NCBI GenBank assembly: GCA_951406725.2
Contig: OX597842.1
Location: 27,900,001 to 27,964,000, forward strand
Direction of reading: 5' to 3'
Origin: Octopus vulgaris
Taxonomy: Eukaryota
DNA length: 64,000 nt
The position numbers were made by a program, and so were the translations under genes. Of this stretch, positions 1 to 64,000 are shown piece by piece (within the stretch, counting starts at the first letter, position 1; each line of letters begins with the position of its first letter). The notes beneath the pieces were generated by a model. The model saw only the letters and a list, made by a program, of their open reading frames with translations. It ran no database searches and was not told the DNA's origin.

Positions 1-84
1 TTTCAAATATTTTAAGAATTTTTATCCTGATTTCAAATGTCGGACAGAACACTGAATCGGAAAACTGATACGTCTAAAACTGGT

Positions 85-480
85 GGTGCATATGTATGTG
101 TGTATATATGTGTATGTATGTGTGTTTGCATGCATGTATGAATCTGCATGTATGTGCAGATGTATTTATGCATGCATGTATATATGTATGTGTGTGTGTT
201 TGTTTGTATGTATATATGTAATTGTGTATGTATGTATGTATGCATGCATGCATGCAAGTATGCATGCTGTATGTATGTATGTATGTATGCATGTATGCAT
301 GCATGCATGTATGCATGCATTATGTATGTATGTGCATATGTATGTCTGTACGTATGTATGTATGCATGCATGTATGTGTGTATGCATGTATGTATGCATG
401 TATGTATGTTTGTAAGTATGTGTTTGTAAGTATGCAAATATATATGTATGTATATATTTACGTATGTCTGTCTGTATGTC
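85..480. repeat. (TATG/CATG)n microsatellite
   Basis: Direct reading; source of the MYVC/HTYI ORFs. Confidence 0.95.
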
Positions 481-859
481 AGGTCACTTACAAGGCTCTC
501 ATAAGTGCTGCTGGTAACATGGAATCCAGTACAACCAGTTGCATGGTTGGGTTGTCAGCAACTAAACTGGCAACCCCACCTGGATATCCAGATGAGGAGC
601 ATTGCTAGAAACCCAACAAAATTAAAAACAAGACCTGTTGAAAGGTCGGATGAACGGCTGTCTAGCAATAGCAGCTGAAAAGGTTGGAATTAATTCCAGT
701 TGGTTTTAAGTTAATCATTCAACTTAAATATTACTTTACACACTTTGCTATCATATTTTGTTATACATGTATGCGTGTATGTATATATATGTAATTATAT
801 ATGCATGTCTGTTTTTATACCTGTATGTATGTACATATGTATTTATGGAAGTGTATTTG

Positions 860-1146
860 TAAGTGGATTTGGTAGACGGAAACTGAAAGAAGCCTGTCGT
901 ATATATGTATATATATGTGTATGTGTCTGTATGTGTTTATGTGTCGGTGTTTGTCCCCCTAGCATTGCTTGACAACTGATGCTGGTGTGTTTACGTCCCC
1001 GTCACTTAGCGGTTTAGCAAAAGAGACCGATAGAATAAGTACTGGGCTTACAAAGAATAAGTCCCGGGGTTGATTTGCTTGACTAAAGGCGGTGCTCCAG
1101 CATGGCCGCAGTCAAATGACTGAAACAAGTAAAAGAGTAAAAGAGT
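860..1146 (+). mobile_element. Octopus-type SINE, 3' part (OK-like)
   Basis: ggatttggtagacggaaactgaaagaagcc...gtgctccagcatggccgcagtcaaatgactgaaacaagtaaaagag tail; related copies at 2755-3200 (-) and 37070-37220 (+). Confidence 0.7.
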
Positions 1147-1165
1147 AAAGAGTATATACATAAAA

Positions 1166-1230
<65 letters not shown>

Positions 1231-1663
1231 AAGCGAGAGAGTCCGTTGATGCACTGGTTTTGGGTTTGGGGTACTGACTTTCCTTGTTCTATGACCAAAT
1301 CCGAACATTTCTTTTGGCCAAATCCCATGCCCACCTCAGCTGAAAAGGTTATTAATTCCAGTTGTTTTTAAGCATTGTTCACACTTTTAGCATAAATCTT
1401 CAGGTCGTCTACAAAGAAATTATGAGTTACATTGATATGGTAGGTGAGTACATATGTTTGTATGTATAAAATACAGTGTACATTTAAACACAATAAGAGG
1501 TGTCCATCATTGGACTGCCTCACGCTAGAAGGAACAGCTAAAGTCCAAACCACTAATTGGGGATAAATTCTCGAAGGGAATGAAAAAGAAAAACATTTAC
1601 CATCTATTTCCTGGATCGGTATTATTAATTATGTTTCTATGTATGTATTTATGTATGTGTATT

Positions 1664-1733
<70 letters not shown>

Positions 1734-1764
1734 AGAAGATAATGATAATGTGTATGTGTGCGTA

Positions 1765-2385
1765 TACAGGGTGTTCCAAAATTAAGGCCCCCAATTTTGG
1801 ACTTTAATAACAATCAATAGATGCGATAAGATATGAAAATTATACATCATTGTAAAAGCTTAGTGTGTCTTGTGTTTGCTTCAGACCAAATAAGTTCATA
1901 TTTATGGATTAGATAATGGCTACAGACCGAAATACAACCATAATACTCCACAACGAGGAGAAAGTAATACAACTATAGCAAAAAAATGCTTAAAAGTAAC
2001 CGAACAACAGTCAAGAAAAGTGTGAAGAAATTTCAAGAGACTGGTTCCACGGCTGATCACCCTGGACGTCGCCAAAATAGAAATGTGCAGACCGCTCAGC
2101 TTATCATAAGTACCAGAGAGAAGATATGGTGAAATCTCCATCATTCCCTCAGAAAAATGAGCTGAACATCAATGTATCCCAGTACTGAAGGAGGGTCTCA
2201 GGACCCAACGCTAAAAGACGATCCATTGTCATGAGCTCACACAAGTTTACAAAGCCACGAGAGTGGAGAGGAATCGTCTTATCATGGGTGAGATTGTTGA
2301 AAGCACGCTGCCCTAACTGGGGTTCACTGATGAAAAGAAATTTGACACCAAAAAGACAGCAAACCAGCAGAATCGCCAGATTCTC
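1765..2385 (+). mobile_element. Decayed Tc1/mariner element (left end and transposase fragment)
   Basis: TA|CAGGGTG terminus; broken reading frames giving ETGSTADHPGRR and FTDEKKF..NQQN.R-like motifs. Confidence 0.6.
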
Positions 2386-2399
2386 CTTGTGTGTGCATA

Positions 2400-2442
<43 letters not shown>

Positions 2443-2754
2443 AACTATGTACCATGTTTGTATGTATGGATGTGCATCTTTATATGTGTGGATCCGTGTC
2501 TCCATATGTGTCTGTTCTTGTAACCTATGTACCTATCCGTCTGAAATGGTTTTTAAAGAAATATTTCCAGAGTTTTCAAATGCAAAGAACACTTTCCCTT
2601 TTCTCTGCGACTCTGTCTCTCTTTTTTGAACTGTTGTGGGTTGTAGAGGCGTGTTTGAAGTTACACAGTATAAACATGGACATCTTCCAAACACATACTC
2701 ACACACGCATGCTCACACATACACATACACACGCACTCACACATTTTTAAAAAT

Positions 2755-3200
2755 CTTTTTCTTGATTCTGTCGTTTCGCTGCGGCCATGCTGGGGCAGCG
2801 CTTTGAAGAATTTTCGTCGATACAATTGACACCATTGATAATTCATATTTCTTGTTCATCCTGGGACTTATTCTATCCATCTATTTCGCTGAACCTCTCA
2901 GTCACAGGTACATAAATATACGAAAACAGGCTGTCAAACGGTTTGGGGGACAAACACAGACACACAAATAAATGTTGCTTCCATCCACGAAATCGTGGCC
3001 TGAACAGGTAAATAGCTTCACGAGTGTTTCTCCCCCGGCACAAAACCAAACTGCATCTCATCAAGGCTGACTCTCTTCCACTCACAAGATTTTGCTCAGC
3101 CCATGGCTATATCAGAAGACATTTGTCCAAGGTGCCATGCAGTGGGACTGAAACCAAGACCACAGAGTTGCGAAGCTAGATTCTTAACCACGTTGCTATG
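2755..3200 (-). mobile_element. tRNA-derived SINE (OK-like), diverged
   Basis: Reverse complement of the 860-1146 tail plus a tRNA-like head (gtggttaag...ggtttcagtccc). Confidence 0.65.
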
Positions 3201-3711
3201 ACTACCATTGCTGAAAATGAATTTCAGAGACAAATTTCTAGAACAATTTTATAAAATTCTTCCCTTTACAGGTTAAAGAGATTTATTCTTACCATATTCA
3301 TAACGAGAGATAGACGAAAGGAATTTTTCATGGGGACTTTATCATTAAATTCTAAAACTGGAGAAATAAGCTGAACGGGATTCCAAGATATTCATCATTA
3401 CACCATGAAATGTGGATCATAAAAATAACAAAGACATTATGAAAATGTCAATTAAGCAGAGAGAAATTCCAAAAGTATAATATATACCCAGGTTCTCAGG
3501 TTGTCACAGCGCTGCCTATATAATAGAACAAATCTATTATTATATATATATATATTTGTGTGTGTGTGTGTGTGTCTTTGTGTCTGTGTTTGTCCATCCA
3601 CCCCACTTGACCACCAGTGTTACTGTGTTTACATCCACATAACATAGCTGTTCCCCTCATAGAAACCGATAGAATATCTACCAGTTTTAAAGACAATAAA
3701 GAAATGAAGTT

Positions 3712-3840
3712 CTGGGTACGGGTATAAAATGGACAATGAGAAAATAAGCCATCTATTGTGTATGGATGACTTAAAACTCTTAGGCAAAGACAAGAATGAG
3801 CTTGAAGGCCTATTACATACCATGAAAGCATTCAGTGATG

Positions 3841-3842
<2 letters not shown>
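3712..3842 (+). mobile_element. R4/Dong-like LINE reverse transcriptase fragment
   Basis: Translates to GYGYKMDNEKISHLLCMDDLKLLGKDKNELEGLLHTMKAFSDD (YMDD-type catalytic motif). Confidence 0.7.
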
Positions 3843-3894
<52 letters not shown>

Positions 3895-4455
3895 AGAGGG
3901 AGAGAGAGTGAGAAAGAGAGAGAGACAAAGGGAGAGAGAGAGTTAGAGAGGAGACGGGGAGAGAGAGAGTGGGGAGACAGGCTGAGAGAGAGCGGGGGAA
4001 GGAGAGAGGGAGAGGGGAGGGAGAAAGAGAGAGGGAAGAAGAGAGAGAGGGAGGGTTTATGTATGTGTGTACGTATGTATGTGTGTATGTATGTGTGTAT
4101 GTGTGTATGTATGTATGTACGTGTGTATGTATGTATGTATGCATGTATGTATGTATATATGTGTGTATGTATGTATGTGTGTATGTACGTATGTATGTAT
4201 GTGTGTATGTATGTGTGTATGTATGTATGTATGTATTATGTGTGTATGTATGTACGTATGTATGTCTGTATGTGTGTGTGTATGTATGTATTTATGTATG
4301 TATGTATGTGTGTATGTATGTGTGTATGTATGTATGTATGTATTATGTGTGTATGTATGTACGTATGTATGTCTGTATGTGTGTGTGTATGTATGTATTT
4401 ATGTATGTATGTATGTGTGTATGTATGGCTTCAGTGACACACACACACACACACC
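3843..4455. repeat. (GA)n followed by (TATG/TG)n microsatellites
   Basis: Direct reading. Confidence 0.95.
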
Positions 4456-4861
4456 ATCGGCACGCCAACTTCAAAAGAACTTCCCCAATCCAACCGCGCC
4501 CTCTCTGTCTCTTTTGCTTCTATACCTATTATCGGATTTTGTTAGGGACCCTTTATGGTAAAGATGTGGAAGGGGAAAACGTGAGTAGAGGTTGATGTGC
4601 TAGCAACCATCTCCCTTCATTGTTTTACAAAGTAAACAACACCACAAATAACTACGCAGGGTCAGCCATGGTTGGAACAAGAGCAGCAAGCATTGTTAAA
4701 GGAGAAAAGAAGCATGGTCATTCCTTACCCAATTGATATTCTCTTATCGTCCATCACTTGTTCTGCGCCCATAAATGAGTTTCGTGTCCATCGTAGACGT
4801 TGCTTCCTAATCAACGGTTCGTCTTCCTCCAACCTTGCCATGTCAGTCGATTCCTTTATTA

Positions 4862-5027
4862 AATAATAATAATAATAATAATGAAATTATTGTATACAGT
4901 GCTCAGGTGCCCCACAACTTGTCAAAAACTGCTTATAAAGCATCTGCCTGGGGAGTGAACAGTGTATGAGTCAGATAGATGCTTGCTTGTGTGTATGGAG
5001 GGGAGAAAGCTCAGGTGTGGTGTTGGC

Positions 5028-5089
<62 letters not shown>

Positions 5090-5285
5090 CATAGTGTACG
5101 GTGCTCAGGTGCACTACAACTCATCTAAAGTGTGTGTATAGTACATAGGGTAATGTACAAGCGTCAGGAAAAGAACAGTGCATGGGTCATGACATACACA
5201 TATGTGTATGAGTATGGAAAGGGGACAATCAGGTTGGAAAGCATGAAGGCCCTAAAGGGTCCAGTGCCATGGCAGTCAACAACTA
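4862..5285 (-). mobile_element. Two CR1-type LINE 3' ends with (ATT)n tails
   Basis: Reverse complement of the 3' end at 12590-12650 (cacctgagcactgtatacaataatttcattatt). Confidence 0.65.
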
Positions 5286-6196
5286 GATTAAAACTTTTTA
5301 GTTACCTAGAAATTATGCTACAAACTGCCGTTCAAAAGGAAAAGATCCCAAAAATGTTTTATTTCGACACATTCTACCGGTATACGAAATTTAAAAGTGT
5401 TTAGTTAAACTAGAAGATAAAAAAAGACCCCTTTCCAGCCTACGGCATAAAAAGGAGTTTTGAAACCCTTTTCGCCATTGCGCATGCGTTGACTGCGACG
5501 CTAAAAGTGAAAGTTAGGGAGTATTTGTTGAAGGGTGGGCGACACGGGTGGAACGGAGGTTTTTGGAAATTTTGTCTTTTTAATTTTCGCTTTTAAAATG
5601 CGTCCTTCCTTTCTCTTTGATTTCCAAATAAGCTTTTTTAAATACTTCGAAATCAAAACTGGGCGCAGCCGTACCTTAAATAAGCAGTCTATTCACGTGC
5701 TAGAAATAGCAGCCAAATCTCACACAAACTCTTTTTCGCACATTTTTTTCTATTTGTAAATTTTTATTTTTTCCATAATCGATTCATAGAATCCGATTAT
5801 ATCGCATTATTATTTCTATTTCTGGAAAAAGCTATTCGTAGGGGTTGGGATGAGTTTCCACAAAAATCCCAAACTGGTCGGATTTGTTTCTTGGCGATAA
5901 AATTTCAGAGAAATTTCCCGCGGTAAAAAAACCCCCCAAAAAACAGGTATTATATATACTGTGTAGCAAAAAGGGAAAATAAAGGGTTCATTTTATTTAT
6001 AGACTTCATTGATTGGTTGAAATTGCAAAAATTGAAGAAAAAAAACAACAAATATCTTACAAACTATAGAATTTTCTGAAGAAAGCCAAGAGAAAAAGAT
6101 GTTTTATAAACACATTCTACCAGTATATGAAGTTTAAAAGTACTTAGTTACGTGGAAATTATTTTAAAAAACTGCCGTTCAAACGGAAAAGATCCC
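5281..6196. mobile_element. Fragments of the GGATCTTTT-terminated foldback DNA element family
   Basis: Shared motifs cacattctaccagtatacgaagtttaaaagtgtttagtta and ctgccgttcaaa.ggaaaagatccc, also near 13.8, 14.6, 34.5, 35.7 and 46.2 kb. Confidence 0.6.
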
Positions 6197-6436
6197 CATC
6201 TAGCCCTGTCATATTGTGTATGTTATGCTGAATCTCCCTGTGAACTACATTAAGGGTATGTGTGCCTGTGGAGTACTCAGCCACTTGTGCATTAATTTAA
6301 CGAGCAGGCTGTTCCATTGATCAGAACAAAAGAAACAAATGTTGCCATAACCGGCCGAGTGCTCCTAATGTGCTTTTGTCTGACCCATGCAAGCATGGAA
6401 AAAGAGATGTTAAAACGATGATGATGATTAGAAAAA

Positions 6437-7200
6437 TAACCCTGAAATATTTCCTCAGGAAAATATTTCCCACACAAGTATCGATGTTAAGTGAGAAGGG
6501 TGGAGCAAACCAAACGACATTTCTGCGGCGCTTCCTTTCCTGGTGTCAGGGCCTGGCATATAGGAGAGGCAGTCCTTAAATCCACTCCATGCCAGTGCCT
6601 CGTTGTAGAAGGGGGCAGCAGCGTCAAAGATATCTTGGTTCGAGGATAGATTCGAGATCCTCTTGCTTACACCTCTCACTAGGTTCTTGAAAAATATAGG
6701 GCTGGTGCCAGTTCTAATGCAAGACATTCTCTGGTTTGGCTTGTGATAAAGCTTGTGTCTACCAGAGCACAGATCGAAAGTAACATGGAAGAAAGTTACT
6801 GTGAGGAGTTTAGTCTTGTGTTGAGGTCCAGAAGGCAAGTTGCTGAAATGGGAAACTAACGAATTGTGGTTCTAATCGTTCTGCACATTTATCAGTGTGA
6901 TAACTGAGGTATATTCGGCGATATTGTGGGGAGGAAATTTGTTGTTTGTGGACCATACAGCTCTTTTGGATTAAAATTCCTCTCGAATCAATTTAGTTTC
7001 GAAGGCAGCCCAAGCATCTGATTATGTAAATGAGGTTTTGGGGTGTGCAATGGACGTTGGATTTGATTTTGAATATTTGCCTTCGTCTGAAATGGAATTT
7101 CGATCCTTCTAAAAGATGTTCTGCAAATAGGTGAACCACACTTTACAACTCTTGCATCTGTTGTTCTAGGGAATAGTTTGGCATCGGTGAGAATCTTCAA
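6437..7200 (-). mobile_element. Penelope-like element RT C-terminal fragment
   Basis: YHKPN...KRISNLSSNQDIFDAAAPFYNEALAWSGF, then after a frameshift RRRNVVWFAPPFS; typical PLE RT thumb/linker. Confidence 0.75.
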
Positions 7201-7411
7201 GAAGTAAGACTGAATAAAGAAGACTCATTTACCCCCAAATACAGACCAAATAAATAAATATGAACCCATATTAAAAATAAAGGACTTACCCCATCTAATG
7301 TAGGGCATAAGCCAGAAAAAAAAATAGAGAGAACAAATAAAAATTTACAGATTTACCTCCCCTTAACTGTAAAATATATGAATGAACAATTATCTCCACT
7401 TGCCGTATATA

Positions 7412-8558
7412 TTTTTTTTCAACTCTCAGTTTGATAAGCAACTCGAAACCGGTCCTTCAATTATTTTGAAAGGACAAAACCTTATTTTGTACAAAATTAT
7501 ATATCTTTTTTTTCAACTCTCAGTTTGATAAGCAACTCGAAACCGGTCCTTCAATTATTTTGAAAGGACAAAACCTTATTTTGTACAAAATTATATATCT
7601 TTTTTTTCAACTCTCAGTTTGATAAGCAACTCGAAACCGGTCCTTCAATTATTTTGAAAGGACAAAACCTTATTTTGTACAAAATTATATATCTTTTTTT
7701 TTCAACTCTCAGTTTGATAAGCAACTCGAAACCGGTCCTTCAATTATTTTGAAAGGACAAAACCTTATTTTGTACAAAATTATATATCTTTTTTTTTTCA
7801 ACTCTCAGTTTGATAAGCAACTCGAAACCGGTCCTTCAATTATTTTGAAAGGACAAAACCTTATTTTGTACAAAATTATAAATCTTTTTTTTTTCAACTC
7901 TCAGTTTGATAAGCAACTCGAAACCGGTCCTTCAATTATTTTGAAAGGACAAAACCTTATTTTGTACAAAATTATATATCTTTTTTTTCAACTCTCAGTT
8001 TGATAAGCAACTCGAAACCGGTCCTTCAATTATTTTGAAAGGACAAAACCTTATTTTGTACAAAATTATATATCTTTTTTTTCAACTCTCAGTTTGATAA
8101 GCAACTGAAACCGGTCCTTCAATTATTTTGAAAGGACAAAACCTTATTTTGTACAAAATTATATATCTTTTTTTTTTTCAACTCTCAGTTTGATAAGCAA
8201 CTCGAAACCGGTCCTTCAATTATTTTGAAAGGACAAAACCTTATTTTGTACAAAATTATATATCTTTTTTTTCAACTCTCAGTTTGATAAGCAACTCGAA
8301 ACCGGTCCTTCAATTATTTTGAAAGGACAAAACCTTATTTTGTACAAAATTATATATCTTTTTTTTTCAACTCTCAGTTTGATAAGCAACTCGAAACCGG
8401 TCCTTCAATTATTTTGAAAGGACAAAACCTTATTTTGTACAAAATTATATATCTTTTTTTTCAACTCTCAGTTTGATAAGCAACTCGAAACCGGTCCTTC
8501 AATTATTTTGAAAGGACAAAACCTTATTTTGTACAAAATTTACATATCTTTTTTTTCC
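7412..8558. repeat. Tandem array of 12 near-identical ~94-bp units
   Basis: caactctcagtttgataagcaactcgaaaccggtcc... recurs at 7420, 7514, 7608, 7703, 7799, 7895, 7989, 8083, 8179, 8273, 8368 and 8462. Confidence 0.97.
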
Positions 8559-8618
8559 ATGGCTCTAATATACCCCTAAATCCTGTGAAACAAATCTTCT
8601 GATTTTTTCATCTTTTCT

Positions 8619-9700
8619 CATCATCATCATCATCATCGTTTAACGTCCGTTCTCCATGCTAGCATGGGTTGGACGGTTCGACCGGGGATCTGGGAAGCCA
8701 GAAGGCTGCACCAGGCTCCAGTCTGATCTGGCAGTGTTTCTACAGCTGGATGCCCTTCCTAACGCCAACCACTCCGTGAGTGTAGTGGGTGCTTTTTACA
8801 TGCCACCTGCACAGGTGCCAGGCGAGGCTGGCAACGGCCACGATCGGATTGGTGCATTTTACGTGCCACCGGCATGGGAGCCAGTCGAGGCGGCACTAGC
8901 ATCAGCCATGATTCGGATAGCGCTTTTTACGTACCACCAGTCCAGGGGTCCAGGCATCTGCCGGGTGCCAGTCATAGGATTGGTTCAATTTCGATTCCGA
9001 TTTCACTTGCCCCAACAGGTCTTCGCAAGCAGAGAAGTGGGGTTGGCATGGGTGCTTGTCGTCGGATGAGGTTCGATTTCGACTTTGCTTGCCTCAACAG
9101 GTCTTTGTGTGTCCAAGGGAGGAAAGGCATGCATAAGTGGGCTGGACTCACTTGTCCTGCCTGGTCTTCTCACGCACAGTATATTTCCAAAGGTCTCGGT
9201 CGCTGGTCATTGCCTCGGTGAGGCCTAAAGTTCGAAGGTTGTGCTTCACCACCTCGTCCCAGGTTTTCCTGGGTATACCTCTTCTACGGGTTCCCTCAAC
9301 TGCTAGGGATTGGCACTTTTTCACACACCTATCTTCATCCATTCTCGCCACATGACCATACCAACGCAATCGTCTCTCTTGCACACCACATCTGATGCTT
9401 CTTAGGTCCAACATTTCTCTCAAGGTACCTACACTCTGGCGAGTATGCACACTGACATTACACATCCATCGGAGCATACTGGCTTCATTTCTTGTGAGCT
9501 TACGCATGTCCTCAGCAGTCACGGCCCATGTTTCACTGCCGTGTAGCATGGCTGTTCGTACACATGCATCATACAGTCTGCCTTTTACTCTGAGCGAGAG
9601 GCCTTTTGTCACCAGCAGAGGTAAGAGCTCCCTGAACTTTGCCCAGGCTATTCTTACTCTAGCCGTTACACTTTCAGCGCACCCACCCTCACTACTGACT
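8619..9700 (-). mobile_element. RTE-clade LINE, 5'-truncated
   Basis: ORF2 C-terminus [17 protein letters not shown]...[12 protein letters not shown]; long 3' UTR; (ATG)n tail. Confidence 0.92.
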
Positions 9701-9817
9701 TATATATCGACCATGTGTTTCTCCACTAAAATATTTTCTACCCCATATATATATATATATTTATATATATATATATATATATACACATACATACATACAT
9801 ACATCATACATACATAC

Positions 9818-9888
<71 letters not shown>

Positions 9889-10300
9889 CATATATATATT
9901 AAACTATTAAGAGTAGATATTAGACCTTGATCTTAGCCATAAGACTGAGAAGCAATAACTATGTGTGTGTGTGTGTGTGTGTGTGAGTGTGTTTCTATGC
10001 TTGTCTCCCTCAACTGCTTGACAACCAATGTTAGTATGTTTACATCCCCATGACTTAGTAATAATACTGATTATTCATTTTTATACTTTTTATGATCTAG
10101 TTATATGTTTTAAAAAATACATTTTATTTTATATTTATGATTTGGTTTATGTCTATCATTGTTTGAATTGCATAATAGTGGTTTTATCTCGAATTTATAG
10201 ATATTATATATTTATATTGTAAAATTTGATTTAATACTAAATTGAATTTTCCCCTGTAAGTTTGGAGTTATACTCCCTAATATTATTATTATATATATAT

Positions 10301-11835
10301 ATCATCATCATCATCATCCGTTTAACGTCTGCTTTTCATGCTAGCTTGGGTTGGACGATTTGACTGAGGTCTGGCGAACCAGACTCCAATCTGATCTGGC
10401 AGAGTTTCTACAGCTGGATGCCTTTCCTAATGCCAACCACTCCGAGAGTGTAGTGGGTGCTTTTATGTGCCACCAGGCATAGGGCCAGTTTGGTGGTACT
10501 GGCAACGGCCACACTCAAATGGTGCTTTTTATGTGCCACCTGCACAGGAGCCAGTCCAGCGGCACTGGCAACGATCTCACTCGAATGTTTTTTTCATGTG
10601 CCACCAGCACAAGTGCCAGTAAGGCGGCGCAGGTGACGACCACACTCGAATGGTGTTTTTAACTTACCATCGGCACGAAGGCCAGCTTGTTGCTCTGGCA
10701 ACGATCTCCCTCGTATGGTACTCTTAGCGCTCCACTAGCAACGGATACCAGTCACCAAGTTTGATTTCGACTTCGATTTCACTTGCCTCAACTGGTCTTC
10801 ACAAGCAGAGTTTAGTGTCCAATGAAGAAAAGGCACACATAAGGGGACTGGTTACCCCCTAGCATAGGCCACAAGGTTATGGTCACACTTGCGCTTGCCG
10901 AGTCTTCTGCAGCACAGCATATTTCCAGAGGTCCCGGTCATTAGTAATTGCCTCGGTGAGGCCCAATGTTTGAAGGTCATGCTTCGCCACTTCATCCCAG
11001 GTTTTCCTGGGTCTACCAATTTTACAGGTTCCCTCAACTGCTATGGTGTGGCACTTTTTCACACAACTATCCACATCCATTCTTGACACATGGCCATACC
11101 AGCGCAAACGTCTCTCTTGCACACCACATCTGATGTTTCTTAGGTCCAACATTTCTCTCAAGGTACTTACACTCTGTCGGGTATGAACACTGACATTACA
11201 CATCCAATGGAGCATACTGGCTTCATTTCTTGCAAGCTTACGCATATCCTCAGCAGTCACGGCCCAAGTTTCACTGCCATGTAGCATGGCTGTTTGTACA
11301 CATGCGTCATACAGTCTGCCTTTTACTCTGAACGAGAGGCCCTTTATCGCCAGCAGAGGTAAGAGCTCTCTGAACTTTGCCCAGGCTATTCTTATTCTAG
11401 CAGCTACACTTTCAGTACACCCGCTACTGACTTGGTCACCTAGGTAACGGAAGCTATCAACTACTTCTAGTTTTTCTCCCTGGAATGTGGTGTAAGTTGG
11501 TCTCTGCGCATTTTCAGTGTTTATTGCTCCTGAGCATCTGCCACATACAAAAACTATTTTCCTAGTTAGCCTTCCTTTGACATTGCTGCACCTCTTATGT
11601 GTCCATAGCTTACACTTGGTGCACCTTATAGAGTTTCTACCTACGCCTTTTTTACAGATCGAGCAGGGCCATCTACCTGAAGGTGTTTGTGATTTGTCTA
11701 CCTTCCTACTTATTAGGACTTCAGTTTTAGCTAGGTTGATTCTAAGGCCCCTTCGATTCTAATCCTTGTTTCCACACCTGAAACTTCTCCTCCAGTTCTG
11801 ATAGTGACTCAGCAATTAGAGCAAGGTCATCAGCA
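10301..11835 (-). mobile_element. RTE-clade LINE, 5'-truncated (same family)
   Basis: Same ORF2 C-terminus and 3' UTR; extends to the YADDL region near 11830. Confidence 0.92.
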
Positions 11836-12224
11836 ATATACATACATATACACAACTGTATACCCATATATATACATATATAAATACATATATGCAATTG
11901 TCAGATTTACAATTATTCCAACACATCTTCAGGTTCTATTTCAAAATATTATATATCTAATTTTACACCCCTTTAAAAATACGCAATACAATTAAGCATT
12001 AAAGATTAAAAATTAAGAAGAAAAATGATACTTTGAAATATTAAGAATTAAAATTTATTAATTATACATTATAAATATGAATTAGTATATATACATCAAT
12101 CATGTAAAATCAAGTATATGAGAAATACAGAATGTGAGATATAAGATTAAACATCAGAATAAAAATGTGTGTTTAAATGTGATATATAACAAGAAAAATT
12201 CAAATACACACATTGAAACTCCGA

Positions 12225-12650
12225 CGTCTGGCAGCTGACTTGACAGACACCCCTAAAATTATTAACCATCTTACAAACAATAACTCTGAGCACCTTTTCA
12301 AACTCCACCTGTGGACATGTTTACAAAGTCAGAAAACAGCACAGCTCCCATGACTTTAGGAAACATTTTTTCACGCTAAGAGTTGCTGAAGCATGGAACA
12401 AACTGCCGGCATCAGTTGTTAGTTGTCAGAGCACTGCATCCTTGAAAACTTCCATGCTTCCTGAGATTTGCCAACACTACACCTGATTTTCTCCCCTATA
12501 TACACACACAAGCATGTAGCTGACTCATACATTATTCGCTTTCCAGACATTTGTACATTACTGCATATACTTTATACGCACTGTCTGACAAGTTGTGGCG
12601 CACCTGAGCACTGTATACAATAATTTCATTATTATTATTATTATTATTAT
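12225..12650 (+). mobile_element. CR1-type LINE 3' end
   Basis: Encodes HDFRKHFFTLRVAEAWNKLPASVV; (ATT)n tail. Confidence 0.8.
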
Positions 12651-12699
12651 ATGAGGATTTGGTACAAGTAGTGAAGTTGACAACCAATCTAAGACTTTT

Positions 12700-13490
12700 T
12701 ACAAAAGATCATTCTGATGAAAGAGAGATGTAGGAAATAGTGACATTTCTGTCGAACAAAGTCTAGGTGCATTCAAAATCAACCTGACTTACAACCTTTG
12801 TCTTTAATTCCAACTGATTTTGTATAGGCTGACCTTGCAAATAACTTCACAGACCCCGTGTGGCTTGCAAACAGACCCATTATTACTCCAACAAATGAAA
12901 TATCACAATTTGTGAATGAATTTATGTTGACCAGGATCCCTGGCGAGGTAAAGATATACAGAAAGCTCAGATACAGTTGATAACGAAGCTCTGTACCTAA
13001 TCAAATTCATCAACAAACTCCTACCATCAGGTTTTCCATGGACATATCCTCACCTCAAAGACAAGAGGCTGCATTAGGTTTTCGAAGAATTTAGATGTTA
13101 AACAAGGCCATTGCAATGACACAGGCTACGTTATTATCTGCTTGCACGATCTTATTATTGTGGCTGAGGTTGCTTGTGGTCCTTCTGCAGGATCAGTGCT
13201 GGTAATCTCAAGGATTCCGCATGGGTCTCAATGACTGGAGTTCCCATTCACAGTTACCACATAAACAATTTCCTGTGGAACCAGTCTCTGCCTTGACATG
13301 CAGCAAGGCACAGGGACAGACATTTAAACCAAGCAGAATATATCTTCCAACGCAATTCTTCTCCCGTGGTCAGCTGTAAGTTTCCTTTTCTAGATTTTGG
13401 ATGAAGGCTAATGTAAAAATATTGGCTGAGAGAAATAGAAACTGTATATTGACTGACAATTGTGTCCACAAGGAGGTTCTACTTGAAAAC
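12700..13490 (+). mobile_element. Helitron PIF1-helicase pseudogene fragment
   Basis: Broken frames give WLANRPIITPTNE, IPGE, AQGQTF, IYLPTQFFSRGQL* and NCVHKEVL, matching the Helitron RepHel C-terminus. Confidence 0.8.
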
Positions 13491-13747
13491 AAAATGTGCA
13501 TTTTAAGTAAGTTTCACAAAATGGAATTTACAACTTTCGTTTTTTGAAAAATTCCACAGGATATTTAAACTGTCTCTATAACAATGGAAGTGTTTAGGGA
13601 GATGCTGGGACTTACAACAACAACAACAACAAATGAAATTTGAAAGTTTGTCTTTATTTCCACAGTTTATCTAGAACAATGAGGGAACCAAACCAGTAAA
13701 GGGGTCTACAGGTGGTAGAGAGATCTGCTAGAATTAGTAACCAAATC

Positions 13748-14670
13748 CGGATCTTTACCTTTCGACCGGCAGATTTAGAAAATGATTTTTTGGAACTAAA
13801 CACTTTCAAACTTCGTATTCTGGTAGAATGTGTCGTATAAAACATCTTTTACTCTTAGCGTTTTTGAGAAAAGTTTATATTTACAAAGTTATTTCGTGTT
13901 AAATTTGTCGTATTTCAGTAATTTCAACCAATCAATGATGTGTATTCAGCTGAATAAAATTACTGCTAACCCATGCTAGCATGCAAAGCGGACGTTAAAG
14001 GACGATGATGATGATGTTTGTCAACAACAACTGGTGGTATATATTTCGTTTGTTGTTGTTATTTATGACATCGTTCGTGCGTTTGTACTGGTTTTAGCCT
14101 TAAGGTGTTAGGGTTAGGGTTTTAGGGTTAGAGTTAAGGTTTTAGTGTTAGGGCTAGGGTTTTAGTGTCAGGGCTAAGGTTTTAGGGTTAGGGTTAGAGT
14201 TAAGGTTTTAGTGTTAGGGCTAGGGTTTTAGTGTCAGGGCTAAGGTTTTAGGGTAAGGGTTAAAAAAGTTTTACCGAAAATAGTAGCTGAAAAACAGGAA
14301 AAAACATAACTAAAACCAGTAGAAATGCACGAACGATTCTGGTGGTGCCATGAAGTAAAGATGTTTCAGATAGACTCGTTTTTCATACAAACATAACTGA
14401 GATGAAATATGTCATAAATAACAGTGACAAACGAAATATACACCGCCAGAAGTTGTTGACAAACAACGGCAGTAATTTTATTCAGATGAATACACACCAT
14501 TGATTGGTTGAAATTACCGAAATACGACAAATTTAACACGAAATATAAACTTTTCTCAAAAACGCTAAGAGTAAAAGATGTTTTATACGACACATTCTAC
14601 CAGAATACGAAGTTTGAAAGTGTTTAGTTACAAGAAATTATTTTCTAAATCTGCCGGTCGAAAGATTCCC
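13748..14670. mobile_element. Foldback element with long inverted arms and a central TTAGGG-like tract
   Basis: 13748-14072 is the reverse complement of about 14405-14670 (both arms give ORFs starting MFYTTHSTRIRSLKVFS); degenerate (TTAGGG)n at about 14097-14262. Confidence 0.85.
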
Positions 14671-14845
14671 AAATCCTACTCCATTCATAATTATCACCTT
14701 AAAGAAGGACACATTAAACAATGTGGTTCAACGTTCTCTATACTTATGAAAAAGACAGGATGGTCCTGGATGGAAGGCATTTGATAATAGGTCTGTGGTG
14801 AAGACAGACTTGCGACTAAGCAACAACAACAATTTACAAAGAAAT

Positions 14846-15051
14846 TCAATTGAATTCTGATGATAAACATTCGAGTGCATCGTGACATCCAGTTCTTTCA
14901 AGAGCTTCTTTTAATATTTGAAGTGTACGTTTCTCTGGATCATTACCTTGCTGCCATCTGAGCAGCATCTGGAAGCCTTGTTCCTCAACGTTAAGAGGAT
15001 TGTTCTCCTTGATGTTGTCCAGCTCATATTGTCGAATTCCTAATTCCCGTC
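14846..15051 (-). CDS. Death domain terminal exon (RELGIRQYELDNIKENNP..EQGFQMLLRW..TLQILKEALERTG..stop)
   Basis: Acceptor cttttgcag|; death-domain signature LG....LD.I...NP....EQ...ML..W....T...L..AL; TGA stop. Confidence 0.93.
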
Positions 15052-15419
15052 CTGCAAAAGAAATAAGAAATAATTGCAACAGCATTAACGATAATATAAA
15101 ACCTGTGTACTGTAGGCTGTATTAATTAGGACAAAGAAATTATGTGAATAGAAGAATGAGAAATACTTAAGAAACAGGGAAATTAGAAGACATTGTTATC
15201 TATTTCTAAAGATGTTGACAAAAATATCAAACAATTTGAAATAAAGGCTGGAGAAGGAGAAGAATATTTTAAAGAATTGAAAATTACACATGAGAAAATG
15301 TCTGGTGAACAACTGGCGGGAGAAGTGTTTGTGTGGGTAGCAGTGTATGAGAGCCTAAAGAATTGACAAAGACCACCAACAGATAATTTCATCCATCCGT
15401 CCATTTTCTCTGCCCTCTA

Positions 15420-15790
15420 TTCATAAGAGGTTTGTAGGGGAAGAGTCTTCAGGCACCTCCTTCATATGATCCTATCAGAGGCAACCTTCATTAGAATTTC
15501 TGAAAGGATTTCCAAGCATGGCCAATTGAAACTATGGATATCATCCAACCATTTCATTCTTGCTCTACCCCTAGGTCTCCTGTCGGTTGGCTCAGCTTGA
15601 AGAATCCCTCTTGTAGTTCTTTCCTGTGATATTTTAATCACATGCCAGGATTACTGGAGCTGTGAATTCTCAATGCAGAGAAGCAGTCGCTTGACCTGGA
15701 GAGACCCCAAATCTCCAGCCTGCACACCTTGTTGAGTAACGTTACTCCAGAGACTCTTTGGAGGAATACAATCTCAGTCATTTGATAACA
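15420..15790 (-). mobile_element. Old RTE-like LINE fragment
   Basis: ILQAEPTDRRPRGRARMKWLD-like C-terminal motif. Confidence 0.55.
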
Positions 15791-16129
15791 TCCTGTGATC
15801 AATGCCTGAAATAGTCATTTGCGATGTCTTTCCACCTATGATTAATAAATATTTAAAAATTATCAACATTCAGAAATATCTCAAAAGTGGGGATTGTGTA
15901 CCTGAATGATTTCAACCACTCCAAAGTAAAAATATAATACTGTTAGGTAAATATCACATATTATAGAGGGCACTGGCTTAAGGCTTTTGGATTCATGACT
16001 TATAACAAGAACTTCTTTCATTGGATCAAGGCCACAATTTCAAAGAATCTAATACAGGAGAGGTCCTAGAGTAAACAAAGCAATGAGAAGAGTTTTACCA
16101 ACATCTACACCATACACCTACAACACTCA

Positions 16130-17772
16130 GGTCCTGATAGAATCACTGCATTCACAAACAAGCAAGTTTACAGGGAGGGCAGGTTAAGGTTAGGGCTGAG
16201 GAAGGACTTTGTATGTGGCAAATATACAGGAATAGTTCATAGGAACAAGTATGAAAGACATAGTTGATAGTTTCTGTTACCTAAAGGACAGAATTAGAAG
16301 TAGAGGAAAGTATTCTGAAAGCACAGTAGTTAGAAGGAAAACGAGATGAAAAATGTACAGGGAGTTGTTATGTCTACTGGCAACTAAGGGATTTTGTCTC
16401 CATATGAGGGAGAGATTGCACTTTGCAAATACATCTCATGCAATGTTACATAGAATGTGAAAGATGCAATGGAAACTGCGAGGAAATGAGGTGAGCAGAC
16501 ATCACTAGAAGTGTAATGTTAATGTGTTGAAAACCTGGAGCCAAATAACTGGATCTCAGAAGAATCTGTGATAGTGTACAAGAAAAAAGATAATGGTATA
16601 GATATAGAAGGGACATGGCAGATGAAATCTGGGTAAAGAAGTGCCTGGAATTCAAGTGGAAAGAAACAAGCGATCAAACTGAACAAAGGACCACAACAAC
16701 TCTGGGAGAAGTCGTCTGACCATTACAAACTTAGAAAAATGGATGTAAGGTGATGATGATAATGGACCTGGTGTTAGTGGATTCATTTTATCCTAGTATA
16801 TGACTGGTATATTTTGTATGACACCCAGAGGTATAGCAAGCTGGCAATGTCGTAGATGATGTCCTTTCTTAAATTAGATAATTCATTTCTGAGTGTGAAC
16901 TGCCATGCTACACGCCAGGGAAACATAGGCCATGACAGCTGAGGACATGCGTAGGCTTGACAGAAATGAAGGTAGTATGATCCGCTGGATGTGGAATGTC
17001 TGTGTGCATACACGACACAGTGTAAACACCCTGAGAGGAAAGTTGGACATGAGAAGCATCAAATGTGGTGTGCAAGAGAGACGACTACGCTGATATGGTC
17101 ACGTGTTACGTATGGATGAGGACAACTGTGTGAGGAAGTGCCACTCCCTAACTGTAGAACAAAGCTGTGGAAGAGGTAGACCCAGGAAGACATGGAATGA
17201 GATGGTGAAGCATGGCCTTTGAACATTGGGCCTCACAGAGGCAATGGCAGGAGACCGAGACCTTTGGAAATATGCTGTGATTGAGAAGACCCAGCAACTA
17301 AAGTGAGATCGCAGCCATGGCCGATGCCAGTGTTGCATGTCCGGCCCATTTAAGAGTATCCTTAATGCATCGGGTGACATGATATGCTTGAGAAGACCTG
17401 TTGAGTCAAGTAAAACCAAAATTGCAGCTGTGGCCAGTGCCCCATGACTAGCCCCCGTTCTGGTGGCACATAAAAGGCATCATCCGAATGTAGTCGATGC
17501 CAGTGTCATCTGACTGACTCCTTGTGTTGGTGGCACGTAAAAAGGCGATCCGAACATGACTGATGCTAGGTCCACCTGACTGGCTCCTGTACTGGTGACA
17601 CATAAAAAGCAGCCACTACACTCTCGGAGTGGCTGGCATTAGGAAGGGCATCCAGCTGTAGAAACTCTGCCAGATCAGATTGGAGCCTGGTGCAGCCACT
17701 GGCTCTCCAGACCTCAGTCAAACAGTCCAACCCATGCCAGCATGGAAAACAGACGTCAAATGATGATGATGA
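16130..17772 (+). mobile_element. Two decayed RTE LINE fragments; the second carries the 3' UTR and tail
   Basis: Similar to the reverse complement of 8619-9700; ends ...catggaaaacagacgtcaaatgatgatgat. Confidence 0.8.
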
Positions 17773-18762
17773 TGGTTTCTATCAGCTGACTCAGGGGATA
17801 TTGTCATGATCCCTTGAGTCAGGGATCAAAGGTTCAAATCTAATCCCCAGCACCGCTCAATGTACCTGGTAAAGACATTTCTCTATGCTTCACTCTATCT
17901 AGATGTATATAGGTACCATAGGGAGGTGGAAGACATTGCTGTAAATAATAGGAGCATTGTATAAATGATATTTTAGGTTGTGTTAAACTGTCAGAGAATG
18001 GAAAATGGGATATTGTGATGTTCATGCCTTTCCACGTGACATTTGTAATGTAAAGGAGAGTGAAATGATTTCAATTGAGAAACAAGATCAAGTTGAGTTT
18101 GAATTTTCTGTTGAGATTCTTTTTTTCTAATATAAATGAGTGTTTCATTAACTTACAATGCTGAGTTCAATCCAGCCATGAACACAATCAACAATGGGGC
18201 CTGTCTTCTATAGAGACAGGAAATATATGTTGACCTGGGACTAAAGAATTACAATAAATATAGAAAAACAGACTGGCCAGGGGAGAGATGACAACATGTC
18301 CCACACAATGCACACTCTCATTTTAAAAAGGTTACATTTGATAATGTGGTCCTCTTCACCCAAGAGAAAGAGCGATGGCACATCTGGAACCCTTTCCCCT
18401 TAATTCTGCCAGATTAAGGCAGATATCTGCCGAAATAAACATCAACAACAACACTCTACTAGTAAACTTACTAAAAGTGTAAACAAGCAAAAACATTGTC
18501 ATTAATTCACCTGTTTACTCTTAAACAACAATATTTTTGAGTCCCCTTTTACAAACGATAGTATTAACTCTACTGGACCTTCTAATTTATACATTTTACA
18601 ACCGTGCTGACGTCTGTAGATATTTTATGAAATTTCAGTGATAGCTTTACTTTATAGCTAAACTTTCAATTGGAAATTAGGAATGGAACCGGTTCTCAGT
18701 CATTCAAACAAACAAGTTTAGCTGAAAGCAAAATTTATAGAAATTGGGTATTTTATACTCAC

Positions 18763-18834
18763 CAAGTGGCTGCCATTTACCTGCCAACCTTTGGGACACC
18801 CTATTAAGAAGCTTCTCCGCTCGCGCTACAGAAT
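18763..18834 (-). CDS. Death domain N-terminal exon (SVARAEKLLNRVSQRLAGKWQPL)
   Basis: Acceptor tatttcag|, donor g|gtgagt; phase 1-1; splices to give ..V..RL..KW..LGRELG, the typical start of a death domain. Confidence 0.9.
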
Positions 18835-20335
18835 CTGAAATAAATATTCCCAAATTTTACACTTCATAGCACAATTTCCCGATCTCTGTTAATGGTTTAT
18901 ATTTTATTATTGTAAGACATTCCTATCATCAATGGACAACTTCTGACCACTATAGGTTTGGTTGACACTTTTATACTTCCTACAGTGGTCCTATATAATG
19001 GCTCAATATTTAGGTCCATAACAAAACAGACTGACCTTCCTAAGCTTTCTATTAAGACATCCTACTTAATCTAACAATGTTGCAATCATCTTATTTAATG
19101 ATCACATGTTAACACCTTTTATCTTTCTTCTCTCTTGTATCCATGCTAAACCTATGACATGGCATTGTCCCCTCACCACTAGACTTCACTTAATCAACAT
19201 TCTCCCCATCTTTTGCTTAATTCTGATGTCAACCAAGCTGGTCATCAACGACCTTGACACAAACTCATGTCACACCTGTTATCTTTGTCAAACGTTGCTG
19301 CTTTTAATCTTTAATTTTAAACTATGCAACTCACAGTTCACCAGAATTTCATCTGATTCAGGAAATATTTAAGGACTCCTTAATGAAATGCTTTTCTTTC
19401 CTGATGAGCAATGATTAGTTCTACACAGGTGAAACAGAAAGTGATAGCAAGTATCCTAAAACACTGTATACTTGCACAAAACATCTTTAACAACATGCAA
19501 ATGTTCATACACAGATTATCGCAAAGGAAAAACATCTGAAATGGTACAAAAGAAGTGATATTTAAGAATATATTATCAAGATGGTGATATAGATCAAACT
19601 TCAAGCATCAAATCTTGTTTTTGCCCAGAAGTTTTGACTTGGCAAATGCTTATTGCCCATCCTCGGTTTCCGCAATGACATCAATGCCTCTACTCTTATC
19701 GGAGAATGAGATCGTCTACCACAGTCCAAAACGTCTTACAAGTTACTCTTTAACCTTTCGCATCGTTTCTCCTGCTATTTTGAACTTCACTTGCTTCTGT
19801 TGACCTTTCACAAATGTCAGAATGCATTCATTATTTGTTTCAAACAGCATTCTTGAGCAATTAATTAGTCCATCCAATCTATCTTGGACTGATTGCATAT
19901 ACTTTGGATCTCTTGTTAGCATTTTTATGTCATCCAAGAATGTCTTCTTAGGTGATTTCGCCTGAGTAATTTCTTCTCATAAATCTGCCGATCCCCATAA
20001 CAAGCACAAACCAAGTGACTGATAGTGTGCAACCTACAGCTATTCCAGTTTCAATGTTGGACACATGAAAATCTTTCTAGTGCTTGTGCCACATTAAAAT
20101 GTACTCAGGACTCTTTATGAAGTGGTTGGTGTTGGGGAGGGCATCCCACCATAGAAAAGGTGGAATGTTTAAGGGAGATGTGTTTCTCAAGCAGTCACGG
20201 GGGACAGTAACTCTGAATAAGAACTGACTTGGACAGTGATCACCCATCCATTACATGGAAGCAAGGAGAGCAGAGTGTAAATGATGAGGACAATAACATC
20301 GATTGTTTTGTATCTTGCAACCAGTGTCCATCTTA

Positions 20336-20371
<36 letters not shown>

Positions 20372-21150
20372 AATTGTCTCAGCAGAAGACCAAAGCTTCT
20401 TACTTGGACAAAGACATCATTTAATGGATGTAATAATAGATTTACTAACAGTGAAAAAAAAGACAGGGTGATCACACTTGTAAGCTTTCAACTTAACCAT
20501 CTTGTTCAACAAGAACATCAACAACAATAATCAGTAAACTTATTGAAAATGTACAACAAACAAACACTGTCATTAACTCACCTGTTTACCATTAAACAAC
20601 AAAATGTTTTTCTTCCTTCATTCAAAAGACAATATTAACTCTATTGTTTTTTTTTTCTAATTTAACCATTTTAGCAACAGGGCCAACACTGCTGGACATT
20701 TTATTAAATTTCTGTAATATCAATATTTTAAATACAATTCATGTTGTTACACGACTGGAAAGTACAGAGGCTGCTACATGTAGATGCATAGAGAGAGAGA
20801 GCGAGATGAAGGAAGAAACAGGGAAGGAGAGAGAGAGAGACAACAATGAGATGAAAGAAAAGTGAATGTATCTCATTATGGGGAGAGAACAGCTTCAGGG
20901 TGTATATTCTATCTTTTGTATTTTGGCCTCATTGTGAAAGACATTTTTCCTGTGTCTCATGTTTCCATATTTCTATAAAACCCCTTAATTGGATATTCTT
21001 GCATTTGCAGGTAACGAATAGAATTACTTTTATCGCTAACCATTCAAAAGAAATGTAACAATGGAACCTGTTCTCAGTCATTCACACAAATAATATATCT
21101 CAGGTGAAGGTAAAATTTATAGAAATCAATTACAGTTATTTTATACTCAC

Positions 21151-21201
21151 CAACAGATTCTGCAACCGTCTTGACCGCTTTTTCTTCAGTCTTTGGACAT
21201 T
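21151..21201 (-). CDS. Short linker exon (CPKTEEKAVKTVAESV)
   Basis: Acceptor tatttcag|, donor g|gtgagt; 51 nt, phase 1-1, open frame; symmetric, so it may be skippable. Confidence 0.7.
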
Positions 21202-22459
21202 CTGAAATAAGCATTTCAAAGTTTTATACTTCATAGTAAAATTTCTTTGTCTCTTTTAATAATCTATATTCCATTTTTGTAAGGCATTCATATCATCAAT
21301 AGTCAATTGGTGACCACTATGCTTTCGGTCAACACTTTGTAAGCTGTTACTATATAATAGTTCAATATTTAGAACCGCAGCAAAATGGGCAACCTTTCTA
21401 AATCTCATCTTTCTATTAAGACATCCTATATACTAATCTAACAATTCTGAAATTCTCTCACTTAGTTATCACTTCATAACACTCTTTTTCTCTTAGTTTT
21501 GTCTTTCTTTTGTTATGTCTGTGCTGGTCATATGACATGCCATTGTCCTCTCATCTCGAACCTTCACTAACCAATATTCTTCTCAGCTTCTACTAAATTC
21601 CAGTCTCAACCAAACAGGTCTTCAAAGATCTGGCCACAAAGGCATGACACATTGCTTCAGGAAGGATAAACATACCCCAGCTCTCATTTTTATATGTTAC
21701 TGTTGGTAATCTTTAATTTTAACTGCCCACATCACACTTCACCAGAATACCACCTGATTCAGGAAAGATCTGAAGATATTTCAATGTCATTCATCCTCCT
21801 TAATAAGCAGCTTTTTCTTTTTCCAGGTGAGCAATGATTAGTTCTACACAGGTGGAGCAGAAAGTGATAACAGGTATCCTGAAACATTACATTTGTATAA
21901 AACCTCCTTAACTTAAAACTGTTCATCTACACATTATTGCAAAGGAGTTATACCTGAAATGGAACACTAGAATTCATTCTCAAGAATATATAAGACTCGC
22001 TAAGAGTCAGATCCTTAAACTCTCAGTCGAGATTTTGTCATTGAAATTCTTACATTACAAAGCTGACTGTGATGTTGTAGGAAGTACTGTTGTCCTTAAT
22101 TATCAGTTTCCCAAGATACTTATAAATCATTAATCTCATATAAAAGCTGACAACTGAATATAAAAAGTTGATGTTTACTGATGGGACCTTGGAAATATAT
22201 TGATATTTCATTTATATTTCAGTAAAACGTATTAGTCTTATGTTGCAGACAGTACTCTTTTGATGTGGGACAGGTTTCCTACTTGGATAAAGACAATATT
22301 CAGTGGGTGTAGTCATGGATATACTATCAAAGAGAAAAGACACCTGGGACATCTTTTATCATACGTCTGTCAGATTATGACAGATCTGGGTCGATACAAC
22401 ATTATTCCATTCCATAATGTCATGTGACAAACAGACAGATCATCAAATCATATTCTTAC

Positions 22460-22581
22460 CAACTCTCCTTTTGCTTTCTATACATGTTTTATACTTGGGG
22501 AATCTTTCAGGTTGAGTTTTGCTACTATCTTCACAGGGTTGTAACTCCATGCTGGCTTCACTCTCTTCACAAGGCATACAT
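22460..22581 (-). CDS. Degenerate RING-finger exon (CMPCEESEASMELQPCEDSSKTQPERFPKYKTCIESKRRV)
   Basis: Acceptor ttttttccacag|, donor g|gtaaga; 122 nt, phase 2-1, exactly bridging the flanking exons; CxxC-x10-PC pattern of Mind-bomb-type RINGs. Confidence 0.8.
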
Positions 22582-22946
22582 CTGTGGAAAAAACATAAAA
22601 CACATCCCACCTATAACATTCATTTCTAACAAATATTACATGTTTGTTTTATGTTTACAGTACAGAATATTATGAAACACCAGACTGACCAGAGTGAGGT
22701 GCATGGCTAAGTTGTTAGGCATTTGGACTCATAGAGTAAAATTGCGGTTTCAATTCCTGGACAAGGCGATGTGTAAAGTTCTTTAGCAAAACACTTCAGT
22801 CCAGGTTTGCCCTGCATACAAACCTGCCCCTTGTTATAGGTGAGTCCATGTTCATTGATCTACATCTTATCAACTTCAGATGTGTTCCTCCAAAACAATT
22901 TTATTTGCCTCAGTTGATTGGATCAAATCCCAAACGAGTTAGTTAG

Positions 22947-23270
22947 TTAGTTAATTTGGCTCAAAAGCAAATTGCAAGGCCATGTAGAGGGACATGGAGT
23001 TAAGTACAGGGTGGTGTTCAAGTAAAGAGTTCAGGCCACTTGAGGTCAAGGGAGGCTTTGAACAAAGCGGTCATCGGCATCTTCACCATCTCATCTGGCA
23101 GCTTGTTCCACGGATCCGCAACCCGGACGGAGAAAGCTCCTCTCCCTCGATTGAGATGAAATCGTCGCAGGTAGAGCTTTTCGGAATGACCCCGCAGCCG
23201 ACGCTCTGGATTCACCTTCTACTGAGCTATGTGCATACTGTTTAGCTTCTTATAAGGACAGGTGTGATAA
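22947..23270 (-). mobile_element. CR1 LINE 3' end
   Basis: LRGHSEKL..RRFHLN..AFSVRVADPWNKLP; (AACT)n tail. Confidence 0.85.
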
Positions 23271-23419
23271 ATTGAGCTCTTCGTCATTCACCACCTGATA
23301 CACACCTGAAGTTACATATTGTAGGTCCCTTAAATCATGACTCAATACCAGATGAAAAAGGGATGCAAACTGGTCTGAGGATATCCTCGTCCATGAACCA
23401 TGACAGATTTAAATCGAGA

Positions 23420-25790
23420 TACAAATTATTGTTTAAAAATACCCACAGTTTATGCAATAAAGTTCACTATTTTTGATTCCTAAGTTAAAAGTACTGATTC
23501 CAATCTCATTTGTTAAACCTGGACACATTCTTTACTGTGCAATGGTGTTTTTAGCATGGCTGGCTACATTTTCTTTCACAAAGACCTTTTTCATTACCTT
23601 GGAGGTGGTGCGATGGTCTATGCTTGCTCAAGCTTTTCAGAAATTGCTTGTGAAGATTTAAACCAGTCACAAGAGGAAGTTTTCTGCGACATAAAAGCAC
23701 ATCAACATTTACCATCCTCGAAACTTTTTAGAGCTGCATCTATGAAAATGGTCACCTATGTTCTCATACTTGTGATTTCAATTACCCAATATTGATTAGG
23801 AAATCTTTCACTGGCCACAAAATGCAACCGATTTCCTTCATTTAATGTTAGATTCAAACTAATCCCAAGTAGTCCTCTCTCCCTTAAAAGGTAACAACAC
23901 TTTCGATCTGCTATTTACCACTGCTCCTGAAATTATCAGCCTCAATAGTGATGAACCCTTAGGTGACTCTGATCATACTCCAGTCTTGCAAAAATATTTC
24001 TAATGGATAGAAAGAAAAGCCACCATAACCTCCAAACTGCTTCGTTTTCCTGGAACTCCGACTGTACTGAGGTATAGTTCCCTGACTGGCTTCGACTTAA
24101 CAATTCTGGAGATGTCAAGACTAACCTTCAGCACATCCATCCTTAATTCATGAATAAGTGTCGGTGCCATAGAAACGTTTTAGAAACCTGAATATGTGAG
24201 AGACTGCCAGGAAATATCGATGAGATGCTGGACGTGATAAAAGAACAGGGGATAAAAGAAGAAGGTGCAACATGGTACCCTGCCATATTAAAGGAGTGAC
24301 AAATGTACCGTTTTCACTGCTACTGAGATCAAATTCCATAAAACCTGTTGAATTCTGCAATATCGCAATGCTAATTGAAGCATATGTGCAATTATGCTTC
24401 CTCTTGTCTTGGTGGTGTTATTCATCTGCTTCTCAAAGGGTGCACCCTTTTTCTACTGCACCAGCTTTTTGTCCTCTTCTAATTCACACTTAGCCCAGTT
24501 TAATGGAAAGTTGCCATTATCCTCCCCCGTTCAAAAAGGGAGTGACCAGACATCCCCTGTTGATTACCATCCAGTCAGTCTCACAGAATTAATGGATCTA
24601 CAGGAAGACATTTTGGAACATCTGGAACCCTCATAAGCTTATTCAAACTCCAACCATTTCGATTTATCCCTAACTGTTGCTGCATTGAATTTCTTCACAG
24701 ATGGTGGTTCATGGGTGGATATTATCTCTATCAACTTCACCAAAGTCTTTAATTCCATGCCACAGAGATCAATTACGGCACAACTGTCTGGAATGGGTGC
24801 GAGGACTAAATTATATAACTGCTTAAAATACTTACATTCTCAGTTGAAAAGACAGAGTCACAACACTAAGCTAACATTCTGCACCCAACACAGAAGACCT
24901 ACAAGGAACTACAATTGGTTTTCTCTTGCTCCTTCTATGTATCAGCTAAATACATGCCAACTATCTGCTATAGATCCTTTCTTCAATCTGACCTGGATAC
25001 AATGCAGCAATGCACTGCTGATTGCAAACTCAAGCTGGCCATAGAATGGTGCACCACTATACACTTTGGAATGGAAATTCCAAAATTTACCAACTCTCTC
25101 CAGAACAACAAACTTCAAAAGTCTGCAGGTGAACTTGACCGTGACATTAATGTCAACAATGATGTGTAATGCATGAACCACATTTCTAAAAATCATCAGA
25201 AATATCAAAGTATTGCTCAGTAAAACCTCTGCCCGTCAATTTGTCAAGTTATCAGTTTAAAATTATGCCTGGCTATCATACGTCTACACTTACAGTTTAC
25301 ATTTCCAATCTGGAATCCCCATCCTGTCCAGAATATCTATTCAGAGAAGAACAACAAGGCAAATACTCTCTCTTATTTACCATATCTTGAATATATTGCT
25401 TCTCTGGGTATTGACATCTTATTAGATGCTATATACCTTTGCTTCAATCTGATCTCCAAACCAGGCAAATACTCTCTGTTAGTCACCATATACTGAATGT
25501 ATTGTTTCTCTGGGTATCAGCACACTAAAGTTTTGAAGTCTAGCAGCTAATCTGGTATAATCCCTTAGGTTTATACATAATCTTGCCAACAACAACTTTG
25601 GCAACATTTTTGAATTCAAAATCTCAGCCAGCAGCAGACATTCTTATAAAATTAAAATAAAAAACAGTGCAGCACCCATGACTTTACGAAATACTTTATC
25701 TCACTCAGAATTATTTAAGCACACAACAAACCACCTGAGTCAGCTGTTAGCTGTCAGGATACGGCATCCTCCAAAATATTCTTTTCTTAC
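23420..25790 (+). mobile_element. Highly decayed CR1 LINE (APE endonuclease and RT)
   Basis: Remnants NTHSLCNK, QKGSDQTSPVDYHPVSLT and VDIISINFTKVFNSMP; 3' region resembles 12340-12450. Confidence 0.7.
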
Positions 25791-26191
25791 CGAGGATATA
25801 TAGCCAGTACAAGGTGTTGATGTGGCTGCGTGTATGTTATTTACAAGAGTTCATAAAGAGATGAAGAATAAATTCAAGACCTATATATTTACTACGGAAA
25901 AATATATTTTATTTACTGGTCGATGACGATACACAGAATTAATATGTAGCATCTAGTTGAATGAAATAATCTATACAAGAAAGTTCAGAGATAGGAAATA
26001 TAGAAAAAATAGCCAAGTGGTGGCTTTCAGCCATGTGGCGTAGAGAAACAGACGGACATAGCAATGACGTGAATGGCTCTAAGTCTAATCGACTAAGAAG
26101 CAAAGAGCAGGGTTAGCAAGCTTACATACACACATACATGCTTACATACATAACTACGTACGTATATATCCATATATATCCATATATATAG

Positions 26192-26250
<59 letters not shown>

Positions 26251-27144
26251 CATATACCCGAAAACAACCACCCACACATATATGTATATATATATATACA
26301 TACACATACATACTGTTAACTAAAATAGTATTAAGAATCATTAAAATTAAGATAATATTAATTGTTAATACAACGAAAGGGGTTGGAAGGGCAATTCGTA
26401 ATATACAAAAAAGAGGGGCCTAAAAGGGTAGAAAGAGGTAAGGGTTAATAAAAGGCAAAGGTTGGGAAATATTGAGATAAAATTTATAAGAAGGGTATAA
26501 ACTCAAAACCCAGATTTACCATAACCAGTGTAAAGAAGATGTAGGTTATTTGCATAAGATACATAATTAAAAATTACACCACATATTCCGTAAACAATCA
26601 GAAGACTAGGAAACCGTCCAGATATCAACACTTGTAAATTTTATCTGAATATTTTCCAACAGTAATCAGACACAAGAACAGGAGTAAAGAGGGAGGACAA
26701 TTTATTAAATGAACCCCTGGATATTACTGGTACAGATTTTGAGCCCAGGAGTTGAACTTGGAACACAAACGGATCAAAGTAAGGGGATGATTCTGCATTT
26801 AGCCCAGGGCCAGAGGAAAGAGGAAAATTTCAAGAGAAGGTGGGGGGTGAGGTGTTTTACATGGAATGAAAGGAAGAAGGGAGAGGATTTGAACCTGTAA
26901 CGTTGAGGTAACGAAGGATGAGATGAAGTAAAGAATCCAGTCAGGTAACAACAACAACAACAATAATTATGATGATTAATTAATGAAGTTAGATTACAGT
27001 GTCATTAGAGTGTGAGAGAGAGAGAGAGAGAGAGAGAGGTGAAGCATGACGACCCACGGTGGGATTATGACATGAATGACTCGAAACAAGAAAACAAAGA
27101 TTAAAGAAACAGATTTGGATAATCCAAATCCATTGGGGACTTAC

Positions 27145-27605
27145 TTTTGAACTGCCAGATGGAGAGGGGTGTCACCCTCGAGGTTCACCTTATTGGCATC
27201 CATGCCTTTCTGTTTCAGGAGAAAATCAACAACTTCCTTGCTTCCTTGAGCAGAGGCAAGTTGTAGAGGGGTGTCACCTTGCTTGGTCACAGCATTAACA
27301 TCCGTGCCATTCTGTTGCAGGAGAAGTTCAACAACGTCCTTGCTTCCATGGCGACAGGCAAAATGGAGACCTGTCCAACCATCTTCATTCACAGCATTAA
27401 CATCCGTGTCTTTATGTTGCAGGAGAAGTTCAACAACGTCCTTGCTTCCATAGCGACAGGCAAGATGGAGACCTGTCCAATCTTTGTTCTCCACAGCTTT
27501 AACATCCGTGTCTTTATGTTTCAGGAGAAGTTCAACAACGTCCTTGCTTCCATATTGACAGGCAAAATGGAGACCTGTCCAACCGTCTCTATTTCTCTGA
27601 TTAAC
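27145..27605 (-). CDS. Ankyrin-repeat coding exon with 4.5 tandem 34-aa repeats
   Basis: Acceptor ttttttag|GTT AAT; donor aa|gtaagt; 461 nt, phase 0-2; repeats such as VNAVNEDGWTGLHFACRHGSKDVVELLLQ. Confidence 0.95.
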
Positions 27606-28052
27606 CTAAAAAAGATAAACAATAAAGACATTAAAGATGGTGTTTATTGGGGGAAGAAGGAAAAAAATGAAAAATGTCAGAGAAACAGAATCAGATTAAT
27701 TTAAACAGGTGGAATGAAGGTGGGGGGAAAATAAATGAGATTTATAATGTATCTATACACACACACATATGTGTATGCATATATATATATATATACACTC
27801 TCGCACATACATATATACATAAATACCTATATATACATACGTGTTTTATATCTTCACGGATCATTTGTTTATGCATCTTTGTGTATATATGCGTTTATGT
27901 GTGTGTATATTTGTGTATGTATGTACAGGTCTGTGTGAGCTGAAGAAAAGTTTTTAATTAAAAACATATAAATATAAACTGTTTCATATACATATAACAC
28001 AAACCAACATACATATCTTTATACACACACATATATATATATATTCGCTGAC

Positions 28053-28209
28053 CTGTAAATTGTTATTTTCTTTGCTATTTAACAGGACTTTGACTACATC
28101 TTCATAGTTCTTCCTCACAGCCCAATGTAGAGGTGTTTCGCCCCATGAGTCCTGCTTATTAACATTTGCTCCACTGGAGACTAAGAAGGCCACTGCATCA
28201 GTTTTGTGC
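28053..28209 (-). CDS. Ankyrin-repeat coding exon (HKTDAVAFLVSSGANVNKQDSWGETPLHWAV...NNLQ)
   Basis: Acceptor cctttcag|, donor cag|gtcagc; phase 2-0 matches both neighbours; GANVN..D..GETPLH motif. Confidence 0.93.
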
Positions 28210-28316
28210 CTGAAAGGAAGAAAAACAAACATAAAACATCACATTCACTTAATAATTACATCAAATATACACTCGTGTTCCATTAAATGCATAAAAACCT
28301 ATGTATACTACAGCCT

Positions 28317-28358
<42 letters not shown>

Positions 28359-28375
28359 CAAATATGTATTATGTA

Positions 28376-29100
28376 AAGGCAAACCTACACAAATGTGCCC
28401 CAGACGAATGTTTCCTCGTAACTTCTAGAAAAATGGATGTTTTTCAATGAATTTTCTTTCACAAATATCCTTCAGATGGCAAATATTCCAATTATATCGG
28501 AATTTGTTGTGAGAAAAACCTTTTCGGTGGGTGGAGAGAGAAATTTAGGAAAGTTCACCCGAGTCGGCTTTCTTTCCAAAAAAATAGATATTTTCAAATG
28601 AAATTTTCAATAAAACCGTTTCGGATGGTGAAGATTTCGATTATATCGGAATTTAATATGAAGAAAATTATAAAAATTGGTGGATTCGCACAGATATACA
28701 CTGACACAAAACAGAAAATAAAAAGATGAACTTTGGGAAAATAACCGTGATGTGTGTCAGTATGTATGTGTGCGAAACCATCAAATTTTTAAAGTTTTTT
28801 CATGTTAAATTCCGATATAATCCTAATCTACACCATTTGAAAGGGATTTGTAGAAATTTTCACAGAAACAAAATATCCGCTTTTCTGAAAGTTATAGAAA
28901 AACAAAACGGATTTGGGTGAATTTTGAGAAAGTCAACTCCTCAACGTTTGAAAATTTGTTTTTACAACAATTTCCGATATAATTGGAATCTTCATCATCT
29001 GAAGCATTTTTGTCAAAGAAATTTCATTAAATATCAATTTGTCTCAAAGTTATAAGGAAACAAATTCGTCGTGGGGCCCAGTTGTGTAGGTATGCCTATA
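28376..29100. mobile_element. MITE/foldback, almost fully palindromic
   Basis: Starts aggcaaacctacac and ends gtgtaggtatgcct; arms pair inward to about 28710/28750; internal sub-repeat attatatcggaattt. Confidence 0.8.
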
Positions 29101-29174
29101 CATATGGACGCATATATATATATTTATATATATAAGCCTGTCTCGCGTTTTCGGCATTTCCGGTTTCATTAAGT

Positions 29175-29935
29175 TTTTTGGCGAAGTTTCGCATGTCGTA
29201 GCTCAGATTTCCGTCGATTTCCGTAAAAAACTTTTATTTTTTTACATAAGTAATGAGAGCGAAAGAGACTAAGAGGAAGCGATTTTATGACGAGGGAAGT
29301 TTGTCTTTGAAGTTACCGTCTAGGGGAAGCATTGATGTACATGTGTGTGTGTGTGTGTGTTTTGATGGGGTGTGGGAGACAGTATGTTGTGTAAGTGAAG
29401 TGCTTCTGTTAGTGTGTGCCGAAGAGACAGAGAGAGTAATGTGTGAAAGAGAGAGATAACTGATTTTTTACTCGGTGTATGTGTATATGTATGTATGTAT
29501 GTATGTGTGTGTGTGTATGTATCTATGTATGTGTGTGTGTATGTGTGTGTGTATGTATGTATGTATGTGTGTGTGTGTGTAAGTATGTGTGTGTGTATGT
29601 ATGTGTCTATGTATGTGTGTGTGTGTATGTATCTATGTATGTGTGTGTGTGTATGTATGTATGTATGGCCGATTCATCGTAATTTTTTACTCGGTGTATG
29701 TGTATATGTATGTCTGTCTCTTCGCACACTAACAGAAGCACTTCACTTACACAACATACTGTCTGTCTCCCACACCCCATCAAACACACACAGGCCGACT
29801 TCAAAGAGAAACCATCTCGTCGTAAAATCGCTTCCTCTTAGTCTCTTTCGCTCTCATTACTTATGTAAAAAAATAAAAGTTTTTTACGGAAATCGACGGA
29901 AATCTGTGCTACTACAACCGAAACTATGCCAGTTT
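29175..29935. mobile_element. Foldback element with a microsatellite core
   Basis: 29195-29432 is the reverse complement of 29712-29917 (cagatttccgtcgatttccgtaaaaaac / gttttttacggaaatcgacggaaatctg). Confidence 0.8.
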
Positions 29936-30344
29936 TTTTTCTATTTCGAACCTCGTCCTGCCATAGAGATTTCTCCCTCGTGGGGTCTCCCTTCTCTCTC
30001 TTTCCCCCTCTTCTATCTAACAGGCCAATCGTCCCCCCCCCCCCGAAAAACCCCTAATCTCTATATAAACCAGTGTTTGCTCGGTTCCTGCCTCCACTCG
30101 ATTCCTCATTGCTTTGCTTCGGATGATAAACTTGGATTTCAGAAATGTGCAGCTAAGATAACCTTCTTTCATTACCGTTTAGGCGCTGATCTCGAACCCC
30201 GATACCTTCTCCCCTCTCTATTAACTATCTCCCTCCTCTGTATTTTAAGAATTTTAACCAATGAAATCCCAACATCTTCGAATTTTAACCAATGAAATCC
30301 CAGCATTGCGGCGTTATCTATATTGATAAAGAAATATAGCAGAC

Positions 30345-33300
30345 GCACGACACACACACACTCTCTCTCTCAAACACATGCATATACATTTGCACAAACA
30401 CATAGTAATTAATATATAAGCGTACACACACATACAAACGACACACACACACTCTCTCTCTCTCTCTCTCTCTCAAACACATGCATATATATTTGCACAA
30501 GCACATAGTACTTAATATATAAGCGTACACACACACACAAACGACACACACACACACACTCTCTCTCTCTCTCTCAAACACATGCATATACATTTGCACA
30601 AGCACATAGTAATTAATATATAAGCGTACACACACATACAAACGACACACACACACACACTCTCTCTCTCTCTCTCAAACACATGCATATACATTTGCAC
30701 AAACACATAGTAATTAATATATAAGCGTACACACACATACAAACGACACACACACACACTCTCTCTCTCTCTCTCTCTCAAACACATGCATATATATTTG
30801 CACAAGCACATAGTACTTAATATATAAGCGTACACACACACACAAACGACACACACACACACTCTCTCTCTCTCTCTCAAACACATGCATATATATTTGC
30901 ACAAGCACATAGTACTTAATATATAAGCGTACACACACACACTCTCTCTCTCTCTCTCTCAAACACATGCATATACATTTGCACAAGCACATAGTAATTA
31001 ATATATAAGCGTACACACACACACACACACTCTCTCTCTCTCTCTCAAACACATGCATATACATTTGCACAAGCACAGAGTAATTAATATATAAGCGTAC
31101 ACACACATACAAACGACACACACACACACTCTCTCTCTCTCTCTCTCAAACACATGCATATACATTTGCACAAGCACATAGTAATTAATATATAAGCGTA
31201 CACACACACACACTCTCTCTCTCTCTCTCAAACACATGCATATACATTTGCACAAGCACATAGTAATTAATATATAAGCGTACACACACACACACACACA
31301 CTCTCTCTCTCAAACACATGCATATACATTTGCACAAGCACTTAGTAATTAATATATAAGCGTACACACACATACAAACGACACACACACACATTCTCTC
31401 TCTCTCTCTCTCAAACACATGCATATACATTTGCACAAGCACATAGTAATTAATATATAAGCGTACACACACATACAAACGACATACACACACACACTCT
31501 CTCTCTCTCAAACACATTCATATACATTTGCACAAGCACATAGTAATTAATATATAAGCGTACACACACACACACTCTCTCTCTCAAACACATGCATATA
31601 CATTTGCACAAGCACATAGTAATTAATATATAAGCGTACACACACACACACACACTCTCTCTCTCTCTCTCAAACACATGCATATACATTTGCACAAGCA
31701 CTTAGTAATTAATATATAAGCGTACACACACACACTCGCTCTCTCTCTCTCTCAAACACATGCATATACATTTGCACAAGCACATAGTAATTAATATATA
31801 AGCGTACACACACATACAAACGACACACACACACACTCTCTCTCTCTCTCTCTCAAACACATGCATATACATTTGCACAAGCACTTAGTAATTAATATAT
31901 AAGCGTACACACACACACACTCTCTCTCTCTCTCTCAAACACATGCATATACATTTGCACAAGCACTTAGTAATTAATATATAAGCGTACACACACATAC
32001 AAACGACACACACACACACTCTCTCTCTCTCTCTCTCTCAAACACATGCATATACATTTGCACAAGCACTTAGTAATTAATATATAAGCGTACACACACA
32101 CACTCTCTCTCTCTCTCTCAAACACATGCATATACATTTGCACAAGCACTTAGTAATTAATATATAAGCGTACACACACACACTCGCTCTCTCTCTCTCT
32201 CAAACACATGCATATACATTTGCACAAGCACATAGTAATTAATATATAAGCGTACACACACATACAAACGACACACACACACACTCTCTCTCTCTCTCTC
32301 TCTCAAACACATGCATATACATTTGCACAAGCACATAGTAATTAATATATAAGCGTACACACACACACACACTCTCTCTCTCTCTCAAACACATGCATAT
32401 ACATTTGCACAAGCACATAGTAATTAATATATAAGCGTACACACACACACACTCTCTCTCTCTCAAACACATGCATATACATTTGCACAAGCACATAGTA
32501 ATTAATATATAAGCGTACACACACACACACACACTCTCTCTCTCTCTCTCAAACACATGCATATACATTTGCACAAGCACTTAGTAATTAATATATAAGC
32601 GTACACACACACACACTCTCTCTCTCTCTCTCAAACACATGCATATACATTTGCACAAGCACATAGTAATTAATATATAAGCGTACACACACACACACAC
32701 TCTCTCTCTCTCTCAAACACATGCATATACATTTGCACAAGCACATAGTAATTAATATATAAGCGTACACACACACACACACTCTCTCTCTCTCTCAAAC
32801 ACATGCATATACATTTGCACAAGCACATAGTAATTAATATATAAGCGTACACACACACACACACTCTCTCTCTCTCTCAAACACATGCATATACATTTGC
32901 ACAAGCACATAGTAATTAATATATAAGCGTACACACACACACACACACTCTCTCTCTCTCTCTCAAACACATGCATATACATTTGCACAAGCACTTAGTA
33001 ATTAATATATAAGCGTACACACACACACACTCTCTCTCTCTCTCTCAAACACATGCATATACATTTGCACAAGCACATAGTAATTAATATATAAGCGTAC
33101 ACACACACACACACACTCTCTCTCTCTCTCTCAAACACATGCATATACATTTGCACAAGCACTTAGTAATTAATATATAAGCGTACACACACACACACAC
33201 TCTCTCTCTCTCTCAAACACATGCATATACATTTGCACAAGCACATAGTAATTAATATATAAGCGTACACACACATACAAACGACACACACACACACACT

Positions 33301-33940
33301 CTCTCTCTCTCTCAAACACATGCATATACATTTGCACAAGCACTTAGTAATTAATATATAAGCGTACACACACACACACACTCTCTCTCTCTCTCTCAAA
33401 CACATGCATATACATTTGCACAAGCACATAGTAATTAATATATAAGCGTACACACACTCTCTCTCTCTCTCTCAAACACATGCATATACATTTGCACAAG
33501 CACTTAGTAATTAATATATAAGCGTACACACACACACACACACTCTCTCTCTCTCTCAAACACATGCATATACATTTGCACAAGCACATAGTAATTAATA
33601 TATAAGCGTACACACACACACACACTCTCTCTCTCTCTCTCTCTCAAACACATGCATATACATTTGCACAAGCACATAGTAATTAATATATAAGCGTACA
33701 CACACATACAAACAACACACACTCTCTCTCTCTCTCTCTCAAACCCATGCATATACATTTGCACAAGCACAGAGTAATTAATATATAAGCGTACACACAC
33801 ATACAAACGACACACACTCACTCTCTTTCTCTCTCTCAAAGACATGCATATACATTTGCACAAGCACATAGTAATTAATATATAAGCATACACACACATA
33901 CAAACGGACATATACATACACACACATACGCACACAAGCA
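30345..33940. repeat. Composite intronic satellite, roughly 40 units of ~80-105 bp
   Basis: Constant core caaacacatgcatatacatttgcacaagcac(a/t)tagtaattaatatataagcgta separated by variable (CA)n(CT)n; copy number estimated from length. Confidence 0.97.
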
Positions 33941-34608
33941 TACATTACACGTTCGTGTTTTGCCCCTTGCCGCAACAAATTTGCACAAAAGGTAAATAAA
34001 CCAGAAGGGGGGGGTCAATGTTTCATCGTTTCGGGGTCGATAAATTAAGTACCAATTACGCACTGGTGTCGAGGATTTTTCCCCCAATTTATATCACAGC
34101 TTCCGACAAGCTGGGGGCATCATTTTATGAAAAAATATTTTGCAAATTTTTACAATACGACTCACACTCCACGCGCAAACTCGAGACCGATTTAGGCATA
34201 TTATTGTTTTGTTTTTGTTGTTTCTGGCCATTCAAAACCATGGGATAAGCCTTTTTGGTAAAAAAAAAAAAGAAAATATTCAAAAAATATCGTTAATATT
34301 TTTATTGGGCGACGAAATTAATCGATTTAAGAGATATAGCTGTTATTTCTAGCACATGTAGAAGACAGAAGAAGAGGTAAATAATTTGAGCTCGAATGCT
34401 GCGATTTCATTGGTTAAAATTCTTAAAATTAAACTACGTTTAAGTTACGAATTACAATTTTGTTTTCAATTTTGTTTACAATAATGTTTTCTTTTGACAC
34501 ATTCTACCAGTATACGAAGTTTCAAATTGTTTAGTTAACTAGGAAAATCTGGCCCTCAAAATGAAAAGATCCTATATGGATATATATATATATATATATA
34601 TATAAATA

Positions 34609-35308
34609 TACTAGCAGCATAGCCCGGCGTTGCCCGCGTATGTAAGAGCCCCTAGTAGGCAACGACTAATCCCAATCTAGTCCTTTCCCTCAAGGGAACG
34701 AAGGCGCATGTGTAGGTTGCAATGTCTTCTCTTCACTTCCAAATAACTATCAAACAGCTATCGATAATTCAACCCAACCAATTCCTACCAGGAAGAAATT
34801 ACATTCGAGACTTTACCCCCAACACCGCCACTTCTGCTAATAGCTGCTGCAGCCGCAAGTTATTCGAATACTTTTTTTGTTTAAACTTTCTTTATAACTA
34901 CCACCCCAAACCTTAAATTTTTGACATACCCTAAGGGTCCTCGGACGCTACTTGCAAACTTTTGGTTTATCATAAACCGCTTTTGTCGTGTGCACCAAAA
35001 AACCTTTTCCATTCGTTTGTTCAGTTTGGTCACTTTTGACTTTTTCTTTGTTGTCACTTACATTGCTGCCCGCTTTTTTGCATATAAACAGCTTAGATTC
35101 TCGACCCCATGTCGAATTTATCAATTATTTTCAGAACTGGGGGAACTTTTCAAAATTTTCGCTGCGTTAGTTTTGAATTATGACATTGGGCTATGTGTGT
35201 GTCAAGTTTCATCAGAATCGGTTGAAAGCCGTGGTCAGGGTGAGGGTACAACCTGACAGACACACAGACACACAGACAGACAAACTGCCGTTTATATATA
35301 TAGAGATA
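34609..35308 (+). mobile_element. Non-autonomous Helitron-like element (Lep1/DINE-1-like architecture)
   Basis: 5' tactagcag..gcccggcgttgc; 3' (caga)n caaactgccgtttatata; second copy at 61137-61524. Confidence 0.7.
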
Positions 35309-35310
35309 TA

Positions 35311-35387
<77 letters not shown>

Positions 35388-35707
35388 TTGAGCAACTGAA
35401 ATGTGTATATTCATGAATGTAATCTTAATATACAGCAAATATATTAATAGGTGAAGGTATAATGTATACATATTTTCGACCCAGCAAGACCATCTTGAGT
35501 TTTAGTTTATACATCCCACAATGTGTAGCTTCTTCTCATGTCTACCCAATACTGCATTTAGCAGAATATACACACATATTAGAGAGATCGTCACAGATTA
35601 TATAACTATATAATGAAGGAAAATCGTTTTGTGAAAGAGAGAATGTCTGACAATTATAGACAAACTGATCGAAGGCAGATTTCTCATCAATCCCAAAAAA
35701 CAACAAC

Positions 35708-36215
35708 GGATCTTTTCCTTTTGAATGGCACATGTCAACACAATTTCTAGTTAACTAAACACTTTTAAACTTCGTATACTGGTAGAATGTGTTTATAAAA
35801 CATCATTTTTTCTTGGCTTTATTGAGAAAATTCTATATGTTGTAAGATATTTCCACTTTAATTTCAAGCATTTCGGCAATTATAACCAATCGCTGGAGTC
35901 TATTTGGGGTGAAAACATTCCGTGCTGTATGAATATGTCCCTCGTTTAAGAAACAGATTGGGTTTATTTACATTTGCGAAGTAAAAAAGATACCCTTCCT
36001 CCACCCCTAACCCTAAGCCTAATTCACCCTAACTCTAACCCTAAATCTAAAATAGATTGAAATGCGATAGATCGATACTAGGGTTATAATTATGGGTGAC
36101 AATTTCATACGACACCACTACGGAAAATGGGATTTTTTTCGAGGAGTGTCAAATGAAAATGTCACCCATAATTATAACCCTAGTATCGATCTATTGCATT
36201 TCAATCTATTTACAT
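35708..36215. mobile_element. Foldback-family left arm with CCCTAA tract and internal hairpin
   Basis: ggatcttttccttttgaatggca terminus; ccctaa repeats 36004-36050; inverted repeat 36051-36116 vs 36144-36210. Confidence 0.75.
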
Positions 36216-36566
36216 ATTATTTACTGCCATAACAAGTTATAGGATCTTTCTTCTTGTTTTAGATCTCAAATTACATTTTCTTTGGAGAAAAATTGATCGA
36301 TTTCTCCAAAATCAATATCAAGAAAGGACACTGAATCACACAGCGTCAATCTTAAGAACTGTTGGATCTCAAAGAATATCTCCAAAACAAAAAGAATCTG
36401 TTATGACAAGAAATGATGAAAAAGATTTTATTTGGTTACTACTATCATGTTGTTATCGTGTCACACTGCCACTATTATGGTATCTTTGGATATTCAATTT
36501 GTCTGGAATTGCAAGAAATTTTGAAACAAAAGCAGATCTGAAGATTTTAGTTAATTCAAGCCTTAC

Positions 36567-36721
36567 TTCTCCACTGCATAATGCAATGCTGTCCACTTCT
36601 TGTCTTCGTCACTGATGTTGAGATCAGCTCTAGATTCTGTCAATAAGGTTATTAACTCTTTATTGCCTTGTTCACAGGCAACCATGAGAACCGTAACACC
36701 TTTTGAATTTCTGTTGTTGAC
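36567..36721 (-). CDS. Ankyrin-repeat coding exon (VNNRNSKGVTVLMVACEQG...WTALHYAVE)
   Basis: Acceptor tctcttcag|, donor aa|gtaagg; phase 0-2; ankyrin motifs GxTxLMxA..G and WTALHYA. Confidence 0.93.
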
Positions 36722-36759
36722 CTGAAGAGAAGAAAGAGAAGACATGTGAAATATATTAA

Positions 36760-36798
<39 letters not shown>

Positions 36799-36816
36799 AA
36801 AGAGAGAGAGAAAAGG

Positions 36817-36865
<49 letters not shown>

Positions 36866-36939
36866 TAAAGAAGATGCAAGAGTGAAAAAAAGGAATACGA
36901 AAGAGAAATAAAGATAAACACACACACACACAAATGCAT

Positions 36940-36985
<46 letters not shown>

Positions 36986-39900
36986 CATGTTGCAGGGGTT
37001 TTCTCAGCCAGATTTTGCCCTTATTTAGAGTTACACTCCTCCTAGACGAGTCAGGAGACCTTGTAGACACAGGCGTGGCTGTGTGGTAAGGAGTTTGCTT
37101 TCCAACCACATGGTTCTTGGTTCAATCTCACTGTGTGGCACTTGAGTGTCTTCTTTTATAGCCCTGGGATGAGACCAAAGCTTTGTGAGTGAGCCTGACA
37201 GAAAATGAAAGAGACCCATCATACATATGTATGTGTGTGTGTATGTATATATATATATATATATATATATACACGCACACACACACACATATATATATAT
37301 AAGTGTGCACACACACACAAGTATGTGTGTATCTAATTATATATTTGTAAATATGTATTTGTGTTTATATGTGTGTGTGTGTGTGATATATATATACATG
37401 TATCCTCATTCTATATGGATCAAGATTGGAGCCTGGTGCAGCCATCTGGTTCACCAATTCTTAATCACATCGTCTATACTGATATGTATGTATGTATAGG
37501 TTACATCTCCAATCTGGTATGCTCATTTTGTCCAAAATACCGAACTACTGGAAGCTGTCCACAGATGTACAACCACACAAATAGCCTCTCTCAATCACTT
37601 ATTATTCCTTAAAAGTATTGCTTTTCCATGCATCAACACACAAAAGTTTTTATTTCTAGCAACTCACTTGATAGAATCCTACAAGATTATCCCTCATCTT
37701 CCAATAACAACTTTGACCACTTCTGCAATTTAATATCTTTATCACTCTGAGACATGCTTATAAAGTAAAAAAAACACCCATCCCAGTTTCCATGATATCA
37801 GAAACAATATTTTTATGCTCAGAATTGTCAAGGCATGGAATAAACTATCTACATTGGTTGTTAGCTGTATCCTTCAAAAACACCACACTTTCTGTAATTC
37901 AGAAACACTACATCTGAGGTTCCTATGCACCCTTTCCTTTTTGTGGTTCTTTTACTGCTCCCTTTTATGTCTTTATGAGTTTTATTCTGTGTTATACTAT
38001 GACGTGCACTTTAGGCGACCATTGGGGTCTTTCTTGACATGATTTGTGCTTCCTGTCCTTTCATAGAAGTGGACAGAGCAATATCGAGGGAAACCAGTAC
38101 AAATACCGTTTCATGGCAGATGGAAGAGTCTTTCTTATGAAACGTGAAATGTCTGTCTTTAGTTACAACCTCACTTTTGTCTGAGTGAAGGCCAAAAAAA
38201 ATCAGTTGAGACAATCTTCCAGTTTATTACTGGTATCTGTGATATCAATTATGAATTGAAGAGAACACTGACAAGATTTCAAACTTGGTACCTTATAGGA
38301 GACACACGGGTAAATAAGAGAAACCATCTACACTAACCAACCGCAGAGATTAGACCATAAGATGGTGTATAAAGTAATTGGACAGGTGAAGAGCTATAAA
38401 GGGTCAAAACCCTCAGAAATAATTGTGTAGATTCTAAATATGTCAGACAGGGTTTTAGTTTTATATTCTCTGGAAAAGCTCATGAAATTCTACACTGGGT
38501 TATCACTGATGTCTGGCATAGTAGCACTTTCATTTAATGCTATAATGATGAAGGAGATTTAAATGATGGTGAGAGAAGAACAGGATGTTTGAAATGAAGC
38601 ATGGATCTTCAGATGTCATATGTCTGGTGAAACAGCCACATGAGATCTTGGAAAAGAATGAAAGCAAATCTACAAGAAAGGTTTTAGAGAACTGTCCCTT
38701 ATTCTATTGACAGTAGAGCACAGGTAAATCAGGGCGAAAAAAGCTTAGAAAGACTGTTCAGTTCATGCATAAGCTCAAGGAAAAGATTGAAAATCCTTTT
38801 ACGCTAATCACTGAATCTATTACAAAGTAATTATTTGTGATTAGATATCTGCGACAACTTTGGAACGACACCAACCACAGCTAAATATGTGCAACTATGG
38901 AAAAGGAGGAGACACAAATGAAAAGAAACAATGGAGAAAATAAGAAATATTCTGAAAGTAGGGATCAGAATTTTGAGCCTAAATAAGGCAGCAGCAGTGT
39001 CAGGGCTTACATTAGTTTGTAGCCATACAATATGTAAGAAGGTGTGAGTGGTTCATACACAACTGTATTACACCTGTACAAACAACACTATTGACTTCTC
39101 CTTGAGGAAAACACCTACCCTCACTAAACTGGCAGACATTCACCCACCATTGAAATACATGTATGATGGTCATCAAGAAATTAAAGGATGTTTTTTCTGC
39201 ATTTCACCATTTGTCAGCTGTCTTCCCTCCCAAATTAAAAGCCACATTTTCTGGTCTCTTACCTAGAGTATCTCTATAGATTTTACAGAATCATTCCACC
39301 CACCACTCCCTAACCATGATGGTTCTATACCAGTGCTTCTTAAACGTTTCAATTATGGCCCTTTTTTATTTACTAAGAGTTTTTCAATGCCCCTTTTCTT
39401 GCTATGATTCAATGTCTCTGATTTTTAATGTTCTCACGGGTCAGATTAATTTACCTTTGGGTCCTAGTCTTGACATGGGTGACTACTTACCACAGCACCA
39501 CCCCACAATAAGTGAACATTTGATGCATCACCACTTCACCTTAGTTTCTGATCCAAACTCAACTACACATTGAGTTTTATATATTTATATATTTGGCTCC
39601 CTGGTCCTTATAAAATTTTCCACAAACCCTAACCAAGGGTAGCACTACTACTTAGAGAAGCCCTGTTTTATTATTCTTGCTGATAGTGTCCTATCCGCTG
39701 ACTACCAGCCAGTCATTCTAACTTCCAATATTTCAATTATGAAGTAAAAAGTCATAAACAACCATCATCTTTGTCCCTTTGGGTATCTTTCTCTATTCAA
39801 TGAGCCCCAGAACAGTTCCATAAAGCTGGTTCAAGCAGGGGTCTGATTCCTACGTGACTCCCCAGTGTTTTGGTTATGTTTGACAACTTCTGCAAAAGAA

Positions 39901-40270
39901 ATACTGTAGCCCTTGACGTCGGTAAAACCTTTAACTGTGTATGGCAAGAGAATTTCTTGACAAAGTCATCATTTATCTATTGGGTCCATCTGTCCCCCAT
40001 CTCTTGAACTGAATATTTCCTGCCAGAATACTCCATTGCAGTGTGTGAGGATGGGTTTCTCTCTCACTCACATTCCATCAATTCTGCCATGCCTCATTGT
40101 CTGGTTGAATATTTATAAAAAGTGACAATGATGAGGATTAGAGGAAAGAGGTAAAGAAAGAAATGAAATATTATGGACAAATATATCTGGTTATTTAAGA
40201 ACATTTAATATTGTGTATAAAATAATAAACAAACATTCAACATTGAAGAAGCAATATAAAGTAAACTTAC

Positions 40271-40354
40271 TATTTCAGGATTTTTTTTGATAAGTTGTTC
40301 AACATCTTTAAAGTCTCCATTCTGAATCTTGCTTATAATCTTATTTACATCCAT
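40271..40354 (-). CDS. ANK-RING remnant-death domain gene, first coding exon (MDVNKIISKIQNGDFKDVEQLIKKNPEI)
   Basis: Polypyrimidine acceptor ...ttttattcaacag|ac ATG; donor ATA|gtaagt, phase 0; joins in frame to VNNRNSKG to give an ankyrin N-cap pattern (GD..V..LI..NP.VN). Not in ORF track. Confidence 0.8.
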
Positions 40355-40599
40355 GTCTGTTGAATAAAAAGGAAAGTAAGATAGTTTTTAAAAACTTATA
40401 AAATGAGGTAAAGAGCAATTTAAAGAAGACTGCGTTTCTCAAATCTCCCATGAAATGACATAAATATTAAAAACTTCAGCTTATCTCAACAATTATTTAT
40501 AGCTGAATGTTCTTCTTGACACTAATAAACCTAACAACAGTCATTGTGTTGCATCTTTTGGTTTGCTACATTGCTCTGCTTATCACAGTCTCATTGGTC

Positions 40600-40672
40600 A
40601 CACACACACACACATACAAGCACACACACACACACATACAAGCACACACATGCACAAGCACACACACACACA

Positions 40673-40705
<33 letters not shown>

Positions 40706-43700
40706 GCGTGTGTGTATTTACATTTGTTGTCTCTGGCAATTTCTTAGCTTTCGGTGATTAGATTGTTATCATTTCTCCCGTTGACGAATAGACCATTGGA
40801 ATAAGAGATCCCCTACTTGAGCAACAGGTAAGGATTAAGGACATGAAGGGGATCCAGAAATAAAAAAAGGATTCAAATACATATTCATCTAACCCATGCT
40901 AGCATGGAAAACAGACGTAAAAATGACTACCATACGTACATATGCAAACATATGTACATCTATGTATATGTATACATATGTGTGTGTGTGTGTGTGTGTT
41001 TGTGTGCGCGTGTGTGTGTGTAAAGGCATGTGGCCTAGTGGTTAGGGTGTTGCGCTCACAGTGGCTAGATTGTGGGTTCAATTCCCATACTGAGCAGTAC
41101 CTTGTATTCTTGAGCAAAACACCTCATTTCACTTTGCTGCAGTCCACTCAGCTGTAAATGGATCACCCTCCAAGAGACTTGTATTGTGAATAGGGGGAAC
41201 ACTCACTGGCCTGCTTGAAAGATGAAATGATGCAAAGCACATTGTGACCAGGGATGTGTAACAGCATTTGATAGTCTGGTCAACACACACGTCTATATAC
41301 GCGCATACTCGCACGTCTATATACGCACACACACATGCGTGCACAATAAACGGTTCATACACACGTCTATATACACACATGTACAAGAAAAAACACGGCT
41401 AAAGGCAAAATACAGGAAAATGTGTAAAAAAATATATAAAAAGACAATGAGTAAAACACGTCCTATATACGCACATGCTCGCATGCACACACACACACAC
41501 ACACACACATGTCTATATACGCCTGTATATGCACACACGCGCACAAAAGTTTCCATATACACGTCTATATACGCACAGGGAAAATGCAGGGTGGAAGGTA
41601 GAATAGAGAAAAGATATGTGTAAAAAATATATGAGCAATAAACCTATAAAACAATATCTCTATAAATATGTAAAAAATATATATAGATATGTATATATAT
41701 AAAATATAAAGAAATATAAGTAAAAAGTATAGAGAGATAAAAAGCTTGTACGTGGACACGCGTGCATGCGAGTATGTGTGTATATAGACGTGTTTTAGTC
41801 TTTGTCGTTTTTACACACTTTTTGCCCATTTTCCTCTATTTTGCCTTTTGCCGTTTTTTCTTGTACATGTGCGTATATAGATGTGTGTATGAACCTTTTT
41901 GTGTGCGAGTGCGTATATAGACATGCGGGTATGCGTGTATAGAGACGTGTGTGTGTGTACGTGTATACGGGTATGCGTGTATATAGTCGTGTTTTATTAC
42001 TTATTTTTCATATGTATGTTGCCTCTAACCCTGTTTTTACTTGTGCATGTGCGTATATAGACATGTGTATGAACCTTTTTTTGTGCACGTGTATGCGGTG
42101 TGTATATGCAGCGAGCTGGCAGAACCGTTAGCATGCAGGGCGAAATGCGTAGCCGTACTTCGTCTGCCGCTACGTTTTGTGTTCAAATTCCGCTGAGGTC
42201 GACTTTGCCTTTCATCCTTTCGGGGGTCGATAAAGTAAGTACCAGTTACGCACTGGAGTCGATGTAATCGACTTAATCCGTTTGTCCCCTCTGTGTTTAT
42301 CCCCTTGTGGGTAGTAAAGAAGTATGTATATCATCATTATCATCATCATCATCGTTTAACGTCCGCTTTCCATGCTAGCATGCGTTGGACGATTTTGGCT
42401 GAGGGCTGGCGAACCAGATGTCCGCACCAGGCTCCAATCTTGACCTGGCAGAGTTTCTACAGCTGGATACCCTTCCTAACGCCAACCACTCCGAGAGTGT
42501 AGTGGGTGCTTTTTATGTGCCACCGGCACGGGGGTCAGTCAGGCGGTACTGGCAATGACCTTGCTCGATTTTTTTACACATGTCACTGGCACAGGTGCCA
42601 GTAAGGCGACGTTGGTAACGATCACGCTCGAATGGTGCCCTTTTACATATATATATATATTTACGACAAGCAGACACACACACACACAAGCAGACACACA
42701 CACAAACACAAGCACACACACGCACACACACACACACAGAAGCACACACACACATGCACACACACAAGCACACACACACACAAGCACACACACACACACA
42801 CACACACACACAAGCGTGTGTGTATTTACATTTGTTGTCTCTGGCAATTTCTTAGCTTTCGGTGATTAGATTGTTATCATTTCTCCCGTTGACGAATAAA
42901 CCATTGGAATAAGAGATCCCCTACTTGAGCAACAGGTAAGGATTAAGGACATGAAGGGGATCCAGAAATAAAAAAAGGCATCAAATACATATTCATCTAA
43001 CCCATGCTAGCATGGAAAACAGACGTAAAAATGACTACCATACATGCATATGCAAACATATGTACATCTATCTATATGCATACATATGTGTGTGTGTGTG
43101 TGTGTGTGTGTAAAGGAGTGTGGCCTAGTGTTTAGGGTGTTGCGCTCACAGTGGCTAGATTGTGGGTTCAATTCCCATACTGAGCAGTACTTTGTATTCT
43201 TGAGTAAAACACCTCATTTCACTTTGCTGCAGTCCACTCAGCTGTAAATGGATCACCCTCCAAGAGACTTGTGTTGTGATTAGGGGGAACACTCACTGGC
43301 CTGCTTGAAAGATGAAATGATGCAAAGCACATTGTGACCAGGGATGTGTAACAGCATTTGATAGTCTGGTCAACACACACGTCTATATACGCGCATACCC
43401 GCACGTCTATATACGCACACACACATGCGTGCACAATAAACGGTTCATACACACGTCTATATACACACATGTACAAGAAAAAACACGGCTAAAGGCAAAA
43501 TACAGGAAAATGTGTAAAAAAATATATAAAAAGACAATGAGTAAAACACGTCCTATATACGCACATGCTCGCATGCACACACACACACACACATGTCTAT
43601 ATACGCCCGTATCCGCACACATACACACATCCACACGCGCGCACAAAAGATTCCATATACACGTCTATATACGCACAGGGAAAATGCAGGGTGGAAGGTA

Positions 43701-44865
43701 GAATAGAGAAAAGATATGTGTAAAAAATATATGAGCAATAAACCTATAAAACAATATCTCTATAAATATGTAAAAAATATATATAGATATATATATATAA
43801 AAAATATAAAGAAATATAAGTAAAAAGTATAGAGAGATAAAAAGCTTGTACGTGGACACGCGTGCATGCGAGTATGAGTGTATATAGACGTGTTTTAGTC
43901 TTTGTCGTTTTTACACACTTTTTGCCCATTTTCCTCTATTTTGCCTTTTGCCGTTTTTTCTTGTACATGTGCGTATATAGATGTGTATATGAACCTTTTT
44001 GTGTGCGAGTGCGTATATAGACATGCGGGTATGCGTGTATAGAGACGTGTGTGTGTATGTGCATACGGGTATGCGTGTATATAGACGTGTTTTATTACTT
44101 ATTTTTCATATGTATGTTGCCTCTAACCCTGTTTTTACTTGTGCATGTGCGTATATAGACATGTGTATGAACCTTTTTTTTGTGCACGTGTATGCGGTGT
44201 GTATATGCAGCGAGCTGGCAGAACCGTTAGCATGCAGGGCGAAATGCGTAGCCGTACTTCGTTTGCCGCTACGTTTTGTGTTCAAATTCCAACGAGGTTG
44301 ACTTTGCCTTTCATCCTTTCGGGATCGATAAATTAAGTACCAGTTACGCACTGGAGTCGATGTAATCGACTTTATCCATTTCTCTGTCCTTGTTTATTCC
44401 CTGTGTGTTTATCCCCTTGTGGGTAGTAAAGAAGTATGTATATCATCATTATCATCATCATCATCGTTTAACGTCCGCTTTCCATGCTAGCATGCGTTGG
44501 ACGATTTTGGCTGAGGGCTGGCGAACCAGATGTCCGCACCAGGCTCCAATCTTGACCTGGCAGAGTTTCTACAGCTGGATACCCTTCCTAACGCCAACCA
44601 CTCCGAGAGTGTAGTGGGTGCTTTTTATGTGCCGCCGGCACGGGGGGCAGTCAGGCGGTACTGGCAATGACCTTGCTCGATTTTTTTACACATGTCACTG
44701 GCACAGGTGCCAGTAAGGCGACGTTGGTAATGATCACGCTCGAATGGTGCCTTTTACATATATATATATATATTTACGACAAGCACACACACACACACAC
44801 AAGCACACACACACACACACACACACACACATGCACACACACAAGCACACACACACACACAAGCA

Positions 44866-44904
<39 letters not shown>

Positions 44905-45173
44905 GCGTGTGTGTGTTTACATTTGTTGTCTCTGGCAATTTCTTAGCTTTCGGTGATTAGATTGTTATCATTTCTCCCGTTGACGAATAGACCATTGGAA
45001 TAAGAGATCCCCTACTTGAGCAACAGGTAAGGATTAAGGACATGAAGGGGATCCAGAAATTAAAAAAAAGGCATCAAATACATATTCATCTAACCCATGC
45101 TAGCATGGAAAACAGACGTAAAAATGACTACCATACATGCATATGCAAACATATGTACATCTATCTATATGCA

Positions 45174-45209
<36 letters not shown>

Positions 45210-46600
45210 GGAGTGTGGCCTAGTGTTTAGGGTGTTGCGCTCACAGTGGCTAGATTGTGGGTTCAATTCCCATACTGAGCAGTACCTTGTATTCTTGAGC
45301 AAAACACCTCATTTCACTTTGCTGCAGTCCACTCAGCTGTAAATGGATCACCCTCCAAGAGACTTGTGTTGTGATTAGGGGGAACACTCACTGGCCTGCT
45401 TGAAAGATGAAATGATGCAAAGCACATTGTGACCAGGGATGTGTAACAGCATTTGATAGTCTGGTCAACACACACGTCTATATACACGCATACCTGCACG
45501 TCTATATACGCACACACACAAGCGCGCACAATAAACGGTTCATACACACGTCTATATACACACATGTGCAAGAAAAAACACGGCTAAAGGCAAAATACAG
45601 GAAAATGTGTAAAAAAATATGTAAAAAGACAATAAGTAAAACACATCCTATATACGCACATGCTCGCATGCACGCACACACACACACACGTCTATACACG
45701 CCCGTTCCGCACACATGCACACATCCACACGCGCGCACAAAAGATTCCATATACACGTCTATATACGCACAGGGAAAATGCGGGGTGGAAGGTAGAATAG
45801 AGAAAAGATATGTGTAAAAAATATATGAGCAATAAACCTATAAAACAATATCTCTATAAATATGTAAAAAATATATATAGATATGTATATATATAAAATA
45901 TAAAGAAATATAAGTAAAAAGTATAGAGAGATAAAAAGCTTGTACGTGGACACACGTGCATGCGAGTATGTGTGTATATAGACGTGTTTTAGTCTTTGTC
46001 GTTTTTACACACTTTTTGCCCATTTTCCTCTATTTTGCCTTTAGCCGTTTTTTCTTGTACATGTGCGTATATAGATGTGTGTATGAACCTTTTTGTGTGT
46101 GTGTGCGCGTATATAGACGTGTGTGTGTACGTGCATACGGGTATGCGTGTATATAGACGTGTTTTACTTTTATTACTTATTTTTTTATATGTATTTTGGA
46201 TTTTTTCCTCTTGAACGGCACATGTTAACACAATTTCTAGTTAACTAAACACTTTTAAACTTCGTATACTGGTAGAATGTGTTTATAAAACATCATTTTT
46301 TCTTGGCTTTATTGAGAAAATTCTATAGTTTGTAAGATATTTCCACTTTAAAATCGAGCATTTCGGCAATTTTAACCAATCACTGGAGTCTATTTGGGGT
46401 GAAAACATTCCGTGCTGTATGAATATGCCCCTCGTTTAAGAAACAGATTGGGTTTATTTACATTTGCGAAGAAAAAAAGATACCCTTCCCCACCCCTTTT
46501 TACACATGCCACTGGCACAGGTGCCAGTAAGGCGACGTTGGTAACGATCACGCTCGAATGGTGCCCTTTTACATATATATATATGTATACGACAAGAAAT
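40600..46600. repeat. Tandem triplication of a ~2.1-kb unit (SINE + MITE + SINE + RTE 3' end)
   Basis: Marker caagcgtgtgtgt.tttacatttgttgtctctggc at about 40703, 42811 and 44902; repeated ORFs in the track; third copy interrupted at 46198-46497. Confidence 0.95.
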
Positions 46601-46687
46601 ACTTTTTGTCTCCTTTCTATGGAAACAAAGGGTTTATAGGACTGCAAAAAAAGAAGTGCTCAAATGTAACTGAGACAGAGATAAAGA

Positions 46688-47472
46688 AACATTGATCATA
46701 AAATAAACATCAAATTCGAGTCAATGACTTTATATATAACACCGTATCTCCAAACATTTCATCAGATATAAATATTACCATGGCTCTTAAACATACAGAG
46801 TATACATATATAAAAAAAAAACATATAAAGTAGACATAAAAATCATCAAAGGTAAAAAATATATATGTGAATAAAAATGCAGGTGTATAGAACGGCCTAT
46901 CAAGAAGGTATATACAATCGACTAAGAATTCTAAAGCGTGTCATGCTACTAAAAATCCAAATAAAATATCGACTAAAAAGAAAAATTTTCTTACCCCACT
47001 CAAATGAAAGAGTACGTGAAAAAAGTTTGTTTCATTAAACCCATGGTAGGTTAGAGTCCAGGAGCAAAAAGAGTTCCACAAAATCAAGTGAAACACACCT
47101 ATGGCCATTTCAGGAGTTCATTGCCGCAGTTCGATTACGAGTTAAAGCGCATCTTGGCAATGACCCCCACATCATGATGAACAGGAATCTCAACAAATTC
47201 TTTGTTTAGTCGATTGATATTTTATTTTAGTTTAATTGGATTTTTAGCAGCAAGACACGCTTTAGAATTTTTAGCCAATTGTATATACCTTCTTGAGAGG
47301 CTGTTCTATATATCTGTGTTTTTATTCGTGTATATATTTTTCACCTTCTGTGTATTTTATATATGTATACTTTTTATGTTTAAGAGCCATGGTAATATTT
47401 ATATATGATGAAATGTTACGGTGTTATATATAAAGTCGCTGACTCGAATTTGATGTTTGTTCTATGATCAAT
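46688..47472. mobile_element. Foldback element with ~290-bp inverted arms
   Basis: attgatcata..catcaaattcgagtca..ccatggctcttaaacata..tctaaagcgtgtc mirrored at 47200-47472. Confidence 0.8.
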
Positions 47473-47509
47473 ATTTATATATATATATAATGTATATATA
47501 TATATATGC

Positions 47510-48655
47510 CCAGGAAAACCACTACAGATTTTCCTCCAGAGTTTTCTTGCGAATGGCAAGCTGCCAAGCAAACTTTAGAAGGGAATAATATGCCCAATCC
47601 ATGAAGGAGGAAGCAGAGCAGGTGCCATAACTTATAGGCCTATGTCTCTGACTTCACACACAAGCAAAGTCATTCCTGGAAGAAAGTGACTTGCTGAGTG
47701 ATAGCATGGTTTTCGACCAAGTAGGAGTTGCCTGACACAGCTCCTATAGCACAATGACTGGGTGCTGAAACAGTTACTTAACAACTCAAATGTGGACGTA
47801 ATATACTTTGCAAAAGCTTTTGATAAAGTTAATCATGATATGATATGCCACAAACTACGTGATCTTGGCAAAGGTGGAAAACTTGGAGAATGATTACATG
47901 ACTTTCTGAAAGACAGAAGTCAGGCATTGGTAGCCAGTGGTACCACCTCAACGGAACCACAAATAGTGAGTGGTGCTCCACAGGGCACTGTCTTAGGGTC
48001 ACTGATTTTCATAGTGGCCCTCTCAGATATGCTCTCCGCTGCCCTGATACCCTTGCTAGCTACGGAGACGACACGAAATTTTTGCAGAAAATGCAAAACC
48101 GTAGTGATGTTGCATGCCTGCAGCAGTAGCTGGATGCAATTTACAGATGGTCTGAGGACAATAATATGCAGTTTAATGCTGGAAAATTTCAAGCCCTGCA
48201 CTACCAGCACCCAAATTTGAACGGAAAACATACAGGGTATACTTTCCTAGTGGGGAATTACAATCACGTGTGTGATCTGGGTATCGACATGAGTGATGAT
48301 ACCTCTTTCCAAGTGCACTTTAACAAGATGACGACAAAGTGCAGATGGCTGGATGGATGGATCCTGAGAACCTTCAGAACCAGGGACAAAGAAACCATGA
48401 TGGTCCGCTAGAGGACATTTATCCTCAGCTGCCTGGACTACTGCTCCTAACAACGGTCACCCCACAGTGTAAAATTAACAGTGGACCTTGAAGCAATCCA
48501 GCGAAGCTACTAAAAGAATATCATCTCATTGCAACAGCTCAACTACTGGGGAAGGCTGAAACATGTAAGACTTTACTCCCTAGAGTGAAGGTGGGGAAGA
48601 TATGCAGTGATATACATCTGGAAGATCCTGGAAGGGATTGTACCAAATTTTGGCT
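47510..48655 (+). mobile_element. Decayed CR1 LINE RT fragment
   Basis: FAKAFDKVNH, SGAPQGTVLGSLIF and WILRTFRTRDKETM with stops; related piece at 57620-58100. Confidence 0.85.
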
Positions 48656-48696
48656 TATATATGACAAGATTTAAGACGAGAAAATTTTTTCTTTAC

Positions 48697-48808
48697 CTTG
48701 AATCAGAAGTTTTCAGTTGGATAAGTTTGAGTTTTAAGATTTTCAGCTGAGTAAGTTTGTTCGGAGTTTTAAAATTTGAGTTCTCTCGCTGAGTTCTCTC
48801 GCTGGTAT
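48697..48808 (-). other. Candidate non-coding first exon (5' UTR) of the ANK-DD gene
   Basis: ATG-free unique sequence ending in donor caag|gtaaag, just downstream of a TATA box; the first coding exon has an acceptor 2 nt before its ATG, so an upstream exon is required. 5' end approximate. Confidence 0.5.
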
Positions 48809-48905
48809 GAATAAAATGATATTAGATTCATCAGTTTATATAATTGTAGTAAAAGGAAGTAAGTCGTCTCAGCCAATAAGGCTATTCATTGTGTTTTTCG
48901 CGGAA
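48805..48905 (-). promoter_or_regulatory. Candidate core promoter: TATA, ETS, CCAAT and GAS-like motifs
   Basis: Minus-strand TATATAAA at 48842-48835 about 30 nt upstream of an Inr-like TCATAC; GGAAGT 48855-48860; CCAAT 48873-48877; TTCGCGGAA 48897-48905. Confidence 0.5.
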
Positions 48906-49178
48906 TTTTATTTATCTATACATCTATCTTCCTTTTATTACGTTCACTCAATTTCATGCTACTCTAACTGACCTGAATTTCTGTGACCTTGGATGTTGTT
49001 TACAACTTATCCTCTCACAGTCTAATTCAATTCATTTAGTACACACACACACACACACACCTATGTATGGAGATTATATGAAGCCCACTTAAACCTTGAC
49101 AACTTGTTAAAATTTTTATCATTGGTTTTATTGGGCAACACCTATATGGAAACATGATCATACACACACACACACACA

Positions 49179-49228
<50 letters not shown>

Positions 49229-49599
49229 TTGTAAACATGTGTGGCCGAGTGATTACATTATAGCATTCCCGATCTTGTGTTCATGATTTCGAATCCCAGA
49301 GGGTGGTGCTTAGAAGTCCTCAGATGAATACCTCATTTCACATTGTTCCCGTCAACTGAGCTGTAAATAAATAACCCTGTGATCGACTGGTGCCCTGTTT
49401 CAGGAGAATATCATGATCTGTGTCGCTTATACACCTTAGTCCTCAGAATAACGTGAAGAATTGCAGTGTGACCAGCAGGGCACAGCAATGGATGATCATC
49501 TGGACACTACAGTGATTTATATATATATATATATATGTTTGTGACTGTATAAAATAGGTACAAGCGTGGCTGTGCAGTTAAGAGATTTCCTACTGTTAT

Positions 49600-50525
49600 A
49601 GCAAAGGTTCCTGCATCAATTTTGTATGTTTTACTGTTAGTGTTAGTACAGTATTCTTTCTCAGTTCTATTTAACCATGATGCATTGAGGTTGAAATCCC
49701 TCTTTTCATTCCAAATTTTCCCCCAGAATGATTGTAGAGCTTCTCGGGAGGGAACTTTCTTAATGGTAATGTTTTCCTTCCTTGTCTCTCTCTATAATGC
49801 TTGTGGGTTGGAAGCAAACTCACGATTGATATTAGCTTGTTCAAAAATTTGCATGTGATAGCAAAGTTTCTCGCTTGTCGTCCTGAGTTCATGTTTTAAA
49901 GATTTTTGAGAAGCTTAATTTCTGAAGATTGGTATTTAGGCAGTATGTTCCATATCCACAGGGCCCCAATAACTACAGGTATAAGCCTGAACTTGTATTC
50001 TGGATAGATTAACTGCAGATTTCTCAATAGTTCAATGTAGGTATTCTCTTTTTCACTCATCTTCAGATTTATGTTAACATCTGTTGGGCAGCTAATTTCC
50101 ACAACTCTACACAGTTTCTCTCCTCTATCCCAAATCATTATATCAGGTCTTTTGTGCTTACATTTTACTGAGGTCTTCACTGGGACATTCCACCAGTGGC
50201 TATGGTTTCTACTGTAATGTGGGTTCTTATTTCTCTGTCTGCAGGGTTATCCTTCTGACAGATTTCATTATAGAGTGTCCTTGCTACAACATCATGTCTC
50301 ATTGGTAGAGAACCGTGATGACATTTTTGGACAATGACGTGTGATGTGGCTGATATCGTCAGTGTTAATTCCACAAAGTAGGTGTCGGTTGCCATATTTT
50401 ACTGCTTCTCCTGCATCTCTACCCCTTTTGCGCATCAGGTTGATATTTCCTGTTCCTGGATTGCAAACACATACCCTCCAAAGTGGGAGGTAGTTACCTG
50501 GCTATTGGTCCATGATAGACTGCTT
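49600..50525 (-). mobile_element. R4/Dong-like LINE 3' fragment (restriction-like endonuclease)
   Basis: RHDVVARTLYNEI after a decayed CCHC knuckle, and KHKRPDIMIWD...VEISCP..EK (PD-D/ExK). Confidence 0.8.
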
Positions 50526-50589
50526 TGATGATCAATGTTACTATCATCTCTGAGCTTTTTACTAACATACTATGTACATATGTGTGTAT

Positions 50590-51093
<504 letters not shown>

Positions 51094-52420
51094 CGTGTGT
51101 ATATATATGTGTATATATATATATATGTATATATACACACACACATATATCGGGTCATCCCATAAATAATGGAGTTTTTTATGCTTCTTTTATTTTCCAA
51201 AATTACGATAAGCAAAGTTGTATTTTAATCTAAAATATACCCTCCTTCATTTTCTACAATGCTCTTCCATCTATCTAATCCAAGGGGAATATCACTGTAA
51301 GACTACCTTTCTCTTTATAAATGTCCCAAAAATGTCACACTGCCTTGGCTTTGTTGTCTCACTTTATTCAACATATACATACTCACACACGACCCGCGTT
51401 GGACCCCCTCGCTCATACTATTATTGAACCGGGAATCTAACAGTGGTCCTCCTGTAGCACCTACATAGCCTTACCTGCCATTTAGGTCTTCTGGATACCA
51501 AGACCTCTCAAATTGTGTGTGTGTATATGAAAGTATGCATGTATATAGAGATAGATTACACTGGTGGATTTGTGGAACGGGTAAATTGCTGCTCAAGGTG
51601 ACTCTTTCGATGTAGATGGGTAAGTTATTTTTTATTAAAAATAACTAATTGGTGAACCTTTTAACTCCACCTCGTGGATACGATCTGGATGACCATATAT
51701 TATTTTGTCCATGGCCACAATGGTGCCTCCAAGTAATCCATTTGGTACTTGTGAGACAGCTGGAAGCATCTGAGCAGATATGCAAGGCTTTTGCACCCTC
51801 TCTTCTAACGGCCCTTGCATTCATTTAAAAGACTTTTCCTTGCTTTAAGATGTGGAGCATTTTTAAGAAGGCTTCCAGATATCTGAAGAACTCTGACTAC
51901 CTCACCTACTCTGAAGTATAAAGGAACGGTCCCTTGAACGAATGGCTTACGCCACTGGTCATGTCCAGCACTACCAACGTATCTACTATGATCATTGCCA
52001 GAGCAGCTGATTGGCTTCTGTGCAGGTGGCACGTAAAATTCACCATTTCGAGTGTGGCCATTGCCAGTACCGCCTGACTGGCCCTCGTGCCAGTCGTACG
52101 TAAAAGCACCCACTACACTCTCAGAGTTGTTGCGTTGTTATATTATTCTATGCTTTATCGCCCCACCCTCTGCCTCGCTCTCCCTCCCCTCTCTCTCTCT
52201 CTTAGTCTCTCCCTCTCATTTTCATAGTTAAGTCACGTTGTCGCTTTACATAGAAAGTTAAATATTTAGAGGAGAAACAGATTAGATTTCTATTGAATAA
52301 TGAATATGGCTTGAATTCATAAGATTTTTTCAACCACGCCCTAGCTGGAGCCTTTTAGATCATAAAACATATATATATATACTCATACACCCCAAATCAC
52401 ATATATATATGCGTATATAT

Positions 52421-53671
52421 CATCATCACCATCATCATCATCGTTTAATGTCCGCTTTCCATGCTAGGGTCTAGGAAGCCAGGAGGCTGCACCAGGCCCA
52501 GTCTGGTCCGGCAGTGTTTCTACAGCTGGATGCCCTTCCTTATGCCGACCACTCTGTGAGTGTAGTGGGTGCTTTTTACGTGCCACCGACACAGGTGCCA
52601 AACAAGGCTGGCAAACGGCCACGCTCGGATGGTGCTTTTTACGTGCCACCAGCAAGGAGGCCAGTCAGGGCGGCGCTGGCTATGGTCACGTTCAGATGGT
52701 ACTCTTACGTGCCACCGGCACTGGTATCACAGCTACAAATTCCATTGATGTTGATTGATTTCGATTTTGATTTTCAGTTGCTTCAACAGGTCTTCACAAG
52801 TTGAGTTTTGTGTCCCAAGAGGTAGAGGCCACGGGTTATCGCCTCACTTGTCCTGCCGGGTCTTCTCACGCACAGCATACTTCCAAAGGTCTCGGTCTCT
52901 GATCATTTCCTCGGTGAGACCTAAAGATTGAAGGTTGTGCTTCACCACCTCATCCCAGGTTTTCCTGGGTCTACCTCTTCCACAGGTTCCCTCAACCGCC
53001 AGGGTGTGGCACTGTTTCACACAACTATCTTCACCCATTCTTGACACATGACCATACCAGTGCAAACGCCTCTCTTGCACAACACAACTGATGCTTCTTA
53101 GGTCCAACTTTTCTCTCAAGGTACTTACACTCTGTCGGGCATGAACACTGACATTACACATCCATTGGAGCAACTGGCTGCATTTCTTGCGAGCTTACGC
53201 ATATCCTCAGCAGTCGCGGCCCAAGTTTCACTGCCATGTAGCATGGCTGTTTGTACACATGCGTCAAACAGTCTGACTTTTACTCTGAGCGAGAGGCCCT
53301 TTATCGCCAGCAGAGGTAAGAGCGCTCTGAACTTTGCCCAGGCTATTCTTACTCTAGCAGTTACACTTTCAGCACACCCGCCCCTGCTACTGACTTGGTC
53401 ACCTAGGTAACGGAAGCTATCAACTACTTCTAGTTTTTCTCCCTGGAATGTGGCGGAAGATGGTCTCTGCGCATTTTCAGTGTTTATTGCTCCTGAGCAT
53501 CTGCCGCATACTAAAACTATCTTCCTAGTTAGCCTTCCTTTGACATTGCTGCACCTCTTATGTGTCCATAGCTTACACTTGGTGCATCTTATAGAGTTTC
53601 TACCTACGCCTTTTCTACAGATCGAGCAGGGCCATCTACTTGAAGGCGTTTGTGATTTGTCTACCTTCCTA

Positions 53672-53672
<1 letters not shown>
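52421..53672 (-). mobile_element. RTE-clade LINE, 5'-truncated
   Basis: ORFs 53125-53757 and 52844-53173 (one frameshift) encode a Cys-rich finger and the RTE C-terminus; (ATG)n tail. Confidence 0.92.
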
Positions 53673-53722
<50 letters not shown>

Positions 53723-53811
53723 TTTGATACTTTGATACTTTGATAGGTTTCGGCCATTATTGGCCCAGGCCATGTCTAACTTAATAGCACCACCTGGTGA
53801 AGTCTTTCAAG

Positions 53812-55235
53812 TCAGAATTTGGGCACTATGGCCCACTCAAGTAGAGAGTTATTGTTTACAGAGACATATCCGGGTGTAGGGGGTTTATCCGGGATTTCTT
53901 GAAGGAATCTGTCCAAAGACTTCTTGAACCCTATAGGGTCAGTTTCTGTTTTAATGTGTTTTGGTGTAATGTTAAAGAGAGCGGGGCCAATTGAGGTGAA
54001 ATAATTGTGCCGTATTGTTGTTATGAGATGAGAGTGCGATTTTTGTTTTGGGCGGATGGCACGGGGCCCAAGCCTTGGATGTACCTTAAAGGTGATGCCA
54101 ACATCATTTGGGCAATGCTGATGGAATATTTTCCACATCATGCAGATGATGTAGCGCTCACGACGACGTTGGAGAGAATAGAGTTTTAGCTTTTCTAGTC
54201 GACCCCAATAGTCGAGGCCTGTCATGCCATCTATCTTTTTTGTGATTGCCCTTTGAGGTGCTTCGACTTTTTTGATACCTTGTATTGTGTGGGGAGACCA
54301 CAGTGGACAACAGTATTCAAGGTGGGGTCGGGCAAAAGTGGAGAAGAGAAGGATAATGGTGTGGATATCTCTCGACTGGAAAGTTCTGAGAATCCAGGAA
54401 CACATTCTGCGGGCCATGTCAACTTTGGTGTTTATATGAGTGGCCCAGCTTACGTTGTTGTCCACAATTACTCCCAAGTCTCTGATGTTGTTGGACGCCG
54501 CGAGAGTTTCACCTGAAGGAAGGGAGTATGGGAGTTTCAGGGCATCCTCTTTTCCAAAGTGGATTAGCTCAAATTTATCCTCGTTCAGCAGCATATTGTT
54601 TTTTTCTGCCCATTGGATAACAGCCAGTAGATCTGACTGAAGGCATGTCCGGTCACTCGCCTCATTTATGACCTTCTGTAGCTTGGAGTCATCTGCAAAG
54701 ATTTTTATGTTGCTGTGCTTGATGATGTCATTAATGTCATTAATGTAAATGATGAAAAGAAGTGGGCCCAGCACAGTGCCTTGCGGAACGCCACTACTGA
54801 CTTTGGCTGGGCTTGATTTTACCCCTTCAACTACAATATGTTGAGATCTGTCTGTCAGGAAACACTTAATCCATTTCAGTAACTTTCCAGAGACACCAAT
54901 GTTGGATAGTTTTTTCAATAGGATCTTGTGATCGACCCTGTCGAAGGCCTTACTGAAATCAAGGTAGATGACATCGGTGTTGGAGCCCTCTCCCAAAGCT
55001 CTCAAAATGTCCTCAAAGTGATGCAGGAGCTTCGTTAGGCAGTCCCTTCCATTACGGAACCCATGTTGGTTGGAGATCAGCCGTCTGTTGCTTTCCAGAA
55101 ATTGGGTTATTTGAGATCTCACCACCCTCTCAAATACCTTGATGATATGAGAGGTGAGTGAGATCGGACGGTAATTCACTGCAAGGGACTTGTTTCCCTT
55201 TTTGAAAACTGGGACAACAGACTGGGACAGAAGGT
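53812..55235 (-). CDS. CR1 ORF2 reverse transcriptase portion
   Basis: YRPISLTS, DFSKAFD, GVPQGTVLGP, FADD and RPHLEYC motifs; separated from the upstream part by a 1-nt frameshift in a T5 run at 55235-55239. Confidence 0.9.
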
Positions 55236-57410
55236 TTTTGGAATATAGCCAGCATCCAGTGAGTTTCTCCACAGATTAGCAAGGGGAGATGCAAGTTGGT
55301 GTCGACACACCTTCAGGACACAAGCAGGGATCCTATCGGGGCCTACTGCTGAATTGTGTTTTATTTCGTTTATCGCCGCTAAGACATCAGGGGCACTAAA
55401 CGTTATGTCCGATATAGTGTGTTGGGGGTTGACATCACTGATACAGCCCAGATCGGCCATATCAGGATTGCTGAAAACAGAGCAGTATTGTTTCTGCAGT
55501 ATCTCGGCTATGGATTTGGCATTATCTTGGAGAGTGCCAGTTTCGTCAATTAGAGGGCCTACAGTGGAGACAGTGACCCTGCGTTTCCTCGCAAATGAAA
55601 AGAACACTTTGGGGTTGAGTTTGATTTTTTCAATGGCCCACTTCTCCTCAGCTGATCTTTGGTTATTGATGAGGGACTTCATGCATTGTTGGAGGTTATA
55701 TTTTTTGGATTCAAGCAGTGTGATAGCCGTCGAATGTGTGTGTTGCTGTTGGCAGTACTTTAGTTTGTTAATTTTTTTGTTTGTTCTTTTTATTTTTCTG
55801 ATAATGGTTTTTCTGTTTTGGGGGATTCTGCACTTTTTGTTCACAGGTCTTGGTGGGGAGTGTTTTGCACATATGTCTGTGACGGTGTCTACAAAGATCT
55901 GCCAAGATGTTTTATGGTTGGTGGAGATGTGTGTATGTGTAAAGGACCAGTCAACATTTGATAGCTCGTTCCTGATTGCATCCCAGTTGGCTTTATGGAG
56001 ATCCATGTTGTCAAATGGGTGGGCTGGAGGAAGGTCACTAGGATTAGCTTTCGGCTGGTGGAATTTCATGTTACAGAGAACCATGTCATGGTCTGAAAGA
56101 AGGGTTTTTTCCACTGTAACGTTATGTATAGTGTTAGTGTGGTTACTAAACACTAGGTCCAAAATGTTCTGATGTCTTGTTGGTGCAAGGACAAGTTGGG
56201 ACAAGAAAAACTCATTCGTAAAGTCGAAAAGTGACTCTGCTGCTTCTTTGTCAGCGGTTGAGGCGGGAGTGCTTGGTTTCAAACAGTTTGTAGTCCAGTC
56301 AACACAGGGTAGATTGAAGTCTCCCATCATGAGTATGTTGCTAGAATGGCACTGTTGAATAAAGCACTTAATGCTGTTGAGGCATTCTTTAAAGCACAGT
56401 ATGGGTGTTTGGGGCGGCCTATAGAGCCCAATTACTGTCAGATCATTGGCTTTGTTGTGCACGGTGACTGATTCACAGTAGCCGTTGGAGAATATACTAT
56501 TTCCATCTGCCGTAAATGAATCATGCAGGAAAATGGCAGTTCCACCCTTCCTCCTGCCGATACGATCCGCGCGGATGGTTGTGAAATTCTTCACTCTCAC
56601 TTCGGCTTCCAAGTGGGAGTTGTCAAGGTGGGTCTCAGTGAAAATGAAGAAAGGGATGTGGTGTGAATGGTTACCAACCCAGTCTTCAATGAATTGGACC
56701 TTCCATTTTTGTGCATTGATGGAAGGGCTGACACCTTGTGCATTGAGTAGGAATGTGGAGGTTAGTGTAGTGGCTGGTTTTGACTGTTGCAGGGGGCTTG
56801 GATTTTTTGTGTGTGTTAGTGGCAGCAATGTGGGGAATTGGTGCACTGGGGTAATAGCATAGGATGGTGTTGAGTGATGGCTAGAATGTTTTTGTGTATC
56901 TCTTTTGCCATGTTCAACATGGCTAAAAAAATTTTCCTGCTTAGGGAGCAGTTTTTGGCTGGAGGTGTGGTTGCACTGTTGGATAGGGTTGTAGTTTCCA
57001 CTTTTGTTGTTGTTGTTTTTGTGTCTTCCTGAAAAGACTGGACCAGCATTACTGCAGCATGGTGTGTTTCTATTTTTATTGTTATTCAGGTTTGTGTGTT
57101 GGCTTGAGGCCCCGTTTCTGTTTGTGCGTCGGGTCCCTGGAAGATGAGTGAAGGGACAGTCACTCAGTAGACATGTTCTCTCACGTTGGGAATACCGGCA
57201 GATTTTGGGACTCCGAGTTGTGTGTGTTTTGAATTTCGATTTACTATTTGGTGGTGTTGATGTTATTGTGGGATGCGTGCTTTGGCCTTGGCCAGTAGTG
57301 CGTCTAGTGCCGGGTAGATGCGTGAAGATGCAGTCACTATTTGTGCAGAGTCTCTGGCGCAGTGAATAGCGGCATATTTGGGGATTTCTTGTTTGTGCCG
57401 TGGGGGGCGC
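55236..57410 (-). CDS. CR1 ORF1 C-terminus (two CCCH fingers) in frame with ORF2 APE endonuclease
   Basis: C-x8-C-x4-C-x3-H twice (ICRYS...HLPGTRR); APE motifs NAQG, TETHL, YRPP, GDFN, LDL and SDH. Confidence 0.88.
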
Positions 57411-57464
57411 GTATATATATACATATATATATATATTGTATATATATATATATTGTGTGTGTGA

Positions 57465-57496
<32 letters not shown>

Positions 57497-57543
57497 ATGT
57501 ATATGTATACAATTATCTCATATATATATTGTGTATACATTCA

Positions 57544-57606
<63 letters not shown>

Positions 57607-59290
57607 TCTATAGGTATATGTATATGCAGTAGGAGTTGGACTCCATTTACAGATTGGCTGAGGATAATAACATGCAGTTTAATGCTGACAAATTCCAAGC
57701 ACTGCGCCACCAGCATCAAAACCTAACTTACAGGGTACACCGGTCCACAGGGATTTTCAATCCTAGAGCCCAAATCAGTGAGGGACCTGGGTATCGACAT
57801 GAGTGATAATACCTCTTTCGAAGTGCACATTACCAGGATGGCGACAAAGTGCAGATGACTGGCTGGCTGGATCGTAAGAACATTCCGAACCAGAGATAAG
57901 GAAACCATGATGGTCCGCTGGCGGACATTCGTCCTCAACCACCTGGATTAGGGCTCACAGCTATGGTCACCCACCAGTGTGAAATTAACAGCGGACTTTG
58001 ATGCAAGCTCAGCTACTGGGAAAGGTTGAAACAGTTAAGACTCTACTCCCTGGAGAGAAGACAGAAGAGGTATGCAGTAATATATATCTGGAAGATCCTG
58101 CCCAGAAGGCTGCACCAGGCTCCCATCTGATCAGGTAGGGTTTCTACCGCTGGATGCCCTCCTAACATCTACCACTCCAAGAGTGTAATGGGTACTTGTA
58201 CGTGCCACCAGCACGGAGGCCAGTCATGTGGTACTGCCAATAGCCACACTCAAATGGTGTTTTTAATATGCCACCTGAACAGGAGCCAGTACTGTGGCAC
58301 TGGCAACGTCCATGCTTGGATGGTGCTTTTAGTATTCCACTGGCGTGGTTGCCAGTCAGGCGGTGTTATCATCGGTCATCTCAACGAATTTGATTTCAAT
58401 TGCCTCAACAGGTCCTCACAAGCGAAGTTTAGTGTCCAATGAGAGACATGTACGGATATATACATATACACACACACAGTTTATATCCATTTAAGAGGAA
58501 AAAAGAAGACGGGTCCATATATAACATCAAAAGGAGCAGCTTTTTTTCTCTGATGAAATTATACTCATGTCACATAAATGTAATATTAATGTACAAATTT
58601 GTAATTAATTTATTGAAACAATTGTAAGCAGCGAAGATGACCACTTTGTAAGCAATAAACAATTATCAACTTCCTTATCTCCATTTTCTTTTCTGTTTTG
58701 AAATGGATATAAACTATATTCTTAATATATACCTATTGTTTTAAGGGTATTTCATAGCCCAAAAATACTAGGTATTCAACCAGTGTTTCCTTAAATGCAA
58801 CCATCCCTTCACAAGGTTAACATATTCCCCTAATTATATACTTATATTCAATCTATATATATATGTATATATGAGTATATGCATGTATGTATAGACAGAT
58901 AGATGAATTGATGGATAGGTGTGAGTGTATACATATTTCGGTCTTACCTATTCTTTCTAAATACATACACCCACATACATTCATACATGCGTGTTTCTAA
59001 ATTGACGCAAAAGGTTGACCTAAGATTTGAATAGGGATAAGAAATTTAATGACAATAAATTGAGATATTTTAGAATTTCTTTAGAATTGTTAAAGAAAAG
59101 AAATAGTGACTCACAATTTGAATGAGTGTTTCATTGTGTAAGAAATAGCAGGTACGCAGATAGCCATGTATATGTACATATGTATGGATATAAATACGTG
59201 TGTATGAATGTATGTGGGTGTATGTGTACAGTTGTATTTGTATTTAAGTATGTTAATGTTTATGTTTGCACACATATGTGTTTGTGTGTG

Positions 59291-59350
<60 letters not shown>

Positions 59351-59795
59351 CCTATGTTTGGATTTATACGTGTATGTATGATTGTTTGTAGTTATGTATA
59401 TATGTAAACATGAATTGTTCGTGTATGAATATATGTATTTATGTATATATGGTGATGATGACGATGGCTATCCACTCATGAGTAAAAAAGGCCATCACTG
59501 ACCATCTACCATGCGAAATGTCTGCAAGGACAGTTCTAAGTAGTATTGTGTTCATGGTCAGCTTTATTCGGAGTCGCAGCTGTGGCCTTCATGCATGCCG
59601 CAGGGCCCTCCTAATTGACCAAGTATCGTAAATGACTCTTATCTAGCGATCGTACAACCGAGAATATTAAATCCTCACTGATCCTTTGCACCCTGTTGAC
59701 ATGATCCAGAGACAAGCCAGGACAAGCTATCAAGTGCCAATGTGAGGGTACTATGATCCCATGCGCAAGGAAAACACTCCCCATAAATTGAGGTG

Positions 59796-59828
<33 letters not shown>

Positions 59829-59977
59829 TTTATATACACATACATGCACATATTATGGATGTATACACACATACTTCATCATTTTAAACACGTATAGACA
59901 CCTTCTTTGGGGGAAGCAGTGGGAAGGTATGGTGTTTTGAGTAGTATAGTTAGTATATATATATATATATTATATAT

Positions 59978-60024
<47 letters not shown>

Positions 60025-60136
60025 GGTCCCGTGTTGAGTCGGGGTTATACACAGTAAATAGAACGAGCTTCTACAGGACTGATGATTTCTTTTGAATGAA
60101 ACAGTTCTAGTCCTGTAGAAGCTCCTTCTATAAAAT

Positions 60137-60257
<121 letters not shown>

Positions 60258-60355
60258 TTAATATAGGGTGGCAAAAAAATTTTGTAGAATTTTTTTGCCA
60301 CCAGCGGCCTAGTGGGAAAAAAATTAAATAGTCATAGACCATTTTTAAGTTCAAC

Positions 60356-60605
60356 ATCAGCAATCAAGGAACGGCCATAATAGGCCATTCACCCACTAGA
60401 AATAACAGCCAAAGCTTCAACCGCAAATAAAAATCAATTCCGTAAACAGGAGAAAAAAACAGATGAAACGGTGCATCGTCTAAGAAATTGCAGGGTAAAT
60501 GTTTTTTAATTTTCTCCTGTTTACGGAATTGATTTTTATTTGCGGTTGAAGCTTTGGCTGTTATTTCTAGTGGGTGAATGGCCTATTATGGCCGTTCCTT
60601 GATTG

Positions 60606-60610
<5 letters not shown>
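60356..60610. repeat. Perfect 101-bp inverted repeat with 53-bp spacer
   Basis: 60356-60456 is the exact reverse complement of 60510-60610 by manual comparison. Confidence 0.92.
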
Positions 60611-60635
<25 letters not shown>

Positions 60636-60636
<1 letters not shown>

Positions 60637-61120
60637 CATCATCATCATCATCATCATCATTTAGCGTCCGTTTTCCATGCTAGCATGGGCTGGACGGTTC
60701 AACTGGGGTCTGGGGAGCCCGAAGGCTGCACCAGGCCAGTCAGATCTGGCAGTGTTTCTACAGCTGAATGCCCTTCCTAACGCCAACCACTCCGAGAGTG
60801 TAGTGGGTGATTTTATGTGCCACCGACACAGGTGCCAGACGAGGCTGGCGAACGGCTACGCTCGGATGGTGTTTTTTATGTGCCAACGACACAGGTGCCA
60901 GACGAGGCTGGCAGACGGCCACGCTCGGATGGTGTTTTTATGTGCCACCGACACAGGTGCCAGATGAGGCTGGCGAACGGCCATGATCGGATGGTGTTTG
61001 TTACGTGCCCACAGCACGGAGGCCAGTCGATGCGGTACTGGCTACGGCCACGTTCGGATGGTTTTCTTGTGTGCCACCGGCATTGGTACCACAAAGATAC
61101 AAATTCCATTGATGTTCGAT
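60636..61120 (-). mobile_element. RTE 3' UTR fragment with internally amplified modules
   Basis: Same 3' end as 8619; three tandem ~65-bp gtgcca.cgacacaggtgccaga.gaggctggc units. Confidence 0.85.
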
Positions 61121-61136
61121 AATATATTTATAAATA

Positions 61137-61519
61137 TACTAGCAGTATCGCCCGGCGTTGCTCAGGTTTGTAAGGGAAATAACTATAAAGCATTTTTAGA
61201 GAGTTATAGCCAAAAAATAGCAAAAAAATGGAAAAAAAAATGATGGTAAATTTTTTTTGAGAGTTAAAAAAGGTAGAGTTGCGTCCCCTAGACGGTCTGT
61301 GGTTTGGGTTTCTAATTCTCGACCCCATGTCGAATTTATCGATTTTTTTCAGAACTGGGGGAACTTTTCAAAATTTTCGCTGCGTTAGTTTTGAATTATG
61401 ACATTGGGCTATGTGTGTGTCAAGTTTTATCAGAATCGGTTGAAAGCCGTGGTCAGAGTGAGGGTACGAGAAAACAGACACACAGAAACACGCACAGACA
61501 AACTGCCGTTTATATAGAG

Positions 61520-61524
<5 letters not shown>
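61137..61524 (+). mobile_element. Non-autonomous Helitron-like element, second copy
   Basis: Same 5' end and 3' ~200 bp as 34609-35308. Confidence 0.7.
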
Positions 61525-61562
<38 letters not shown>

Positions 61563-61602
61563 TGTATATATATATATGTATATATATATGTGTGTGTTTA
61601 TG

Positions 61603-61636
<34 letters not shown>

Positions 61637-61936
61637 TATGTATATGTGTAAATGTATATATGTATATACATGTATATATGTATGTATATGTGTATATGTA
61701 TGTATATGTGTATATGTGTGTATATCATCATCATCATTTAGCGTCCGTTTTCCATTCTAGCATGGGTTGGACGGTTCAACTGGGGTCTGTGAAGCTGGAA
61801 GGGTTCATCAGGCCCAGTGAGATCTGGCAGTGTTTCTACGGCTGGATGCCCTTCCTAACGCCAACCACTCCGTGAGTGTAGTGGGTGCTTTTTACGTGCC
61901 ACCCGCACAGGTCCCAGACAGAGCTGGCAAACGGCC

Positions 61937-61979
<43 letters not shown>

Positions 61980-62010
61980 CGGCCATATATATATATACAT
62001 ATATATATAT

Positions 62011-62053
<43 letters not shown>

Positions 62054-62069
62054 CATGTATATATGTGCG

Positions 62070-62099
<30 letters not shown>

Positions 62100-62100
<1 letters not shown>

Positions 62101-62450
62101 CTTGCGATGTTAGTCAAATCAGAATTCGGACACCATGTTCGCCCCAAGTAGAGAGTTATAGTTTACAGAGACATATCTTCGTAAACGAAGTTTATTCGGG
62201 ATTTTTTGAAGGAATTTTTCCAGAGACTTCTTGAACTTTATGGGGTCTGTTTCTGCTTTAATGTGTTTTGATATCATGTTAAAGAGAGTGGGGCCACTTG
62301 ATGTGAAATAATTGTGCGAAATTGTTATTTGGAGAAGAGAAGGATAATGGTGAGGATATCAGGATATCTCTCGACTGGAAAAATCTGAGAATCCTGGAAC
62401 ACATTCTGCTGACCATGTTAACTTTGCTGTGTATATGAGCGGCCCACCTT
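62100..62450 (-). mobile_element. Decayed, internally deleted copy of the 53.7-kb CR1 3' region
   Basis: caagtagagagttat.gtttacagagacatatc and tatctctcgactggaaa shared with 53810-54450; flanked by (TA)n. Confidence 0.8.
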
Positions 62451-62503
62451 CTATATATATGTATATCTATCTGTCTGTCTGTGTGTCTATCTACATATCT
62501 ATC

Positions 62504-62549
<46 letters not shown>

Positions 62550-62645
62550 CATACATATATATATAGACATACATGTAAATATATGTATATACAATTATTT
62601 CATATATATATTGAGTATACGTTCCATATATACATATATATATAT

Positions 62646-62676
<31 letters not shown>

Positions 62677-62743
62677 TATGTATGTATATGTATATATATA
62701 TTTCTATATATATATATATAGTTATACATGTAAATATATGTAT

Positions 62744-62808
<65 letters not shown>

Positions 62809-63199
62809 AGTATTATATACACTCATCCAAATGTATGTCAGTGTCTGCCTTTTCTTTCTTTTGTTAAAATCATTGTCCGATATTTTTTAGTTGTTGCTTT
62901 GTTATATCTCTCTATGCTTTATTGCACCCACCCTCTGCCTGTCTGTCTGCCTCTCTCTCCCTCCCCGCCCTCTCACTCTTAGTCTCTCCCTCTCCTTTTC
63001 ATGGTTAAGTCATGTTGCCGCTTTACTTAGGAAGTTAAATATTTAGAGGAGAAACAGATTAGATTTCTATTCAACAATGAATATGGTTCAATTTCATAAG
63101 ATTTGTTAAACCACACCCTAGCTGGAGTATTTTAGATCATAAAACACACACACATATACACACACACACATAAATATGCATGTATATATATATATATCT

Positions 63200-63240
<41 letters not shown>

Positions 63241-63398
63241 CATACATACACACACATACATAAATATATTGTGTGTATATATATATGTGTGTGTGTGTGT
63301 ATATATAATTTTTTCATATATATATTGTGTATACATTCTATATATACATATATATATTGTGTGTATATATATATATATTATGTATGTATATATATATC

Positions 63399-63431
<33 letters not shown>

Positions 63432-63445
63432 TATGTATGTATATG

Positions 63446-63488
<43 letters not shown>

Positions 63489-63678
63489 TTTGATACTTTG
63501 ATAGGAAAAAAAATATCAAAGTATCAAAGTATATATATATATATATATATACATATACATACATAATATATATATATATATAGATAGATATAGATATATA
63601 TATATATAGATAGATATAGATATATATATACATACATAATATATATATATACACACAATATATATATGTATATATAGA

Positions 63679-63720
<42 letters not shown>

Positions 63721-64000
63721 ATATATATATATATTATGTACATATATCTATCTAACTAGGTGTGGTCGCCGTTTGTGAGGCACGCATTCCCGCAACTCGT
63801 CTCCATGACCGAACTACAGTCGTGGATCAAAAAGAGGCCGAAGAAGGGCGAATGGCACCGCGAGTGTCGCGTTGCTCTCAAGCAACTCTGCCGTCCCGGG
63901 TCGACCTTGAGTGACCTCAACACAACCAAAGCATTCTATAGGGGATTAGTGGAGGTACGACGACGAGCTCGGGGCAAACCTGGGCGTCGACGAGGAATAC

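Follow-up and report, generated by a model that had tools for sequence, protein, structure and literature searches.

What is the origin, and what might be the function, of an octopus gene that joins ankyrin repeats to a degenerate RING and a death domain? Such a gene lies on the minus strand of a 64,000-nucleotide stretch of Octopus vulgaris DNA, here called the window (contig OX597842.1, positions 27,900,001 to 27,964,000). An earlier note had described it as a Mind bomb (MIB)-derived module that lost ligase activity and gained a death-fold output. We give a probability of about one half to the reading that the window gene is a young, damaged copy and that the MIB2-derived family to which it belongs likely comprises variable, predicted ligase-dead intracellular sensors.

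Exons and RNA joints of the window gene

Re-splicing reproduced the eight minus-strand exons proposed in the earlier note, with their splice sites and phases and a stop-free protein of 435 amino acids. All seven introns are of the GT..AG type, with phases 0, 2, 0, 2, 1, 1 and 1, and all 14 splice sites are intact. The features are as follows.

Exon 1 (E1), 40271..40354, minus strand: ATG and N-cap-like first ankyrin repeat, 28 amino acids; copies occur in paralogues
Exon 2 (E2), 36567..36721, minus strand: ankyrin repeats 1-2; homologue of the MIB2 exon that encodes residues 453-502
Exon 3 (E3), 28053..28209, minus strand: ankyrin repeat 3; aligns without gaps to its MIB2 counterpart and shares its length of 157 nt
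Exon 4 (E4), 27145..27605, minus strand: 102-nt ankyrin repeats in an internal array, with five motifs ending in a half repeat
Breakpoint zone of a deletion of ~7.4 kb, 26097..26246, no strand: at a (TA)n(GA)n microsatellite
Intronic insertion of 267 bp, 22942..23208, no strand: missing from the three paralogues aligned across it and from the RNA contigs of all four runs
Exon 5 (E5), 22460..22581, minus strand: remnant of MIB2 RING1, with three of eight zinc ligands left
Exon 6 (E6), 21151..21201, minus strand: 51-nt linker, a diverged duplicate of E7
Exon 7 (E7), 18763..18834, minus strand: death-domain helices 1-2
Exon 8 (E8), 14846..15051, minus strand: death-domain helices 2-6 and stop codon
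Candidate poly(A) signal, 14477..14482, minus strand: nearest AATAAA downstream of the stop, as a motif only

A Pfam scan of seven exons (E1-E5, E7 and E8), a check named in the earlier note, placed Ank on E2, E3 and E4 and Death (PF00531) on E8 (E 3.6e-9; 37.1 bits against a cut-off of 22.6), with no match on E5 or E7 and sub-threshold noise only on E1. The roughly eight ankyrin repeats first proposed correspond to eight TPLH-type motifs, of which the eighth is half a repeat, without a second helix and without a cap. The deletion of ~7.4 kb took out the MIB2-type C-terminal ankyrin exons, which are kept in six of nine paralogues, and the length of E4 itself is 257, 359 or 461 nt among extracted copies. 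The earlier note called four of the exons invisible in its ORF track; stop-to-stop frames over E1, E5, E6 and E7 span just 60, 55, 49 and 50 amino acids. The model is not a product of chance, since the order ankyrin-RING-death domain is kept in all nine mapped paralogues, with E6 in eight of them and E7 in eight. The E1 peptide forms the same protein start in O. sinensis and O. vulgaris proteins, and the AG acceptor found 2 nt ahead of the ATG makes an upstream untranslated exon likely. At 38142-38104, 13 codons match the start of the database protein P0003; they were rejected as an exon, since other proteins splice E1 straight to E2. E6, first called a linker, can be described more closely: with ~1 kb of flanks it is a 68% copy of E7 and its flanks (21991-21018 versus 19573-18641), it is tandemly repeated in some paralogues, and dropping it leaves the model in frame. 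The array containing the gene is rich in microsatellites and transposon pieces.

Spliced joints were found at family level only, in contigs from four runs, none of them on record as RNA, over a stretch that stops short of E1-E3: E5-E6 in one of the four runs, E7-E8 in three, and an E6-E8 joint that skips E7. The earlier note had joined 27145 to 22581; this E4-E5 joint is not among the joints listed. At 29 of the 31 diagnostic sites checked, the contigs show paralogue-type bases, so that no RNA evidence can be assigned to the window copy, and the share of its words present in RNA (0.52) cannot show its expression, since 65% of those words also occur in fetched paralogues.

Descent from MIB2 and size of the family

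The family derives from the half of MIB2 that holds the ankyrin domain and the first RING, as shown by introns and by continuous alignment. The paralogue P0012 aligns continuously with residues 501-918 of Octopus MIB2 (E 1e-57), and for the window model the alignment with MIB2 begins where the MIB2 ankyrin domain begins. Intron positions and phases equal those of MIB2 at four exon ends in the window, among them the phase-0 intron of E1 and the phase-2 end of E2 at the same aligned position, and at three more in paralogues; exons of 157 and 210 nt have identical lengths in MIB2 and the family. The MIB1-like locus has an intron inside its E2 equivalent that the family lacks, a comparison that is partial, as the MIB1 C-terminal exons were not found within the 100 kb fetched. 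A tree of the ankyrin C-terminus and RING1 (34 rows) included no MIB1 and therefore cannot tell which of MIB1 and MIB2 was the source; for that we rely on the introns. All 12 family RINGs tested scored 90-124 against MIB2 RING1 and 41-63 against RING2. The MIB origin first suggested is thus supported and narrowed to MIB2, and the ankyrin domain of the window copy is of MIB type by descent, with its C-terminal exons deleted.

The remainder of MIB2 was lost and a death domain was gained through phase-1 exons. The MIB2 N-terminus (residues 1-426, searched with tblastn) and the coiled coil-RING2 module had no match in nine of nine family regions, the window extended by 20 kb at both ends included; in the same search two MIB2-type loci matched both, and the MIB1-like locus matched the N-terminus. 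Accordingly, the N-terminal MZM (MIB/HERC2-ZZ) and REP substrate-binding region is absent from the family regions and present at three MIB loci, and in the window gene E6-E8 stand where the terminal coiled coil and catalytic RING would be. The gain of a death domain, as the earlier note had it, is upheld by the Pfam match on E8 and by an exon set shared with paralogues. A donor gene was not found among nine further death-domain regions, five of which have family ankyrin/RING exons upstream of the death domain, two the family linker and death-domain exons only, and two a death-domain exon alone; Atlas searches returned generic clusters only. The forms seen fit a traceable series, in the order we infer: full MIB2, ankyrin-RING-RING, ankyrin-RING1-death domain, and lastly cap-less and RING-dead copies.

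The window gene does not stand alone: it is one copy of a large family whose ankyrin-RING-death domain architecture is already present in public protein records. At least 55 RING-to-death-domain units occur in this Octopus genome, although some copies may be uncollapsed haplotypes: 55 of 92 RING exons (93 hits minus a duplicate row, the second frame of L052) are followed within 25 kb by a same-strand death-domain exon, versus two with one upstream and two with one on the opposite strand. By this count of paralogues and by its MIB2 exon structure, the gene is not a one-to-one orthologue of a known ankyrin-death domain gene. Six database proteins (P0002, P0003, P0005, P0012, P0015 and P0018), named 'MIB2-like' or 'ankyrin repeat', carry Ank, zf-C3HC4_3 and Death and belong to the same family with the same exon set; the exons of P0002 and P0003 match paralogues in G000. 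Such relatives bear automatic names only, 'MIB2-like' for many at NCBI, and literature searches found no paper describing this Octopus family. The death domain of the window copy is in none of six database hits (best identity 76%), and a further record, P0001, fuses two neighbouring genes into one chimeric model.

State of the RING and predicted loss of ligase activity

E5 of the window copy carries an in-frame 18-nt deletion between TGTG repeats and eight substitutions, all of them amino-acid changing. Five of eight zinc ligands are lost and E5 has no match to PF13920, which bears out the dead RING first described, for the window copy. Eight amino-acid changes and no silent one in 122 nt compare with 12 changes in 1405 intron sites (Fisher p 7e-5). 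This dead RING is confined to two of ten close copies, and P0001 bears a RING identical to that of the second; five of the ten keep all eight ligands. Independent RING damage has occurred at least three times (through two distinct 18-nt deletions and one frameshift), and such damage affects three of four cap-less copies versus one of five capped copies of the same RING type, with L023 counted as damaged for Phe at ligand 7, where a later cysteine pair might substitute. In a further subfamily (L061, L067, L070-L072) the histidine ligand is absent. In the predicted structure of P0001 the dead-RING remnant has a pLDDT of 26-33 and no strands, the intact RING of the same chain reaching only 44-53; in P0003, folded as a single sequence, RING and death domain both fall below 50.

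The window copy is damaged and may be decaying. We consider it somewhat unlikely that it is a pseudogene in the making within a functional family, having lost its ankyrin cap and then its RING, with a frame open only because the duplication is young. Its introns are 96-99% identical to those of paralogues, leaving little time for stops to arise, and several neighbours are broken already, with frameshifts or stops in L052, L084, the death domain at 28.50 Mb and one duplicated E4. Its private bases are missing from the RNA contigs at the sites shown, and the excess of RING damage in cap-less copies points the same way. Eight intact exons with 14 intact splice sites argue against decay, as do the in-frame deletion and the lack of silent change in E5. 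The distance to every fetched paralogue is at least 7% for E1 and at least 13% for E7, against ~1-4% in introns, a pattern that resembles remodelling but that intron homogenisation can mimic.

Excerpts of PMC7815719 report that RING2, not RING1, of human MIB2 is required to ubiquitylate cFLIP, and in the portions of a preprint consulted (bioRxiv 10.1101/2024.03.01.582834) MIB1 ANK-RING1-2 is inactive and mostly monomeric, with cc-RING3 conferring activity and dimers. As the RING retained in the family is RING1, dispensable in human MIB2, the decisive loss of ligase activity likely dates from the family's birth, when RING2 was replaced by the death domain, and not from the decay seen in the window copy. 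In the loss of ligase activity that the earlier note proposed, the decay of RING1 was probably not the decisive event; the swap of the catalytic RING2 is predicted to have been. Dozens of Octopus genes are probably mislabelled as 'E3 ubiquitin-protein ligase MIB2-like' in databases, given that they lack the catalytic RING.

Some family RINGs have a CPxC or CPICR motif missing from MIB2 RING1 and could have regained ligase activity. Intact members would then be active E3 ligases whose variable ankyrin face picks substrates, possibly pathogen proteins, with the death domain serving dimerisation or localisation and only the window copy catalytically dead. We regard this as unlikely. Retention of all eight ligands in half of the close copies and a full-length RING exon that is not accelerated (omega 0.72, not significant) favour it, as does the proline after ligand 7 in many copies; CPICR, found in one subfamily, matches P993, I994 and R996, the E2-contact residues of MIB1 RING3 in the same portions of the preprint. 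Set against these are RING1 descent in 12 of 12 tests, from a RING that, in the excerpts cited, human MIB2 can do without and that is inactive in MIB1, the disappearance of the cc-RING2 module, and the repeated loss of RING1-type RINGs, including the subfamily without the histidine ligand.

Variation among copies and a candidate sensor role

Among 13 young copies, diversity is 0.126 in E8 versus 0.017 in the adjacent intron (7.5-fold), decreases from codon position 2 through 1 to 3, and changes the amino acid at 39 of 67 codons; gene conversion between introns could widen this exon-intron gap without selection. Across 29 E4 repeats, the six most diverse positions (p 2e-4) are those that we take to be randomised in DARPins. 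Variation in E3 peaks at repeat positions 3, 5, 13 and 16, with 37 of 52 columns invariant. Tree-based omega is 2.2 for E8 (p ~0.001), 6.5 for E3, far above 1 for E7, 2.3 for the 3' part of E4 and 1.0 for E1. The four-gamete test fails at 254 of 496 site pairs in E8, so that these values are inflated by recombination; tree-free minimum-count dN/dS is 1.13 for E8 (p 0.39), 2.2 for E3 (p 0.08) and 2.7 for E7 (p 0.055).

We judge it improbable that the copies vary for the sake of recognition outside immunity (for instance of neuronal or developmental identity, or of gametes) or because constraint is relaxed and gene conversion acts on a tandem array rich in repeats. In favour of this, MIB2, the parent, is a ligase of the Notch pathway, E8 has a tree-free dN/dS near 1, and the array is packed with repeats. 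Relaxation alone, however, would not limit change to ankyrin contact positions on a fixed scaffold, as in E3, and the pattern matches that of fungal NLR ankyrin repeats in the parts of PMC4986451 consulted.

By profile, the window copy has the six-helix death fold: the best natural PDB matches of the death-domain profile are Fas (E 1.7e-6) and RIPK1 (6e-6), then ankyrin-3 (1e-3). The last death domain of the P0001 model has six helices (pLDDT ~73-89), and P0018 reaches an Atlas TM of 0.80-0.85 to death domains. The variable surface comprises helix 3, the 3-4 loop, the end of helix 4 and helix 6, with helices assigned by analogy, and its variability matches that of the ankyrin contact sites. 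Hypervariability is uncommon in a death domain; it would suggest either that pathogens exert pressure on death-fold signalling or that assembly is specific to each paralogue. This variability and the repeated RING damage would also suit a death domain that is bait or decoy, not output, varying as an effector target or for self-only assembly, with RING-dead copies as dominant-negative sinks for intact relatives. We think that quite unlikely: 18 of 18 copies have the same hydrophobic core and share several charged death-domain residues, as for a working fold, and pathogen targeting is without direct evidence.

For the sensor reading, which we prefer, we speculate that the concave ankyrin face would bind a foreign or damaged protein, that binding would cluster family proteins, and that clustered death domains would recruit a death-fold adaptor of the FADD, CRADD or RIPK type, triggering caspase or NF-kB signalling; in the window copy, the RING remnant and E6 would act as a mere flexible tether. 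FADD and CRADD occur in molluscs, one cephalopod included, according to excerpts of PMC11463336. A death domain tied to one conserved adaptor should be conserved, yet E8 varies widely. The sensor-adaptor role in immunity or cell death that the earlier note proposed is one that we infer for the family from patterns of variation only.

More tentatively, the back half of Octopus MIB2 may have become the source of dozens of NOD-less immune receptors that act inside cells and form a germline library, through the swap of a catalytic RING for a death domain, with ankyrin input and death-domain output surfaces both in an arms race, and copies like that in the window selected to shed the RING as sensor-to-death-domain links or decoys. 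Cephalopods are poorly studied with respect to diversified intracellular immune receptors. The family would offer a concrete candidate set, in which the window copy matters mainly as one step in the series.

Compared with MIB2 (Octopus P0180 and human), the window gene has a homologous, collinear ankyrin array and RING1 with introns in common; its family differs in lacking MZM/REP and coiled coil-RING2, with a death domain in their place, and in comprising dozens of fast-evolving copies, of which the window copy has its ankyrin cap deleted and RING1 dead. Ankyrin arrays with a C-terminal death domain also occur in ankyrins, DAPK, NF-kB p105/p100 and ANKDD1. The ankyrin part of the window gene is, in contrast, MIB2-derived by the intron test, and the model lacks ZU5, kinase and Rel domains; it is set apart from ANKDD1 without direct alignment.

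The central STAND domain (NACHT or NB-ARC) of NLR-type receptors is missing from the 435-amino-acid model and from the Pfam lists of its relatives. For the repeat sensor under diversifying selection that marks such receptors, the family gives a divided picture: variation concentrates at contact positions, far above introns, and omega exceeds 1 on trees, but the tree-free counts are not significant. A close parallel lies in fungal NLRs such as Podospora Pa_3_8560, whose highly conserved ankyrin repeats are positively selected according to excerpts of PMC4986451. Near-identical ankyrin repeats, variation in repeat number and a variable concave face are common to both in that account, and the fungal repeats are coupled to a death-inducing output, to which the death domain of the window family, as a putative output, would correspond. 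The window family differs from the fungal NLRs described there in lacking NACHT/NB-ARC, in placing the sensor first and the death fold last, in its E3-ligase origin, and in the hypervariability of its output domain.

Gene structure in the window

The window's ankyrin-RING remnant-death-domain gene is a real gene with eight exons, as follows.

Exons of the joined model, with Pfam matches (window positions)
E1: 40354-40271, minus strand
E2: 36721-36567, minus strand, ankyrin
E3: 28209-28053, minus strand, ankyrin
E4: 27605-27145, minus strand, ankyrin
E5: 22581-22460, minus strand, no match
E6: 21201-21151, minus strand
E7: 18834-18763, minus strand, no match
E8: 15051-14846, minus strand, death domain

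Splicing E1-E8 gives 1308 nt encoding, as the earlier note had claimed, a 435-aa protein without internal stops, and all seven introns are GT..AG, with phases 0,2,0,2,1,1,1. In Pfam, E2, E3 and E4 match ankyrin repeats, E8 matches the death domain (DD; 37.1 bits against a cut-off of 22.6), and E5 and E7 match nothing. The roughly eight repeats proposed are borne out by eight TPLH-type motifs, the eighth repeat stopping after its first helix. Because E6 with ~1 kb flanks is a 68% copy of E7 and its flanks, the E6 "linker" is a recycled death-domain exon.

The RING encoded by E5 is dead, as predicted: three of eight zinc ligands are left, with no complete zinc site. In E5, 18 nt flanked by TGTG repeats have been deleted in frame, and eight substitutions, three of them at zinc ligands, all change amino acids. 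A deletion of ~7.4 kb, with a breakpoint at a microsatellite near 26100-26250, has also removed the C-terminal ankyrin exons, which are retained in 6/9 paralogues and missing in 3/9. Among ten close copies of the window-type RING, five are intact, two have the window's dead form, one has a different 18-nt deletion, one a frameshift, and one is intermediate, changed only at ligand 7 and around it. The dead E5 has changed faster than its introns (8/122 versus 12/1405 sites, Fisher p 7e-5), a pattern that fits selection for RING removal but also an older exon amid homogenised introns. That the window copy is decaying, as these losses might suggest, is possible but doubtful.

Intron 2 contains an 800-bp imperfect palindrome (28333-29134, 71%), common to paralogues and probably a non-autonomous DNA transposon, and a 3.5-kb minisatellite with 80-103-bp units (30350-33900). 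A degenerate GTTAGG-like repeat lies just 3' of the gene (14105-14262), and a 94-bp tandem repeat (12 copies, 98%) at 7406-8557. By eye, a long minus-strand open frame at 55179-57512 resembles the endonuclease part of LINE ORF2, with further LINE-like fragments at 9151-9699 and 47902-48408.

Descent from MIB2 and fate of the RING

Sequence comparison indicates that the ANK-RING-DD family descends from Mind bomb 2 (MIB2), and we take the introns as proof. Introns of the MIB2 gene in the same genome match the ends of E1, E2, E3 and E5 in aligned position and phase; E3 is 157 nt in both genes and aligns without gaps, and a C-terminal ankyrin exon retained by paralogues has the same 210-nt length in MIB2. 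At a MIB1-like locus, where the stretch examined did not reveal the C-terminal exons, an intron absent from MIB2 and the family interrupts the E2 equivalent. Full-length MIB2 proteins bearing the MZM and REP domains (P0179-P0181) came up when an ANK-RING-RING relative was the query. Paralogue P0012 aligns without interruption to Octopus MIB2 over residues 501-918 (E 1e-57); for the window model, alignment begins where the MIB2 ankyrin domain begins. The MIB origin proposed earlier is thus narrowed to MIB2. The MIB2 N-terminus and terminal coiled coil-RING2 (cc-RING2) had no match in the window ±20 kb or in eight other family regions; the MIB loci match.

Octopus proteins P0083, P0073 and P0178 (ANK-RING-RING, without MZM/REP or death domain) are candidate intermediates linking MIB2 to the ANK-RING-DD family. 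Adjoining the MIB2 gene on contig C26 (0.73-2.54 Mb; L151-L160, L171-L173) are further MIB2 paralogues with REP domains, and the one examined retains the MIB2 exon structure and both RINGs; this cluster may have been the family's nursery.

All 12 family RINGs tested are of RING1 type, scoring 90-124 against MIB2 RING1 and 41-63 against RING2. PMC7815719 reports that cFLIP ubiquitylation by human MIB2 is abolished by mutation of RING2, not of RING1. For MIB1, bioRxiv 10.1101/2024.03.01.582834 describes ANK-RING1-2 as mostly monomeric and without self-ubiquitylation, activity and dimerisation coming from cc-RING3, the homologue of MIB2 RING2. RING1 is followed by a phase-1 intron, and exons 6-8 have introns of that phase too; the catalytic last exon would have given way in frame to a death-domain cassette, and ligase activity would have gone at the family's origin. 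The suggestion of a MIB-derived module that lost ligase activity and gained a death domain stands for descent and for the C-terminal death domain, while the loss would belong to that origin. In many family RINGs ligand 7 is followed by proline, and one subfamily has CPICR, resembling E2-contact residues of MIB1 RING3, so some copies may have regained activity. Given the RING1 type and the lack of cc-RING2 matches, we nevertheless think it unlikely that the intact copies are active ligases. At 5/30 RING loci read (L061, L067, L070-L072), a subfamily has aspartate for the histidine ligand.

Family size and transcripts

The genome holds at least 119 E8 matches, at least 21 of them on contig C29 (27.5-29.8 Mb), and at least 93 matches to an intact RING exon (92 after removal of one duplicate row), all lower bounds in which some copies may be uncollapsed haplotypes. 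For at least 55 of the 92 RING exons, a same-strand DD exon follows within 25 kb, compared with two that have one upstream and two on the other strand; the window gene does not stand alone but is one of these units. The order ANK-RING-DD holds in 9/9 mapped paralogues, with E6 and E7 each in 8/9. Most paralogue introns match those of the window gene at 90-99% identity, introns 4-7 at 96-99%, so the cluster is young or homogenised. Named protein relatives in three match lists all come from three Octopus species (6/6, 20/20 and 10/10, the last a subset looked up among long matches in a list crowded by unrelated long ankyrin proteins and uninformative on other molluscs). The window copy's death domain is absent from the six matches of the first list (best 76%).

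The death domain closest to the window's (87%) lies at C29:29364692-29371111, where a long ankyrin exon precedes E8 and the interval matches neither RING, E6 nor E7, making it another RING-less or broken form. At C29:29344356-29348317 (L145), an exon-1-like peptide recurs in at least seven tandem copies ~202 bp apart. The public 712-aa model P0001 runs together two adjacent genes, at 28.20 and 28.17 Mb, and leaves out exons; annotation of the cluster is unreliable. On contig C1 (216.93-216.97 and 102.71-102.73 Mb), DD exon copies spaced ~3.5 kb or less all contain stop codons and read as tandem pseudo-exon arrays.

Four runs, each from a different study and presumed to be RNA, supplied contigs that were aligned to window 14300-27700. 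At predicted splice sites, E7-E8 is joined in 3/4 runs, E5-E6 in one, and E6 directly to E8, an in-frame skip of E7, in one; splicing of the family therefore follows the model over the 3' half. This holds at family level and is not specific to the window copy: at 29/31 sites checked (drawn from 40 of 168 rows), contigs bear a base of close paralogues and not that of the window. Of the junctions singled out for checking, E4-E5 (27145 to 22581) is absent among the joints listed (15 of 24), and loose contig ends at the end of E4 resemble mixtures of paralogue exons, intact RING included. Introns in this interval are covered continuously, from transcripts not yet spliced or from DNA among the reads, and summed depth climbs to the gene's 3' end in 4/4 runs.

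Sequence variation and likeness to known systems

Across 13 young copies, the DD exon segregates at 68/201 sites (diversity 0.126) versus 61/857 (0.017) in the adjacent intron, with variation by codon position ordered 2 > 1 > 3. A one-ratio codon model gave omega 2.2 for E8 (likelihood ratio 11, p about 0.001); omega was 6.5 for E3, far above 1 for E7 and 2.3 for E4 in its 3' part; two C-terminal ankyrin exons gave 1.4 (not significant) and 4.4, the full-length RING 0.72 and E1 1.0. Against this, tree-free minimum counts gave dN/dS of 1.13 for E8 (p 0.39), 2.2 for E3 (p 0.08) and 2.7 for E7 (p 0.055), and the four-gamete test failed at 254/496 informative site pairs in E8 and 83/231 in the intron. 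The contrast of exon with intron is robust, as is where the variation falls, but not the magnitude of omega. In 29 exon-4 repeats, diversity peaks at positions 3, 13, 5 and 14, and the six positions randomised in DARPins, as we take them to be numbered here, are more diverse than the remaining 21 among columns 1-27 (p 2e-4). DARPin randomised positions sit on the concave face, according to PMC8229355.

We give a probability of about 0.5 to the family being a variable intracellular sensor. Its ankyrin face would bind foreign or damaged protein, leading to clustering; an adaptor of the FADD, CRADD or RIPK type would then join the clustered death domains, and caspase or NF-kB signalling would follow. 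While the family's evolutionary history is established, this functional chain is inferred throughout. FADD and CRADD are reported in molluscs, a cephalopod among them (PMC11463336). The hypervariable death domain could instead be a bait or self-sorting tag, which seems rather improbable, and a role outside immunity is less probable still; the rival readings, decay of the window copy and active ligases included, overlap in part.

Proteins with Ank, zf-C3HC4_3 and Death domains are already public under names like 'MIB2-like'. The present analysis adds the proof from introns of MIB2 descent, the distinction between RING1 and RING2, the hypervariability of the death domain, a count of the family and a series of decaying copies. 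Literature searches aimed at the family, in a library without most subscription journals, found no published description; an expansion may yet appear in supplementary tables of octopus genome papers, and MIB goes unmentioned in PMC11252417. The window gene is not a Mind bomb ligase, lacking MZM/REP and a catalytic RING, nor an NLR, lacking a STAND domain. Closest in presumed working are fungal NLRs, whose near-identical ankyrin repeats vary in number and are under selection on the concave face, as PMC4986451 describes.
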